From assembly GCA_017499595.2 (NCBI GenBank), contig CM038999.1, forward strand, positions 186,001 through 250,000: 64,000 nt of DNA, written 5' to 3'. How positions within the stretch are numbered: the first letter of the stretch is position 1; each line of letters begins with the position of its first letter. The translations under genes were made by a program, and so were the position numbers. This document shows, one piece after another, positions 1-64,000 of the stretch. Under the pieces are notes generated by a model that was not told the origin of the DNA, did no database searches, and saw nothing but the letters and a program-made list of their open reading frames with translations. The DNA is from Psilocybe cubensis. Its lineage: Eukaryota.

Positions 1-1167
1 TACTGAAACCCTCGATGTTCTTTTTTTCTACGACTTTTAGCTCTCCTTATTGTGTTAGCCTCGCGCTCCATTCCATCATTACAATTTATGTGCATTCCCT
101 CGACCAACACACAGATTTACACCCATGTACGACACTGATCGACGTGGATGTAGTGCAAAGCGCTCAAGCTCATAGTCAACCTCGACCTCGACCATACCCG
201 TGGCTCTATACTTTCGAGACGGAAACCATGTACCACGGCCAAATGCTCGTCGCATCCTCGATTCGCATCATGAGTCGAATCACCCCGCTCTTCTCACTCT
301 ACCTGGTCCCCAACTCACGTGAGCTCCGCACCGGGCGTATTTATGCGGCCGTGTTTTCATGCTTTTAACAGCCTTTCTTGCAGGGCAGTTTATGTAGGAT
401 GCACACGCATATATGCTTGATCGCTGATGGATACACACATGGGCTGGGGATAGGGATGAGATGGAGATAGAGAACAAGCAGAGGGATCCGGGCTGCTGTT
501 AGAAACGAGGTTAGGGTTATTCAACAGGTCTGCGTTTGGTTCATCTGGGTCTGTTTCTAGTACAATTGCTGTCGCCGCCGCCTCTTCCGTATCCTCCACA
601 ACTCCTTCCCCCCTCTGCAACAACATCCCCCAGCGCGTCTCCATACTCTGCCACCAACCCACTTCCTCTTTGGACTTGTCACAGATTTCGCATTCTCGCG
701 CATACATCTCACACAGCTCTGGTCTGACGGTGCCTTGCCATCTAGTACAGATGGCGGACTCCCTGAGACACATTTCCTTCTATGGGCATCTCGTCGTCCA
801 TGAAGCGAATGTGGGTGATACCGGGTGTACAGCGAGATTTCCTATCCGCAATATGCGCGCATATACGCACTCGGACGGTAGTTCTGATGTTGTTGGGTTG
901 AGATTCGGGGCTGTATATGGGTGTGTGGGTCTGGTTGGTAACCTTTCCTGATGACATGCAACCCGTGTTGACGTTGACATCAAGTCTAGGCAAGTCCCCG
1001 TCGAATCACGTCTAGATTTACATGTAGTTGTTAGCACATCCTCCACCATCACACCCTCCTTCTGCACAGTCAATTTTGCTCGTTGTTATGCTCACATCGT
1101 TTAGATTTGATGCTGTGGAAATCTAGACTCTGTTTTGCTCCGCTCAATGTGTTGTATGAACATGAAT

Positions 1168-1442
1168 TGGAAGGCTGTCTGGTAAAGGCAGCCTCACTAG
1201 CAGTAGGTTGGACTCAAGAAACCTGGAAAGACAGGACAACGATGTCTTCGTTCCGTGTGGTAAGAGACCGTACAGTAGACGTAAATGAGTAGCTACATAC
1301 CTTCGTTCCGTGTGGTAAGAGACAGGGAACGAAGGTGAGGAAAGTCGAAATTTGTGTCTACTGTCATGTGATGTAAAGCGTGATCTACGCGCGTCTAAGT
1401 TTACCAGATAAAGGGGTAAGGCTGAGGCAGGGCAGGCTTACA
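1168..1442 (-). repeat. 3' LTR of Gypsy copy A
   Basis: Direct repeat of 5994-6268; adjacent to the PPT (ctcttccccgcccc on + strand). Confidence 0.95.
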
Positions 1443-1603
1443 CTCTTCCCCGCCCCGAAAAAATTGGCGGTGTGTAGAAACAGGCGGTGTCGGGGGACCC
1501 GTGTGGGAGAGGGAAAGAAAAAAGAAAAAAAAAAGGGGAAGTGAAATATCTATCTACGGAAGTCCAGGGCGCCTGCGTCCTGGGGGTGTTCTTCAAGCCC
1601 GTG

Positions 1604-4600
1604 TCAGTCATCGCGTGAGCCCGGTGTGATGCCGTTTTCCGCTTCCCAAACGTCTAGGGCTTCGTTGTCTTCGAGTAGCTTTCCCGCGATCCACTCGTCG
1701 TGTTCGCATCCGTAGCCGACCCATCTGACTAGGTATTGTCGACCGCGGCCCATTCGTCGTTCGTCCACAATCTTGTCGATGACGTTCTCCACAGTGCCGT
1801 CTTCAGTCACCACCACCCCTGGGTTGGGTAATGCGCGGTCGGGGAAGGCCATGACGTCGTTGGGTACGAAGGGCTTGAGGAGGCTCGCGTGGAACCCGGG
1901 GAAAGTCTTTGGATTGTTGGGCAGTCTGAGTGTGTATTCCGACGCCTCTGGGTGTGCGGCGACCACTGAATATGGCCCGTCGTAGCGCGGCATGAACTTG
2001 GCCACGCGTTTCGCTCCTTTACGCTTGTAGTTTCGGCGTCGGTTTGTGGTGGAGAGCATGACGAGGTCGCCTGGTTTGTACTTGATCTCGTCCCCGCGGT
2101 GCTTATTCGCGTGGTATGCTTGACGTACTTTTGCAGCTGTGAGGGCGTCTTGGGCCTGCATGACATCGAGCGCGAGTCGTTGTATGACATCCCACGCTGT
2201 CTGTTCGGCATCGGCCAAGGTCTGTGAGGGGTCTGCTGGGATGAGAGGTGGGATGAGCCGCGGCGAGCGACCCGTCTTAAGTTGAAAGGGAGAGAATCCC
2301 GTGGACGCGTTTACTGTGTTCATTATGGCGAAACGCAGTCGCGGCAGTGCCTTCTTCCAGCCTTTCTGGTTGCGGTCCACGAAGTAGCGTATGGCCTGAA
2401 CCACTGTCTTGTTGGTTCTTTCGCTACTGCCGTCAGTCTCGGGGTGGAAAGCCGTTGACATCTTCAGTTTTACGCCGGTGAGTTTGTGTAGCTCGGTCCA
2501 CACCTCTGACGTGAATAGGGCGTCTCTGTCCGAGATCAGGCGCTCCATTAGTCCATTGTCACAGTACCATTCGTCGAAGATGATGTTTGCAATGGTGGCG
2601 GCAGAGTCGGACGAGTGTGTGGGTATGAGCTTGATATCCGTGCCGAGGGTGTCTGTGATCGACAGGATGGTGTCTTTGCCATCCTCCTCGGGCAGCGGGC
2701 CTATGAAATCCAACGCCACTGAGTCGCAGCGCGCGTCGGGGACCGGCAGTGGGTGCAGTGGGCCTGTGGGCTTGGATGTGCGGTCCTTGTTCCTCTGACA
2801 CTCTACACAGGATGGGATGTATGCCGTCTCGAGGTCTCTGCGCATGTTCGGCCAATAGAAGGACCCACGCAGCGTCCGTCGGTGGTGAGATAGATGTTTT
2901 TGGATGTGTCGTCGTAGTCGATGACTGTCAGACACTCTGGACTGGTGACAAGCAGTTTAATGGCATCGAAAGCGGCCTGATGAGCCTCTGTCCATGCAGG
3001 AAACTCTTCATCGTACTCCTTGGCTGTGAGTGGTGAGAGTACTGCGGTGTGTTCTGCGAGGGCTGGGAGGAAGATGGCAAGGAACCGCGTGAGTCCTAAG
3101 AAGCCTCGGACGTTGGACGCGGTGGTGGGGATTGGCCAGTTGATGATGCGGTTGCATTTGCGAGGGTCCGCGGTGATGCCTTCAGCGGAGATGTGGTGAC
3201 CCAGAAAGTCAACGGCGTCGCTCCACAGAACTGTCTTGCTCTTGTTGCAATATAGTCCTGCCTGTTCGAGCGCGGAAAGCACCGCAGCAATGTTGCGTTC
3301 GTGCTCCTCCTCCGTCTGGGACCAAATGATGATATCATCCAGATAGATGTGGCAGATTTTTCCGATGAGATGACGGAGAGCGCCAGTCATGCGCCGCTGA
3401 TGTGTGGATGGGGCGTTGCACCCGCCCATGGGCATCACCGTCCACTCATAGAGTCCCCATGGTGTGCGCACGGCGGTGAGATGGATGTCGTCAGGATGTA
3501 CTCGTGTCTGGAAAAAGGAGTTCGTCATATCCAACTTCACAAAAATCTTCCCCTTCCCACAGTCTGCCAGGATGTCGTCGATGCGCGGCAGTGGGAAGTT
3601 GTCATGGATAGTGTTGGAGTTGAGTTTGCGGTAGTCATTGACCCAGCGTGGCGGTATAGTGTGGTCCGGCACGCCGTTTCGCAATTTGGGAATGATGAAT
3701 GAGGGTGATGCATGTTCTGAGGACGAAGGGCGTAATCTGCCGGCGGCGAGGTGTTCGTCGAGCAAGAGTTTCCAGCTGTCGTGATGTTTCTTTGGTGCGG
3801 AATATCCGCGCCCACGCACCACCTTGTTGGGGTCTTTGAGCCGGATGCGATGGTAAATCTGGTCGGGCACACCCGCGACTGTGTCTGGGAGCCGTAACGG
3901 AAAGAGACGGTCCCATCTGGCCTTGTCGCGTGCATCATATTGCTCGAAGCGTTCGCCTCTCTCCAGAGACTCCAGCTTAGCAGTCACTGCGGCCGCCACC
4001 GTGGCTTTCAGGCGCGTGCCGTCGAGCGTTGCCGGTGGTAGGGCGTCAAAGTTGATGTTGGTTGGGGGTATGAACAGGCGAGGTCGTGGGCAGCGAGGTG
4101 GGGTGGGGGGTGGAACTACCCAGTCAGGTTGCCACTCTCGCTGAGGGATATTGGGAGACACCAGATCATAGCCAGAGGACTTCTGAATGGCGGTGCGAGC
4201 CGCCGCGTCGATGACAATCTCTTCTATGGAAAGAAATGACATTCCCAATATAATAGGTACAGGCAAATCTTCACAAATTTTTGCGTAAATTGTTTTAGAC
4301 ACCCATGCTCTGTTTCCTGACGTCAGCACCAGCTTTGCATACTCTCAACAGACCAAGGGATCCTCCGTCAAAGAACAAAGATTGTCCTCCGCGTGCGGGA
4401 GGGGTAAACGATGCAGACCGAGCGAGGCGGCGGTGGAGCCGCTAATCACTGTGGAAGGGCATCCAATGTCAAGCAAGGCTTTGAAAGACAGAGGGAACTC
4501 AGAAATGGCGGGTCCAGTGGCCTCCACGGGTGCGTAGAGGTGTGGAACCGAGAAAGAGGGTGGGGGATCGGTGGTGGTAGTGGTAGAAGAGGGTACGTAC

Positions 4601-5985
4601 GTGTCCTCGTCCGCATAATCTTCTGACACGGCGGACATCCCAACGAAGGCTACCGGTACTCGTGTCTTGGACTCGCGAGCGCTCTTCTCTGCAAGCGCCA
4701 TCGCGCGCGTGAGTGGTTTGTAGGTCGACCAGTCCGGCCAGGTGTTATTCTTCGTCATGGGGCAGTCGTGCGACCGGTGGTCCGTGAAGAACCTGCGGCA
4801 ACGGGTGCAACCCTCAAATTCGGTGAGCAGTGCGCGTTCCTCCGCGGTGAGCTTGGTGCTGTCCTTGTCGGAGGACTTGTTGTTGGAGGGAGACGTTGTT
4901 CCGGATGTGTTGTCTTTGCGGTCAGAAAGGCGACTGAGTAGGGACTTCTTTTCCTTGCCCGCAGAGATCTTGGCTTCGAATCGCTTGTCCTCGCTGCGCA
5001 GTTCCTCGTCGAGGGCGTGGATCGTGTCCGCCCATGTCTTGTAGTCTGCCTCCTCCGAGGTGGGGTTGGTGTGTAGTTTGAGAGAGAGAGCGTGTCGGGT
5101 GTTCGCCTCGAGAAGGTCCCCGAGAGCATCCTTGGTAAACGCGTGCTTCTTGGATGATGTCAGAAGCAAGGCATTGAGGTTCTCGATCTCGATCCTCCAG
5201 TCAACGAAGCGCGTGCCGTCCGGCTGCTTTGCTGAGAGAATCTGCTGCTTGATCTGATGCGCCCAGTTCTTGTCGAGGACCAACTCGGCTAGTTCCTTGA
5301 TGTACGCATCGAGGCTGAGTTTGTCAATCCGGTCAGAGCCACTCTGATACCACGCCTGTAAGCGCGGTTCCAACATGGCGTCGGCGATGAAGCTGACTAT
5401 CTCCTCCGGCTCCTTTCCTGAGTGTTTCATGAAGCGCCTGCAGGCGTTCGTCCAGGTGTGTAGAACCATTGGCGTGATCTTCCCCGCGGTGAGCATCGGG
5501 CAGTCCTTCAGCTTGGTCACCTTGACCTCGGCAAGCGCTGACATTTCCGAACTGGGTAAGAAGTGGCGGTGACGGTGGCGCTTATTGTTGTGATTGATGG
5601 TGGTCGCGAGGGAGTCTGATTCGCTTGACGAGCTGTCAGTTTCCCGTTTTGGTAAGAGAAATTTGATTGAGGGCTGCGCAGGTGATGCAGCGGACTCAGT
5701 TGGTGTTGGGAGCGCCGACGAGTTGCCTATGGGTGACACAGGTTCCTCAGGGGGCAGCGGCGGGTCCAGGAGCGAGTCGTCGTCGGTGAAGAAACCTTCG
5801 ATTTCTAGGGACGCCGGTGATCGCGGTTCTGGCGACGGTGACAAGGGTGGGAGCGGTGCTGTCGCTCTCCTTTTGGACTCCTGTTGGGTGACGAGAGGGG
5901 TCGGGACGGACGGTTTACGTGACAGTGTGGCAGTCAGAAAAAATTTCCGCGGTGATAAGCCGGGAGACTCAGTTGTCGGTGTCAA
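1604..5985 (-). pseudogene. gag-pol polyprotein of Gypsy A, disrupted (Gag, aspartic protease, RT, integrase, chromodomain; RNase H deleted)
   Basis: Motifs: CTRC..H..C Zn knuckle, ALLDIG protease, LDMTNSFFQ and YLDD (RT), VALDFIGPLP, ISDRD and FHPETDGSSERTN (integrase), YDGPY, QYLVRWVGY (chromodomain). In-frame TGA at 4345-4347 where copy B has Arg. Deletion of ~700 bp near 2878 joins YLTTD directly to LRGSFYWP out of frame. Confidence 0.93.
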
Positions 5986-5993
5986 AAAAAAAG

Positions 5994-6268
5994 TGGAAGG
6001 CTGTCTGGTAAAGGCAGCCTCACTAGCAGTAGGTTGGACTCAAGAAACCTGGAAAGACAGGACAACGATGTCTTCGTTCCGTGTGGTAAGAGACCGTACA
6101 GTAGACGTAAATGAGTAGCTACATACCTTCGTTCCGTGTGGTAAGAGACAGGGAACGAAGGTGAGGAAAGTCGAAATTTGTGTCTACTGTCATGTGATGT
6201 AAAGCGTGATCTATGCGCGTCTAAGTTTACCAGATAAAGGGGTAAGGCTGAGGCAGGGCAGGCTTACA
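5994..6268 (-). repeat. 5' LTR of Gypsy copy A
   Basis: Direct repeat of 1168-1442; followed on the element strand by CTTTTTTTTTGAC rather than a TGG tRNA primer site. Confidence 0.95.
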
Positions 6269-6995
6269 TGAATATTAGGTTTCTTTGATCTAGCTGATCT
6301 GATCTTCTTTCGCCTCTGTTCATGGTTTACGATTCACTTTCCTCTGTTTAGCTACCACCAATTCTCAAGCTTTCTCTGTTCTCACTTTCTGCATTCTTCT
6401 CCTACGTCCGCAATTCATAGAAAGTAAAGATTCGACTTGTTCATCTCCATGCTCTTTTCTGTCTGCCGCTTCATTTGTGTTAGCTTCAACCTCGTGAATC
6501 TTGTACTAAAACGGGTTTCACCCGCATTGGGTATCCCATCAATGACATTCCACCTTGGGTTCTGGAGGCGAGTCTACCTTTGTGCTCTGGAAGGCTGTCT
6601 GGTAAAGGCAGCCTCACTAACAGTAGGTTGGACTCAGGAAACCTGGAAAGACAGGACAACAATGTCTTCGTTCCGTGTGGTAAGAGACCAGTAATACAGC
6701 GTGTGTAAACTACGTACCTTCGTTCCGTGTGGTAAGAGACCAGGAACGAAGGTAAAGGAAAACGAAATTTGTGTCTACGGAATCATGTGATGTGTGTGTG
6801 TTGATGCGTGATCACTACGCGTCTAGAGGGTGTTTGTAAAGGGGTAAGTCTGGAGGTAAAGGGCAGGCTTACACTCCTCCCTACCCCGACGAAAAGGAGA
6901 AAGGTGTGTCGGGGAAGTTGAGTAAAAAAAAAAAAATCGTGAGCGGAAATCTATCTACGGTGTCCAGGGGCGCCGGCGACCCTGTTTTCGTGAGT

Positions 6996-8182
6996 TCAGT
7001 CTTGACGGGACCCGGGTATTATGCCGTTCTCTGCTTCCCATACATCTAAGGCTTTGTTGTCTTCAAGGAGCTTGCCCGCGATCCATTCATCGTGTTCGCG
7101 TCTGTACCCCACCCAACGCACAAGGTATTGTCTGCCGCGGCCCATGCGACACTCGTCTACAATCTTGTCTATCACATTCTCGACGGTGCTGTCCTCGGTG
7201 ACCACTACCCCAGGGTTGGGAAGCGCACGGTCTGGGAAGGCTATGACGTTGTTTGGCACAAAGGGTTTCAAGAGGCTCGCGTGGAAACCGGGGAAAGTCT
7301 TCGGGTTGTTGGGTAGTCGGAGTGTGTACTCGGATTTCTCTGGATGTGCAGCGACCACCGAGTATGGGCCGTTGTAACGTGGCATAAATTTCGCAACTCG
7401 CTTTGCACCTTTTTGTTTGTAGTTGCGGCGTCGGTTGGCGGTGGAAAGCATAACCAGGTCGCCTGGCTCGTAAACTATCTCGTCGCCGCGGTGCTTGTTT
7501 GCATGGTACGCCTGTCGGACCTTTGCTGCGGTCAGCGCGTCCTGCGCCTGCATGACGTCGAGTTCCAGACGTGAAATGACGTCCCTCGCGGTCTGCTCTG
7601 CGTCTGGTAGTGGTGTTGTTGAGGGATCGGCCGGCAGAAGTGGAGGGATGAGACGTGGCGAGCGGCCCGTCTTCAGTTGGAATGGGGAGAACCCGGTGGA
7701 GGCGTTTACGGTGTTCATTATGGCAAATCAAAGGCGCGGTAGCGCCTTTTTCCACCCTTTCTGGTTGCGGTCAACAAAATATCGGATGGCCTGCACAACA
7801 GTCTTGTTGGTGCGCTCGCTGCTGCCGTCCGTTTCCGGGTGGAAGGCTGTGGACATCTTGAGCTTCACCCCTGTGAGCTTGTGCAGTGCAGTCCACACTT
7901 CCGATGTGAACAGTGCATCGCGGTCGGAAATCAGTCGATCCATGAGGCCGTTGTCACAGTACCACTCGTCAAATATGACGTTGGCGATATCCGCGGCTGT
8001 GTCAGACGAGTGTGTTGGTATGAGTCGTATGAATATGACGTTGGCGATATCCGCGGCTGTGTCAGACGAGTGTGTTGGTATGAGTCGTATGTCGGTGCCT
8101 AGTGTGTCGGTGATGGATAATATTGTGTCTTTTCCATCTTCCTCAGGTAGTGGGCCGATGAAATCGAGTGCGACTGATTCGT
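6996..8182 (-). pseudogene. Integrase core and chromodomain of Gypsy B
   Basis: VALDFIGPLP...FHPETDGSSERTN...QYLVRWVGY. Premature TGA at 7728-7730. In-frame 60-bp tandem duplication at 7972-8091. Confidence 0.92.
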
Positions 8183-8788
8183 CACATTCCTTTGTTACAC
8201 TGTACCATACCATACCATACAAGGGACGTGTACAGTGTGCAGTCCCATACCAGTCAGCGAGTCCGCCCACCCGGCCACCTACACTACTATATACGGTAGG
8301 GCACACACTGTATAATTGCTACTCATTAGCGGCTCCGCTGGAGGCTGGTTTACTTCCATTTTTAGCCACGCATATCGTGCTCGCGGGACACAGTGTGTAT
8401 CCCGTTTACCTATTGTACAGGTGGCTCCTCCGTGGGCCGGATCAATATGAAATCATTCGCCTAGTCTCCATTAACCCACTCGCCATTACTTCCATTATTT
8501 CTCGCCACTTGGTCTTCGCCAACATGAATACAGGTCAAATAGGTAGCACTAAATAGTACAGTGTTGCTCAGTAACAGACACTCGAAACATATAATATTTT
8601 TTACCCATGCAGAGGTCTATCCATACATTGTTGGTCACCCATTCTCGCCCAGGTTTGTTCTTGAGACTAGCATGCAGATTTTGTGATCGGGTCTATCGGT
8701 GTCAGCCGACTAAACAAACTCCACATTTTTGTAAGACACTCACCCCTACTTGTAAGCCACCACCGCTTCAATTCCACATCTTGACGAA

Positions 8789-11566
8789 ATGCCAAAGCAA
8801 ACCATTACCGACCTGAAAGAATTCAGAAACGCCATTGAGACGCTTGACAAAAAGGTCCGGAGAGGGCTCGAGAATGGCAATGTGACGGAGGTTATGAACC
8901 TAAATTGGGATTTGGTAGTACGTTCGAATTTTATCTGATACACACACTCACTAATATCACACCAAGTTGGCCGTAGCCACATCCACGGCCACAGAATGTG
9001 TTGCAGAAAAAGAGAAAAAGTCAAATATATTTCTGTTCCAATTCTTGATGGCCTATGGAGAAGCGCGTCAACAAGATCAACATTACAGCCCCGAATTTCT
9101 AGAAAAGATGCACAACCTTTTGAAAAATGAGGGTTCCAGTGGCACACCTGAACCTCAAGACAGGCGCTCTGAACATCCCAATAACAGCAGTAAATTGAGT
9201 AACCGCATGCAGAATGCAACTCGCCAACATGCCCGACCCTCGCCAAAAAAGTGTTGTGGTACTGGAAAGATTGGTTCGGCTTCAGCACGTCCAGTAAAAC
9301 CAGAGTCCGACCCGGAGGATGACTCTGATGCATCAAATGCTGCTCGACCTCCCAAGAGACGTCGCATCGGCTCAACTCGTGCGAGTGCTATTAAGACTTT
9401 TGCTGAACTTGAGGCATCAGAAGATGACACTGGCAATGACGACACATTCATACCTTCTCGGTATCCTTCTGAGCCTAAAAGCCCTGAGGAAACTCCCAAA
9501 CCAAAGACAGTACGATCTACATCCAAACGAAATAAATCTTCGGCTAGGCAGTCGAAGGAGAAGTCGGTCGGACCTGGACACGATGAGCGCATGCCAGTGA
9601 AGGCTACGAAATGGATTCATGTACGCCCATGTCATATGTGTGCCGAACATAATCAAAAATGTAGATTAACATACGAGACCGCAACTTGCTTCTATTGCAA
9701 CAAACATCGTCGAGGTTGTCGAGGAAAGGGAGAGGAAATTGAATGATGTTCTGAAGTTGATGAAAATGAGTCAATTACAAGCGAGTTAGAAGACGATCGT
9801 AACCCAAAAATTACTCCCCGAGGCGCATTGAACCTAATCAAAGTTGGAGCATCAACGCCATTCAACAGTCGAGCTAGATCCGTTGCAGGTCATCACACCG
9901 AACTCCCTGTGAATCTACCCACTGCAGAGTCAGCCATTAATCCTACGATGGCTGATGCAAAGGAGTCAGACACGGTTAATGTCTCCAATGAAACCACATC
10001 ACCTCAAGAAACCTCATCAACTCCATCCGCAAAAGCTAAAGGAAAGCAAGTAGAGCGTCTTGGTAAGTTGTTTGCTATACGTATAAAAGCAAAGCCAACT
10101 TACATTAGTGACTTTTACTAGTCAAGACATGGGACAACTGGTTCCATGAAGATGCCGCCCAAAGTAGTTCCACTCAGCCACCACCACCTTTGCCTCCTCG
10201 CCCTTCGTATATTCGTGATTGGGACTTGGAGGATGATACAAAAGGCCAAGACACCAATACCACCTTATCCACCGAAGATCGGCTCACAAGGCTAGAAAAG
10301 AAATGTGACCAAATCATTCAAAAAATGAAGAGAATAGACGACCAGCTCACCAGTTATGATCACGGTTTTGACTACATCACGGGGAAGTTGACCTTCTTTG
10401 TTTCATTGGTGGAATTGATCGACTCAAAAGTGGATACATTAAATCACTTTAATGCAGAAGTCATTGAAAGAATGACCGTAATGAGGCGAGAAGTCAATGT
10501 CGTTCTGCGCGATATGTACGAGCATAGCTCGTCAGAGGCCGAGGGGCATACACATTATGATGCACCACAAACGTACCAAAGTGGAAATGCGACACAGAAC
10601 AACGGCAATGCTAATGCGTCGACTTTGGCATCAATGACAGATTCAACGGACGTAGGTCGTGAATATGTGCCTGTACATTCACACAGCAAGTTAGCTGCTT
10701 TGGCCAAAACATGGTCTGGGGGGACATCAGACAAACCAATTGACCTTGAAGAGCACGAAACTCCATCTTTGGCCAGTGGCGACTGTGCTAAGGATGCCGA
10801 GAATAACGCCGATCAAGCCAAGCTCGCCAAACCCGCACTCCAAACCAAAATGCGGACTTCTGTGAATGCCACTGCCAGTTTGCCTAGTCGTAAGAAACTT
10901 GCCAAAGAAACAAACCATGCTCACCGGAGCTCGAACATCCGTGTTGAGTCCCCCAACCCTAACAGTAATGCCGAAAAAGACCAGAACACCAAGCAGAACA
11001 CCAAGGATGACAATGTCCAACACGTGTCCTTGACAACTCGCCTGGATGATGCCCGATTGTCAGGTCATGTCAAGCTCGCCAAAGAGGCCGAAGTTGTCGA
11101 ACAGGCACTCTCGCCAAATAGTGTCAACACTGCCTACTCGTCAGTTCACGCCAACCACGCTGATGATGAACATATGAATACTCAACCCGACTCAGCAAAT
11201 AACTCGCATCAGCAAAAAAAAATATTGCAGGACCAAGGTGCTGAGATAGCCAAAGATATGGTGTCCAACAAGGATGCAAGGGGTGAAGACAAGGCCATTG
11301 CGGTTGAACAAGATGACCAATCCTCACCCCGTGTCTCCATACCCCACAATTCCCACGAACGTGAAAATTGCCTCACTCTTGTTCCTTATCATCGTCTTAC
11401 CGCTGTACCCCCTTCACCAGTTATCCCACCCCAATCTTTCTCAAATTTGGCTAATCCGCTACAAGTATTATCATCCCCCTTCCCCCCCATGCAGATAGGA
11501 CCGGATGGCAATTTACTTACGCCTCCAGGATCACAAGATGACCAAGATGATATGGTTGAATATTAA
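8789..11566 (+). pseudogene. KDZ-1 accessory gene: Zn2Cys6-like cluster plus coiled coil, multi-exon, premature stop
   Basis: CHMCAEHNQKC...CFYCNKHRRGC at ~9630-9720. TGA at 9744-9746 with the same frame continuing into ORF 9828. Heptad segment RLTRLEKKCDQIIQKMKRIDDQL. GT-AG introns near 8918-8966 and ~10063-10121. Confidence 0.7.
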
Positions 11567-11660
11567 GTACTTTACTACTGCCTATTCTACGTATACTAAG
11601 TGATCCAATCTATTCATTCTGTCTTCTCCTCTGAACCATACATGTGTGCCGTGTATCAAA

Positions 11661-14444
11661 TTATTCTCGAACTCGTTTCTTGGACACTCGCTTACCCGCC
11701 ACTTTGAGCCTCTCAGCCTCGTGTTTAGCTAACTCGTCAGAGGTGACTACTTTCTTTGCGACTCTATCATTCTGAGTGCTCCCAGATCCGTCTTGAAGGT
11801 TTGCTTTCCGCTTTGAAGACCCTTTGTTGACCACGTTAATTGGCGGGTTCTGCTTGCTGTTCAACTCATGCAAATGTCCAGCTGAAGTTTCAGAAAACGT
11901 GGCGTTGGATTTAGGTTGAGTTTGGGCTTTGGATGGGGTCATCGGCATTGCTGTGAGTACCCGGTTCAATATCTGAGCAGGGGATGCATGAACATTCTTT
12001 TTCTTTGCAGTATGTGCCGGCGTGATGGAATTGCTCGATTCGCCTTCAGCAATTGCTGTTATTGTGGTGCGTCCAACACTTTCTGTACCTGTTGGTACAG
12101 GCGTAGCAGGCATATTGACATGGCACCATACTAGGGGTTGTTGCGAAGGCGCACGATAGACCTCGGCGGCTTTGTCAGATGCATGATTCGAATTATTACC
12201 ATTGTTGGTATCAAAATTGGTTATTGCCATGTGAGCCCATTCATCATTTGCCGTAGAGGGAAGTTCTGAATGTGTTCCAACATGCATCTTGGCAGCATCA
12301 TTGGAAATAGGGTTTAAATTGTCGTTAGCGCCACTCCTTGCCATAGAAGGATATTCTGAAGAATCCTCCATATTGGGTCTGGCAAGACCAGCTGAATCGT
12401 TGAAATTGGACAAAGGGTAATCGCCCATCAGCATTTCGGTGAAAGAAAGCTGCTGCGTCGAATGACTACTGGTGCCATGTGTTCCAGAGCTCAAGGCCGA
12501 CAAAGGTGTGTCCATATTTTCCAGTGGTGGAAAGCTAAATGCGCCTATATCACATAGATATTGAAACATATTTTCATCCTGAATCTGTAACGGATCAATT
12601 GGTTGCCTATCAAGGCGACTAGATCCTTCGGCGTTTTGCTCGCCGTGCTCACCATGCATATTAAGGCGACTAGATCCTTCGGCGTTTTGCTCGCCGTGCT
12701 TGCCACGTATATTAAGGCAACTAGAAACCTCGGTGTTTTGCTCTTCACAACCATCAAGGTGAATATGTGGCTCGGTGTTATGCTTGCCATGGCCGTCAAG
12801 TTGAGTAGGTATCAAGACACGACTTGATGATGCCTCGTCATTGTTTTGACCACATTGATCATGATTGTTATGCCCAAGAGGTACATGGGTATTGATTTGC
12901 GTCATAGTCATCTCCTCGGTGCTTAGTGCATTGCTCGATGACACTTGCTGTTGCTTAGGTTTCTTTGTGGGCCTTTTTCTTTGTCGCTTGGCAGGTTCAG
13001 CAAGGACCTCATCGGATACACTTTCAATGTCATCGGGATAGCGGGATGGGATTATAGAGCCATTGATACGGGCCGTGGTGATACTGTGGAATCGAAACAC
13101 ATCAGCAGGTGCAAAGGTTTGTTCGCGTTCATATATGTGGTCAAAAAATGCTTTAATATCATCAATGCCGGTGTTGTGTGGGTCCTTGAATACAAATCCT
13201 GTAGGTAGATAGTTGTTATGGATGAATTTGGATTGATTTTTTATGATGTCGCCATAGGGTACTTGTTCTGTTCTGTTTCGTGTCGCTAATTCTAATCCAA
13301 ATGTAAGTAACAGTTAAAAATTCAAGTCTAATTACGCACTATAATGTCTTGATAGATACTCGCGATACAGTTTAGAAGCTTCAGTCTTGCTGAGCTTGTC
13401 TTTATTCCAAGTGGCTCCAATTATTGGAAAGCCGTCATCGCTTGTTCCCAAACTATTCTCTTGTGCCATTGTGATTTCTCTGCCTCGGGAAGTTTCGATG
13501 ACATTGCGAACATACTCAATCATGAGATGTTGTACTTCGCGGGCCTGTCTGGGGTAAGTCTCTTCGAAAGACTTTATCTTTCCAGACTTCGGAACACCCA
13601 CTAGCTCCACAATATCATTGTGTCTGAACATTAAAGTACCACCTGTAATTGAGTATATTTCTGCATAAAATCAAGGGCTTCATTAACTGACATTTCAGCC
13701 ACAACTCTACCAGTAGAGTCCTCAAAAGCCGCAAATGTGACAGATAGCATTCCCAACTCTAGCCAATGACCTTTCGCACTTGCTTTCAAACGGGTCTCAG
13801 AATGCTTTTCTGCCAGTCTATTGTGATAAATACGTGAGTTTTGATTAAGAAGATTATGAATTGTACTGACTGTTGACGGATTTCCTGAGGGTATCCTTCT
13901 TCCGACATTTTCTCTGCTCTTCCTTCTAATTCTTTCAACTCTGTTGGCGTCATTCTCTTGATGACATTACTGACTGCCAGATTACGAACAGAAAACCTCT
14001 TTTGGACATTGTTGACATCGGCAGGATCCAGTAAAACATCAATCTCAGCCTCAACAACATCCTTCATAGTACGCGCAACAACATCTGACTTTTGTACTTG
14101 GAGAATCTTAGTGGATTTGGGAACTCTTTTCTGAGACGATAGCCTCCAGCAATTTTGAGCCCACTTTAGTAAGTCCTTATTATATACTATCAGTATACAG
14201 TACAATATGTTTCGTATCATGACAAAAGGCGTACCGTTCTGGCTTTGTCTGGATCATATTTGATCCTATTATTGTCCCAGTATACTTTAAGGGCGGGAAA
14301 CATTTTGGTGTTCACAATAGTAGACCGGTCATTAGGTGTAGAGGACGTGATGTACTGTTCCTTGTATACATCTATTAATGCCCGTTCTTCTCTATTATAT
14401 GCCCGAACATTTCTGTCCGACACATTCATGGGAAGTTGCGACAT
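11661..14444 (-). CDS. KDZ-1 conserved accessory protein (helical, possibly divergent HMG-like; disordered basic tail)
   Basis: Exons in ORFs 14217-14444, 13786-14220, 13332-13631 and 11661-13100. Colinear similarity with 47275-49499: WLELGMLSVTF/WLRMGMRSITF, DGFPII/NGFPLV, TSDELAKHEA/TSDDLALQEA. Confidence 0.75.
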
Positions 14445-14636
14445 GATGGTAGCGGTTCAAAGTTACTTTAACCGCCACAGAACAAAATTTTGCAAGGTTT
14501 CTATGAAAGGAAGTTGAGCGGGTCAAGTATATGCAGGATAATTTAAATGTCGGGTTATCTGACTCAGTAGAATGTTGTCTTTTGCGATCACTTGTTGCGC
14601 TCTTTTTGACATCTAAACCATCAGTAGCATCATATT

Positions 14637-17600
14637 ATGGGCAGAAAGTCTAAAAGATCTCGGCTCGTTGAAGGAGACCTAGATGCAGCACAATATGTGA
14701 CTGTACAGAAGGTCCGCAAAGTAGACCAGGACGGAAATATTAATGTCGAGCGAATTGTCCAGCCTGTTCAGAATTGTAGAGCTGAGTACAAGCGCAAACA
14801 AACTGGAGCTAGAGATCACGACGAATGGGAATACCATGATAATGGTGTGGATGACAGCAAGACTGTAACAGAAACTCCACATAAAAAGGTTAGTATCACC
14901 ATTTCATGAGAAATGTGTTACGTGTATGCTAATATGGGGGTATAGACGCAAAAGGATTATATATTACAATTTGTACAGCGTGTAGATGAATTTTTGGGAG
15001 CATTGCTATCGAGGGAAGCTCTTCCACAGGATGAACAATTCTGTCAATCCTGCCAAATGGAATCCATTGCCGTGTGGAGGTGTAAAGACTGTAGTCTGGG
15101 ATGCACCATGTATTGGAAATGCATGCGACATGCACACATCAAGGAACCCTTTCATCGAATTGAGTTCTGGAATGGGAAAAGCTTTCGGACAGCGGAACTG
15201 TGGGAAGTCGGAGTTGCGGTAATTGTGCCTCATTACACTGGTATTAGAATGTGCAACAATCTACAGCTGCAACAGAGGTATTTGGAAGAAAATGAGCGGG
15301 TCAAGGACGATGCTGAACAGCATTCACTCCGGCAAGGAATGCCGAGGGGCAATACCACAGATGCCGACATCTCTCAAGATTGCGAGGTAAACAGCGAGCA
15401 GCACAAACCAAGGCAGCATTATGCAAGAGAAGAGGAAATCAGTCAGGAGGCTTTACAGGATCAACGGTTCTTTACATACCTAGACTCTCTGAGGAGCAAT
15501 CCAAATGCGGAACCCATAGAAGAACCTGACGACAATGCCAAGGTGGGCGATGAAGATGGCGATGAAGATGGCGAACTTGATGCACAAGGCGATGCCATTC
15601 CGACCTGGCTTAATCATCGAACTGCACAAGAAAACCGTGTACGTGTCCTACATACCAATGGAATACACCAAATATCCTTGGTGACGTGTTCGTGTAATGG
15701 AATAAATAACATTCCTTGTGACCTTATTGCTTGCCGCCTGTGGCCTACAAGTTTTATAAGAATTAGAACATTGTTTTCGGCACATCTCCTGGATAACTTT
15801 CGCCTTGCCAACCTTGAGCTGCATGCATCGGCGTACCAATTTTATCACCTCCTTCGTCGAGTGACCAGTCCAATGAATCCAGCTGGAGTAGTTGATTTGT
15901 ACAATGAATTTTGTCGTATGACACGGCTGTGGCGATGGACAAAGAAGCTTAAATGGGCAGGGTATGCTGGGCATAATGGGAAAAAGGTTTCTGAGGTTGA
16001 GAATGGCGAGCTCGCCAACTACTGCCCTGCATGTCCGCAACCTGGGGTAAACTTACCGAACAACTGGGAAGACGATCCAAATAGATTTGTTTATCGCCGT
16101 GTTCTTATGGCCGACAGAAACTTCAAGGCAGATCACGTACAACCAAAGAAGCCTTCTCAGGATGTATGGCTGTCTGAAGGAAGTGGAATGATACCCAAAC
16201 GCGAGGAGTATCACACATTTTTGAAGAACACTATTAAAAAGTTAACAGTATGTACTGCACATCCTAAGTAGCATTGAAAGTACTGAACAATTATTGTATG
16301 CAAGGAGCACCGTGTGAGAACACCTTCCGAGCAATAACAGGTGCCCTGCAGGCGTCGAAGTCCTGTGATGTAACAGGCGTAGTGGCCGTTGCATGCGCTC
16401 GGCATGGGTGTTACGCCCCAAATTCGCTGGTTGATTTGTTTAAAGGGGAGCAGCAGAAAAATGTGGATTTTGCTTTGCTTTTGGCATTGAAATCGACTGG
16501 AGTGCATCCTAAGCAGGGGTTAACATTTCTATATGATGTTATTTGCCAATTCTTTGTGTACGTTAAGCAAAGAATTGGGCACTTACTTCCTGAAGGACTT
16601 GACCTGGACCGTGCTATTGGGCTCTTTCATGTACATGCTCACAAAGACGAATGTCTTTTTCGTTTTTCGCCTTCTTTCATTCCCGGAGCCGCAAGAGTAA
16701 TTGGAGAAATCCTTGAATCCTTGTGGGAGAGAATGAATGGGATATCTCCAACTGCAAGAACGGCCACATTAGCACACCGAGCAGAAATGCTAGATGACCA
16801 CGCAACCGATTCCAATCACAAAAAGGCTCTCAACATGCCAAAAGACCTTTGCCGACGTTATGTCAAGGCTATAGAAAATCATGATGCTACCGAGAAGTAT
16901 TTCGCCGAAGTGTCACAGGTAGTCTCTTCAGACCTTATTAATCTTTGGACGCAACAAATTACACAGGCAGAGGCCCAACGACTAACCAAGCCTCAAGTGA
17001 TGGACATTTATGCCGCAAAGGGGCGAGGACAGGACAGTGACAGTCAAAATGTGGATTCTGATGTGGCAGGTTCCGAAGATCCGATAGAGGCATATATGCT
17101 GTTTGCTTTGGTTGTTGAAGAAAAGGAGTATGTATTTGATATCTATATGATGATGATCACAAAGCTAACATTGGATACAGAATTGAGATTCGCCTATCTG
17201 TTCGCCAATTGACAAGATCACCTCGGCATGCTGATCCTCACAAGATCCAAATGCTCCGAGAGAAATTGAAGCTACTCATAGGAGAGCTTGAGCGTCTTCA
17301 GGATGTTGCAGGCATCGTAGAAGAAAACTCAACTCGGCAGGAAAGTATTGTGGAAGTTCTGGATTGGGCGGATGAGTGCTCGCCTGAAGAGGTGGTAGAA
17401 GATATGCAATCAACACTTACCTCCCCATCCATAGAGCTTATCGAAGATCATAAAATATGTCTTCCATCCCACGGAAATGCGAGTCAAAGGCTTGTTCCCT
17501 ATGAACTGAAGGCACAAATTGCTCAAGCAAAATCACATCTCCATAAAATTCGCAACCTAATTGCCGAAAAATCATTTCAATACTCGGATGTCATTCGTAA

Positions 17601-18312
17601 AGCACCTAGAAAGGGAGTCAGAACTCGTTCACGAGCAAAAGTGGATGAAATGAACCACAGAATAACCTACTACAGCCAGTTGTATACAGAATGTCGGGCT
17701 CGTTTGGTTGTACTTGGTGCTGATGATTCTACTCTTCGCAAGTTCCAGGTACTGAAAAAGGAGGACATAAAAACAAGCACAGCAATACTGGATCCCAACA
17801 CACCTGGCTCTACGAGAGTCCAACTATCGTGGATTTGGCATTCCGCCAATCAGCAACGTCTTGGTCCCAACATTGTTGCCGAAGGGGGTGAATTTCGCCT
17901 CGCCAACTCTGAAGGCTCCAACATAAATCTGGATGAGACAGATCCGGAAACACTTACAGAGTGTAAGTAGTTGTCAAAATCAATATGATAAACTTAACTT
18001 ACGGTATTGTGTTGTTGACCAGTCAAGCGGGTCCACTGGCTACGTGCCAGGGCACAGTTTCAAAGGTGGAGTGAAGAGGCCACAATCCTAGACTACGAAA
18101 TGTTGTGGACCGTGAACTACTTTGTTCATAAAGCCGAGTGGTGGAGGTGCAGTGCTGAAGTTCATAGAAATGGCAAGGTTTTAGATGGCGATACAGTACA
18201 GAAAGGGCGAGTAGCATATGCCGAACGCCAAGCATCCCTTTGGGACAACCTCGCCCGCCGAGCAGATTATCTTTTCCGGATGACTAATTCAAGTTATAAA
18301 AAGCAGTTCTAA
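14637..18312 (+). CDS. CxC2-KDZ transposase (element 1), multi-exon
   Basis: CQSC..WRCKDC..HIKEPFHRIEFWNG, LHTNGIH..CSC, CPACPQPGVNLP, AD(R)NFKADH, CARHGCY, KGEQQKNVD, YDVICQ, AIGLFHVHAHKDEC, GEILESLW, DDHATDSN, and C-terminal RVHWLRARA. The DDE candidates are present, but the conserved DGNF reads DRNF. Confidence 0.92.
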
Positions 18313-18373
18313 ATATAGGATGCCGAGGACGTGGGGTAAAATTTGCAAATCCGTGGGGTTTACATTTACTACC

Positions 18374-19028
18374 ATGTCTATCCAATCGATTGATGTTTTA
18401 AGTCCCTGTGAATCTTGTTCCATGGACGATAATTCATACTATTCCAATCTGAAAGCTATAATCGACTACGGCGAATTGCGGCTGAGGAACGCTCTGTGCG
18501 AAATCCATAAGAAACCGTGGACAATTCAAACACGGCACCAGATGTTACTACGTAAAGAACTGGTTTGTATATTGCATGCATCATCCACAACCCTTAATGC
18601 AAAATGTAAAATAGGACTATTTCATGTCTTGCGTGGGTTACAGTACTGCTACAGGACATAATATTGACATTCCGTGTGTGCTGAATGCATTGGCAAAATC
18701 ATTAGGAAGGGTTTCACCGAGGGATCTGCCCGTCACATTCAGTACGGAATTCATCAATTCCTTGGTATACCAGCAATCAGCAATAGGACCTTCAAGAATG
18801 GTGGCCAGTTATAAGTATGCCTGGTGGAAAGAGTCAGAGATGGATACGAGTAACGCAACAGAGCAAATAATTGGGGATTTGACCATTCAAGAATGTCTCC
18901 AATATCATCGTGAACAGCTACGTCCATTGCTAGAACCCGGTACGCCAACCCATGTTCTAATATTACATGGTAACAACCCAACTAACGTGCCGGAATGGAT
19001 ATCCGCTGTGTCATTGGCAATAAGTTGA
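18374..19028 (+). CDS. KDZ-1 conserved downstream gene of unknown function
   Basis: Two exons (ORFs 18320 and 18624). Same position and weak similarity (VGYS/LGYC...YAWW/GYWW) to the 5' exons of 40549-42330. Confidence 0.55.
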
Positions 19029-19041
19029 TGGTCTTGTCAAA

Positions 19042-20453
19042 ATGGACTGGAGTGAGCAAACTAAAACACCAACGCGAGCAATGTCAAGCTCTCCTGATGC
19101 GGCCAATCATGAACCTACAGCCAGACCGCGATATCGTGCAAAAGATTGGTGGCCAGACATGAATAGCGATATGAGTGTTTCACCTCAGCAATCACCGTCC
19201 CCGCAAAAAGGATACCTACCTACATCACCCAATGCAAGAGACTTTGTCATGACACAGGCTATCGACTCGGAGGGTCGACCTCGACAAACACCAAATGGTA
19301 CCCAATTAGGCGAGGGGAAATTGCATGGCTCTCAGAACCGGCCGGATTATCACAATAAAATATCGTATTCTAAAGGTATGTCAATACTGCTTAGGATGTG
19401 CTCAGTAGCTCATCCGTATCCATGAACGTAGCATTGCCGTCTCGCCAAAGAATGACAGGAAAAAGAGGTTAGTTTCATTATAATTCAATCATTAGCATAT
19501 ATGAATTTAGTTACACAGTCAATGACGATCTTGGCCGCCCCATAACAAGTGCCTCGCCGTCTGAAGATAAACTTGCCACACTGTACTCTGATCTCGCCAA
19601 TCCCATATCAAATGCCTCGCCATTGGAAGACAAACTCGCCGCACTATATGTCAACCTTGGCCGTCCTGTATCAAATTCCTTGCCATCTGAAGACAAACTC
19701 GCTGAACTCTATAACGGACTCCAAGGGTACAAAAACCCTGATTCACACTCTGCAACTGAGCATCCGTCAGAGTCTCCTCAGTATCAAGATTCGTCGACAT
19801 TTAAAGATGCACTCGCTCTGATCTATTCAAACCTCTCACCTTCGATTAACAGCACCACATCACCATGTCAAGATGATCTGGCTCGACTGTACCTCAATCT
19901 TGCACCAGCCCAAGCTAACAAATCCAATCATGCCAAAACCCCCTCGCCGAACCAGTATAATTCAGTAGCGGGCTTGCAGGACACCAACAGCTCATCGCCA
20001 CACGAAGACAAACTTGAAGCACTCTACACCCGGATATCAGGGCCTTCCAATGTCTCTGAACATTGCAAAAAATCGGCATTAGGTTCACCCAGTTTGAATC
20101 GGAATGCCTCGCCGACAACCTATCGGAATGCCTTGCCAACAACTTTCACATTGCCATCGCTCCACGAAAACGCCAAACCATCAAGATCAAATCTTATAAC
20201 CGATGACCTGGCCTCTATGTACACTAATTTGGGAGTACACCCTCCGGGATCCATGTCTTCAGTGGCTGCTCGCTATGCACATTCTCCTCACTCGCCTGAA
20301 GCCAACAACATTGCTGGAAAACTGGCTGACATTTTTAGTACACTCAAGCGCTCACCACAACCATCTCGCCCTGATAACTATGACTCAATTACCATGAAAC
20401 TACCTGACAGACCGGATCCATTTTTTGATCTAACACCACTATACGAGTACTAG
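19042..20453 (+). CDS. KDZ-1 terminal gene: disordered protein with ~8 (D/E)KLAxLYxxL motifs
   Basis: Ser/Pro-rich exons; 63-bp tandem units near 19525-19720 encoding SPSEDKLATLYSDL, SPLEDKLAALYVNL and LPSEDKLAELYNGL, plus five dispersed copies. Confidence 0.6.
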
Positions 20454-20883
20454 TAGACGACACGTCTACACTACATAATCGTTTTACGTGGCCTCTATAG
20501 ATGTTACACAGGTTGAATTCATGTAAATAAAACACGCCTACGTGTATAGTCTATGCTCGCCCAAATATATTGCTCGCCCAAGTAGCATGAAGGCGACGGG
20601 GAAACCGTAACGTGACTCCGCTGAGTCAAATGATTGTGTCCGCTGAGCAAGGTCTGCAGGGGCCGTTTCCGCTGTGCGGGAACGCTGTGTCCGCTGAGTA
20701 AAGGTCTACCAGAGTGTGTACAGTACAGCGATTCCGCTGGACCTCTGCACCTACACACTGTGTAGACTGCCCCATTTGGATAAAATCCTCACCGGGCCAG
20801 CGGATCCGCCAGAACGTTATACACACCACACTGTGGGCGTCCCGTGTAAGGTACGGCACAGCACAGTGTAACAACTGACCCTG

Positions 20884-23800
20884 GATTCGTAGCGCGCGTC
20901 GGGGACAGGTAACGGATGAAGCGGGCCCGTTGGTTTTGAGGTGCGGTCTTTATTCCTCTGGCATTCCACGCAAGAAGGAATGTATGCTGACTCGAGGTCT
21001 CTGCGCATGTTGGGCCAGTAAAAAGATCCACGCAGAGCTGCGTAGCTCTTGTCAAAGCCAAAGTGGCCTAATGAGTTGTGTGCGAGGGAAAATAGTAGCT
21101 CGCGCAATTGGGTGTCGGACGGAATCACTAGGCGTCCTCCCACATACAGGAAACCGTCGGTCTCGGTGGCGCCTGGCACACTGCCAGCTGCAATGCCTTC
21201 GCGTAATTGCTTGCAGAAGTCATCGGTGTCGTATGCAGCTCTTATGCCATCGAGCAGAGAAGGGTCGGTGGCAATCTGGAGTGTAGCGCCTACCCAGAAA
21301 AGGTCATGTTCGTTGCGTGGAGAGCGTGCTGGTGATTTTGACAAGGAGGTGCGTGTATGCGCAAGCGCGCACGCTGCGAACGCCGGTGATGGTGTTTCGT
21401 CTGGCATCCTAGACAGCGCATCGGCCACTGAGTTGTCCTCCCCACGGACGTATACAATCTCGAAATCGAAGTCTGCGAGGATGTTTATCCAGCGCTTCTG
21501 TCGATTGGAGGTATCTTTTTGGTTTTCAAAGAACTCTAGAGTGCGGTGGTCTGTCCTAATCTCAAATTTGGCGCCCAGAAGGTACGTGCGCCACTTCTTC
21601 AGTGCCTTGATAATAGCAAGGAGCTCCAGCTCATGTGTGGCATGGTTCTTTTTGGCGGTGTTCAGCTGGCACGAGTCGTATGCAACCGGCCTTGCTGTCT
21701 CCCATGTCTTGCCAAAGCTGAGAACTGCGCCTGTCCGTCGCTTGCTGGCATCGGTGGTAAGATATATGTTTTTGGAGGTGTCCTCGTAGTCTATGACCGT
21801 CAAGCATTCTGCGCTGGTGACAAGCAGCTTGATGGCATCGAATGCGGTCTGGTGGGCTTCTGTCCAGCCCGGAAATTCCTTGTCATATTCTTTGGCTGTG
21901 AGCGGCGAGAGGATGGCTGTGTGTTCAGCGAGTGCCGGAAGGTAAATGGCGAGATATCTGGTGAGGCCCAGAAAACCGCGGACATTCGATGCAGTGGTGG
22001 GTGTTGGCCAGTTGATGACGCGGTCGCACTTTCGAGGGTCAGCTGTGATGCCTTCTGCGGAAATGTGGTGTCCTAGGAAGTCAACTGCGTCACTCCACAA
22101 AACTGTCTTGCTCTTGTTGCAGTACAGTCCTGCTTGTTCGAGCGCCGCAAGCACCGCTGCAATATTGCGTGCGTGCTCCTCCTCCGTCTGGGACCAAATG
22201 ATAATGTCATCGAGGTAAACATGGCAGATTTTTCCTATGAGATGTCGCAGCGCACCCGTCATGCGCCGCTGGTGTGTTGAGGGTGCATTACAGCCTCCCA
22301 TCGGCATAACAGTCCACTTGTATAGACCCCAGGGTGTGCGCACCGCTGTGAGGTGTATGTCATCTGGGTGTACGCAGGTCTGGAAAAATGAGTTTGTCAT
22401 GTCCAGTTTTGCAAAGATTTTTCCCTTCCCACAGTCCGCCAGAATGTCTTCGACGCGTGGTAATGGGAAGTTGTCTCGTATCGTGTTGGCGTTGAGCTCG
22501 CGGTAGTTGTTGACCCAGCGCGGTGGAATTGTGTGGTCGGGCACGCCATTACGCAGCTTGGAAATAATGAAAGAGGGTGAGGAATGTTTGGATGAGGAAG
22601 GTCGCAGCCTGCCGGCGGCAAGGTGTTCGTCCAAAAGCAGTTTCCAGCTGTCCTGGTGCTTCTTGGGTGTCGAATAACCTCTACCCCAAACGACCTTGTT
22701 GGTATCCTTTAACCGTATGTGGTGATAAATCTGGTCCGGTACACCTGCAATTGTGTCTGGGAGACGCAATGGGAAAAGACGGTCCCACCTTTTCTTGTCG
22801 CGTGCATCATATTCTGCAAATCTCTCGCCCCTCTCGAGGGACTCGAGCTTCTTGGTGACTGCCGCCGCTACCCCAGGCTTCAAGCGTGTGCCGTCAAGCA
22901 CTGCGGGCGGTAGGGCATCAAAATTAATGTTGGTAGGTAGAAGAAATAGACGAGGGCGTGGACAGCGGGGAGGAATAGGTGGAGGTACCACCCAATCCGG
23001 CTGCCAGACTCGCTGTGGGATGTTTGGGGATACAAGATCATAGCCAGATGACTTTTGAACAGCGGTGCGTGCCGCCGCGTCGATTACAATCTCTTCAGCA
23101 GAAAGAAATGACATTCCTAATATAATAGGTACAGGCAAGTCTTCACAGATTTTTGCAAAAATTGTTTTTGAAATCCACGCTCCATTTCCCGAAGTCAGCA
23201 CCAGCTTCGCATATTCCCTACAGACCAGAGGCTCGTCCGATAATGAACACAGATTGTCCTCCGCGCAAGGCAGAGGAAGACGAGGCAGGCCGAGCAAGGC
23301 AGCTGTTGAGCCGCTAATCACTGTGGAGGGGCAACCAATGTCAAGCAAGGCTTTGAAAGACAGAGGAAATTCGGAAATGGCAGGTCCGGTTGCCTCCACG
23401 TTTGCGTAGAGGTGTGGGACCGAGAATGTGGGATGGGGTTTGGTGGTGGAATCAGTGGGAGATGGTACGTACGTGTCTTCGTCCGCATAGTCTTCAGACA
23501 CGGCGGACATACCAACAAATGCTACAGGAACCCGCGTTTTTGCTTCACGCGCGCTCTTCTCTGCTAGCGCCATCTCTCGCGTAAGCGGTTTGTAGGTCAA
23601 CCAGTCGGGCCATGTGTTGGTCTTTGTCATTGGGCAGTCGAAGGACTTGTGGTCCACAAAGAACTTGCGGCAGCGTGTGAATCCGCTGAACTCGTGGAGG
23701 AGTGCGCGCTCCTCAGAAGTCAGCTTGGTGCTGTCCCTGTCGGAGGACTTGTTGTTGTAGGAACTCGAAGTTGACGTGGAGGTGTTGTTGGAGACTTCGC

Positions 23801-24737
23801 GGTTGTCCTTGCGGTCAGAGAGGTGGCTGAGGAGAGACTTCTTCTCCTTGCTGGCCGAGAGTTTTGCATCGAAACGCTTGTCCTCGCTGCGCAACTCCTC
23901 GTCGAGGGCATGAATAGCATCTGCCCATGTCTTATAGCTGGCATCCTCGGAAATGGGGTTGGTGTGAAGTTTGAGCGAGAGGGCGTGACGAGTGTTTGCT
24001 TCCAGGAGGTCACGGAGAGCACCCTCTGTAAAGGCATGCTTCTTGGATGAGGTCAGCAGAAGTGCATTGAGATTCTTGATCTCGATGCGCCAATCAACAA
24101 AGCGGGTGCTGTCTGGCTGCTTTGCCGAAAGAATCTGCTGTTTGATCTGATGCGCCCAGTTCTTGTCAAGGACTAATTCGGCGAGTTCTTTCACATACTC
24201 GTCAAGGGTGAGTTTGTCAATTCTGTCGGAACCGCTCTGGTACCACACCTGTAGGCGGGGCTCCAGCATGGCATCGGCAACATAACTAACAATCTCCTTG
24301 GGTTCCTTGCCTGAGTGCTTCATGAATCGTCGGCATGCGTTCGTCCAGGTGTGTAAGACCATGGGCGTGATCTTCCCCGCGGTGAGCATGGGGCAGTCCT
24401 TCAGCTTGGTCACCTTGACCTCGGCGAGCGCTGACATTTCCGAACTGGGTAAGAAGTGGCGGTGGCGGTGGCGCTTATTGATATGAGCAGTGATGGTAGC
24501 AAGGGAATCTGATTCGCTTGAGGAGCTGTCAGCTTCCCGTTTTGGTAAGAGAAAATTGATTGAGGATTGCGTGGGCGACACAACGGACTCGGATGGTGTT
24601 GGAAGCGCCGACGAATTTCCTACTGGGGACAGTGGTTGTTCTATCGACGGGATACTCTCCTGCTGCGATTCGTCGTCTGTGAAGAAACCTTCGATTTCTA
24701 GGGACGCCGGTGATTGCGGCTCGGGAGACGGTGACAA
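20884..24737 (-). pseudogene. gag-protease-RT-RNase H-integrase N-terminus of Gypsy B (single ORF, cut by KDZ-1)
   Basis: 1306-aa ORF with ALLDIG, YLDD, TDASKRRTGAVL/ELELLAI/TDHRTL/ADALSR (RNase H) and H..GH..CVEC integrase Zn finger; ends at the TSD. Confidence 0.94.
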
Positions 24738-26552
24738 GGGTGGGAGCGAGGTGGTCGCCCTCCTTTTGGACTCCTGTCGGGTGACGAGAGGAGTAGGTAT
24801 GGAAGGTTTACGTGACAGTGTGATGGACGGAGAATTTTCCTCGGTGATGAGCCGGGGGAAGAAGTTGTCGATGTCAAAAAAAAAGTGGAAGGCTATCTGG
24901 TAAAGGCAGCCTCACTAACAGTAGGTTGGACTCAGGAAACCTGGAAAGACAGGACAACAATGTCTTCGTTCCGTGTGGTAAGAGACCAGTAATACAGCGT
25001 GTGTAAACTACGTACCTTCGTTCCGTGTGGTAAGAGACCAGGAACAAAGGTAAAGGAAAACAAAATTTGTGTCTACGGAATCATGTAATGTGTGTGTGTT
25101 GATGCGTGATCACTATGTGTCTAGAGGGTGTTTGTAAAAGGGTAAGTCTGGAGGTAAATTCTGCAAACCTGACATGTGTATGTATCATTCTGCGTCTATT
25201 GAGTCTTGAATATGGTGTCTCCCGTCTGAAGTCTGGAGGACACCAAGCTGAGAAACGGCAACCCTTACCACGCGTACGTTGGTAATGTAGACACCGACAT
25301 GTTGGTGTAATACCATCATGATGTCATAACATTAATATCTTTCTAGTTGAGGTGCTTGGCAAGGTGGATGTATGCATTGACAATAAGTACGTTCCGACTC
25401 CATCTGGTAGTAGGTGCATTGGTAAATCTGATTTGTCTACATGACAATGTAACTGTGAAGATGAGAGAAGCATGATCTACAGCATTTTGAGGTCAATATG
25501 TCATATGTATGTACATATATTATATAATACGAGAACGAGGTCCAAGCGAAATGGAGTTTATACCTAACGGGTGCACTGTGTGTCTAGAATATACATAACG
25601 GGAAAGATAAAAAGTCATGATGTTTAATGATTGGTTGGTATAGGACCAGCGCAGTGCGCTCGTCGCTGACTTCCGGTCGGGATAGAAGGATATCAACGAT
25701 GCGTTGGTGTCCATTCTTCTGTGCGAATTCAAGTGCTGTATAACCATTGATATTTCGCAAATTGATGTCAATGCCAGGAACTATGAGGAGGCGCTTCACA
25801 ATGTTAATGTGTCCATGTTGAGATGCCCATATAAGCGCCGTGGTGCCAAATTTGCTTTTGGTATTTACATCGACCTCCAGGAAACCAAGAAGGGTATCTA
25901 CAATAGAGAGGTAGTCTTTTTGTGCCGCCAATATAAGAGGCGGAAATATATCTTGGTAATGGGCAGTAGTAGCAGTATTGATATCTGGGAGAGTTAACAA
26001 TTGTTTAACCACATTAGGTTTGCAATTCACTAATGCCCATGTAAGTGCTGTATTGCCATCCTTGGTTGGAATATTTATGTACACGTCCGGGAATTCAAGG
26101 AGGGTATCCACAATGGAGTCATGCCCACTGAATGAGGCACTCATAAGAGCTGTCAATCCTGTTTCATTCTGTGCATTAATGTTGATGTTGGGGACCAACA
26201 ACAGGCGTTTAACCACATCTAGATAACCATTTCCTGATCCCCATATAAGTGCTGTATCTCCAAGTTTGGTCTGGATATTTATATCCACCTCCGGAAAAGA
26301 CAGGATGACATCCACAATAGAGCAGTGATTGAGTGCCGAGGCATATATAAGAGCCGTCCATCCACCTGGGCCCTGCGCATTAATATTAATTTCCGGGACC
26401 GACAACAGGCGCTTGACAACGTCAAGATAACCATTGCATGATGCTGATGCAAGTGGCGTGCTTTTAAGTTTGGTTTGGATATTCACATCCACCTCCGGGG
26501 ACCCAAGAAGAGCATCCACAATGAAGCAGTTTCCGATACTCGAGCCAAGTAA

Positions 26553-27290
26553 AAGAGCTGACCAACCATCATTATTCTGTGTATTGACAGAGATTCCCGG
26601 AACTGACAATAGGCGCTTAACAACATCAAGATGACCATTGGCTGATGCCCAAGTAAGTGCTGTGTCTCCAAATTTGTTTTGGATATTTACATCCACATCC
26701 AGAAACGAAAGGATGGAGTCCACAACAGAGCAGTACCCATAACGTGAGGCATATATGAGAGCCGTCCATCCATTTGTGCACTGTGTATTAACATTGATTT
26801 GCGGGACTGACAATAAGCACTTAACAACATCAACATGACCATTGCTTAATGCCAGTGTCAGTGCTGTGTTGCCACATCTGGTTTGTAAATTTATATTCAC
26901 CTCCGGAATCGCCAAAATAGTGTCCAGAGTTGAACAGTGACCGAAACGTGAGGCAAGTACAAGAGCTGACCAACCATCATTATTCTGTGTATTGACATAG
27001 ATTCCCGGAACTAACAATAGGCGCTTAACCACATCGAGATGGCCATTGGCTGATGCCCAATTAAGTGCCGTGTCTCCAAATTTGTTTTGGATATTTACAT
27101 CCACATCCAGAAACGAAAGGATGGAGTCCACAACAGAGCAGTACCCATAACATGAGGCATATATGAGAGCCGTCCATCCATTTGTGCACTGTGTATTAAC
27201 ATTGATTTGCGGGACTGACAACAGGCGCGTAACAACGTCAACATGACCATTGATTAATGCCAGTGTCAGTGCTGTGTTGCCAGATTCGGT
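26553..27290 (-). repeat. Recent 408-bp (four ankyrin) internal duplication in NLR 1
   Basis: aagagctgaccaaccatcattattctgtgtattgaca at 26553 and 26961 (offset 408 = 4 x 34 codons), with long near-identical continuation. Confidence 0.85.
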
Positions 27291-29803
27291 TTGGATATTT
27301 ACATCCACCTCCGGGAAAGACAAGATGGTGTCCACAATTGAGCAGTAACCAGAACTCGAGGCAACTATAAGGGAGGTCCATCCTTGGATGTTTTGTGCGT
27401 TGACATGGATTTCCGGAACTGACAAGAGACGTTTAACTATATCGAGATGGCCGCTGTACGATGCCCACATCAGTGCGGTGTCCCCCACTTTGGTTTGCAC
27501 ATTAATATCCGCTTCCGGAAAAGCAAGGATGGTATCAACAATAGAGTAGTAGCCTTGACGCGAGGCGGAGGTAAGAGCCGTCCATCCTTCAATAGTCAGT
27601 GCATTGACATCGATTTCCGGCACAGATAACAAACGCATGACCCGTGATTAATGCACATATTAATGCTGTCAGACCACGTTTGTCTTGCAAATTTACATCC
27701 ACCTGTGGAAAACAAAGAAGGACGTCCACTGCGGGGCAGTGACCCTGTGCAGAAGCATACATGAGAGCCATTGCTTTGTAAGAATCCCGACCATTGACAT
27801 TAATGTCTGGGGCAGCTAAAAGACTCTGGAGAACATCAACGTGACCATGACTTGCGGCAAACATAAGCGCTGTGAGTCCACTGCATTCAAAACATGTGTT
27901 TCTGAGATCCATCCCGTTAGGGAAGGAATCCATAGTCGGCGGATGGTCATTGCTTCCTCTGTTATATTCGACCAGTGTGGAACCTGGATTGTTACCCAAA
28001 TTGACGTCAATGCCAGGGATGGTTAAAAGACGTTTGACAACCTCTTTCTGACCTGCCGATGAAGCAAGCATAAGTGGTGTCATTCCCTCAGCGTGTTCAA
28101 CGTGCCTAGTGTCCAAATACCTTAGTTGACAGCGAATTAACTCGTACAATTGCTCTGATCCTATTATGTATACATTGGGGTTGATGATTTTTGATGTAAA
28201 AAGGATGTCGATAATGGGCACATAGCCCTCAACTGTAGCACGGACAAGGGCAGTGAGACTTTGCCGACCGGATATTTCCATCCTGAATTTTGAGATCATG
28301 AACAGAGCCTGTGCAATACTGTTGTGGCCACGAATTATTGCAACAGATAGAGCCGTAAGCCCATTGCTGTCCCTCAAGTCGGGATCAAGTCCAGGGACTC
28401 CTAGAAGGCTTTCGAATATTTGTAAAGAATTCTTGGTGGCAGCAAGTAGGAGTGCAGTGTGTCCGTTGTCGTCTTGAGAGTTCACATCAATACTAGGATG
28501 TTGGAGTAAGAGTCTAGCGACATCTGTACAATCTTTTAAGCAGGCGTATAGAAGTGACGTGCGTCCATTCAGATCGGTGGCATTGATATCAATGTTGGAG
28601 CAAGCAAGCAGGGCGCGGACAGTGTCAATGTTGCCTATATGTGATGCATGCATGAGAGCAGTAGTGCCTCTGACGTCCTGGATATTCGGATTAATTTTCC
28701 TCATCGAAACAAGTGTGCGGATGATACTGATTCGATTAAGAATGGACGAGTACATTAACGCTGTAAGGCCCCTTTTGTTCCATAAATTGAGATTGATGTC
28801 TTTGTGAAGAAGGAGCATGTTGACAATTAAGTGATGGCCTTCCTTACACGCGAGAATGAGCGCAGTGTCCCCGCTGTTTGTCTGTACATTTACGTCAATA
28901 CAAGTAGATTCGAGAAGAGACTTGACCACTGTGGTGCACCCATTTAGTGCAGCAAGTGTGAGAGGAGTATGCCTCTTGGTCGTGCGAGAATTGCACGAGT
29001 CTTCCCAGCAGAACGGAACCCGAAGACCATAGTAAGCAATGACATGGCCAGGAGTGATCCAACTGAAACCAATGCGAGAGTCAAACAACGGATAATTGGG
29101 GGTATGAAGCACAAAATCAACCAGGATTTCCGTGGGGTAAGACTCTGCATCACACTTGCCGACGTGAAAAGTCCAATTCTGATACGCATAGTCGAGGAGA
29201 GGTGCGTCCTAAGATTTCACAAGAGCTTCAAAGGACGCATATGACAGCTTGTCTAGCATTGTGAAGCGGAACGCAGTAAGGTAAGAAATGCAAGCCTTTC
29301 CAAGAAATGTATGCAGTGCTTGGATCAGCTTCTCAGGATGATTATTCAAAAACTTGTATGCTGTATGGTCTAAACAGGGAGGTTGTATGATCAACATGGA
29401 TGTCCAATCATCACTGTAAGTCAAATGTAACTCACGGACGAGGCGCACAGTTTCACTTCGGGGCAGAATTTCAATGATCCCACAGGACGAAGTGCTAAAC
29501 ATGTCTTGTATAGGAATGTCCCTTGCGTGGAACGAATTCTCCCCCTCCCGGATAGCAAGTGCATGTTGGAGCTCGGCGATTGTTAATGGACGACGAGCAT
29601 TCATAATCCACGTCATGGCACGTTTTGCAAATAATGGATACTCGCCCTGTTGGGAATCAATCCTGTTCATTATGGAGAGGTACATTGATTGCACGTCGTC
29701 AGGGAGTCTGTCCAAACTGTTTGATAACAAGGACATGGTGGTGTATCCCTGTAAGGACTGTGACTTGAGCACCGCAAGGAGGAACCTGCAAGATGTGTCA
29801 GGA

Positions 29804-31846
29804 CATCAACTAAACAGACAGTAGATTACAATGCAATGTAAACCAATACAATAATTTTTTAGTCTTACAAATCCACCCAATTTTCGGGGCCCGGTTTACA
29901 ATGTAAAGCAAAAGTTTTATTAGGTTAGAAAGTGGTCATAATTATTCAATTTAAATTTTTATTCATTTGAGTAAGTAGTAGGGACATGTTGGCATCTCAC
30001 CCCATTTATGGGTTGTTGGGGCAATGTGTGTACATTGAAAGTGCATGCAATATCAGACTAGTGTGCATGCACGTTCTCCTTCCCCACCTGCAGACCAGTG
30101 CAGTGTGCCAAGGATGGGGTGCTAATACCCATCAGACGATTATAAAAATGAAAAAGGTAAACACTTCTTCTCAGAAAGCAGGATGAAGGGCTTCTCGAAC
30201 TCGACGCGTTGGGACTTGGTGTTGGTGATGAAGTAGAGTGAAATGTAACCACGGTCGAAGCACATACCCTCGGTGATCTCAATTTCGTCCTCAATCGTCT
30301 TTCCCTCCTTTCCGACCTTCTCCATCGCCTGAGCAATCAATCCTCTAACGTGGGCGTCACCGTTTGCGGAAATAGTGGCTACCTGTGCAATTTCGGCGGT
30401 TGTCATGATAGTTTTGGCGTGTGCAGAGAGGAAAGAGACAACGCGGTCGACGGCGGCCTGAGACCCACGGCGCAGGTCCATGGAGTTGCATCCAGCTGCA
30501 ACGTTCTTGACACCTTCTGAGTAGATGGCACGCGCAAGAACAGTGGCGGTTGTCGTGCCGTCTCCAGCAATCTTGTTTGTTTTCAATGCAACATCTTGAA
30601 TCAGGCTGAACAAATCTACTTAGCACTTTGCACAAAAACAACAAAAATGAAAAGAAGTACCGAGCGCCCAGGTTCTCAAACTTGTCTTTGAGAGTTATAG
30701 ACTTTGCAACCATCACACCGTCTACCAACAACCAGACCCTCGTCAGCAAACAAGCTGCCTCTCCCAGAACCACGGAACACGCACCCTTAGTGATTTTTGG
30801 TCCACCGTACGCCTGCTCAATGATCACATTGCGACCCTTGGTCCAAGTGTCGCACATCGACACAACTATCCGAGCTATGTGAAATAGGTGCCAGTGGTTT
30901 TGACTTGGACTCAGACTTGGAGATGTTTGTCAAACACGATCAGCAGATGTCGGAGCTTCAAAATCAAATCAAGCGGAGCCTGAACTCACTTGAAGTCCCG
31001 TTGCAAGCAAATGATCACATCCACTTTGTTTACTTTCTTCCAACCACCACCATCCTCTGCCCACGGATATACCTGGGGGCAAGGTACGTGTATTCATTGT
31101 GATGTCTCCTTCTCAAACTAACATCATACAGACCTTCCTTTAACCAAAACAAGTTAGTAGATTATACTTTTTTGGTGAGTAATAGATGATTCTCACTCGG
31201 TGCTCATCAGTACTCACCACATACTAGGACCAACTATCTTGAACACTTGGGATGAAGGGTCAGTATTTTAGTCTCTATTTAGTGTGCTTTACACTACTAA
31301 CATTACTTGTGGAAGGTCCCGGACAACCAGACACTTGGATACAGACTTGAAAGCATGTACATGTGAGTATATGCGCTTTTTATTGGTTTTTGATTCATTT
31401 TTTGATGCATATATTTTGCTCCTCCTTTGCCCGTACCACTTCAGCTGTTCCGAATGCTTGAAGCTGCCTTTTCCCGTGTGTCTTCACCATTCACACCTTC
31501 TTTGTGTCATTGAGTGTAGGAATTGTCAGCTTCAGGTTCTGTTTTGGTGTTGAGGGTCTGGAGCCATGCACACTAGCATGTGGGTTCAATGTGTCTTACA
31601 TATATAGTTGTACTATTTTTATGAATAAATAATCTATTTTTCATTATGATTTTTGTGTGCTCCAAAAGGCATTACAATTGCAATACCCAAAAATATTGTA
31701 AACCTCAAAATATTTTATTCATGCTGCAATATTTCCGTTTTCTTACAACATTTCAAGAGCGTTGTAACACAGTGCGAGAATTTTGAAGAAAAAAATATTT
31801 TATTGGGTTTACAATGCTTTGTAATCTACCCGCACTTTTTATGATG
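29804..31846. mobile_element. Non-autonomous TIR element (CACTA/CMC-like) with captured host gene fragment
   Basis: CATCA...TGATG ends and imperfect TIRs with core GTAGATTACAAxGCAxTGTAAACC. Apparent 2-bp TSD GA. Subterminal TTACAAT/ATTGTAA repeats. Removal restores a 52-nt intron matching the 51-nt intron of NLR 2. Confidence 0.75.
30165..30842 (-). pseudogene. HSP60: Chaperonin 60 (GroEL family, HSP60) gene fragment with two introns
   Basis: [91 protein letters not shown]; truncated at both ends. Confidence 0.93.
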
Positions 31847-33769
31847 GATATGTTTGAATCGTCCCAAGGGAAGGTGACGCACATTCCGTTGGAAATGCTC
31901 AGAATCTTGTCACATATCTTGTTCATAAAGTCTGTGTGTTGTCCCACTATCCGAGCGACGCTGGTCGTAATCCGTATGCTATTGTGAAGAAATAGACGAA
32001 TATCTTCTTGATTCTGGTCCCCAATGGTCATGTGTATAGTGTCCGGTGGAAAAATCGAAAACCTTGAAACCAATCATTCGTGACGTGATCAACAGTGACA
32101 CGGGGAGGTCTCGAAGAATAGACACGAGCTCAATTTGTTCAAGATCCGGCAACTCGTCCAGACCATCCAGTACAACGCGAACGTTTTTGAAATACTTTAT
32201 CATATTAGAGAGTATTGAAACCAGTTCTGTTTTCGATGGACGGCTTCGTCGTACTTGGTGAGCATCGTACACTGTAAGGACATGCTCAGCAATCGTTGAA
32301 ATGCTCGAGTGATTTGCAAAAATCTGGGCAATTAGGGATCCCAAATATTGTGAAATTGTCCAGGTTTTATTGTGTCGACAGTACAAGAAGATAGCGGCAT
32401 CGGTGCCTGGAGCATCGGAGAAGCGCAGATTCATGAGGTAGTCAATAACAATTGACCTAGCATTTGCGCATAAGGAATAAGTTTAGGATTTGTTATGGAA
32501 ACTTACGCAATGATTGTCTTCCCCAATCCAGCTATCAACTATGTGATTAGATGCTTCAAGAACTAGAGTAAAATGAGACTCACACTTTCCATCTAATAGC
32601 AGAATACACCTATATCCGGATATCCAGTCCTTGAATTCCGTGGAAGACAAAAACCATTTGCCAGTTCCCATTGTGCGCTTTGAAAGGGTATCATAGTGAA
32701 ATGCTTCTGATGTGATGGGAGTTAACCATTCTACAATGTTAAGAATTTCTGCACATATCATCAGGACTTCGGTGTAGGTTTCCAAATTTTGGTGCAAATA
32801 CCCTGATTTCGGCAATACATATCTCCTTTCCCCATGTACACGGTTTCACCTGCAACGATTGTTGCATTATGAAGATTGGTAAAGTTGGCATTGGTGTATG
32901 CTCGCAATCCTGGGATGGTTAATCAATGTACTGTCAGCGGAGTACTCAAACCACACAAAGGTTTAATGAACCAGTACCTGTCGAGGTCACCGAGTTGTTT
33001 AAGGTGCTCATTACTGACAATCCAATGCCAAAGTGACCGAGAAGTAAGGGTGTTGACTGTATTCGCCTGCCGAGAGGGTGGTTGGGGTGGGAAGGTCTCT
33101 TCGCGTTTCTACGCCCTGGACCCGTTTAAACTGCCCTTGTTGAATCGTGTGAGCGTAACCAAAATAGTCCTGATGCAGTGTTTTTATAAATATAGAGCTC
33201 CCTTCATCATCCCAAACCCAGCGACATACTGTCAAACCGTGCACCAACAACAGTGCCGCAATGATGCCGGGTGCTGTTCAAACCTCTCCCCAGTGCCGAT
33301 GCTGCCGCGTATTCATGCTCAGGTTAAAGCTCCGCCTAAGTGATGTGCCGTACGGCAACGACCCGCTTCATGATTGCTCATTCGTTAAAGCAAACTCTAC
33401 CGTTATACGTAGAAAATGCATCCCATTCATTGTTTTTTTACGCATGCATATCATGATGGTCGCTATTAGTATCAGCGGCATCCGTCTGAAATAGATCACA
33501 GCTACATCTGTTCTTGACACCTGTGCTGTCACCCGAATTATAACAAACTCATGCCACAACACTTTTGTATGCCGTGCTGCTGCCTACAGCAGCTGTAGAA
33601 CTGTCAGCAATAAAAAATGATCTCTTCGCACCATGCATCTACGAACATCCCAACGCGTGGGAAGATGATGAATGAACAGAATTTTCCACACAACAGATGC
33701 AATGTGTAGTATCAGAAAAAGGAAAAGAAAAAGAAGAACATGGTTGAATTGCTTTATGTCCAAGCGCCA

Positions 33770-34175
33770 CTGAAAATGCGGACAAACATAATCCATTGAT
33801 CCAACGTTATTCCATTCTTCCTCATTGATCTTATAGCTGCATTTAACGATTTAGCAAAATCTTTGGAACATATATTTGTAAATTGCCTGCGCAATGGTTG
33901 GCCCATCTTCGTCGTTCATCTCCCACATTGTACCTACCACGCTTCGGAACTGAACTGAACTGCAACGCATGCGGCAAATGGATGCTTTCGTCTTGACGTA
34001 CGATTGTCTCCCATAGCGCTGCAACATTTGGCGAACGGCATTTTTGCTCGCAGCCATGAAGCTCGACCGACGCCCTGGAGGGATTGTCTTTACTGTCTAA
34101 ACGGCCATAGTACGAAAAATGAACCTATGAATGTTGCTTTGGAAGTGCTGGGACTGAGTTGCGATCTTTGCTTAC
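33770..34175 (-). pseudogene. Degenerate 3' fragment of a CHAT protease gene (paralog of 59252-62140)
   Basis: RSVVGTMWEMNDEDGPTIAQA is identical to the intact gene; nucleotide similarity to ~59260-59720 with several deletions. Confidence 0.88.
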
Positions 34176-37100
34176 TTGCGTGCCCGCTTGTGAATTGATT
34201 ATACAGCGTTTAGGAGTCGTATGTTTTGGACACCGATTACGGTGCTGTAAAAAATAGGAGGCACCACCGATTGTAAGTATGTATACAGCATGAGCACAAA
34301 CCACCACAGCGTCCACATGTTGGCGTTTGCTCAATGGGCACCAAGCACATCAATAACGACGACCAGCCAAACTTGCTCAATGTAATATCCAATTCCAAAT
34401 TCACTTATGAAGTGTACCCAGCCTCTCCCAATTCTTCTAAGAATCTCCTCCTTCCATTGCCCCTGAAATCCTCTCACTGTCACTTGACTGCATCACGCCC
34501 AGTATATGACAGGTTCACAGCAACAAGGAGGGAATGAAAAGAGAATAACAAAAGAAAAGGCGATATGTGTGGGATGTATTGCAGATGAAGAAGGAAAAGG
34601 TAAGGTAATCCAAGCCAAGCGGGTGGAAAGGACTGCGCGCAACGCAGCACGCCGGCCAAATTCGCAAAGCGAGTCTCAGCGCAGGTATAACAACATGCAT
34701 TCAACGTACAACCCTCCTGCACCCGCGCTGACGCTGTGTTCCTTGAATCGATCAAACACACTGTCCAACTTATGGCACCCGCTACGCTTCACTCCTCTTC
34801 CTATACATGTGGTCCTCATTTTCCTTCTCATTCTGGTGATATTGCCCGCTATCCGGCTGCGCCTCACAGAGTCTATCGAGATTGTAGACAGACGCTCACA
34901 CACACCGAGCTCATACCCGACGCAACTCTGTTCAGCACAGCCACTTCTCTGTCCTACACCTCTGTCAGTGTCTGCTCAGCGGGTGCCTCCCCCTGGTCCA
35001 AGAGAAGCATGGACGTCAAACATGCGGATGTGGAACTTGGGTGTTGCGGTGTGAACCACGCGTGTCTGGTGGTTGAATTGAGTACCACTCGCGAGTTCCA
35101 GAAATAGTACGGCAACATTGTCCCACCGCGTCTCATCCATCTCCGTCGTCGGATGCTTCTCTCCGCATCTTGGGTTGTCGTCGTCGTCGATGGTGGTGGC
35201 CCGTCAGAAGTGGTTAGTCACGCGTCATGGTTCACCCAGTGGTGGTGCCGTATTTGGTCTTGTTATGCACGGGGCATAAACAAAAATAGCATCATGCACA
35301 GTTTTCTTGCTTGGCTCTTCCACTGCTTACCTAGATGCGGGTCTTCAATTCCAAACTCATCCCAAGCGAGAGCTGAATCTACTATGATCCTAAAATCAGT
35401 AGGGAAGAACTAAATGAAAGAAAGAAACTCGCCAAAAGATTGTTACGGTTAGTCCGAATACCCCTGGGACGTGTTTTTGCCGCTAGTACTGGTCCTACTA
35501 TTCAATCCTGGCTGCCCTTCTTCCCTAGCGGACGCCTCTTTCTCCTTGGTGGTGCGTCAATTTCTTTAGTGGAAACATTATCGAAGTTAATAGATTGGAT
35601 AGAAAGCGGCTGTCATGTGGTCGGTCAACGTGTGAGAAGACAGAGTATTGGATGGGTCATTTTATTTGACAGCGAGACCGGGTCCAAACATTCATCCTGG
35701 CACTGTATCAAGGCTCGCGGCTAGACTCTAGTGCACGTATGAGAATGCTTTCCTGGGACTGCATCGATTAACCCGTTAGTCCCTCATGATTCATAATAGA
35801 TAATCATATCCAGTCTGTTTTGCGAATTTCATTCAACCTAACTCACTTTCTTTTTTAACTTTCTTTAGAATTTGAGCTGCATAAAACAGGTTTTGTCGTT
35901 ATCACACCAACTCCTCCTCATAAATCTCGATATTCTGTACCGACGCGACACGACGCGTGTGGACGTTGACATTAAGACGAATCGAGTCCTCGTCAAATCC
36001 TGTCCAGATTTGCACGTACTCCTACTGGGAAAACACACCAACAACGTGCGTACGGTGTGAGTATCACTTCTCAGTAAGAATTAATTGTTTGTGTATCCTC
36101 GACCGCTTGCCTGTATCAGCACATCCTCCATCTTCACATCCTCCTTCTGCACAGTCATTTTGTCTATATGAAAGTATAATTGCGAATAGAAAAGAAGTCC
36201 AATATACAGTATAGTGAGGCATATATGTCATCTGTATGTACACATATTATATATACCGCGAGAACGAGAGACAAGTGAAAAGGAGTTAATACCCAAAAGT
36301 TGTACTTTTTGTCTAAAATATGCATAGTGGGACAGAGAAATAGTCTGCGGTTTGATGATCGGCTGGTATAGGACAAGCGCGGTACGCTCGTCGCTCACTT
36401 CAGGACGGGAGAACAGTATATCCACAATGGATTGATGCCTTGTCGTTCGTGCCATTTCGAGTGCTGTATAGCCATTGATGTCTCGCAAATTGATATCCAT
36501 CGCAGGGAATGTTAGGAGGCTTTTCACTATATCAATGTGTCCATTGACCGATGCCCGTGTAAGTGCTGTGTTGCCGTACTTATCTTGGATATTTATATCC
36601 ACCTTTGGAAAACCAAGGATAGCGTCTACGATAGAACAGTAACCATCTCTTGCAGCATACATGAGAGCTGTACATCCATCAATATTTTGTATATTGACAT
36701 TGGTATCCGGGAAAGATAAGAGGCTCTTAACAACATTAACATGACCCCGATATGCTGCCAATGTAAGCGCTGTTTCGTCATTGTTGGTTTGGATATTTAC
36801 ATTCACATTCTGACTACCAATGAGGGCATCCACAATAGAGCAGTACCCATCTGTAGAAGCATTTATCAGAGCTGTGAGTCCATCGGTATTTTGTGCATTG
36901 ACATTGAGTGGTGGGACGGACAAGAGGCGCTTAACAACATCAAGATGACCTCCATATGCTGCCAACATAAGCGCGGTGTCTCCCAAGTTGGTTTGGATAT
37001 TTACATCAACCTTTTGAAAGCCGAGGAGGGCGTCCACTACAGAGCGGTGACCATTTGCTGAAGCAGCTATCAAAGCTGTGAATCCATCGGTATTTTGTGC

Positions 37101-39293
37101 ATTGACATTAATTTCCTGGGAAGACAAGAGGCGCTTAACAACATCAAGGTGATCATTGCAGGATGCAATCATAAGCGGTGTATTCCCGTATGCGGTTTTG
37201 ATGTTTATATCCACCTTCTGAGAACCAAGCATGGCATCCACAATAGAACCATAACCATTTGCCAAAGCATAATTGAGAGCTGTGAATCCATCTGTATTTT
37301 TTGTATTGACATTGACTCCCGGGACAGACAAGAGGTGCTTAACAACATCAAGATGACCTTGATATGCTGCCCATATAAGTGCTGTATCGCCAAATCTGTT
37401 TTGAATATTTACGTCCACCTCCGGAAAACGCAGAATTTCGGCCACAATCGAGCTGTAACCATTACGGGAAGCAAATATGAGAGCTGTAAATCCATTGGTA
37501 GTTTTAGTATTGACATTGATGTCTGGGACAGACAACAGGCGCTTAACCACACCGAGATGACCATGATATGACGAGTGGATAATGTATGATGGGCAACGAC
37601 CAGTATCCCCAGAAGAAGGATAGTTCATCAATGTCGCATAAATGAGAGCGGTATATCCATCACGGTCACGTCCGTTAACATTGATTTCTGGGAGTGTTAA
37701 AAGGTGCTCCACCACATCGATGTGTCCGTGGCCAGCGGCAAACATCAGCGCCGTGATTCCACTGCCCTCAAAACATGTATGTTTGAGGTCTACCGGAGTG
37801 AGTAACGGATCCATAATTGAATGTTCGTAGCTCCCACCAACATAGGAGGCCAATGTGTAACTGGGCTGATTACCCAGATTCACATTGACACCTGGTACAG
37901 CTAATAAGCGCTTGACAACCTCTTTGTGACCTGCACATGAAGCAAGCATAAGTGGCGTCATTCCTTCAGCGTATTCTATTCGGTGACGTTCTTCCGAATA
38001 TCTCAGCTGATCGCGAAATAACTTGTACAATTGCTCCGATCCTGTTACGAATACGTTTGGATTGATGTGTCTTGATGTCAACAGGATATCGATAATTGGA
38101 ACATGGCCCTGAAGAGTAGCGCGGACAAAGGCCATGGTACCCTTATGGTGTGAGATATCCAACTGGATTTTAGAAATAGGAAGAAGAGCCTTCACAATAT
38201 CGTTGTGGCCACGCAGTACTGAGACAGATAATGCAGTGAGGCCATGGCTCTCCTTCAGGTCAGGATCGAGGTTAGGAACGCCCAGCAGCTCTTTAACAAT
38301 TGGTAAGGAGTTTTTTGCGGCAGCAATTAGCAGCGCAGTGTGTCCATTTTCATCTTGGCAGTTAACTTTGATTCCAGGCGTCCCGATCAAGAGGCTCGCG
38401 ACTGCTGTACGATCCTTTAAGCAAGCGTACAGAAGTGCAGTACGTCCATTCAGATCCGTGAGATTGATGTCGATGTTAGGGGAAGCAAGCAGTGCACAGA
38501 CAGTATCAATATCACCAATATGCGAGGCATTCATCAGGGCAGTAGTGCCTCTGACGTCCTGAGAATTCGGATTGACTTTCCTTGTCGAAATAAGGGCCTT
38601 GATTATATCAACGTGTCCAAGGATGGCGGAGTACATCAATGCTGTGAGGCCTCGTTTGTTGCATAAATTGGGGTTGTTGTCTTTACGCAGAAGAATCAGG
38701 TTAGCAGTGAATTTATGGCCCTCCTTGCAGGCAAGAATGAGTGCAGTATCTCCGCTGTTGGTCTGTGCATTTACATCGATACAATTGCATGACAGAAGGG
38801 CCTCGACCACTGTGGTGCACCACATAGGACAGTTGTATAATTACGTACCTTACGATATATTTAAAAATGATGAATTAACGTAACATACGGAGTGATTTAC
38901 AATAAGTACTAAACTAAAAATAGCCCGTCCCCTACGGTCCAGCTGGAACGGCTAATTTAGCCCTTGCCACACGGGCCATTTATAAATAAATGGCCCCCTC
39001 GCTGGCCCATGACGGACCGTCATATTTGACCCGTCAGCGCATCACGGCAAAATTCGGAGCCGACTGCTCGCAGGACTCGTCCACGGGCCGTCATATTCTG
39101 CCCGTAAATGAATCACAGGATCAGTCCAAGCCGTAATATTAGCTTGCGGTACCTTATCTACTCCGAAAGCTATGCTTGACGCGGGAAAATATGAGCCGTG
39201 TTTGAAGAACCCGGGACATAACATACCCAAAAATTACATTAATCAGTGCCTCCGATAATCGATTCACCTACCAACCCACTGTCTTCAAACATA

Positions 39294-40534
39294 ATGAGTC
39301 AGCCCATTGATATGACCCGAGCCCTTTCTACTTACATGCAATCATACATGGCAAGCAAGGTCAACAATGGAATGCCTACATTGATTCCGGAAGATATGAC
39401 TGCCGAAACATTGTATGAGTGTAATCTAGCTGTTGAAATAATTCTGGAGGCCCGCTCAAATCAAGGTAAGTGCTAAAGAAATTTACCCAAAAGTCAAGGT
39501 CTCAGACTGCCTTATACCACATTAGAGCAAACTAAATGGAATGCAAACAATTATATTGAACACTTGTCAGAACGTTGCACTGGAAGAAACGATGCTGTTG
39601 AAGACAATCTAAAAAATTTATTTCCACCAATACATCTTCCAATGCTGTATCGGTGCAAACCCGGAACTGTGGCTGATAGTGAGGGGAACATTCTGGCATG
39701 GTATTTGCCTGGAATCTTGACGGAAAGACGGGTGGTGAGTGCTTTAAATGAATGTCAGGTAAATATCTGAAAACCTCAGAATTCTACATGGAAAATGCTA
39801 CAAAATATTGAAGGTCTCATTCGTATGACCCCTTCATCAACTAGCTGGAGGGCCAACAAAACTTACTTCAGACATGAGTCTGCCTGGCTGCGCCCAGGAA
39901 ATGCCAACTTTTCACCTGCTTGGTTTCAGCAGGGGCATGAGGTAGGGTGTTTTATTCCTTCTGTGACTTATTGATTTGAATGCTTTGGCAGCAATCCAAT
40001 CCGTTGGAGGTTTCGGCTGATCTCACACATCCCGACGGACTATCATTTATTGCCGGTCTAATGACTACTTCGGCATTGATCGGAGCCATCCTGAGTATTA
40101 TTCATCCGGCACAGTTTCGGGCCGGAATTGAGTTCCTTGAGCGGATATCGTCTCAACCCGAGATCATTCACAAGGCTGAACTTTTGAAGCATATCCTCAC
40201 TTTCTGGACTTCCCCCTTTGGCGTCATCAGTGTCATCAGCAATAGGGACACACCTTTTCATCGTGATAACGGGTCTTGTCACCCATGGTATGATTTGCTC
40301 ATGCCATTGGGCAACTATGAAAATGGGAGAATTGAACTTCCAGGAGTTGGCATAAGGTACAAGTATGATCCAACAACATTATTTGCAATTTCTGGAAGAG
40401 TGCTACAGCACGGGGTAATATGTAATGGAGACAGAGCAGTTTTAGCCTTTTATATGCGTAGATTGGTTTTGGAACGACTAGGAGTTAGCAAAGCGGGATG
40501 GTCAACTTCCTCCGATATTCTTCAAAACTTGTAG
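39294..40534 (+). CDS. TET/JBP-family 2-oxoglutarate/Fe(II) DNA dioxygenase, four exons
   Basis: ILAWYLPG, SWR, SPAWFQQGH, NRDTPFHRD (HxD), LQHGV (distal His), DRAVLAFYMR (2OG-binding Arg); no stops seen after splicing. Confidence 0.9.
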
Positions 40535-40548
40535 ATTTTAAATTGATC

Positions 40549-42330
40549 TCATTGCGAAGTATTGAAATTGTTATCTAAATTGTAACTACTGTCTTGATCA
40601 TCATCTTGATCTTCATCTTCATAGCTCCAGTCATTATGAGATTGTGTTTCATCATCAGAAACTTCTGAATCTTCCATGACGTCCGAGAACTCTTCAAAAT
40701 CTTCTTCATCTTCAATTTGTTCTGCCAATTGTTCTAAATAATCTGCAGGAACAGATGTGCCAGAAGAAGAGGAAGACGCACAGTCGTCATTATTTTCTCT
40801 ATAATTGTTCAAGGATGCGCGTGGATCCAGAACAAATACCTCGTTTGTGGAAGAACTGGAAGCCGAAACGGCAAAAGGTTTGACCGGGATGACGTTTGGA
40901 TCCGATGATTCGGCGGCAGTCTCCGGAGCCGTTTGAACGTTGACAACCCTCGATATTGGTGTAGAATACAGCCAAGGGGGGTGGAAAGGAAGCTCTTTCA
41001 AGGCGACAAATGAATAAAAGATGCCATTAATACAGAATGAGGCATCATTCATTTGAGAAAGAGCATTGTATTGCATTTCGGATAGACGAGCGTTCCAGCC
41101 ATCAGATTTTGGGTGTTCTGGATGCTGAAGCTTGTATTCGTCGGGGAGTGAAAAGTTATTCTCAAAAGGAGGCCTCCCATACTCGTAAGCTATGTTTTCT
41201 ATGATTGAATATCGGCCCACCAGGTCAGAAAAGTGGGCTACGGCTTCATCAGCAGTTTTCCTCATATCTGCAAGGTTAAGACGAAGATTGGCCAAAGATC
41301 TCATAACACGTGTAAAAATTGGCTGCCCGCATTTGGGGCAGTAGGGAGGCCTATGGTCCGAGATGGCAATGGGAGACATATGATCCCGAGTATTGGCAAC
41401 CGGCGGGGCAGCGGAGCGGCTTCCAGAAGGTTGTTTGGAGGCCTGAGGTCCTGAAGGAAAGCTATCCCTTGCCTTTGATGCTGAACCTTGTGGAGCTGTT
41501 TTTTTGGAACTTCCGGAGCTTTTTTGACGGTTTAAAGCTGAGGAAATTGACGAAATGGGGTGAGGGGCATCCGCCAAAGGTTGATCGGGGTAATTGGCTC
41601 CCGGCGTGGGCCTTTCGGAGTGCTGTGCTGCCGCCGGAGCGGCGGAATGGGTTTGTGCCGCAGACTCAGATGGACCACCTTTCTTGCTCAACTTGAGCTC
41701 TTCTGCATATCGCGGGAGAACAATCTATGTAGATTTATTAACAAACAATTATATAAAATAAATATGGTTCTATAGGTACCTTATTCCAAAACTCTCTGAC
41801 CTGAGACTCAATTGTGACATCAGAGACTTTCCAATCTTCGTCGGCTTTATGTCCAGGTTCCCACCAGTAGCCCCATGGTTTTGTTGATTTTAAAATATCG
41901 TTATCTTCCTCTGCTGACCAGCACTGGTTAAGTGATTGAAAGAGAACAGCATTATGATGGGGGTTGCTATTGAGAACAGCATGGACAGATTGGTTAAGGA
42001 TTTCTGCTATGAAGAAAGAGGTATCGACAGCAAATCCATTTATATAACAATATCCAAGAACTCTGAGCAATATAGCCTGCAACTTTATTTGAATAAATGA
42101 AGAATTAAAAGAATCATCTCACTTACTGCCTCTCTTTCCAACAATGAGAGCCATCTTGCCAAAGTGTCCGGCGGCACGCTTGATGCCGAACTAAGTAACA
42201 ATCGGTATCCAGTTCGGATCCGAGCACCACACAAATGAACATGCAGCTTTGCTAAAGCACGTCTTTCATCGTAGCTGAGAAGATAGTGTTCATCTTCAGT
42301 AGGGGGATTGAAGATACGAGGAAGGCTCAT
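40549..42330 (-). CDS. KDZ-2 conserved downstream gene (helical N-terminus, CPKC, acidic tail)
   Basis: Three exons (ORFs 42085, 41738, 40549); starts 77 bp after the transposase stop; positional homolog of 18374-19028. Confidence 0.65.
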
Positions 42331-42406
42331 GGTGGTCTTGTGGCAATATTGATCAGTTAGTTGGAGAAATATATAGATTACAAGTCTAGTGAATAGAACA
42401 GATGAC

Positions 42407-45400
42407 CTAATTTGTAGTTATAAAAATCCACACGGAGGGATAATTGCCGTTTATCTTCCGGAATTTGACATCGGCGGCCCGCCCCAAGTCATTCCACATT
42501 GCTATCTGCTTCTGACAGAAAGCCCTATGACCTGCCAAGCGGTCCGGAACAATTTCATGCCGTTCCTTCCAAGTCTTGGCCATGTGGACATAAAATCTCA
42601 CTGTCCATTCCATTTCTTTGTTTGTCAGGGATAGTTCTTCTTTCCATCTGTTTCTTTGTGCCCGAGCTCTGAGCCAGTTAAGACGAAAGACTTGCAAATT
42701 TTAGATAGTTTGTAGAGTCAAGAGAAAAGATAACTCACATTCGTTTACATATAATTGGTTATCAGCATTGAGTCCCTGGCGGGATCTCCAAATCCAACTA
42801 AGCCGGTCGGAACTGCCGCCCCGAACATTCGGATCCGAAATTGCCGCACTGTGCTTGCAATCATGGTCATATAAAACAGGAAACTCCCTCCGTATCTGCA
42901 TAATATCCTCTTCGGAATGACCGGCAATCCGAATCATTGCTATTCGGTTTGCATTGTATATCTTTTTGTGCAATTTCCAAGATGCATTCAACAGTTTGAC
43001 TCCATCCCATGCGCGGGTGCCTGTGTATACCGAATCTGCCATGCGGACTTGATATTTATATTGCCACGAGAGCTGAATCAGGGCTGATCTAACTGCCTCA
43101 AGGCAATCTTCAGCATGGCCCTGGCGAATGCGTAACTCGAGTTTTTGCAGCCCTTTAAGTTGGTGAGCCATGCCTTCTTCAAGATCTCGGAAATAATCAT
43201 CAAGCAGTGCTGACGGGAACGGGAGAGGTTGCCGTTCCGGATCCGCCCGGGTGATGTTGACATTCCCGATGTCGGCTATCTCATCATCGCTGACTTCGTC
43301 GTCAAGAACTGGGGTATTAACTCCTTGAATACTCTCCAAAGCCTCTTCCCCCAAGAATGTCAATGCAGTACGGCTGAAAGCCTCAACTCGTGTTCGCATT
43401 GACCGACGTTTATTAACCAAATCAAGCTGTTGAGCTGTGGATGGATGAGTTCCAAGTTTGCGAACATGGCTTCTTAGCTCTAATCTGTAGGGTATAAAAA
43501 TATATAAAATTCAAAAAAATAGAAAACATACTGAGCTTGTTCCAATTTCAAGCCAGATGAAATCCAAGCAGCTTTGCCTGTAGCTCCCGAGGAAGTCAGC
43601 TCCATATTTGAGAGATGTAATTCAATTTCTTGTCTTCCGGCAGCAGTTTTCACTTTGCTTGCCATTACTTGACTCATAGCATCGGATACTCCTTGATCCC
43701 GATCAAACTCGGCCTGTTTGATTTCTTGCTCCCATGTGTCAACTAGCTCGGGAGGTTGTTGTTCCGTAAGATTTCGGTAGAATGCTTCCGTTATACCGGA
43801 CTGTTCACCGGCCCGCTTGTACTTGGCCGCTATGGTGGCAGCTTTGCAAACAAGAAATTAGCACAGCAGACTCCATAGTAGTAGAAGTACTTACCCATGT
43901 TTATTGTTTTTTTCCAATTTGAATCACCCATGTGGTCATCCAGAACTTCAGCGCGGTGTGCAGTGGTTGCCGAACGAGTACTTCGGGAAGTATCATTGAG
44001 GACGGACCAGAGAGGTTCCAATATTTCTCCATCAATAATTCCAACGCCCGGAATGTAGGTTGAGGCATAATTGTACAAGCATTCAGATTTATGCCCATGG
44101 ACATGGAAAAGACCAATAGCAAAGGTTATTTTGACAGAGGGGGGCCAGTGCATCTTTGTAGAGTCAGTCAGACGCTTCATGAGATTGACACAATATTGGC
44201 AGTTGATATCGTAAATTTCCAGATGCCTAGTGATGCCTTTAGTATTTGTTGTTTCCCTTGCCTGTGTTAAGGACCAATCCATGTGCATTTGCTTCTCTCC
44301 TTTGTCGAAATCAACAACACTGTTAGGACAAAAGCATCCATGTCTTGCACACGCATGGGCGCCTATTCCTCTAACGCGTTTTCCAGGGCTAACTCTATTC
44401 TCTGCTTTTTGTGCATGGTAGTTGTGACAAGTTGGTTCCTGGAAAAGTTGTTAATCGGGAGTATGTTGAGCCGCGGCGGCAATACACTTACCCGTTTATA
44501 ACGTGGTGCCAGAGAAATAGCTTCCTTTATATGCTCCTTGTATGGCCCAGGATCGGTCATAAAACCTTCTCCAACACTGAGCCAGACGTCGTCTCCCTCG
44601 TTTTTTTGATTCAAATGATCGGCTTTGAAGTTTCCATCTGCCACATAGCTACGAATATAGATATCACTAATATAATGTGAGCCCAATAATTGAATGAAGG
44701 CATTCTGCTTACCTATCGGCTTCGAGAACCCAGTCATCAGGTAGGTTAACACCTGGCTGTGGACACGCTGGACAGAACAATGTCAAGGACCCTCTTTTAT
44801 CTGGCTCGTTTCTGGACGGAGGTTCAGGTGACATATTATTTGGGTCAGAATCACCTGGATCAACTTCCAACCGGGATGTTGTATCATTCCGTTCGGAATC
44901 TTCATTTGGTTCCGATTGTCGGGACGAAGAATTGTTCCGTGTTTGCCCTGGTTCCGGAGGTGTTATTGAGCCGAAAGGTTCCTGATCGGGATGCATTTCG
45001 GAGCCTTGTTGTGGGTATTTCAACTCCATATAAGCCTTTAGAGCCTGTTCAGAGTGTCCTTGACCGTGTATTTTGTGCAATATAAGGTTTCTGTATTGGC
45101 GACTAAGCCTTCTCAGTTCCCGATAGCGGTTCAGAACCTGTTTGGGAAATGAAGGTGAGGTAATGCGTCTGAGCTTTTGATAATATTGATAGCCCGAGGT
45201 TTTGCATTCAAGGTTGGTAACCCTAAAATCCTCCAGCACTTCCAGTGTAAACAAGGTTCGGATATTCTGAAAACTAGTAGCAAAAAGACCCATTTCCAGA
45301 TATTGCAAATCCAAAGGCAGCATGGCAGATCGGCAAGTACAAGTCCGAACGGGTAGATAGTGTACTCCGGATGTATGAATAATAACTTTGAATGGGATAC

Positions 45401-46393
45401 CATCATTATCTTCTGCCCTTGGACGGGGTTGATCGTGGAAGCTTGTATCAAGTTCCTCATACAAGTTGATATCCTCATCGTCTCCATCGTCCAGTTCAAA
45501 CAGAGTTGGGATTTCAGGATCTGCAAGAAGCTGAGATGTGAAAGACTCTTCGTCATTGTTTGCTGGTGTTGGACCAATGTCATGAGTATCCGTAACTTCG
45601 GCGGCATCACGAGTCCCGTTCCTGCTATATTCATCGGCGGCAAGTGATGTGCCGCTCCAATAGTTGTTTTCGGCGGCAGATTGAATCCCGTTTCCAACAT
45701 ATCCTTCGGCTCCAATGCTTGTCCCGTGGGTACTCTCGTTTAAGGGCAATTGTACTGGACACCTCTTCCCATTATGACCAAGATACAACCTAATACCCAC
45801 TTCCCATAAACCTCCAGGACGAAAGTACTCCCCTGTCCATTTCTCGACTCGGTGAAACGGAACCAGTTGATGGTTTTGTCTCAGACAGTGAGGGCAAACA
45901 AGTTGAGATCCAAAACATTCAAGGCATCTCCAACATCCCGGGAGTCTTTGGCATTGCTGGCATTGATTATCCCGACGCGGAGGAGGCGCCTCCCGACCAA
46001 TGAGTGTCCCGAGGTATATTTCTCTCTTTGGAAGCCACTCTCTAAGGTAGTCATTTTGAGACTAAGATAATAATTTGTGAGCAAGAACACCTCAATCCAT
46101 TGACACGGATATACCTTTCCTCCCGTCCTAACATCCTGTAACTCTCTCAAGTTGTCAATTACCTGCTGGTCTGTCAGATCTCCCGGATAGTGAGGTATGT
46201 CTGATTCATCTATATTGTGTTCAAAGTGTTGTAACATGTTTTGGGCAGGTAGAGGAATAGAAGTGGAAGAATGGCTTGTATCAGGTCTATATTTCCTTGG
46301 CCTTCCTCTTTTCCTTGAAGCCCCAGAAGACCAGCTTGCCTCCTTAGGGCCGTCGCTATCTGATCCATTATCTGGCACAGTATGAAAGCCCAT
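42407..46393 (-). CDS. CxC2-KDZ transposase (element 2), multi-exon; 5' end uncertain
   Basis: CQQC..WRCLEC..CPHC..PFHRVEKWTG, IHTSGVH..CTC, FCPACPQPGVNLP, VADGNFKADH, CARHGCF, YDINCQY, AIGLFHVHGHKSEC, DGEILEPLW, DDHMGDSNWKK, FRLNWLRARA. Confidence 0.93.
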
Positions 46394-47274
46394 GGAAGTG
46401 GGAAGCAAAGTGTCTGAGCACCTGTGAATTTCATTCTAAATACAGTATTCCATTGATAGCTCTTCACAATGTGCATTAAATTTATTTTAGTCTACATAAC
46501 CTTTTCGAGGGAGGAAATAGCTTTCATATGATCTATCTTGCAAGGAATTTGGAGAACTGTAGCCAGTTTTATGAACAAGTTTCATTTTGGATGTGCAGAA
46601 AATGGTCGTGATCCCAACAGAAATGCATAATGTGATCTACAATGACCTCTCAAAACCACTCTCCTGAAGTATTTTGGCCATAACTCTTCATGCACATGCT
46701 CCCTACTCCTCCGGCATATATCATATGAAAGGTATTTTAAATGTCTATCCAATGATAGTGTTTAGCAAATTTAAATCCATGTATGTGAGAAGATATATGC
46801 AATTTACTGAAATGTTGCCCAATTTGAACTTGCTGGGATTCCAATTTCTTTGCACAAGAAACACAGTTTAGAGTACTTTACACAGACTCTTAGATATTCA
46901 CCGTTTCAATTTTTTTAAGATTGGAGGTGGAAAGTCATTTGCTTACTTTTACATTTTTAAACATTTCCATGTGAGATATAACAGTCTTATATACAGAAAT
47001 TCAATTAATACATATACAATTTACTGCTCTCAAAATTGTGAGAGGATAGAGAAAGAACTGGGTGAGCTATAGTGAATATACTTTGTGATTGTGTGTGATG
47101 ATGACAAGAGATGTTTGCTCGCTGTCCCCGACGTTTGGGCGGGATTGCCAGATTAAGTAGTTTCCCATGTCTTAAAATAGTAATCAAGATCAAAATCTTA
47201 TTTTATCTCCGGTTGGTGGTAGATTATTCAGTCATTCGTTGATAAGCTAATATGATGCCCATCCCTTTGTACAA

Positions 47275-49499
47275 ATGCCTCCTCAACCTCCTCCCTCAAA
47301 CACCTCTGACAATTCAGGTCGCAGACCTTCTGTCCCTCCGCCCGGCGGCACTGTCGGGCCCGATATTCCTCCCGACGAGGAACAACTGTGGACAGCTAGG
47401 GAGATGAGAATTCTGAGAGGCAACGTTCAAAACTACAAAGACGCACCGAGATTATCTAAATCAGACTTTATTCGGAATACTATTGTGCCGTTAATCAAAG
47501 CCACATGGGATCACAAGTATTCGGAGGTTGCGATGAGAGCCGATAAAGCCTTGTTCAATGAATGGAAAGCTAAGAAAGATGTAAGTCATGTCTTTATTAT
47601 GAAATAGAGGCTAACATAAAATGCTAGAGACTCTTTAATTGGTTTGCAAACCATGCCTCAACCCCTCGAAATACCAAATTGGATGGTATGCATGGACGAG
47701 CAACCTTTCAAAGTGTTTTTCGGGAGAAAAAGGCAGCCGAAATTGAAGAAGAAGTGCAGCTTTTATCGGGAAATGCAAGACGGGGTAGCCCGCAATGGAT
47801 CAAGTTTTATCAGCAGGCAAGAAAACGAGTTGAATCTAGACTTACCATTGCGGAGAGAGAGGAATATGCTCGAATATTAGAGGAGTGGAAAAAGAAGGGT
47901 TTCTCCAAGACTTTGAAAGCAAAGTACGTTCGGCGGCATTACTCGGCTCCGATGCTTACCCATCCATAGGACTGCGAAACGACAAGGAAAGAAGATTCTT
48001 CACCAAATGGATCGAATCAAGTGGCTGAGGATGGGAATGAGATCTATTACATTTGAAGGCCATTACGATCTTGATGGAAAAATTGAATACTCAATGTGAG
48101 TTATTTTGTTATTTGAACACTTCTGTTTTTCGGGATGTATGTGGCTCCCGATGACCTTCGGGATTACATTGTGCCGGTCATGAGGACGGGACAACCTGTT
48201 GTCCCAATCATTAACAACTTGATGCTAACTCATTAACAGGACACAAACACACGATCTAGGGTTGGATGACCCTCGCATTCCTTCATTTGGACAACTATTT
48301 CCAGATGAATTAAAGTCGTTCAGAAGGGCGTTTGTGAAATATCTTGTCAAGGTTTCAGAGATTGAAAACGGAGTATCAACTCCCGCCGTCCCTGCAGGCA
48401 CTTTTCTTGAAAAGGATTTGAAGTTCAATAGCAATGGATTTCCATTGGTTCCGTCACCTATATACAACTCAAAGGGGAGGGAGACTAATGCAATACAAAA
48501 AACAATCATTAGAATCTATATGAACCGAGTGTATGGTGAGTAATGTATTGAATTAATTCAACATATGGCTGAAATGTTATAGCCTTGGCAAAAGATAGGA
48601 GTGGATCTCGAATCCCATGGGACTCCGTGGAGAAACATTTTGGAGAGATGATTGATCCCGAATATTGGCCAAGTTCCATTCCGTTCACGGATCCGAGCAG
48701 ACTCCGCGTTGATGACACTGCTGCTCTTCTGAGACATTGGAGACAGCGTCAGTCTCGTGGACTGATTCCTTTCAAGTTTGAAAGAGTATTGGCACGTGAT
48801 AATGAAGAACTGTTGGAACCATGTTACGCTTCAAACTTGTTTGAAGGTCTCCAAACAGTGCCTATAACCCCAGCACCAAGGCGCTTGACTACCTCAAGGA
48901 GAGTTTGTAGGAGACCTTGTCAAACATCTTTGAGTTTTTCAGAGCAATCTAATCCCTCTGATACTCATGATGGACACCCTCAACAAGATTCTATCAGTGT
49001 TGACAGCCCTGGTGTTGGAACTGCAAGTCGTGCACGGGATGATACTCAGGCCGATAACACTCGGAATGACATTCGGGCCGAACAGCCACGGGATAACACA
49101 CAAGCCAATAATCCTCGGGATGCAGCACGAGCCGATGAACATCGGGAAGACACTCAAGCTGATCCTCCTCGGGATGTTACTCGTGCCGAACAACGTCGGG
49201 ATGATAGTCAAGAACTCACAATCCCAACTAATGGAAGCCCCACAGTAGTAAACTCTTCCTTAAGACCTACTCCTGAACTTCAACAGCCAGGTACTAGCAA
49301 AGCTATACGCAAAGTTCAACCTCGGCCTAGGAAGAAAAATCAAAAATTAATTGGCAGTTCGGAGGCAAATGACCCCGTTCCACCACCGGCGGCAAGAGCC
49401 TCCCGACGCAAGCAAACTTCTGACGACTTAGCACTCCAGGAAGCAAATAACTTAGGCTTGACTGCAAAAAAAAGAAGAAAAGCTAGAGCCAAGAAATAA
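47275..49499 (+). CDS. KDZ-2 conserved accessory protein, divergent from the transposase (possible HMG-like segment)
   Basis: Multi-exon; FYQQARKRVESRLTIAEREEYARILEEWKK resembles HMG-box helix 3; RIPW..IDPEYWP..FTDPS..LLRHW..RQ; homolog of 11661-14444. Confidence 0.75.
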
Positions 49500-49812
49500 C
49501 AGGTTGTTTAGTTAGTTTAATGCAACATAACATTGCTTTTATAGAACTCAAACTTCTTTATTTTTCACTCAAAGCTCATTGTTCATCCAACATATGGAGC
49601 AAAAGAAAAATATCTTTATATACAGGACATTAAACATTATAAAGACATATAGGGCAAATATACTATGTGAGGCAGAATAGAAAATGAAGTGATTGGTCAA
49701 GCAAAAAAACACCAAGTAGGAATGCCCAAGAGACAAGAAGAAAAGACCAATGAAATATAGCACAGGAAAAGAAAGTAGGTAACATACATAAAAAAACACA
49801 CCCAACCTGTGA

Positions 49813-52300
49813 TTACTTTTTGGAGGCCCTTCCTCTGGGTTTTTTGGGGGAAGGTAGCGTCTCTGGCTCCTCAGCTGCTTTGCGCTTTCCGCTTCTTCCA
49901 GCACGAGTCCTCGTCGCCGCATTGAACACCTTGGGGTCCACCTTTTCCTTCCCTTTTTGCTTTGCCTTCCCTTTCACCTTCTCAGCGGGTGCCTCGTCAT
50001 CGCTTGGCTCAGGGGATGACAGATCAGAGGATCTATGATCCTCATTGATCTTGTCCATCTCGACATCTTTCGGCAGGTGGTCTGGCGCTGGGGGCATGGG
50101 TGACGGCGGCTCTTCATGGCCCGGACTCGGCGGCAAGTTGGATCCCGCGGTTGATCCAACTTCGCGATTTTGACGCGGTGGTGACATGGGGCCCGGTGGT
50201 GATGGAGGTGCCGACGATCCAACTTCACGATTTTGAAGTGGTGGCGATATGGGCTCAGGAGGCGGCAGGGGTGGAGACGACGGCGAATTTGAAGATGCCA
50301 GAGAAGAAAATCGAGGAGGAGCCGGGGAAGCAGGAGGTGGGGAAGCAGGAGGCGGAGAGGGAGGGGCTGGGGAGGGAGGGGCTGGGGAAGCAGGAGGCGG
50401 GGAGGGAGGGGCCGGGGAAGGAGAAGGAGGCCGGGGAGTAGGTGATGCTGAGTGTGAGGGTTAAGCAGACTTGTAGCTGGCAGAGTGGACAGACTTACCA
50501 TGTTTGCCCTCTAGCCTCATTTCACCTAACTTCGACTCCATACTCTTCATCACCTTCTCCATTGACTCCATTTGAGCTTTCTGCCTCTCAGAAAGCTGAG
50601 TCAAACTTGTGACTCTGGCATGGAGCGAGGTAAGGCTGCTATGGAGAGCAGCATTCTCCTCACCCACCTCACCCAGCTTGGCGTAGAGTTGCACCAGCAA
50701 CTCCCCAACATCCTTTGGAACTGGAAGTTCCCCCTTCTTCCCTTGTCCGGGAAGATCAGATCCCGCCGTCTTCTCGGCACGCAAAATCTCCGTGTACTCC
50801 ACAATTGGAGTCGTCAAAGTCATCCCAGGCGGCTTAACGGATCGTCCCGGGAACAAGTCGCACTTGGTCTTGTTGCGACGGCACAAGACACAAGCCCGAG
50901 AGTACTGAGGGATCAAAGTCGATCCCTCAGTGGCAAACCCAACGATGGTTTGCCCCCTTTCCATCTTGCATCTCCTCTTCCTTGCTTGGCAGGCCTTGCA
51001 GGAAGGAGTGACGGTGACGAGGTTTTTCTTCTGGTCTTCAGCCTCTGAGCGACGGCGTGCCTTCTTGAGGGGAGCCTCGTTGTCCTCTCCTCCTTCCTCC
51101 TCGCTATCCTCACCCTCACCCTCACCCTCACCTTCATCTTCACTTCGGTCCGTATCCGTCCCGATGGTGGACTTCGACTTGGAAGCAGGCTTTTTCCTGC
51201 TGCTGCTGGCCTTCGGCGGAGCAGACGTCTCCGGCTTTGCAGGTGTCTTTCGGGCTGATTTTCGGACCCGCGGCTCGCTTTCACTCCCGGAGGAGATGAC
51301 TGTTGGAGGCGGGGCTTTGCCTTTGCCCTTGTCGACCTTTGAAGGGCGCATAGTGTCGGCTCCGGAGCCTTCCGCACTGGAATCTACGGTCGGCTTGGAT
51401 TTTTTCTCCGTCCTGCTTCGTTTTTTTGGGTGGGTCTTCATCTCCTCCCTCTCCCTCTCCCTCTCCCTCTCCCTCTCCTCCCTCTCCCTCTGCCTCTCCC
51501 TCTTCTCCTTCTCCTCCCTCTCCCTCTCCCTCTCCTCCCTCTCCCTCTGCCTCTTCTCCCTCTCCTCCCTCTCCCTCTCCCTCTCCCTCTCCCTCTCCCT
51601 CTCCCTCTTCTCCTTCTCCTCCCTCTCCCTCTGCCGCTTTTCCTTCTCCTCCCTCTCCCTTTGCCGCTTTTCCTTCTCCTCCTTCTCCCTCTGCCGCTTC
51701 TCTTTTTCCTCCTTTGCTCTCTGCTGCCTTTCCCTCTCCTTCTCCTCCCTCTCCCTCTCCCTCTCCCTCTCCCGCTTTGCCTCCCTCTCTTTCTCCTCCC
51801 TCTCCTTCTTCTCTTTTTCCTCCTTCTCCTGCCTCCTCTTTTCCTTCTCGCGCTCTCTTTCCTGTTCCTTCTCCTCCATCTCATTGGCCTTGGTTTTACT
51901 TTTTCCCTCTTTTTCCTTTCGCTTTTTGCTCTCTCTGGCGTATTTATCGAAGTTCTCCATTTGTTTGCGGAGCTCCGCAAAGTCGACGACAAATTCGCGT
52001 ACAGTTCGACCTTGGTTGTCAGAACCGTCGCGGCACGCCTTGTTGATGATGGGGCCGATGTAGTCGAAAAGCCGATAGGCTTTGGGATTGCGGGTGTGGA
52101 GGGGGAACACCTTGGCCTATTGAGGTGTAACAATGTAAGTTATGTTTTTCTGTGATGTGGAGTCTGTTACTTACCAGTTCTGTCCACAGCACCTCGATTC
52201 TTGACCCAAAAATCTTCTCGCCGGCGTCGATGGAGGAACGAGCCATGTTCTCCCAGTGTTCAACATCGGTCTTGAGGGATGCGGAGGAGGTGGAAGCCAT
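49813..52300 (-). CDS. KDZ-2 accessory gene: E/R/K charged helix, Zn2Cys6-like cluster, coiled coil, Pro-rich tail
   Basis: [11 protein letters not shown]...[11 protein letters not shown], followed by heptads [26 protein letters not shown]; exons in ORFs 52019, 50461 and 49813. Confidence 0.75.
51440..51880 (-). repeat. (GAGAGG/GAGAAG)n coding microsatellite encoding an ER/K-rich helix
   Basis: Almost pure pyrimidine on the + strand; translates as [12 protein letters not shown] repeats. Confidence 0.9.
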
Positions 52301-52842
52301 GGTATAGATCGAAGGTCGCGTGATGGGTTCGAAAGTCGCGTGGATGAGAGGAGAGACGCGTAGACGAAGCGCGTAGAGTGAGTGGAAGTGTCAAGGTTAG
52401 AAGTAAAAAAAAAAAGTCCGAAGTCCAAAATTGAACATGTCCGAAATTGGACTTCAACACAAACAAGTGCAATCATAAGTCAGGTGATTGCACGACAACT
52501 TATACAGCAAAAATGTGCGAAGTTCGCATTCACACGGCATGCATTGCTCCGATCAGGTGAGCATATTTCACGGAGCACAGTGTTCCGCGATAACATTTCA
52601 CGGGACGGTAGCCATGGTCCGATATATAATCAACCTGGGTCCGATATATATAATCAACCTGGCCAGTTGAAATTGGGATTGGAATGCCTACTTCTTCCCC
52701 TCATAACCTTGTCATTGACACCACCTCTCTAGACAGGCTTACTTATTTACTCGACCAACTGAAAAAGCCTCCTCCAAAGAAGATCAGTAAGTAATCCTAC
52801 TGCAATCTACCTGAGCGGTAGTGAAAATCCCCTGCAGTTACA

Positions 52843-54241
52843 ATGCCCACCCAATCAAATCCAGACAGCTCAGATCACAAACATAGCACACCCACAATAT
52901 ATGCCATTGATCCTAATAATTTTCCCGAAATATCACCCCCTTCTGCTACAAGTAAGATGTTCTTTTCATAATATATGATTGACTCTCACCTATCCACAGA
53001 CACATCCGATGAGGAGAGTTCGGGAAGTGATGAATCTTCCGATGATGGTTCGGGAAGTAATGACTCCCCCGATGACGGTTCGGGTGACAACAAATCCTCC
53101 GGTACCGGTTCGGGAGATGATGAATCTTCCAACAACGGATCCGAATCTGCCGATGAACAAACTATACCTTTGAATGATAAGGGCAAAGGAAAGCAAAAGG
53201 TCAACCTCGCAGTAAATGATAACTCTTTTGTTCCACCCCCAGATTTCGGTATGTCTTGACAACACCTTTGAATGGATCTGCTGAAAATACTCTGAATATG
53301 AAGATTCCAATTCTGAGAGAGACTCATCCTCTCCTATTGAAGAAGTACAGACACACCTTGCTGTAAATGATTCTTCATTTGTACCTCCTCCCCCACCCTT
53401 GGGCAAGTTAACTTTACTTTACTAAGTGTAATTTCTCTGACTGCATCTCTGAATTCTACTAGATGTCATTGATTTAGATTCCTCCAGTGAGGATGCCCAA
53501 TCCGTCGTGGCAATGCAAACTTCCCGATCTTCGGCGCAGTTTCTTGCGCCGAAGCCTTCAGCAACTATCTCCTCCGCCATAACGGCGGCTTCCTCTTCCA
53601 CCGAACTACAGATCAATGAGCCTACCGCGGAGGAAACTCCCACTGTTCCCACCATTACTCCCATTATTTCCTACACATCTGTTGTAGATTCCATTATCCT
53701 CGAGTCTCGTCCTATGGTATCGACTGAGAGAAAGGGTGGACACTACTCCCCACCCCCCGAGGCATGCCATCTTCTACTTCGAAATCCCTATTTCAGGACA
53801 TACGGTAGACCTGACCCCATGGGAAGTTATCCAAGCGGTAGCCCTCCAACAGCTAAGGAAATTGAGTATGATGAGGTAAAGGAAAGGACAAGCTACTTCA
53901 ATCCACCTTTTCTTTTTGTATGTTTCTAAGCTTTTATTATTGGCAAGACATCTGACTTGTATTTCTAGAACTATACAGAGCAGCAGCTTCGCCAATCTCA
54001 TGACAAAATCAAGCATACCAGGTTGGGAGATAACAGTTACCTCAACAAAGCTACTACACTAAAGAATCTCACCCTCAATCAACTGCAAACTCAAATTTTG
54101 TACAGCAATGCTTTGAGCGAGATTGACGATGGAATAGCTATTGTAGAGAATGACCTTGAGACATTGATAAAGTATAGCCCCGCGTAGACAAATAAATGTA
54201 TTTTGTGGTTTCTAATTTACAGGAGCAAAATGTGTCGGTAG
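52843..54241 (+). CDS. KDZ-2 terminal gene of unknown function (acidic Ser-rich repeats; C-terminal helical region)
   Basis: Exons in ORFs 52975 and 53507 and near 53970-54170 with GT-AG introns; 30-bp degenerate repeats at ~53010-53150; boundaries approximate. Confidence 0.5.
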
Positions 54242-56775
54242 ACCACAGAGCCGTTGTCGGTAAAGCTGCTTCCCGTCATCAGTTTCGGGGCAAAATGCTT
54301 TGGGAAACCACGGAGCCGGTGTCGGCAAGGCTGTACTTCCCGCAAGCAGTCGGCTCCGAATTTTGCCGTGATGCGCAGACGGGTCAAATATGACGGTCCG
54401 TCATGGGCCAGCGAGGGGGCCATTTATTTATAAATGGCCCGTGTGGCAAGGGCTAAATTAGCCGTTCCAGCTGGACCGTAGGGGACGGGCTATTTTTAGT
54501 TTAGTACTTATTGTAAATCACTCCGTATGTTACGTTAATTCATCATTTTTAAATATATCGTAAGGTACGTAATTATACAACTGTCCTATGTGGGTGCACC
54601 CATTCAAAGCAGCGATTGTGAGAGGAGTGTACTTCTTGGCTGTCCGAACGTTGCAAAAGTCATCCCAGAAGAACGGCACCCGGAGATCGTAGTATGCAAT
54701 GACGTGGCCTGGATTGAACCAATTGAACCCAATCCGAGGGTCAAACAGCGGAAAATTGGGAGTTTGGACCACAAAATTATGCACAGCCTCAGTGGGATAT
54801 GATTCTGCATCACAGTTGCCGATGTGAACCGTCCAATTCTGATACGCATACTCGAGTAAAGGAGCATTGTGAGATTTTACCAGAGCTTCAAAGGCAGCAT
54901 ATGGCAACTTTTCCAGTGTGGTAAAGTGGAAAGCAGTCAGGTAGGAAATGCATGTCTTTGCAATAAACGCGTGTGGTGACTGGATCAGATTCTCAGGGTG
55001 ATCATTCAAAAACTCGTATGCTGTATGATCTAAACAGTCCTTTTGTCAATACTGCCCCAACAATCGTGCAAATCTGGGGTGACTCACGGACAAGGCGCAC
55101 AGTTTGACTTATTGGCTGAATTTCAATGAGCCCACAGGACGAAGTGATAAGCGTATCTTGGGCAGGAATGTCTCTGTCATTGAATGTGCTCCCTTCCTCC
55201 CGCATAGCAAGTGCATGTTCGAGCTCAGCTATGGTTAATGGGCGACGAGCGTACATGATCCAAGTAATGGCGCGTTTCGCAAAGGACGGGTATTCCCCCT
55301 TTTGGGAATTAATCCTGCCCATAAGGGAGAGATACATTGATTGTACATCGTCGGGCAGTCCATCTAAACTATTTGATAAGCTTGTCATGGTGGTGTACCC
55401 CTGTAAGGACTGTGACTTCAGTGTTGCAAGTAGGAACCTAAAAATGAATCAATAATATATTTAAAATGTCATAGAGAAATTGACTCACATTCCGCTAGAT
55501 ATAGTCAAGATCTTATCGCATATTTCCTCCAGAAATCCCTTGTTTCTTCGCAGTATCCGAGAAACACTAGCCGTCCGTGGTATGGCATCGTGGAGAAATA
55601 GGCGAATATCCTCATGATTTTGGTCCCCTATGTTCATGTGTATAGTGTCCTGTGGAAAATCAAATACCTCGAAACCAATCTTTCGTGATGTGACCAATAA
55701 TGAAACCGGAAGGCCTCGGAAAATAGACATGAGTTCAATCTGTTCACGATCCGGCAACTCGTCCAGACCATCCAGTAAAAGTCGACCATTTTTGAAACAG
55801 ATTAGCATAGTGTAAAGTATTGTGACTAACTCGGTCTTTGAAGGTCTGCTTCGTTGTGTTCGATGCACATCATACAAGTTATGGACATCCTCTGTAACCG
55901 ACGGAAGGTGTCTGTACATTGTGAGCACCTGGCTAATCAGGGACCCCAAATAATTCGATATATTCCAGGCTTCGTTGTGTCGACAGTACAGGAAGAGAAC
56001 AGCCTCGGAGCCAGAGACATCTGCAAGGCAAAACCTCATGAGGTATTCAATAACAATTGCCCTAGTTTGTGTGAATAAGAAATAAATATAGAATTTGTTC
56101 ATCTAAACTCACGCAATAACAGTCTTTCCTGAGCCAGCAATTACACAGGCATTTAGTCGTGGCAATTAGTGAAACAAAATAATACTCACGCTTCCCATCC
56201 AGCAACAGGATACTTCTTTGACCAAACATCCATTTCTTGAATTGGGGAGAAGACAGAAACCACTCTCCAGTTCCCGGTGTTCGCTTTGAAAGGGTATCAT
56301 AATGAATTGATTCTGATGCTATCGGCGATAACCATTCTACAATATTACGAGTTTCTACACATATCATCAGGTTTGTCACGCAAATTCTGAGGGTTCTGCG
56401 ATAAATACCCTGATTACGGCCATGCACATGTTCATTTCCTATGTATACCGTCTCCCCTGCAACAATCGTTGGATTATAAAGGTTGGTGAAGCTAGCATTG
56501 GGATACGCCCGAAATCCTGCAACGGTCAGGCACGCTGTTAGCAGACAACTCGGCGCCCAGCAACTTGGCTGAAACCATACCTGTCGAAGCCACCGAATTA
56601 TGTGAAGTGTTCATTGATCGTCGAGAGTAAAATAATGGCGTTGACTGTTTAGGTCTGCCAAAGGAGATGATGGGAGGGAAGGCTTTCTTGAATTGGCTTC
56701 GGTGCTCCATTTAAGCATTATACTTGCTGCACTGCCCTCGCGTATTCAAGTTATCGCTGTAAGTGTGATAATTAA

Positions 56776-59067
56776 GGGCATACAGAAATCAGCGTGGCTG
56801 CTCGCGTGCGTGCGTTTTTGCGTGTGCTTGCGTGACACGCATTTTTGCGCAAGAACTATGTTCTGCACGCATATTGATGTGTGCTGCACGCATTGTCACA
56901 GCTGTGTCACACGTAGGATTTTAATGTAAAAGTGCTCGTTAGCGTTTATTTATAATTATTTGGTGCGTAATAATGTATTGTTAGTATGCCCTTGTACTAT
57001 GCCGGCCACCACCATGGGTATCAAGCAGTTAGGATGTAGGTTATTACATTGTTTATGCTGTATTTGAACTAATTAACATCATATATGCCTTTAAAAGTCT
57101 ATAATACATGGTACGTGTAGGTGTTTGAGGCTCGGAACCGGTAGAACTTCAATTTGTTGTTACAGGGCCATACAAACAATGAACTCAAGTGACAAGGGAT
57201 GGTTTGGTATGCCGTGTCCCTCGGCGTGTGCCTTGCAACAATCTCCGACTCCCCAACCAAGAGTCGGCAATAAGATCGGCAAAGGTTTATGATCGGTAAT
57301 ATCCGATCAAACGGTGAACTTGGAGAAACACGACAATTTTGTCTATTTGACATGCAACTTATGTTGTTCAACGACCACCAGCGTGACACCACAGCACGCT
57401 AGGTGCACTCAAAGGCACGCATTTGCCACGCAAGCAGCACGCGACCCACTTTCCCACGTTAACGCGATGGCACGCGACGGCACGCAATAGCACGCGACCC
57501 AATTAAGTGCGTGTAATTGGCACGCAAACAGTTGTGATCTGCACGCGATGGTCCCGCAAGCACTTTAAGATTGCACGCTAGTACGAGATAATGCGTTTTG
57601 TATTATTCTACTGCAAAATATGTTTGGATGTACCATTAGATATATTGAATGTTTCAAAGATTCAAATAAATTAAAAAGTGAAACTCAAAGTATCCGATGA
57701 AGACTGCATGGAGATTGATGACGCTAAGTCCGACACTGGAGAGTCAGAGCGTCCTGACACGCCTATAGTAGAGAACCATCTTGATAAAGAGGAAGATCCA
57801 CCGAGTTTGCTGGATGGTGCTAAATGTGAGGTTGAAGGGGAAGAACCACCGAATTCGCTGGATGGTAAACAAATGGAAGAATAGGTCCCACCTAATGGTT
57901 CAGATTCTGGCAGAGAATCCTCGCTCCCCCATTCTCAAGTTTCATCTATGCCAGATCCACTCTTCTCCACTAATTGTCGCTGTGGTGCCACCGGTAACGG
58001 AAAAATACTATATCGTGATGATCTTGAAGGTGCAGTCATACAGTGCAACTCCTGCCAAGAGTTGTCGCATATAGCTTGTCAGCGTCATGGCAGAGCGTGT
58101 AGGCTTCACATAAAGGATACATTCACATGCCATCATTGCAATCTCGATGTTTTGGAGAAGTTTGATCGCAGACAAGTCTCTGAGTGCAGGTATTAACTCC
58201 ACTCTAAGTTTGTTTTACACTATTAAATGTCAATTCTTTTTGTTTCAGGGAGATGGAAGATCGCACTCTCTCAAAGAAGCCCTTACACGAACGACTTCGA
58301 CGAGGAAGGGAGTTTTGGCAAAGCACGGATCATTCTGGTATCCCGCTCGTTTAATTCATCTGAAGAACAACGAAGGTTTATTTGGCGTACGCTGGTGGCG
58401 AGGTTGCCAATTTCAGGATCCTGGAGTAAAACCTGATACTGTGAGCTTTGTGGGTCAATTAGATATCGTTGACTTTGTGGGGTGATAGATACGGACGTCG
58501 TCAGATCCAGGTCAGTTCATCTATGTGGCTGAAATAATCCTACATATAATCATAGATATTTTGCTCGGAAAATGGGAACAAGCATCTCAGATCCCCACGG
58601 ACGATGATATACTGTCCGATCCATAATCAACTCCTTATTCATGTGAAGTAGACGAGGCTCTCACACCGGCAAAGAAGATACTGTAAGACCTTCTTTGCGA
58701 AAAGGTTGATTCAAACCTTGTTCCTGCAAAAGCTTGGCTGGAAAGCAAGAATAAGGACATCTTCAAAACCATCATTCCCTGGATGACAATTAGTTGTTTA
58801 GTACAACTGAATGCGTAGCATACTACATTCCTTGCAGAAAATAGTGTAATATACATTGATTTTCATGCGAATATTATACAGAACTTTGCACGCAAATAGC
58901 ACGGTACTTCAACAACGCTGCACGCGTTTCAACATCATGTACACGCAAGACATAGCATTTCGCACGCAAAGTCATGTGAAAGACACACAAATTTGCTGAT
59001 TCGCATTTATGCGTGGCACGCAAAAATAGGTCGCACGCGGGCTAACCACGCTGATTTCCTGGTGCCC
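56776..59067. mobile_element. MULE-like non-autonomous element, 2,292 bp
   Basis: 9-bp TSD GATAATTAA at 56767-56775 and 59068-59076. Imperfect TIRs GGGCA..GAAATCAGCGTGG..CGCGTGCG..TTTTTGCGTG. Many GCACGC/GCGTGC subterminal motifs. No transposase core seen. Confidence 0.85.
57678..58800 (+). pseudogene. PHD-finger plus Tudor/SH3-like barrel fragment inside the MULE-like element
   Basis: CRCG...IQCNSCQELSHIAC...FTCHHC (C4HC3), then VLAKHGSFWYPARLI...VRWWRGC; stops and frameshifts downstream. Confidence 0.65.
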
Positions 59068-59251
59068 GATAATTAAGATAATCCAATTGCAGTGTCATTC
59101 ACGACGATCATATCAATCAACACTATAAATACCAGTAGAGTGTCAGTGTGAGTACACATGTACTTGTTTTTGTTCTTTCCGGGATATGTAGCCCTAGGGT
59201 AGCATATCCGGCAACCATAACGGACAGCCATAGTAATTGGGTTGCTTTATC

Positions 59252-62140
59252 TCAAGCACCAATATGGATAAACATAATCCATCGATCCAACGGTATTCCA
59301 TTCTTTCTCATTGTCCTGATAGCTGAATTCAACGCTTTAGCAGAATCTTTGAAATTGGCCATAGTCCCATCGCGGAACATATCTTTGTAGAATGCCTGCG
59401 CAATGGTCGGCCCATCCTCGTCGTTCATTTCCCACATAGTCCCTACCACGCTTCGGAATCCACAGAACTGCAACGCAGCCGAGAGATGGATGCTTTCGTC
59501 TGGGGTACGAGTGTCTCCCGCAGCACTGTGACATGCAGAAAGAAATGCGAGCTCGGCGTTTGGTAACTTTGCTCGCATGAGACTTAGAAGTGTGAGAGGC
59601 TTGCCATGAAGCTCGAACGACGCCCTGAAGGGATGTTCTTTGCTGCCTAAGCGGCCATGGCATGCAAAATGGACCCATGAATATTGCTTTAGAAGTGCTA
59701 GTACCGAGTTGCGAGTAGCTTTGGATTCCATGAGGACGTTTACATGCTCCCCGTGTTGTCGAATAATATTTACTTCATCGTGAACCCTTGTGAGGTGATG
59801 TCCAGGCTGACCCACTACGAGCAGCTTTGGAATATTGAGTTTCTGATTGAGGTTCGACCTCGCTTTAATCAACGCGGATAATGTAGGGGTATAAGAAGAT
59901 ATATAGATATCAGGGAGATTTTTTTCTCCCGGCCGATATGGACCGGCTGCGTGAAGAGGCAAGGCGCATAGCTCGGATGTTGGGCACCACCATATACGCT
60001 CACCCTCCCTAACTCCCATCTCTTTGAGTCTCTGAACCACAGGGGATACAATTGTGCTCCAAAGTTCACGAACTGTCCGTATGATCTCTCTTGGGAAAGA
60101 AAGTTTGCTGGCCTGTTCGATCAAGTCCTCTCGCCGGATATATGATAATGGGACGAGTGTAGGGGTTCTGTTGGAAAAGAGAATGATCGCATCACAGCGA
60201 TACTTGCTAATGTTGACAAGTATGACTGGACCTTCCGCTGCTGCTGTCTGAAGCATCTTGAAGGGTGGTGCCCTTAGGAAATTCTCAAACCCCTCAATTT
60301 GTCGAATTTCTTCCACCGTCGCCTCCCATTCTTCCTGTAGAATTCGGTGTTTTCTTACTTGTGAGTCCAGGCCCGGAGCGGATGAAACCATAACGTCGCC
60401 CTCCAGAGTAGACCCTTCGGGTTTCAGAAGGATCCCTTCCAGCTGGGAATTTATAGATCCCAGTCGATCAGCTAGTCCGATGGTTCCTTCGACCCGACGA
60501 AGCTCCTCCAATGGATCTTTGTACGACGCCACCTTAGACCACAGCAGTGCTCTTCCTTGTTCAAGCAACTCCACAGCCTCCTCGAGCTTTCCTGTATCTA
60601 TGACAGCCGCGGCGGCGTCAGACGCCAGATATTTTGGGACCTTGGCTGTTGCTAGAAATTGTTGTTGTCGTTCGATGTCTCCGTGGACAATCAAAGAGCG
60701 GTTAAGAAGATGCATTGTCGATTTACATGCGGAAAGAAGGGTGTTATGCCGGAAGTAAAATGCTTGTTTCATCCAGGTTACAGATGCGGTCACCCGGTTT
60801 TGTAGAAACGATGTGGGATCCTCTGAGGCCTCTTGGTACAGTTGAAAGGCTTCTTCGAGATCTTGTTCCTGATGCAACTCCTTATGACGACTGGCAAGCA
60901 CACACGCCATACTTTGGAGCGCCAACGAACGGCGTGGGTGACCACTCGTGAAATGATCAAGTGCTTCGCGATGTAGCACAATGGCTTCTTCAAGGTGCTC
61001 CAAGTTTCCTTGTTGCTCGTATGCAGTCCGTAAAACATAGGCGAGATTGTTGAGAGACCCTGGGCGATCAGGATGTCCGTTAGGCCGAAGATTGAGAGCT
61101 TGGCGGTGTAAAAATATTACTTCTTTTAGGCCATCCATATCTATGGAGCCATCTTGCTGCACACTGCGAAGCTGAATCACAGTAGCAAGGTTATTTAGAG
61201 ACTTTGGTCGACTAGGGTGTCCAGGAGGACATAGAGCTAGTGCTTCGCGGTGACATGAGATAGCTTCCTCCAGATCCTTAACCTCACCATATCCCACGTA
61301 TCGTATTTTGAGTGTGTTGGCGAGGTTGTTAAGCGGGACAGAGCGGTCTGGATGGCCTGGAGGAAGCAGAACAAGAGACTCCCGATGCAGTGAAATGGCC
61401 TCTTCCAGGTCCTCCGCTGTGCTAATTTGATCATAGTGATGCATGACGACAACAGCCAGGTTGTTAAGAGATTTCTGGCGCTCTGGGTGGCCAGGAAGGC
61501 GGAGGCTCAATGCCTCGCGATGTGCGGTTATACTCTCCTCTAGATCTTCCATGGATCCATTCAGTTCGTAGCGAGATTGGAGTGCACTGGCTAGGCTGTG
61601 TAGAGACTGTGAACGATCTGGATGACCAATAGGACACAGGCCAAGTGATTCACGAGTATGTGAGATTGATTCTTCTAAATCTTTTGTGGCTCCTTGCTGC
61701 CGATAGAGAGTTCGAAGAGCGTTCGCAAGATGGTTGAGAGATGCTGGACGATTTGGATGGCCAGAAGGATGGCCACTAAGAGCCTCACGGTGCAATGTGA
61801 TGGCTTCCTGTATAGCATCAATGTCTCCTTGTTGCTTATAACTATCTTGTAGGGCCAGAGCGAGGTTCCGAAGAGACAAAGTGCGTTGTGGGTGGCCAGG
61901 GGCACATAAAGCAACCGATTTACGGAAATTCAGAATTGATTCCTGAAGATCTTTGATTAATCCCAACTTTTTATAACGATACAGAAATGAAATCCCAAGA
62001 GCAAAGAAGACTGCGTTGTTATCGGTTTGATCAGGGGACAGAAGTTTGAGTGCAGCTTGGTGATGAACAATGGTATCGTCTATGTCCTCAATAGTCCCCA
62101 AATGATTAGATCGCGCAACAAGCCCGTCTTCAAGGTTCAT
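59252..62140 (-). CDS. TPR-repeat CHAT-domain (caspase-HetF) cysteine protease
   Basis: About ten 42-aa TPR-like units (GHPDRSxSLNNLA..L..DLEEAI..HREAL), AVELLEQGR, RIWWCPT, LPLHAAG, SSYTPTLSAL, catalytic dyad motifs WVHFACHG and AFLSACHSA, VVGTMW. Open for 962 codons; true 5' end uncertain. Confidence 0.93.
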   Translation of the reverse strand: MNLEDGLVARSNHLGTIEDIDDTIVHHQAALKLLSPDQTDNNAVFFALGISFLYRYKKLGLIKDLQESILNFRKSVALCAPGHPQRTLSLRNLALALQDSYKQQGDIDAIQEAITLHREALSGHPSGHPNRPASLNHLANALRTLYRQQGATKDLEESISHTRESLGLCPIGHPDRSQSLHSLASALQSRYELNGSMEDLEESITAHREALSLRLPGHPERQKSLNNLAVVVMHHYDQISTAEDLEEAISLHRESLVLLPPGHPDRSVPLNNLANTLKIRYVGYGEVKDLEEAISCHREALALCPPGHPSRPKSLNNLATVIQLRSVQQDGSIDMDGLKEVIFLHRQALNLRPNGHPDRPGSLNNLAYVLRTAYEQQGNLEHLEEAIVLHREALDHFTSGHPRRSLALQSMACVLASRHKELHQEQDLEEAFQLYQEASEDPTSFLQNRVTASVTWMKQAFYFRHNTLLSACKSTMHLLNRSLIVHGDIERQQQFLATAKVPKYLASDAAAAVIDTGKLEEAVELLEQGRALLWSKVASYKDPLEELRRVEGTIGLADRLGSINSQLEGILLKPEGSTLEGDVMVSSAPGLDSQVRKHRILQEEWEATVEEIRQIEGFENFLRAPPFKMLQTAAAEGPVILVNISKYRCDAIILFSNRTPTLVPLSYIRREDLIEQASKLSFPREIIRTVRELWSTIVSPVVQRLKEMGVREGERIWWCPTSELCALPLHAAGPYRPGEKNLPDIYISSYTPTLSALIKARSNLNQKLNIPKLLVVGQPGHHLTRVHDEVNIIRQHGEHVNVLMESKATRNSVLALLKQYSWVHFACHGRLGSKEHPFRASFELHGKPLTLLSLMRAKLPNAELAFLSACHSAAGDTRTPDESIHLSAALQFCGFRSVVGTMWEMNDEDGPTIAQAFYKDMFRDGTMANFKDSAKALNSAIRTMRKNGIPLDRWIMFIHIGA

Positions 62141-62761
62141 GAGCGCCGTGTTCCAGTCTGGATGTTCCGCAGAACAAGTGCGTTACGGTTCACCTTGGAT
62201 ACTGAATATCGTGCAGTTTTTGATTTCAGGGGCGGCAATTTTTTACCGAACAGGACTCCGACTGAAAAATTGTGGCGCGTCGTCGAGAGTTCGGTTCTTG
62301 CCCCTGCTGTTTCTAATGTTTCTAATTACCTCATATCTTCGCTATCGTTCCAAAGTTCCGTCTTGAGACAGCCTGACCAACACATACGCCCCATCTTTGT
62401 TTACTTTACATGCCTACTCGCGGATTGGATTTTACAGGATACAGGATTTAGGAGTTGTATACAATAGGGTACACCAGCGATCTGCACTTCAGTTTCTTCT
62501 TTATGACGATAATAAATAGATACCTACGGCTATACTCACTACCTTCCTAGTCTATTACTAAATCCAGATGAATCCGACATTGGTGACTGCAGTGGGCAGT
62601 GCAACGTCGGCAGTTGCCGCTTGCCACCTGCGGTTCACACAGGCTTCACTGCCGCTGTCTTAAAGATAATAGAGCACTGCAATGTACAACCCCTGCCCAC
62701 CTTTATACCTACCTTTGTCCTTGGCCCGAATTCTGCCCACCATTAACACACCGTCCTTACA

Positions 62762-64000
62762 ATGCTTACGCAAGCGCAGGATAGGCCCAACGGCGTATCT
62801 TCAGGAGCAGGCATTAACGCATTCGAGGGTGCAGTCTTTGAGGACTCGGAGGGGAGCTTATTCGCCACCACAGCTGGGAGCGTGTTTATCTATGACCACA
62901 ACTACGCACACGGCTTTTGTACGTTTTTCTTTGAAGCGAGTCGAGTCAAGTGTTTGACCTGACATTCCATTTATCAATGTCCATCTCTCAAGCACCAGTA
63001 CGCCTCAGAAATCAACTGGCACGCGACTCGGGAGGTATGCTGTGCAGGTACACGCACCCAGAGAACACTGTGCACAACCGTTCAGATCCAGGTTCCTCCA
63101 GCAGCCTCGTGCAGCAGCAGCAACAGTACCAGATGCATACCCCACGCGGCCCCATAACAGCGTTCAAGCAGGCGCACTTCCGAAATCATAAGGCTAGCAA
63201 GCAATTGGTGTCTGAGGGTGACATCTATATTGCTCACGCTCCCAATCGCGCGTGCTGTTCTGATGTTAAAGGAGGTGACCAGGTCGAGGGGGCGCTCGTG
63301 CAGACACATAAACAAGCAATAGAGGGATGGTCGGGGACACCACTTCTTGATATATCACCACATTCGTCTTCCCTCACGCATTCGCAGATGCAGATCCAAC
63401 CGTATTCCAATCCGTATCAGCATCAGTTTTTGCAGCCTGCGCAGGACATTGCAACAGAAAGCGGCCATGCCCAAAGTGCACCTTCGAATGTGCAGACAAC
63501 GTCGCATGTCCCCAACGGCCCCCATGGTCAGATCACGCCGTATTATGGCTCCTCTAATGTTCAGAGCACCGCATATGTCCAAAACACTGCTCATGGTCCG
63601 TGTATACCCCACACCCAAAGCACCTCTCACCACACTCCCCTACATGTGCAAAGCGCTTCCCACTCCCAAACCAACACCAACACCGACGCCAACACCGCCA
63701 ACACCAACCCCAGCAGCCCCAACAACAACACTAATACCAACATCGCCAACACGAACCCCAGCACCGACGTTGCAAATATGCGGCCTCCATCCCCTCCACC
63801 AACTCCATCTTCATCTCCGTCACCGTCGATGTCGATGTCGATATCCACGCCAAGGTCCAGGTCAGAACCTGCGATGCTCCGAGAATCGCTCAACAAGCAG
63901 TCTCTGAGCAATAAACGTACGTTACGTTTTAGCCATGTTAAGACGGTCGATATCGACTCAGGTTGTCTGACTGCTAATGTATTTTCGTTAGCCGATCGCG
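62762..64000 (+). CDS. Partial gene with two N-terminal candidate amyloid pseudo-repeats followed by a low-complexity linker; runs off the window
   Basis: Exons 62762-62918, 62993-63034 and 63086-63916 are joined in frame by canonical introns (GTACGT..CAAG, GTATGC..TCAG, GTACGT..TTAG). The frame has no stop from 62995 to the window end, which is why the ORF track misses it. Confidence 0.72.

What the first reader, a model, noticed from the sequence alone, without database searches (positions are those of the whole stretch)
8789..52300. Two diverged giant KDZ transposons share a fixed four-gene architecture with swappable terminal cargo
Seen: in transposase orientation both read Zn2Cys6/coiled-coil gene -> <- helical (HMG-like) gene | transposase -> downstream gene ->, although I see no DNA similarity between them. 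The accessory proteins keep motifs such as TSD[ED]LA..EA plus a basic tail. The last slot holds a repeat-motif protein in KDZ-1 and TET/JBP in KDZ-2. Known: KDZ transposases are linked to TET/JBP and chromatin-type genes in basidiomycetes. Inference: the accessory genes are a conserved functional module (end binding, targeting or anti-silencing), not random cargo.
Basis: partly seen in the sequence, partly recalled or inferred. Interest (0 to 1): 0.72.

Follow-up and report, generated by a model that had tools for sequence, protein, structure and literature searches.

The report
Kyakuja transposons share four core genes
Two large mushroom DNA transposons, each with exact ends, carry the same set of genes around their transposase, and dozens of related elements from environmental DNA keep that gene set and order, so the unexplained extra genes of these giant transposons look like part of their own machinery, not passengers.

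Summary
Both elements are real and I could delimit them exactly. KDZ-1 is 8183-20883, inserted in a Ty3/gypsy element. KDZ-2 is 38821-54592, inserted in an NLR gene. Each has a 7-bp target duplication and 5'-CA..TG-3' ends, which is the Kyakuja type.

The order A (six-Cys zinc cluster plus coiled coil) -> <- B | transposase T -> is shared, with no DNA similarity between the elements.

I surveyed 80 metagenome contigs that carry related transposases.
- B lies upstream of T on the opposite strand in 53 of 54 informative loci (36 of 37 non-redundant families).
- A lies beyond B in 21 of 24 loci, 19 of them in the same orientation as here.
- A fourth gene, D, follows T in 30 of 32 loci.

In named Agaricales genomes, B and T carry consecutive locus tags in 5 cases.

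- KDZ-1's "repeat-motif" gene follows the conserved D domain, probably as one gene, so it is not cargo.
- KDZ-2 has an unrelated gene in the D slot.
- TET/JBP is a fifth gene that converges on T, as it does in two other TET-bearing loci.

No function was tested. End binding or assembly of the transposition complex is my inference. I found no description of A, B or D in the texts I could read. Iyer 2014 and the supplements could not be read.

The parts
8176..8182 (.). KDZ-1 target-site duplication, left copy (GATTCGT)
   Evidence: Read directly from the sequence. The intact gypsy copy at 1165-6268 has one copy of the site.
8183..20883 (+). KDZ-1, a complete Kyakuja-type element of 12,701 bp. 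Ends are 5'-CACAT...CCCTG-3', with an imperfect terminal inverted repeat of about 55 bp.
   Evidence: It splits a Ty3/gypsy element whose halves align to a second copy: 6588-8181 and 20884-25091 against 1168-6200.
8197..8564 (.). KDZ-1 left subterminal cluster of the heptamer ACAGTGT (5 copies)
   Evidence: 8 of the 17 matches in the window lie in the two end regions of KDZ-1. The window-wide chance expectation is 9.35.
8789..11566 (+). Gene A1 (annotated as JR316_0001585). It has a six-Cys cluster at 9630-9719, an in-frame TGA at 9744-9746, an intron near 10064-10117, then a coiled coil and a disordered tail.
   Evidence: It matches the A-family cluster profile at E 1.3e-5. The public gene model splices out the cluster together with the stop codon.
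11661..14444 (-). Gene B1 (JR316_0001586, 851 aa), transcribed divergently from T1
   Evidence: AlphaFold2 gives residues about 13-400 at high confidence and a disordered tail.
14637..18309 (+). Transposase T1 (CxC2 plus KDZ), about 1,165 aa, with introns
   Evidence: Pfam. Full-length collinear match to paralogues P0152 and P0153.
18615..20453 (+). Gene D1. The conserved N-terminal D domain is at 18615-19025. The C-terminal ORF 19473-20453 carries EDKLAxLY repeats. The start of the gene and the joins between its pieces are not resolved.
   Evidence: The D profile gives E 6.6e-30 for KDZ-1. The later ORFs are in other frames and do not match the long D profile.
20755..20869 (.). KDZ-1 right subterminal ACAGTGT copies (3)
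20884..20890 (.). KDZ-1 target-site duplication, right copy (GATTCGT)
38814..38820 (.). KDZ-2 target-site duplication (GGTGCAC), copy on the low-coordinate side
   Evidence: The paralogous NLR gene has a single copy of the site at about 28933-28940.
38821..54592 (-). KDZ-2, a complete Kyakuja-type element of 15,772 bp. Ends are 5'-CACATAGG...CCTATGTG-3'.
   Evidence: It splits an NLR gene: the ankyrin part ends at 38820 and the P-loop part resumes at 54593, as shown by alignment to the paralogue at 27785-29787.
38821..39075 (.). KDZ-2 terminal inverted repeat, arm 1
   Evidence: Arms of 256 nt are 99% complementary. blastn gives 263 nt at 98.5%.
39243..40534 (+). TET/JBP dioxygenase gene, convergent with T2. 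The oxygenase-domain ORF is 39980-40534 and contains HRD. The upstream exons are provisional.
   Evidence: Pfam PF12851, E 3.7e-17, 62.5 bits against a cut-off of 34.9. The upstream ORFs and the domain ORF match L057 and L074 in the same relative position and strand.
40552..41724 (-). D2, an ORF in the slot after T2. No similarity to the D family was detected.
   Evidence: BLASTP against D1 shows nothing. tblastn against 80 loci gives nothing. The D profiles give nothing. hhalign probability is 0.4%.
42440..46393 (-). Transposase T2 (CxC2 plus KDZ). The start codon is provisional.
   Evidence: Pfam. Collinear match to residues 89-1161 of P0152.
47275..49499 (+). Gene B2, divergent from T2. The start and the exon joins are provisional.
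   Evidence: BLASTP against B1 gives E 1e-7. 25 of 151 B-family proteins hit 47640-48965; P0058 hits in three collinear pieces at E 2.9e-26. The C-terminal motif is seen.
50464..52300 (-). Gene A2. The six-Cys cluster lies at about 50861-51001 and is followed by a coiled coil. A possible further exon is 49816-50460.
   Evidence: It matches the A-family cluster profile at E 3.8e-6 with filters off.
52400..54337 (.). About 1.9 kb of unexplained sequence inside KDZ-2, between A2 and the end. It holds ORFs on the + strand (52972-53256, 53453-53926, 53969-54184).
   Evidence: No Pfam hit and no match in the 80 loci.
54338..54592 (.). KDZ-2 terminal inverted repeat, arm 2
54593..54599 (.). KDZ-2 target-site duplication (GGTGCAC), copy on the high-coordinate side

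Best explanation
Both features are complete Kyakuja-type KDZ cut-and-paste DNA transposons in a genome whose proteins match Psilocybe cubensis.

This transposon lineage has a conserved multi-gene core, and TET/JBP is not its only addition to a transposase. In transposase orientation the core reads as follows:
- A is a protein with an invariant six-cysteine C-x2-C-x6-C-x(n)-C-x2-C-x6-C cluster followed by a coiled coil.
- B is transcribed divergently from T. It is a folded protein of about 400 aa from an unnamed family, with a disordered tail that in several lineages ends in an SD.LA..EA motif plus a basic stretch.
- T is the CxC2-KDZ transposase.
- D is a gene after T with a conserved N-terminal domain and, in the long forms, acidic tandem repeats.
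- TET/JBP is an optional fifth gene at the far end, pointing back towards T, in the sub-lineage that includes KDZ-2.

Shown here: exact ends with 7-bp target duplications; conservation of gene order across many diverged elements; homology of A and B between the two elements; co-divergence of B with T.

Inferred, not shown:
- T does the cutting and joining.
- A acts as a Gal4-like DNA-binding dimer.
- B acts as a second DNA- or chromatin-binding factor.
- A and B recognise the element's own subterminal sequence and help to assemble or regulate the transposition complex, much as accessory proteins do in En/Spm and PIF/Harbinger elements.
- D and TET act on chromatin or DNA methylation to keep the element expressed.

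KDZ-2 looks recently inserted, because its end repeats are about 99% alike. KDZ-1 may be decaying, because A1 carries an in-frame stop.
For: Ends:
- The empty sites are visible in paralogous copies. Target duplications are GATTCGT and GGTGCAC, and the ends are CA..TG.
- These features match Kojima 2025 on Kyakuja (PMC12730594, section 3.2.1 read).
- A metagenome element, L020, has 256-bp end repeats, the 7-bp duplication GATGCTA and CA..TG ends around all four genes.

Transposases: Pfam CxC2 plus KDZ in both.

Gene B:
- A profile search finds 440 cluster representatives at E<=1e-3 and 135 at E<=1e-10.
- Names were looked up for 30 of them, and all 29 that carry a name are from Agaricales.
- B and T have consecutive locus tags in 5 cases: P. 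cubensis 6497/6496, 4117/4116 and 6505/6506; Amanita muscaria 14240/14239; P. cyanescens 3703/3702.
- They are two tags apart in 2 cases, and share a 13-kb contig (inferred from equal contig length) in 1 case.

Survey of 80 metagenome loci (the best 80 of 324 confirmed):
- B is found in 53 loci, always on the opposite strand and upstream of T.
- That is 53 of 54 loci with at least 500 bp upstream, and 0 of 26 with less.
- The six-Cys cluster lies beyond B in 21 of 24 loci with at least 2 kb of room, on the expected strand in 19.
- The D domain follows T in 30 of 32 loci.
- After collapsing to 56 families: B 36 of 37, A 17 of 20, D 27 of 28, and all four genes together in 14.
- T-core and B-core identity matrices correlate at r 0.71, with 0 of 2000 permutations as high, over 14 lineages.

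Gene A:
- The six cysteines are invariant in 19 of 19 aligned sequences.
- A profile trained on metagenome sequences alone hits A1 and A2.
- In the Foldseek list for the A2 model, 10 of the 23 rows shown are Zn2Cys6 DNA-binding domains (Pho7, Lac9, Gal4, Put3, Leu3, Hap1), but every E is 1 or more.
- The predicted A2 homodimer is an in-register parallel coiled coil. Score 0.41, best of 3 controls 0.00. The mark was reached by 21 of 30 proteins solved as pairs of one chain and by 0 of 23 solved as single chains. On eukaryotes it was reached by 17 of 29, but by only 1 of 7 without an older solved relative. The runs agree in at least 49% of contacts and the partner pLDDT is at least 62. Gal4-type coiled-coil dimers are solved structures, so this pass may be from memory.

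Selection: dN/dS is 0.05-0.49 for B (4 pairs), 0.33 for A (1 pair) and 0.34 and 0.42 for D (2 pairs), against 0.13-0.63 for T (17 pairs).

Subterminal repeats: 8 of the 17 ACAGTGT copies in the window lie in KDZ-1's two end regions.
Against: - No function was tested, and there is no RNA evidence that any of these genes is expressed or how they are spliced.
- Pfam Zn_clus is not reached by any A protein: A2 scores 15.3 bits against a cut-off of 21, A1 gives nothing, and 0 of 5 metagenome A ORFs hit.
- All fold matches are weak for both A and B. Foldseek E is 0.027 or more, and VIA Z is 7.1 or less, a range the tool itself calls common.
- KDZ-2 lacks a detectable D gene, and so does L074, so D is not universal.
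- A is inverted in one family (L012/L021) and was not found in L029, L047 and L053.
- A1 has an in-frame stop just after the cluster, and the public gene model removes the cluster as an intron.
- The dN/dS pairs are few, and most diverge by about 1% or less, so the ratios are noisy.
- The survey covers only relatives that share two transposase peptide patterns, and only the best 80 loci.
- The Mantel test used 17 of the 82 sequences (80 loci plus the two window elements), the ones that passed a coverage filter.
- 21 of the 30 B proteins looked up had no transposase neighbour in my incomplete transposase list. This says nothing either way.
- Kojima describes the Kyakuja families as having no terminal inverted repeats, whereas these elements have them.
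Confidence: 0.75

Rival explanations
1. A, B and D are conserved element genes, but they do not act in the transposition reaction. They would serve expression and anti-silencing: transcription factors for the divergent B-T promoter and chromatin or methylation antagonists, comparable to the sequence-specific anti-silencing protein of plant VANDAL elements. TET/JBP would be a later addition to the same task.
For: - Zn2Cys6-type proteins and HMG- or GTF2I-like folds are typical of transcription and chromatin factors (fold leads).
- B and T share a short divergent intergenic region. The gap between the B and T matches is mostly 70-700 bp.
- One sub-lineage added TET/JBP. Kojima 2025 interprets this gene as an escape from methylation silencing (abstract and introduction read).
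- The acidic tandem repeats of D resemble activation-type sequence. This is direct reading and inference only.
Against: - Nothing here separates this reading from a cofactor role.
- The subterminal repeats at both ends of KDZ-1 fit end binding better than promoter binding. They could be the transposase's own sites.
Confidence: 0.2
2. The accessory genes are passenger cargo or captured host genes with no role for the element. Huang et al. raised this possibility for the extra ORFs of Cryptococcus KDZ elements by analogy with Starship cargo.
For: - Huang et al. 2024 (bioRxiv 10.1101/2024.08.15.608186, passages read) note extra ORFs without predicted domains and raise the cargo analogy.
- KDZ-2 does hold element-specific sequence that fits this description: D2 and the 1.9 kb at 52400-54337 have no match in the 80 loci.
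Against: - Order and orientation are kept across transposases that have diverged to about 33-60% identity.
- B co-diverges with T.
- Long open frames are kept in many lineages.
- dN/dS is below 1.
- B-family hits in the window occur only inside the two elements.
Confidence: 0.03
3. The shared layout in this window reflects two decayed, non-autonomous relics, so the conservation seen elsewhere says little about these two copies.
For: - A1 has an in-frame TGA.
- D1 is split over three reading frames, and its later parts do not match the D profile.
- T1 did not appear among annotated proteins of 773 aa or more.
- KDZ-1's end repeats are imperfect.
Against: - T1 and T2 align over their full length to intact paralogues, and the frame changes lie at positions consistent with short introns.
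- KDZ-2's end repeats are 98.5-99% identical.
- B1, A2, B2 and TET have long open frames.
Confidence: 0.15

Closest known systems
[quoted passage not shown]
   Same: - 7-bp target duplications and 5'-CA..TG-3' ends.
- A KDZ transposase.
- A TET/JBP gene inside some elements.
- Hosts in the Agaricomycetes (section 3.2.1 read).
   Different: - That paper says these families have no terminal inverted repeats. KDZ-2 has 255-bp repeats and KDZ-1 has about 55 bp of imperfect repeats. Metagenome elements have repeats of 66-383 bp.
- The parts of the main text I read or searched say nothing about other element genes. Its supplements were not open to me.
Cryptococcus KDZ1, KDZ2 and KDZ3 (placed in the Dileera clade by their authors)
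   Same: - Large elements of about 9-11 kb.
- Long terminal inverted repeats of 139-241 bp.
- A KDZ transposase with a CxC domain.
- Extra ORFs of unknown function.
- Mobility shown by experiment (passages read).
   Different: - 8-bp (or 4-8 bp) duplications.
- CxC1 where these elements have CxC2.
- I could not test whether their extra genes are related to A, B or D, because I had no sequences for them.
Multi-protein DNA transposons with a DNA-binding accessory protein: En/Spm (TnpA with TnpD) and PIF/Harbinger (Myb-like protein). Recalled knowledge, not from a call.
   Same: A transposase plus a separately encoded DNA-binding protein, with repeated subterminal motifs. This is the working model I propose for A and B.
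   Different: The proteins are unrelated. No binding or requirement has been shown for A or B.
Fungal Zn2Cys6 (Gal4-type) DNA-binding domains
   Same: - The six-cysteine spacing.
- A coiled coil downstream that is predicted to pair in parallel.
- The Foldseek list is led by Pho7, Lac9 and Gal4.
   Different: - Below the Pfam threshold.
- The gap between the half-clusters reaches 24 residues in A2.
- Encoded by a transposon.
- No middle homology region or activation domain was recognised.
GTF2I repeat and HMG box (fold level only)
   Same: - Residues about 267-405 of B1 give the two top VIA rows, both GTF2I domains (Z 7.1 and 6.7).
- Residues about 86-165 match seven HMG-box entries (Z 4.7-5.6).
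- One B protein has a weak Pfam GTF2I hit at E 0.013.
   Different: Every score is in the range that the tool describes as common. No Pfam family reaches its threshold in any of the 5 full-length B proteins scanned.

Membership tests
KDZ transposase superfamily | KDZ catalytic domain (PF18758) with an N-terminal CxC cysteine cluster | tested here: met
   T1: CxC2 63.1 bits and KDZ 128.9 bits. T2: CxC2 73.3 bits and KDZ 132.5 bits. All are above the cut-offs.
Kyakuja clade (as described by Kojima 2025) | 7-bp target-site duplication | tested here: met
   GATTCGT and GGTGCAC flank the two elements, and paralogous empty sites hold a single copy. L020 has GATGCTA.
Kyakuja clade (as described by Kojima 2025) | 5'-CA..TG-3' termini | tested here: met
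   CACAT...CCCTG for KDZ-1 and CACATAGG...CCTATGTG for KDZ-2. L020 and L040 also begin CACAT and, on the other end, CAGGT.
Kyakuja clade (as described by Kojima 2025) | Absence of terminal inverted repeats (a descriptive feature of the two Laccaria families) | tested here: not met
   256-nt arms at 99% in KDZ-2. About 55 bp of imperfect repeat in KDZ-1. Arms of 66-383 bp in L010, L020, L040, L057 and L063.
Kyakuja clade (as described by Kojima 2025) | Placement of the transposase inside the Kyakuja branch of a KDZ tree | not tested
   I had no named Kyakuja, Dileera or Zisupton reference sequences, so I built no tree.
TET/JBP dioxygenase | 2OG-Fe(II) oxygenase domain PF12851 with the HxD iron-binding motif | tested here: met
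   ORF 39980-40534 scores 62.5 bits against a cut-off of 34.9. HRD is seen in the translation.
Fungal Zn2Cys6 binuclear cluster | C-x2-C-x6-C-x5-12-C-x2-C-x6-8-C spacing | tested here: met
   A1 has a gap of 8. A2 has a gap of 24, which is outside the usual 5-12. The six cysteines are invariant in 19 of 19 aligned A sequences.
Fungal Zn2Cys6 binuclear cluster | Match to Pfam PF00172 above its threshold | tested here: not met
   A2 scores 15.3 bits against 21, and over only 14 profile positions. A1 gives nothing. 0 of 5 metagenome A ORFs hit.
Fungal Zn2Cys6 binuclear cluster | Fold of the cluster domain | tested here: inconclusive
   10 of the 23 Foldseek rows shown are Zn2Cys6 domains, but all have E of 1 or more. 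The cluster region of the model has pLDDT 76-95.
Fungal Zn2Cys6 binuclear cluster | Dimerisation through a coiled coil after the cluster (Gal4, Put3 and Ppr1 type) | tested here: inconclusive
   The prediction supports an in-register parallel dimer. Score 0.41, best control 0.00. 21 of 30 solved pairs and 0 of 23 solved single chains reached the mark. The pass may be from memory of solved Gal4-type dimers. It is a prediction, not a measurement.
HMG box | L-shaped three-helix DNA-binding fold or a Pfam HMG match | tested here: inconclusive
   Seven HMG entries at Z 4.7-5.6 on B1 residues about 86-165. No Pfam HMG hit in 5 full-length B proteins.
GTF2I-like repeat | GTF2I domain fold or a match to Pfam PF02946 | tested here: inconclusive
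   The top two VIA rows have Z 7.1 and 6.7. Foldseek probabilities are 0.38-0.89 with E of 0.2 or more. Pfam gives E 0.013 and 16.3 bits against a cut-off of 27 in 1 of 5 full-length B proteins scanned.
Accessory-protein-dependent DNA transposons (En/Spm and Harbinger type of working) | The accessory protein binds the element ends and is needed for transposition | not testable with these tools
   Only indirect evidence is available: the conserved gene set, subterminal repeats and co-divergence of B with T.

The most novel reading that the evidence does not exclude
Kyakuja transposons are obligate four-gene elements. On this reading:
- The Gal4-like dimer A and the multi-domain protein B are element-specific end-recognition and assembly factors. 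They co-evolve with their own subterminal repeats and with the transposase.
- D, and TET where present, keep the element free of silencing.

This would make Kyakuja the most gene-rich cut-and-paste core known in fungi. It would also make these elements a possible evolutionary source or sink for fungal Zn2Cys6-type and GTF2I/HMG-like regulators.
Probability: 0.3. Interest if true: 0.78.

Novelty: new variant of a known kind. Interest (0 to 1): 0.62.

Why it matters
KDZ elements are among the largest cut-and-paste transposons in fungi, and they are mobile in Cryptococcus, where they cause drug resistance (passages read). Their extra ORFs have been left as "unknown" or likened to cargo.

Three unnamed protein families travel with the Kyakuja transposase in a fixed order across many diverged elements. 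This turns an open question into testable ones:
- Which of the four proteins are needed for excision and integration?
- What do A and B bind?
- How does TET fit in?

The result also gives annotators three signature genes and exact end features for recognising complete Kyakuja elements. It shows too that these elements insert into immune-type NLR genes and into other transposons.

Tried and rejected
- **Whole genome:** none is held for this window, so I could make no genome-wide census of copies.
- **RNA evidence:** no RNA holder was listed by the look-up of sequencing runs. Gene models therefore rest on homology and on reading the frames.
- **Papers not held:** Iyer et al. 2014 (PNAS) and Chavez et al. 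2014. Supplements are closed. If those texts, or Kojima's Table S1, Data S1 or Repbase entries, already list these ORFs, the novelty claim falls.
- **Paper searches for prior description:** 'Kyakuja/Dileera/Zisupton' found 21 papers, of which 14 were listed. 'KDZ + transposon + HMG + TET' found 1 unrelated paper.
- **Metagenome search seeded with B:** two alignments had no stretch conserved enough. I seeded with the transposase, which also avoids bias towards B.
- **Direct BLASTP** of A1 against A2 and of D1 against D2: nothing significant.
- **Homologue search with A1's coiled-coil ORF:** it returned only the protein itself, because low-complexity words swamped the candidate list.
- **Pfam** on B, A, D, D2 and the ORFs near KDZ-2's end: no family above threshold.
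- **D profile against KDZ-2:** nothing, whether with frames read through stops as X, with the long profile or with hhalign.
- **Foldseek** on the B and A models: no match at E<=0.001.
- **Target duplications** around the L010 and L040 ends: none found when I read the flanks printed.
- **Earlier findings of this scan:** nothing by place, words or sequence.
- **Considered and dropped:** an 8-bp duplication for KDZ-2. The 7-bp reading gives CA..TG ends on both sides and fits the empty site.

Full report
**What is in the window**

The window is fungal. One encoded protein is 99% identical, with 100% query cover, to a protein named from Psilocybe cubensis, JR316_0001586. Its neighbour is 100% identical to JR316_0001585. 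No whole genome is held for the window.

Two sets of ORFs carry the Pfam CxC2 and KDZ transposase domains:
- T1 on the + strand, 14946-17970 and beyond.
- T2 on the - strand, 46061-42701 and beyond.

A TET/JBP oxygenase ORF lies at 39980-40534 on the + strand, opposite to T2.

**Exact ends**

Self-comparison of the window shows that each element interrupts something that has an uninterrupted paralogue nearby.

*KDZ-1* splits a Ty3/gypsy element.
- The gypsy LTRs are 6588-6860 and 24886-25158, 97% alike.
- Its two halves align to an intact copy at 1165-6268, and the join falls at 8182/20884.
- The flanks show one copy of GATTCGT on each side, against a single related 7-mer in the intact copy. 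The element ends are 5'-CACAT...CCCTG-3'.
- KDZ-1 is therefore 8183-20883, 12,701 bp.
- Its ends carry an imperfect inverted repeat of about 55 bp.

*KDZ-2* splits an NLR gene made of an NPHP3_N-type P-loop domain and ankyrin repeats.
- The paralogue at 27785-29787 aligns to 37666-38821 and then to 54593-55439.
- The flanks give GGTGCAC on each side and ends of 5'-CACATAGG...CCTATGTG-3'.
- KDZ-2 is therefore 38821-54592, 15,772 bp.
- It has terminal inverted repeats of about 255 bp that are 98.5-99% alike.

Seven-base duplications and CA..TG ends are what Kojima 2025 reports for Kyakuja (PMC12730594, section 3.2.1). That paper also says Kyakuja has no terminal inverted repeats, which does not hold here. 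I did not place the transposases on a tree, so 'Kyakuja-type' rests on the end features alone.

**The shared layout**

With the transposase pointing right, both elements read A -> <- B | T ->.
- blastn finds no DNA similarity between the two elements.
- tblastx aligns only the transposase collinearly, at about 29-60% per segment.

*Gene B*
- B1 is the annotated 851-aa protein. Its exons map to 14444-11664.
- The long ORFs of B1 and B2 match at E 1e-7 over 125 residues.
- A profile of B1 and one paralogue finds 440 cluster representatives at E<=1e-3, 135 at E<=1e-10 and 20 at E<=1e-30. The conserved part is the first 430 or so residues.
- Of the 151 proteins returned, 150 hit B1 and 25 hit the B2 region 47640-48965. 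One of them, P0058, hits in three collinear pieces at E 2.9e-26. None hits anywhere else in the window.
- B2 is therefore a true but distant member of the family.
- No Pfam family covers B.

*Gene A*
- Direct BLASTP of A1 against A2 shows nothing.
- Both carry a six-cysteine cluster with Zn2Cys6 spacing, followed by a coiled coil.
- A profile of the cluster region, trained only on 18 metagenome sequences, scores A1 at E 1.3e-5 among 8,528 ORFs. The next hit outside the A genes is at E 0.015.
- The same profile scores A2 at E 3.8e-6 with filters off and the same database size.

**Is the layout conserved elsewhere?**

*Named genomes.* I looked up source names for 30 B-family representatives and compared them with 64 transposase hits.
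- B and T have consecutive locus tags in five cases: P. cubensis 0006497/0006496, 0004117/0004116 and 0006505/0006506; Amanita muscaria 014240/014239; Psilocybe cyanescens 003703/003702.
- They are two tags apart in two cases: Panaeolus cyanescens 007601/007599 and P. cubensis 0009097/0009099.
- In Pholiota conissans both proteins are listed with a 13,027-bp contig, presumably the same one.
- In Galerina both are listed with a 388-kb scaffold, which is weak evidence.
- For the other 21 B proteins my transposase list held no neighbour. The list is incomplete: it has only proteins of 773 aa or more, found through a word index. This says nothing either way.

*Metagenome survey.* I scanned metagenome contigs with a transposase alignment, so the sample is not biased towards B. 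Of 598 pattern matches, 324 were confirmed and the best 80 were kept, each oriented with T on the + strand.

| Gene | Position relative to T | Loci | Non-redundant families |
|---|---|---|---|
| B | upstream, opposite strand | 53 of 54 with at least 500 bp upstream | 36 of 37 |
| A (six-Cys cluster) | beyond B | 21 of 24 with at least 2 kb of room; 19 on the expected strand | 17 of 20 (16 on the expected strand) |
| D | 260-400 bp after T, same strand | 30 of 32 with a complete T end and at least 1 kb downstream | 27 of 28 |
| All four on one contig | | 14 | 14 |

- **B.** tblastn with the 151 B proteins finds B in 53 of the 80 loci, always on the - strand and always upstream of T. It is present in 43 of 43 loci with at least 1,500 bp upstream and in 0 of 26 with less than 500 bp. 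The one miss is L022.
- **A.** The six-Cys pattern, searched in all six frames, gives 25 hits in total. Two are the window's own A1 and A2. Nineteen are on the + strand, 1.4-3.1 kb beyond B. Two are on the - strand in one family (L012/L021). Two are elsewhere, in L029 and L042. Among the 24 loci with room, L029, L047 and L053 have no cluster.
- **D.** The ORF just after T1 (18615-19025) seeds a profile that finds a same-strand ORF after T in 37 loci. Among the 32 informative loci the misses are L041 and L074.
- **Redundancy.** Near-identical contigs were collapsed at 85% identity over at least 800 bp, which gives 56 families.
- **End-bounded elements.** In six long loci, inverted repeats flank the gene set (L010, L020, L030, L040, L057, L063). 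Five of them have measured arms of 66-383 bp. In L030 the right arm is cut by the contig end. In L020 the 7-bp duplication GATGCTA and CA..TG ends enclose all four genes.

**Co-inheritance and selection**
- Identity matrices for a T core segment and a B core segment were compared over 14 non-redundant lineages. These came from the 17 sequences, out of 82, that passed a coverage filter. The matrices correlate at r 0.71, and 0 of 2000 permutations reach that value. B evolves much faster than T, with mean identity of 32% against 67%.
- Nei-Gojobori dN/dS between close copies is 0.05-0.49 for B (4 pairs), 0.33 for A (1 pair), 0.34 and 0.42 for D (2 pairs) and 0.13-0.63 for T (17 pairs).
- Most accessory-gene pairs differ by about 1% or less, so these ratios are rough.
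- The long uninterrupted A, B and D frames in many lineages point the same way.

- **KDZ-1's last gene.** It is not cargo. Its first part is the conserved D domain (E 6.6e-30). The repeat ORF at 19473-20453 follows in another frame and probably belongs to the same gene. Its EDKLAxLY repeats resemble the acidic 'ASVAAxLW'-type tandem repeats at the end of long D proteins. That resemblance is my reading only; the long D profile does not match KDZ-1's later ORFs.
- **KDZ-2's D slot.** KDZ-2 has no detectable D. The ORF after T2 (41724-40552) matches nothing in the loci, no D profile and gives an hhalign probability of 0.4%.
- **TET.** It is a fifth gene that points back towards T2. The only two loci with TET, L057 and L074, have it in the same place and orientation. 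Their transposases are closer to T2, mostly about 40-60% per segment. L057 still has a D domain; L074 does not.
- **Extra sequence.** KDZ-2 also holds 1.9 kb of unexplained sequence between A2 and its end.

**What the proteins look like**

*B1* folds with high confidence over residues about 13-400 (322 residues at pLDDT 90 or more). The rest is disordered apart from short helices, one of them over the C-terminal motif.
- Foldseek finds nothing at E<=0.001. Its list is led by NRF1 bound to DNA and by GTF2I domains.
- The wide structural search puts two GTF2I domains first (Z 7.1 and 6.7, residues about 267-405). It lists seven HMG boxes at Z 4.7-5.6 on residues about 86-165.
- All these values lie in the range the tool warns is common. 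'HMG-like' and 'GTF2I-like' are leads only.
- The protein atlas finds only unnamed basidiomycete clusters.

*The C-terminal motif of B.* The motif [ST]D.LA..EA followed by a basic stretch ends both window B proteins. It also ends B in L012/L021, L014, L019/L020 and L040. All eight ORF-end matches are at B's 3' end and none is elsewhere. Among the 151 database representatives only three real cases appear, and many of those gene models are fragments.

*A*
- The six cysteines are invariant in 19 of 19 aligned sequences.
- The A2 model has a compact cluster region (pLDDT 76-95) and a long helix.
- Ten of the 23 Foldseek rows shown are Zn2Cys6 DNA-binding domains, all at E of 1 or more.
- Pfam Zn_clus is not reached.
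- A homodimer prediction supports an in-register parallel coiled coil. The score is 0.41 against a best control of 0.00. The mark was reached by 21 of 30 proteins solved as pairs of one chain and by 0 of 23 solved as single chains. On eukaryotes it was reached by 17 of 29, but by only 1 of 7 without an older solved relative. The runs agree in at least 49% of contacts, and the partner pLDDT is at least 62.
- Gal4-type dimers are solved structures, so the pass may reflect likeness and not binding by this copy.

**Ends and repeats**
- The heptamer ACAGTGT occurs 17 times in the window, against 9.35 expected. Eight of those copies lie in KDZ-1's two end regions, 8197-8564 and 20755-20869.
- The same motif sits about 10-20 bp inside the ends of L010, L020 and L040. 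One end of these elements begins CACAT and the other CAGGT or CAGGG.
- KDZ-2's repeat carries several short palindromes.
- These are the kind of sites an element-encoded DNA-binding protein would use. Which protein binds them is unknown.

**How it most likely works**

Shown: these are bounded transposons with a conserved gene set, and B is inherited together with T.

Inferred:
- T performs DDE-type cut-and-paste with a 7-bp stagger.
- A acts as a Gal4-like DNA-binding dimer.
- B acts as a second DNA- or chromatin-binding factor.
- A and B act on the element's own ends or on the divergent B-T promoter.
- D and TET counter silencing.

The main rival keeps the conserved module but assigns it wholly to expression and anti-silencing. 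My data cannot separate the two. Pure cargo is contradicted for A, B and D, though it remains possible for D2 and for the 1.9-kb stretch in KDZ-2.

KDZ-1 may be decaying. A1 has an in-frame TGA at 9744-9746, directly after the cluster, and the public gene model removes the cluster and the stop as an intron of about 150 nt. In every other element the cluster lies inside a long open frame, so I read the cluster as coding.

**Relation to what is known**
- KDZ transposons, their link to TET/JBP and the Kyakuja end features are known (Kojima 2025: abstract and sections 1, 2, 3.1.1, 3.2 and 4.1 and the figure legends read).
- A search of that paper's main text for 'other protein', 'zinc', 'HMG', 'accessory' and 'unknown function' found nothing relevant.
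- For Cryptococcus KDZ elements, Huang et al. 2024 note extra ORFs without predicted domains and compare them with Starship cargo (passages read). A 2025 preprint shows their mobility (passages read).
- I could not read Iyer et al. 2014 or Chavez et al. 2014, nor any supplements.
- Within what I could read, a conserved A-B-T-D core for Kyakuja has not been described. I rate it a new variant of a known kind, with that caveat.

**Limits**
- There is no RNA evidence, so exon joins other than B1's, and the starts of B2, T2, D1 and TET, are provisional.
- The survey covers relatives that share two transposase peptide patterns and only the 80 best loci.
- Metagenome contigs can be chimeric.
- No experiment was done.

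Noticed in passing
window 36228-38820 and 54593-56610 (- strand); paralogue at 25584-33012: KDZ-2 sits inside an NLR-type gene (NPHP3_N P-loop domain, winged helix, many ankyrin repeats). Its tandem paralogue about 10 kb away is uninterrupted. The insertion separates the ankyrin part from the P-loop part.
   Followed up: partly
window 1165-6268 and 6588-25158: There are two copies of one Ty3/gypsy family, about 80% alike. The first has 278-bp LTRs that are 99.3% identical. The second has LTRs 97.4% identical and hosts KDZ-1 inside its integrase region. It also has a perfect 60-bp tandem duplication at 7972-8091 and about 700 bp at 21036-21750 with no counterpart in the first copy.
   Followed up: partly
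window 9618-9770: The public gene model for A1 (JR316_0001585) removes the six-Cys cluster and an in-frame TGA (9744-9746) as an intron of about 150 nt that begins GTAAGA. In all other elements the cluster lies in a long open frame. The model may therefore be hiding a nonsense mutation.
   Followed up: partly
window 51418-51889 and 50300-50464: Inside A2 there are long imperfect tandem repeats with periods of 9, 12 and 15 nt. They encode Glu/Arg/Lys-rich and Pro/Ser-rich low-complexity sequence. This stretch raises local GC to 57%.
   Followed up: no
window 59252-62182 (- strand): A large ORF encodes TPR repeats and a C-terminal CHAT protease-like domain. This is another immune-type architecture next to the NLR genes.
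   Followed up: no
L012:2590-4509 and L021:358-2274: In one metagenome family the A gene keeps its place beyond B but is inverted. It reads in the same direction as B.
   Followed up: no
L010, L020, L040 and window 8183-8210, 20855-20883: The extreme ends are asymmetric across families. One end begins CACAT and the other (reverse complement) begins CAGGT or CAGGG. A shared TACACTGT-type motif follows 10-20 bp inside. This may be why some Kyakuja families were described as lacking inverted repeats.
   Followed up: partly
window 14637-18309: T1 aligns over its full length to paralogues, but no annotated protein of 773 aa or more with its sequence appeared in the homologue search. The best hit was 69% identical. 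T1 may be unannotated or split in the public annotation.
   Followed up: no
L046:6263-7042: A second ORF in this locus matches the A cluster profile at E 1.4e-10, in addition to the main A ORF.
   Followed up: no

Follow-up and report, generated by a model that had tools for sequence, protein, structure and literature searches.

Introduction

Signalling from fungal NLRs through amyloid motifs has been shown in ascomycetes. In basidiomycetes it is only predicted, and hundreds of motifs on the receptor side have no linked effector there (Wojciechowski et al., 2022; PMC9815663). The closest described counterparts of the gene analysed here are five amyloid-like motifs of Agaricomycetes, denoted NLR05, NLR08, NLR22, NLR29 and NLR44, which together comprise 689 sequences in that study. 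According to the same source, dozens of such motifs are usual per basidiomycete strain and they virtually never lie beside an effector; its Table 1 lists no experimentally validated member of the five groups, and no effector-side or neighbouring instance. Two accounts of partnerless motifs are offered there: either many receptors share an unlinked effector, or the motif has a scaffold role. NLR-side and effector-side motifs are reported to be shared in four agaricomycete genomes (PMC9815663). The layout of a short peptide preceding an NLR is common and already published for Agaricomycetes (PMC9815663). A literature search, conducted largely outside subscription journals, returned no paper on the present gene and no experimental test of the Agaricomycete motif group.

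Here we describe NLR1, a NACHT-ankyrin gene of Psilocybe cubensis, within a 64-kb stretch of DNA that was analysed as a whole (the window). An initial annotation of the window had proposed that the N-terminus of this receptor is only a short candidate amyloid signalling motif.

The N-terminus of NLR1 is encoded by two exons

NLR1 gives Pfam matches to NPHP3_N, a winged helix and Ank, with many ankyrin repeats. A NACHT domain with Walker A and Walker B motifs is thus followed by superstructure repeats, as in fungal NLRs of the NACHT-ANK type; the Walker A motif is spread across a small exon. The N-terminus consists of 47 residues, which come from two exons and precede the NACHT lead-in (Table 1). 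The initial annotation had arrived at the same 47 residues by splicing an intron at about 32911–32977; the intron in fact runs from 32977 to 32910 and is one base longer. It had also placed the peptide directly before the NACHT lead-in. The two do adjoin, but only after removal of a second intron (32801–32749) that had not been named. If intron 1 is retained, the frame closes after 21 codons; use of an alternative acceptor at 32931 leads to a stop after 13 codons. Both introns recur at identical positions in NLR2, a paralog within the window, and both are spliced in P0003, a third paralog that is available as a public full-length gene model (the splicing of P0003, like that of P0039, is a gene-model prediction). 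Comparison with the paralogs and gene models indicates that the two-exon N-terminus and both splices are real.

Three P. cubensis NACHT-ankyrin models, JR316_0001579 (P0003), JR316_0013496 (P0039) and KAH9484709 (P0050), have the same architecture as NLR1, but are unnamed and carry no described N-terminal motif. The window allele of NLR1 is itself annotated only as P0127, a public P. cubensis model that is identical to a piece of NLR1. It is a 196-residue fragment that begins after the peptide and ends at the stop created by the frameshift in the 32050 region.

Table 1. Positions of NLR1, its paralog and associated features in the window.
Feature	Position	Strand	Remarks
NLR1 whole gene	25584..33011	-	NACHT (NPHP3_N type) and winged helix between a short peptide and ankyrin repeats; window allele is a pseudogene
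NLR1 exon 1	32978..33011	-	start codon (ATG at 33011) and 11 Ser/Thr/Asn-rich codons; 26/34 bases identical to paralog
NLR1 intron 1	32910..32977	-	GT..AG, 68 nt, phase 1; placed alike in paralog NLR2 and model P0003
NLR1 exon 2	32802..32909	-	conserved peptide, residues 13–47; dN 0.17, dS 0.97 versus paralog
Candidate amyloid-like motif core	32824..32907	-	residues 13–40; NLR05/22-type register from residue 15, HRAM-type register from residue 21
NLR1 intron 2	32749..32801	-	GT..AG, 53 nt, at boundary of peptide and NACHT lead-in; spliced alike in models P0003 and P0039
NLR1 exon 3	32584..32748	-	NACHT lead-in to start of Walker A; NPHP3_N match, tblastn with P0003
One-base insertion	32046..32052	-	frameshift in NACHT domain; absent in runs X8, X9, X12
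2045-bp repeated element	29801..31845		inside NLR1 intron; carries cpn60/HSP60 gene fragment; absent in X8, X9, X12
Premature TAG	29209..29211	-	after winged-helix region of NLR1
Ankyrin-region frameshift	27630..27645	-	X8 and X9 contigs each with 14 gap letters there
Proximal upstream region	33033..33227		TATA-like stretch; 195 bp deleted in some X8, X12 molecules
CHAT protease gene remnant, 3' end, broken	33749..34164	-	sole upstream sequence common to far upstream region of NLR2
NLR2 N-terminal exons	56409..56614	-	same peptide; NLR2 start at 56614
KDZ transposon (CxC2, Tet/JBP)	about 38821–54592		15.8 kb; splits NLR2 at start of ankyrin repeats

The peptide is conserved among paralogs

The exons of NLR1 and NLR2 are 76–77% identical (exon 2, 82/108; exon 3, 128/167; for exon 1 see Table 1). 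Identity is 56–59% in the introns (intron 1, 38/68; intron 2, 32/54) and 50% (63/126 columns) over the ∼ 110 bases upstream. Within residues 13–37 the two copies differ 3 times at the first, once at the second and 14 times at the third codon position, corresponding to a dN of 0.12 and a dS of 1.27. The resulting dN/dS ratios, derived from one pair of genes and few codons, are ∼ 0.18 for exon 2, ∼ 0.09 for residues 13–37 and 0.17 for exon 3. P0003 shares 28 of the 35 residues of exon 2 with NLR1. This pattern of substitution indicates purifying selection on the peptide (dN/dS about 0.1–0.2), about as strong as that on the NACHT lead-in.

NLR2 also seems to have lost the acceptor AG of its Walker A exon (near 56140). 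The KDZ transposon that splits this gene has inverted ends that are 98% identical and is flanked by a duplication of about 7 bp.

NLR1 belongs to a clade of agaric receptors with short N-termini

A phmmer search with residues 1–111 of P0003 yielded 3221 proteins at E ≤ 0.001, of which the best 150 were taken. Together with 34 other matches this gave 184 proteins, and N-termini could be cut out for 183 of them. Seventeen were labelled motif-bearing by eye against the alignments in PMC9815663, leaving out seven near-duplicates and two Psilocybe fragments. The NACHT tree comprised 90 rows of sufficient length, eight near-duplicates having been dropped. P0003 falls into an 18-member agaric clade (support 1.0) with named members from Psilocybe, Gymnopilus, Galerina, Coprinopsis, Ephemerocybe and Candolleomyces. 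A motif-type short N-terminus, as labelled by eye, is present in 16 of the 17 other clade members and in none of the 72 rows outside the clade. The P. cubensis paralog P0050 is the sister of P0003 in this tree and has its motif register shifted alike. With 47 residues before the lead-in and a place in an agaric clade, NLR1 has the short N-terminus that goes with the NLR05/08/22/29/44 motifs. The initial proposal of a short-peptide N-terminus is borne out to this extent: the peptide is conserved and is located where agaric NLRs carry amyloid-like motifs.

The region upstream of the start codon

The initial annotation saw no HeLo or enzymatic domain at the N-terminus, and indeed there is no Pfam match at E ≤ 1 and no conserved upstream exon. 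A longer upstream exon encoding a folded effector domain had been named as the observation that would speak against the short motif; comparison of the sequences upstream of NLR1 and NLR2 revealed no conserved coding exon with such a domain. A few features of the sequence could nevertheless be read as signs that the true N-terminus is longer and that an upstream exon adds an effector domain: a CAG lies 3–5 bases before the ATG, an upstream AG common to the two copies is separated from the ATG by 45 and 30 nt that are open and in frame, and another in-frame ATG occurs 33 codons upstream in NLR2. We consider this very improbable, since beyond about 110 bp the upstream regions of NLR1 and NLR2 share only the broken CHAT remnant (Table 1), upstream identity is 50% versus 76% in the exons, and P0003 and most clade members begin within 25–82 residues of the lead-in. 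Moreover, the TPR-CHAT gene before NLR2 terminates 2.6 kb away at a stop of its own. At most a short upstream extension of NLR1 would seem possible from these comparisons.

The TPR-CHAT protease gene upstream of NLR2 is intact (59252–62182, minus strand). Since a broken paralog of it lies upstream of NLR1, the CHAT gene and the NLR were duplicated as one unit. A CHAT-NLR fusion was rejected, since the intact CHAT gene terminates at a stop of its own and the one preceding NLR1 is broken. CHAT-bearing sensors occur in gasdermin clusters, as described in PMC12881547; no gasdermin match was obtained among the frames scanned in the window.

A 589-nt contig from run X14, which we guess to be RNA, matches 34558–35146 without differences. 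The site lies in single-copy DNA, lacks a long conserved frame and perhaps represents a small gene or a non-coding transcript. It was rejected as a first exon of NLR1 because no joint ties the contig to the gene; none of the X14 contigs covers the NLR1 exons.

Composition and predicted structure of the peptide

The peptide is Asn/Thr-rich, as first noted: 14 of the 47 residues (30%) are Asn or Thr, whereas 103 control NACHT linkers average 10% and do not exceed 19%. The G-x-x-V-Y sequence that had been reported is present at residues 32–36. The alternation of hydrophobic residues holds only loosely, its two-residue periodicity being equalled by 401 of 3000 shuffles. Charged residues are few (5/47), the strands are flanked by Gly, and one core residue is Pro in two of the three Psilocybe copies.

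A single-chain model of the peptide has two short strands (pLDDT 60, pTM 0.24), and a fold search with it gave a best Z of 3.4 and nothing meaningful. Prediction of a four-copy complex returned no answer (score 0.02). Five matches were obtained when the PDB was searched with the peptide sequence (E 0.11–8.5), none of them an amyloid motif protein. The ESM Atlas held no usable match for the peptide or for a frame at 62977–63999.

These properties bear on the possibility that the peptide is not amyloid but a short β-strand or docking segment, motif-descended or not, which packs against NACHT or engages a partner through an ordinary fold. Such a segment would be consistent with the lack of significant two-residue alternation, the Pro in the core, conservation as high as that of a folded domain and a match to the published motif groups that is marginal (see below). 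The Asn/Thr-rich composition, the scarcity of charges and the Gly-flanked strands argue in the other direction, as does the position of the peptide, which is that of the canonical motifs in the clade, and we regard an ordinary fold as rather unlikely.

Comparison with published motif families

NLR1 resembles the NLR05/08/22/29/44 group in having a short N-terminus directly before NACHT in an agaric, no neighbouring effector and several paralogs per genome. The core of ∼ 25 residues is likewise rich in Asn, Thr and Gly, opens with aromatic-x-Asn-Ala and closes with small-Gly-acidic. It differs in that its second aromatic residue is advanced by one position, the central Gly-Gly is lacking and a second hydrophobic-Gly segment follows. 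Two registers can be laid over the core, an NLR05/22-type from residue 15 and an HRAM-type from residue 21.

A profile built from the 17 motif-bearing relatives scored 7.2 bits on the NLR1 peptide; all of 107 control linkers scored lower (maximum 4.1), and 20 of 2000 shuffles reached this value. The relatives themselves score 4.1–26.8 when each is left out in turn, three of the 17 at or below 7.2, which puts the NLR1 peptide in the low tail. The same profile gave 4.7 bits for NLR2 (252/2000 shuffles) and 3.9 bits for P0003 (158/2000). When four relatives that had been picked as bridging were removed, the score for NLR1 fell to 1.0 bit, which is chance (1105/2000). A profile of seven Psilocybe, Gymnopilus and Galerina relatives reached 14.2 bits, or 4.0 bits (238/2000) without P0050, and one of Psathyrellaceae relatives alone −0.2 bits. 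In the reverse test motif-bearing N-termini ranked above others (AUC 0.76–0.78), mostly by composition. Order-dependent similarity, measured against each sequence's own shuffles, had a mean z of 0.58 (n = 17) versus 0.09 (n = 112), a marginal difference (p = 0.05), and profile–profile comparison gave a probability of 1%.

In the NLR05/22 register, taken from the Gymnopus alignment in PMC9815663, NLR1 has 7 of 11 anchors, a count that 79 of 3000 shuffles and 2 of 107 controls also attain. P0050 has 8/11, the other two Psilocybe copies 6/11 and the relatives 6–11. The anchor columns were chosen by the analyst from Fig. I and Fig. H of that paper, and the best of the p-values are flattering, because there were several tests and choices were made after the peptide had been seen. 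All six near relatives found among the searched rows of its S1 Table are marked 'noasm', which denotes no motif. The sequence match to the NLR05/08/22/29/44 family is, on these scores, marginal and arises mainly via one Psilocybe paralog, P0050. Because the motif fit is weak and the near relatives are marked 'noasm', the case for homology is carried by position and descent more than by sequence score. The NLR1 peptide is both conserved and divergent and is probably overlooked by the published profiles, and this suggests that counts of such motifs in Psilocybe, Gymnopilus and Galerina are too low.

The initial annotation had suggested scoring against HRAM, PP and sigma. NLR1 has 5 of 9 HRAM anchor columns (again chosen by the analyst from Fig. 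H, a Sphaerobolus alignment), which is at chance level (2200/3000 shuffles); the counts are 7/9 for NLR2 (56/3000) and 6/9 for P0003 (318/3000). The likeness to HRAM, represented by NWD2 r0, is that a single motif stands at the N-terminus of a NACHT receptor (PMC9815663), and that residues 21–40 close with Val-x-hydrophobic-Gly, the next residue being Asn in two of the three Psilocybe copies. In contrast to NWD2-HET-S, NLR1 has no adjacent HeLo gene, its sensor is ankyrin rather than WD40 and the motif has no Pfam match. The peptide does not fit PP or sigma: the PP core NxGxQxGxN is absent by inspection, and no Pfam family was matched at E ≤ 1 in a scan that drops weak matches.

In a bolder reading the Psilocybe peptide would be a working amyloid seed of a new subtype, with a first half of NLR05/22 type and a second half of HRAM type, missed by the published profiles and switching on an unlinked HeLo/MLKL-like effector. 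We think this improbable. If it were true, the peptide would connect the NLR05/22 and HRAM families at the sequence level and, given both intact and broken alleles among natural isolates, would offer a first tractable test of basidiomycete NLR amyloid signalling.

A stretch at 63163–63240 (plus strand), within the open frame at the end of the window whose gene runs off it, has an Ala-aromatic-x-amide-Ala-x-Phe-x-Asn opening as in the NLR peptides. It is the only other match of a loose six-frame pattern, and its profile score is at chance (139/2000 shuffles).

Search for an effector partner and proposed role

Of 1955 six-frame stretches in the 64-kb window, a profile of the three Psilocybe peptides matched the two NLR copies and nothing else. 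Among 26 long frames scanned in the window, which extends about 32 kb to each side, none matched a HeLo or MLKL-type family, and the window holds no adjacent HeLo or HeLo-like gene with a C-terminal motif of the kind that accompanies HRAM. The 27 candidates from an effector search with the motif alone all had E > 10; since the search also missed the known positive P0003, it is uninformative. The initial annotation had drawn an analogy with NWD2, and in its strict form the analogy is not supported, because the window contains no adjacent motif-bearing effector. The lack of a linked effector sets NLR1 apart from NWD2/HET-S, yet it conforms to the basidiomycete rule described in PMC9815663. The NLR1 peptide alone does not reveal the missing partner.

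We propose, at what we judge to be about an even chance, that the peptide by itself makes up the N-terminal region of an agaric NLR of the NACHT-ankyrin type, that it is a divergent, Psilocybe-specific version of the NLR05/08/22/29/44-type motif, and that it acts as a receptor-side, amyloid-like seed for an unlinked effector. In an intact allele the ankyrin repeats would bind a ligand, upon which the NACHT domains would oligomerise; the clustered peptides could then stack as a β-arch seed, and this seed would convert a HeLo/MLKL-like effector that is encoded elsewhere in the genome and is common to many receptors. Anatomy, conservation, position and descent of the peptide are the results reported above, while the later steps of this scheme are taken from the NWD2/HET-S model as presented in PMC9815663.

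The same data could be accommodated by a homotypic scaffold, in which the peptide stacks only with its own copies on the oligomerised receptor and stabilizes the complex, so that there is no separate amyloid effector. The strong conservation of the peptide among paralogs is consistent with this, as are the lack of an effector-side copy in the window and of any effector-side instance for the five group motifs in PMC9815663, where a scaffold role is proposed for partnerless motifs. The motifs that are shared between the NLR side and the effector side in four agaricomycete genomes (PMC9815663) argue against it, and we hold a scaffold to be unlikely.

Alleles of NLR1 in the window and in other isolates

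Two frameshifts, a TAG and the 2045-bp insertion interrupt the reading frame of NLR1 in the window (Table 1). Judged from its sequence, this allele is a recently broken pseudogene and cannot make a full receptor. A comparison with other isolates (four of 15 listed sequencing runs: X8, X9, X12 and X14) showed that at least the insertion element and the first frameshift are missing in X8, X9 and X12. The frameshift in the ankyrin region is probably a 14-nt loss in the window allele, because the X8 and X9 contigs carry 14 gap letters at this site. The 195-bp deletion upstream of the gene, which ends 21 bases before the start codon, is possibly a second, independent null allele.

With both copies in the window broken, and the 195-bp deletion upstream in other isolates, the peptide might be taken for a functionless relic in a dead gene. 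This is hardly credible, given that dN/dS is far below 1, that the P0003 model is full-length with 28 of 35 residues identical, and that the insertion and first frameshift are missing from other isolates. The description is true of the window allele, not of the motif, and the seed role proposed above would apply to intact alleles.

The 2045-bp element is high-copy and has a short subterminal inverted word; the cpn60/HSP60 fragment it has captured contains an intron. Three copies or pieces of Ty3/gypsy-type LTR retrotransposons lie at 1165–8300 and 20817–25158, and a second KDZ element occupies about 9000–19500 of the window.

Follow-up and report, generated by a model that had tools for sequence, protein, structure and literature searches.

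An expressed Psilocybe cubensis gene with an N-terminal double motif as a candidate partner for amyloid-type NLR signalling

Which protein, if any, responds to the amyloid-like motifs found at the N-termini of mushroom NLRs? A 2022 survey of fungal NLRs lists 689 from Agaricomycetes with N-terminal amyloid-like motifs and found no effector carrying such a motif, either among neighbouring genes or genome-wide (PMC9815663). For neighbours within 20 kb, the effector search of that survey was confined to the last 100 aa (PMC9815663). Here we consider a 64,000-nt stretch of a Psilocybe cubensis contig (henceforth referred to as the window) in which a gene with two N-terminal pseudo-repeats shares a cluster with NLR genes and a protease gene. 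Since this gene is concrete, is expressed and carries its motif N-terminally, it would open the missing-effector question of the Agaricomycete NLR motifs to direct tests. We present it as a candidate, testable though as yet unproven, for the partner that amyloid-type NLR signalling lacks in mushrooms.

The start ATG of the candidate gene lies at 62762 on the + strand, with an out-of-frame ATG upstream at 62682, and its exons and introns are arranged as follows.

62762 to 62918, + strand: exon 1, coding for residues 1-52 and the first base of codon 53, and including the first pseudo-repeat (R1)
62919 to 62992, + strand: intron 1, 74 nt, GT..AG, phase 1
62993 to 63916, + strand: exon 2, coding for residues 53-360, with a spacer, the second pseudo-repeat (R2) and a Q/N/S/T/P/H-rich linker
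63917 to 63991, + strand: intron 2, GT..AG, phase 1
63992 and on past the end of the window, + strand: exon 3, coding for the 224-aa C-terminal region, residues 361-584

The candidate gene is transcribed and spliced. A first-pass annotation, made from the letters of the window, had called it a hidden gene; it is in fact already annotated, as the public hypothetical protein P0001 (584 aa). The proposal that exons 1 and 2 are joined by splicing was borne out, as the joint 62918->62993 was seen in one contig each of the RNA-like runs X9 and X10 (both from the same study; the RNA status of both is a guess, no run being recorded as RNA) and the intron 1 junction of P0001 is identical to this joint. 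The joint was absent from the DNA runs X1 and X7, whose contigs read through intron 1. The RNA-like contigs over the gene begin at 62621 (X9) and 62687 (X10), and their loose ends past 63916 open with the letters of 63992-64000, which X10 matches exactly and X9 with one mismatch; P0001 also reads on across the intron 2 junction.

Both pseudo-repeats, of 27 residues each, fall in the N-terminal 132 residues of the protein.

62810 to 62890, + strand: R1, the acidic first pseudo-repeat, residues 17-43, net charge -4
63151 to 63231, + strand: R2, the basic second pseudo-repeat, residues 106-132, net charge +2

The first-pass annotation was correct in its coordinates and sequences but had the repeats ~72 aa apart, whereas the spacer between them, which lie on separate exons, measures 62 aa (89 aa from start to start). 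R1 and R2 share the pattern hydrophobic-x-A-aromatic-x-x-A-x-F-x-[DN], followed later by G-x-[VI]-[FY]-I, and align without gaps at a BLOSUM62 score of 33, with identities at 8 of the 27 positions. As had been claimed, this alignment stands above shuffled controls: the score was matched by none of 100,000 shuffles in the fixed register, and by none of 5000 when the best match anywhere in the shuffled exon-2 product was allowed (mean 6.0, sd 4.6). In the six-frame translation of the whole window, however, an unrelated site at 51326 (+) scores 34 against R1, so that the similarity between R1 and R2 is significant inside one protein and not window-wide. The charge swaps that had been noticed are also present, with E/K, E/R and E/K at aligned columns 6, 11 and 14, which gives three columns of opposite charge and none of the same charge (permutation p 0.016). 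In HET-s, opposite charges at aligned positions of the two repeats form salt bridges. Strain variation within R1 consisted of one conservative Val-to-Met change only.

The NLR side of the cluster comprises two NACHT-ankyrin paralogues, henceforth referred to as NLR1 and NLR2.

25584 to 33011, - strand: NLR1 (NACHT-ANK paralogue), with exon 1 at 33011-32978 and the motif exon at 32909-32802
36321 to 38819, - strand: 3' part of NLR2, ankyrin repeats (tblastn: P0004 residues 556-1332; Pfam Ank)
54587 to 56614, - strand: 5' part of NLR2 (NACHT-ANK paralogue; tblastn: P0004 residues 5-559), with exon 1 at 56614-56581, the motif exon at 56516-56409 and exon 3 from 56354

NLR1 holds ~2.1 kb of foreign sequence, from 31882 to 29784, located at an intron position, while NLR2 is divided into its 5' and 3' parts by a 15.8-kb KDZ transposon, which truncates the 5' part at 54587. 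The surrounding region is transposon-rich, with two KDZ elements and Gypsy elements. The exon junctions of NLR1 and NLR2 match those of the annotated paralogue P0004, and at least three NLR paralogues carry the motif: the two of the window and a third, intact one that lies outside it on the same contig. In NLR1, NLR2 and P0004 the motif lies in about the first 40 residues (it starts at 32910 (-) in NLR1 and at 56517 (-) in NLR2), and the NPHP3_N/NACHT of P0004 begins at residue 68. This agrees with the earlier placement of the motif at the extreme N-terminus ahead of the NACHT region, an arrangement familiar from amyloid-signalling NLRs. The NLR copy of the motif is single, has a net charge of 0, is one residue shorter than R1 and R2 and stands directly before the NACHT region.

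For the further claim that R1 and R2 match this NLR motif the evidence is mixed. A profile built from R1 and R2 and scanned over 127,816 six-frame positions (mean -24.9, sd 9.0) scored the NLR1 and NLR2 sites at 18.0 and 17.0, which places both among the five best non-self positions; by our own rough estimate such a ranking corresponds to p 0.002-0.004 for any position in the ~47-residue N-termini. Three unrelated sites equalled or exceeded the NLR sites in the same scan (20.0, 19.5 and 18.0). The exon structure also speaks for the match, as the candidate, NLR1 and NLR2 share a distance of 109 nt, measured from the first Gly codon of the motif (first base) to the phase-1 donor. Against it, an HMM of the three NLR motifs, which recovers both NLR ORFs at E 1.7e-29 and 1.5e-27, did not detect R1 or R2 and reported P0001 at E 31 with a sole domain at residues 572-577. 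Likewise, Smith-Waterman alignment of each NLR motif with residues 1-190 gave p values of 0.042, 0.077 and 0.13 (2000 shuffles each); among 1546 ORFs, the three motifs ranked the R1 ORF 194, 26 and 120 and the R2 ORF 9, 18 and 11. The identity between the NLR motifs and the exon-1 product (R1 region) is just 15-24%. The pattern [ILVF]xA[FY]xxAx[FY] matches only the R1, R2, NLR1 and NLR2 sites in all six frames of the window, but was derived post hoc from the same four sites that it unites. The support for relating R1/R2 to the N-terminal motif of the NLRs is moderate to weak. A complex prediction for P0001 residues 1-140 with P0004 residues 1-47 (score 0.18, mark 0.34) counts neither way.

Motifs of described prion-forming families were searched for in the same proteins. 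Neither the Pfam HET-s_218-289 model nor other prion-domain models gave a match at E up to 10 in P0001, the motif exons or the N-terminus of P0004, and P0001 and the N-terminal 60 residues of P0004 contain none of the sigma (GxGxQF, GGTQN), PP (NxGxQxGxN) and PUASM (FxGxGxQxxGxGxF) patterns.

Behind the pseudo-repeats, the long Q/N/T/S/P-rich linker that had been described is present, residues 190-375 being 65% Q/N/S/T/P/H. The C-terminal domain, which had been placed beyond the window, was recovered from P0001 as residues 361-584, although no described family matches it. Pfam, PADLOC and PDB-sequence searches of P0001 returned nothing meaningful (the best being DUF3931, E 0.26, and a superoxide dismutase, E 5.4). 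AlphaFold2 models were unusable both for the whole protein (mean pLDDT 33.3) and for the C-terminal 241 residues with one homologue (pLDDT 35.6). Searched against the PDB by Foldseek, this poor C-terminal model had no match as good as E 0.001 (best E 0.028, TM 0.2-0.3), and the many leukocidin/hemolysin rows that it listed (E 0.03-0.5, TM 0.2-0.3) are sub-threshold. In the ESM Atlas, the N-terminal 140 residues had no usable match, while the C-terminal part fell to clusters without a name at 0.95-0.96 (Actinomycetota, Ascomycota); of the named clusters Leukocidin came closest, at 0.89, and is no more than a lead.

Among 1.84 billion representatives, the only true match to residues 54-188 was the protein itself, P0001; a second match, P0002, is a tandem-repeat protein with 39 residues aligned and was discarded as spurious. 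The C-terminal part found one homologue, a 100-aa fragment from another source that is 64-66% identical to it, which indicates that at least this part is under constraint. Further homologue searches returned P0001 alone or P0001 and P0004; the word-based searches are insensitive to diverged motifs.

We tentatively favour the reading that the candidate is possibly the effector-side partner of the local NACHT-ankyrin NLR family, of the amyloid-like type but with inverted topology: an N-terminal motif, a disordered linker of ~170 residues and a putative effector domain, which is inverted with respect to every described fungal pair. Its support comes from the real, spliced gene, the R1/R2 repeat, the architecture of the NLRs, the profile scan, the exon structure, the linkage of the genes and the literature. 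Counted against it are the HMM miss, the Smith-Waterman p values, the 15-24% identity, the C-terminal position of described effector motifs and the foci blocked in Podospora (see below), as well as a C-terminal domain without a family, poor models, the lack of orthologues in our searches and the disrupted state of NLR1 and NLR2. The first-pass reading of the gene as an amyloid adaptor or effector is partly supported: it agrees with the splicing, the repeat and its charges, the CHAT neighbour described below and the NLR architecture, while the match to the NLR motif is weak.

The alternative that survives best is that the gene is an evolutionary by-product, a young, lineage-restricted chimera whose motifs are past templated signalling and which would at most be a decoy or stand outside the NLR pathway. 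Here exon 1 would have come from an NLR-type motif exon, an internal duplication would have given R2, and low-complexity sequence and an unrelated C-terminal domain would have been joined to it. The equal offset and phase of the motif exon in the candidate and the NLRs do suggest exon-level descent, the gene is an orphan by the searches above, its motif sequence is far diverged from that of the NLRs, the local NLRs are disrupted, and the region, with its two KDZ and its Gypsy elements, is transposon-rich. However, blastn found no DNA similarity between the 5' region of the candidate and those of the NLRs, which indicates that the origin is not recent and on which a recent segmental duplication is rejected. 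Neutral decay would also not be expected to leave the pattern positions and the opposite charges of R1 and R2 intact, strains differ in R1 by the one conservative Val-to-Met change only, and the identity of the C-terminal part to the fragment from another source speaks for constraint there. On this balance we consider the by-product account unlikely.

Distinctly unlikely, in our estimation, is chance, under which R1 and R2 would be no more than a weak repeat within a disordered orphan and would resemble the NLR tips by a coincidence brought out by reading them side by side. This account draws on the circularity of the uniting pattern, the non-significant HMM and pairwise tests, the unrelated six-frame site that matches R1 as well as R2 does and the three unrelated sites that score at least as high as the NLR sites in the profile scan. 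It has to explain away, however, that both NLR sites are nevertheless among the five best of 127,816 (~p 0.002-0.004, our own estimate), that the 109-nt offset from anchor to intron and the intron phase are identical, that all copies sit at protein N-termini within one gene cluster and that none of 5000 shuffles reached the R1/R2 score. If R1 and R2 resemble the NLR motif by chance or as a relic, what is left is an NLR cluster of the ordinary kind, riddled with transposons and containing an orphan gene.

The remaining alternative concerns the divergent neighbour of the candidate gene.

59252 to 62140, - strand: TPR-CHAT gene, divergent from the candidate (Pfam CHAT E 9.5e-36, residues 703-975; TPR_10 E 7.8e-33)

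The first ATG of the CHAT ORF is at 62140, which leaves a gap of 621 bp to the candidate ATG, so that the head-to-head arrangement at ~620 bp that had been reported is confirmed, with the TPR region N-terminal and CHAT C-terminal. In a six-frame pattern search the CHAT protein had no copy of the motif pattern. In Podospora, the TPR-CHAT protein Q2L-6 processes the adjacent gasdermin Q1-6 (Clave et al. 2022, PMC8851545), and 19% of 1,884 fungal gasdermin genes have a CHAT gene within 10 kb (PMC8851545). As in these gasdermin/HET-Q2-like clusters, where a protease gene (S8 or CHAT) lies within 10 kb, a TPR-CHAT gene of the same architecture here stands, at 621 bp, next to a gene whose product has a strand-rich domain; this product has no detectable homology to gasdermins, however, and carries a 360-residue N-terminal extension with motifs and linker. 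A protease-gated executioner, in which TPR-CHAT would cut the linker and free the C-terminal strand-rich domain while the likeness to the NLR motif is incidental or secondary, is improbable: the Q2L-6-like build of the CHAT neighbour (TPR N-terminal, CHAT at about residues 700-975), the prevalence of CHAT genes near gasdermins (PMC8851545), the 621-bp head-to-head gap, a disordered linker that would be open to protease and the weak, sub-threshold leads to beta-barrel pore-formers (Leukocidin 0.89; leukocidin/hemolysin Foldseek rows at E 0.03-0.5) point towards it, but Pfam and PADLOC searches at E up to 10 matched P0001 to neither a gasdermin nor another family, the structural matches all fall short of E 0.001, the domain order is reversed relative to gasdermins, with the putative killing domain C-terminal behind the 360-residue extension, and adjacency is the one link between the two genes.

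For the effector reading, by analogy with HET-S/NWD2 and with bacterial BASS effectors that have double or triple motifs, the following sequence of events can be proposed. Ligand-driven oligomerisation of the NLR would gather its N-terminal motifs, and the gathered motifs could act as templates on which R1 and R2 adopt a beta-arch or solenoid fold with two charge-paired rungs. The polymer formed in this way would concentrate or free the C-terminal, strand-rich domain of 224 residues, and this domain would bring about the response, probably cell death. Judging by adjacency, the TPR-CHAT protease may act as a second, independent input by cutting the linker. If the effector reading is true, the locus would provide a new effector domain and a possible tie to caspase-like CHAT proteases.

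Comparison with known systems places the candidate partly inside and partly outside the described range. HET-S/NWD2 of Podospora anserina and HRAM likewise have one copy at the N-terminus of the NLR, just before the NACHT region, and two pseudo-repeats of opposite charges on a separately encoded neighbour, the genes being clustered. The double motif of HET-S/NWD2 is C-terminal, however, whereas that of the candidate is N-terminal (residues 17-43 and 106-132 of 584), and the candidate differs further from HET-S in having repeats of 27 residues, 62 residues apart and on two exons, and no HeLo domain. In known pairs the effector motif is C-terminal to a HeLo, HeLo-like, SesA, SesB, PNP_UDP or Bell domain, which is not so in the candidate. 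In two studies, the effector-side motifs described from fungi are without exception C-terminal (PMC3321046, PMC9815663), and the paired motifs of a described cluster resemble each other more than orthologous motifs do (PMC3321046). For PUASM, HELLF and RHIM, a bulky domain C-terminal to the motif prevented the formation of foci in Podospora (PMC9815663). The Agaricomycete motifs NLR05/08/22/29/44 (Wojciechowski et al. 2022, PMC9815663) come from the same fungal class and are terminal motifs on the short N-termini of NACHT NLRs. In these motifs, as in those of the window NLRs, a G[DN] pair comes after the hydrophobic C-terminal stretch, a comparison that covers textual features only. There are also several NLR copies per candidate effector, both there and here. 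The few effectors proposed in that study have C-terminal motifs on MLKL-like (BaMLKL) or HeLo proteins (PMC9815663), whereas the present candidate has an N-terminal double motif on a protein whose C-terminal domain matches no family.

Clusters with more than two components have precedents as well. The sesA/sesB/het-eN (sigma) and HELLP/SBP/PNT1 (PP) clusters combine an NLR with more than one pathway gene in variable order and orientation, as here (PMC3321046); as described there, the motif is C-terminal on every effector, whereas here the CHAT protein is without it. In bacterial BASS, double or triple motifs on the effector face a single motif on the NLR (bioRxiv 10.1101/2020.01.06.895854), but that system differs in being prokaryotic, in having the motif C-terminal to a Bell domain and in belonging to other sequence families.

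A fuller version of the effector reading would give mushroom-forming fungi an inverted amyloid signalosome, in which the tip of NACHT-ankyrin NLRs templates an N-terminal prion-like module of two charge-paired rungs that is followed by a long cleavable linker and a strand-rich executioner, with the adjacent TPR-CHAT caspase-like protease as a second gate. We regard this complete scheme as very improbable. Were it true, the executioner domain would be previously undescribed and possibly pore-forming, amyloid-type and protease-type control of cell death would meet on one effector, and searches restricted to C-termini would be expected to have missed the partners of hundreds of Agaricomycete NLR motifs.

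Two minor observations concern the cluster as a whole. The X9 and X10 contigs leave the NLR2 5' part and most of the CHAT gene uncovered, from which no inference is drawn; low-depth X9 contigs lie in the CHAT gene at 59556-60867. The candidate ATG and the NLR2 ATG are 6.1 kb apart, a distance that comes to 3.8 kb once a 2.3-kb repeat missing in run X7 is subtracted.

The candidate gene, at the right-hand end of a fungal window rich in transposons, has the following structure.

62762-62918, plus strand, exon 1, starting with the ATG at 62762
62919-62992, plus strand, intron 1, 74 nt, GT..AG, phase 1
62993-63916, plus strand, exon 2
63917-63991, plus strand, intron 2, GT..AG
from 63992, plus strand, exon 3, of which only nine bases lie inside the window

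Contigs from two presumed-RNA runs of a single study (X9 and X10) skip 62919-62992 exactly and end at 63916 followed by the letters of 63992-64000; contigs from two DNA runs (X1 and X7) read through intron 1. Among 1.84 billion representatives searched with HMMER was P0001, a public protein of 584 aa labelled hypothetical; it matches the query at 100% identity and shares both junctions. Since both junctions are supported from outside, the candidate is a real, spliced and expressed gene. The first-pass annotation was therefore right to join the exons by splicing, although the gene it called hidden had already been annotated. An out-of-frame upstream ATG at 62682 in the 5' leader, whose frame overlaps the main start, might damp translation; it lies within the X9 contig (start 62621) and slightly 5' of the X10 contig, which begins at 62687.

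The N-terminal part of the protein contains two 27-residue pseudo-repeats.

62810-62890, plus strand, R1, residues 17-43, net charge -4
63151-63231, plus strand, R2, residues 106-132, net charge +2

R1 and R2 align without gaps (8/27 identities, BLOSUM62 score 33), a score reached by none of 100,000 shuffles in fixed register and by none of 5000 when the best match anywhere in the shuffled exon-2 product was taken (mean 6.0, sd 4.6). At columns 6, 11 and 14, E is paired with K, R and K, so that charges oppose in three columns and coincide in none (p 0.016, permuting the 19 variable columns). The gapless, charge-swapped repeat first noticed by eye thus withstands both kinds of randomization, and its spacer, given then as ~72 aa, measures 62 residues. 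Six-frame translation of the window also yields one unrelated site with a score of 34; the similarity therefore persuades as a repeat within one protein but would not stand out genome-wide. Among the strain differences, X9 carries G>A at 62882, by which the conserved Val in R1 becomes Met (a conservative change), and X9 and X7 share C>T at 63001 (Arg to Cys in the spacer); comparison of the run contigs with the window listed none in R2.

The candidate is clustered with two minus-strand NACHT-ankyrin genes, NLR1 (25584..33011) and NLR2 (5' part 54587..56614, 3' part 36321..38819). In both, a short exon of 11 codons plus one base precedes a 108-nt motif exon and then the NACHT region. The junctions inferred for them are borne out by P0004, an annotated paralogue of 1340 aa with the same N-terminus, which lies outside the window on the same 4.3-Mb contig, ~19 gene models from the candidate by locus-tag number; the NLR1 motif exon was not among the annotated proteins returned by the search. 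The motif occupies roughly residues 5-40 in all three, and the NPHP3_N/NACHT match begins at residue 68 of P0004. Known signalling-motif NLRs are built in this way.

To compare this motif with the candidate, a profile of R1 and R2 only, with one small gap permitted, was scored at 127,816 six-frame positions (mean -24.9, sd 9.0). The NLR1 and NLR2 sites scored 18.0 and 17.0, and only three unrelated sites were equal or above (20.0, 19.5 and 18.0). With NLR1 and NLR2 counted once because they are paralogues, we estimate the chance of so high a score anywhere in a 47-residue N-terminus at ~0.002-0.004. Counted from the start of the motif's Gly codon, the next phase-1 donor lies 109 nt on in each of NLR1, NLR2 and the candidate. 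All motif copies are N-terminal, and similar residues precede them (the stretch N-[SG]-V-[STA]-S). By judgement rather than calculation, R1 is probably homologous to the NLR motif exon, a homology that we regard as moderately supported.

The best-supported reading, which we favour tentatively, is that the candidate is an NLR-linked amyloid-like effector of inverted topology. NLR oligomerisation would template R1 and R2 into a charge-matched, amyloid-forming beta fold of two rungs, which would cluster or free an active C-terminal domain. What speaks against an active system here is that both of the window's NLR genes are interrupted; P0004, elsewhere on the contig, is intact.

38820-54593, 15.8-kb transposon interrupting NLR2 at 54587/38819 within the ankyrin-coding part; 256-nt inverted ends, 99% complementary; KDZ transposase, CxC2 and Tet/JBP oxygenase domains
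29785-31881, foreign sequence of ~2.1 kb in NLR1, at an intron position where NLR2 has a short intron; contains a chaperonin-60 (Cpn60_TCP1) fragment at 30140-30619, minus strand

These interruptions would suit an NLR-derived exon inside a young chimeric gene with no signalling role, as would the shared exon phase. We consider this rather unlikely; blastn found no DNA-level similarity between the 5' regions of the candidate and the NLRs, so any common origin is old.

Chance resemblance is a slightly poorer explanation. It draws on the evidence against the proposed match of R1/R2 to the NLR motif: an HMM of the three NLR motifs recovers both NLR ORFs (E 1.7e-29 and 1.5e-27) but gives E 31 on P0001, with its sole domain at residues 572-577; Smith-Waterman comparison of each NLR motif with residues 1-190 gives p 0.042, 0.077 and 0.13; identity to the exon-1 product, the R1 region, is 15-24% (MAFFT); and the regular expression matching only the four sites was built from those same sites. 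The profile scan and the 109-nt offset and phase speak for the match, which makes the evidence on it mixed.

Turning to the rest of P0001, residues 190-375 are 65% Q/N/S/T/P/H, and no 19-residue window of the protein is hydrophobic enough for a membrane helix. The C-terminal domain anticipated beyond 64000 was located at residues 361-584, encoded past the window, and has no family in Pfam, PADLOC or PDB-sequence searches. Only a 100-aa fragment from another source matched it in word-based searches (64-66% identical), which indicates that the domain is present elsewhere and conserved. AlphaFold2 models were poor (pLDDT 33.3 and 35.6) and suggested mainly strands and a few helices; Foldseek gave no match to the model of this part at E 0.001 or better. 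Leukocidin/alpha-hemolysin-type pore formers appeared sub-threshold in two methods: Leukocidin is the closest ESM Atlas cluster that has a name, with a score of 0.89, and Foldseek lists such proteins at E 0.03-0.5 (TM 0.2-0.3) for a model of low confidence. A leukocidin/hemolysin-type pore former may be taken as a lead only.

The protease that the first-pass annotation saw beside the candidate is present, in divergent orientation.

62140-59252, minus strand, TPR-CHAT ORF with TPR_10 repeats, ending in a CHAT domain (E 9.5e-36)

By eye, with no alignment, the stretches at what we take from clan CD proteases to be the catalytic His and Cys seem intact. A pattern search found no motif copy in or upstream of this ORF, and adjacency is its sole link to the candidate. 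The accessible part of PMC8851545 describes the same TPR-CHAT architecture in Podospora Q2L-6, which cleaves a gasdermin encoded beside it, and a CHAT gene <=10 kb away for 19% of 1,884 fungal gasdermin genes. That precedent would fit a CHAT-gated executioner independent of NLRs, cleaved by its neighbour, but with adjacency as the sole link this is the least likely explanation.

In the accessible parts of PMC3321046 and PMC9815663, every fungal effector-side motif described (HET-s/HRAM, PP, sigma, PUASM) lies C-terminal to the effector domain, whereas the candidate's double motif is N-terminal. Neither the candidate protein nor the NLR N-terminus contains PP, sigma or PUASM patterns or matches Pfam prion-domain models. 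In its accessible part, the 2022 survey PMC9815663 reports 689 NLRs of Agaricomycetes whose N-termini carry amyloid-like motifs (NLR05/08/22/29/44); for these, a search of the last 100 residues of proteins encoded up to 20 kb away gave no neighbour or effector bearing the motif. The window's NLR motif resembles them by textual description (very terminus, G[DN] pair after the hydrophobic end). Effector-side double and triple motifs are known in bacteria, according to the accessible part of bioRxiv 10.1101/2020.01.06.895854; the literature searched described neither the candidate protein nor any fungal effector with a double motif at its N-terminus. If real, the NLR-linked effector would be a variant of known amyloid-type NLR signalling and a concrete test object for the open question of mushroom NLR signalling.

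Between NLR2 and the CHAT gene lies a 2301-bp high-copy repeat (56767-59067). A contig of X7 lacks it, joining 56766 to 59068, which marks it as an insertion polymorphism between strains. More mobile elements, at 1604-7727, 14946-17212 and 20817-24911, comprise Gypsy-type retroelement ORFs (RT, RNase H, integrase, chromodomain) and a second KDZ/CxC2 transposon.
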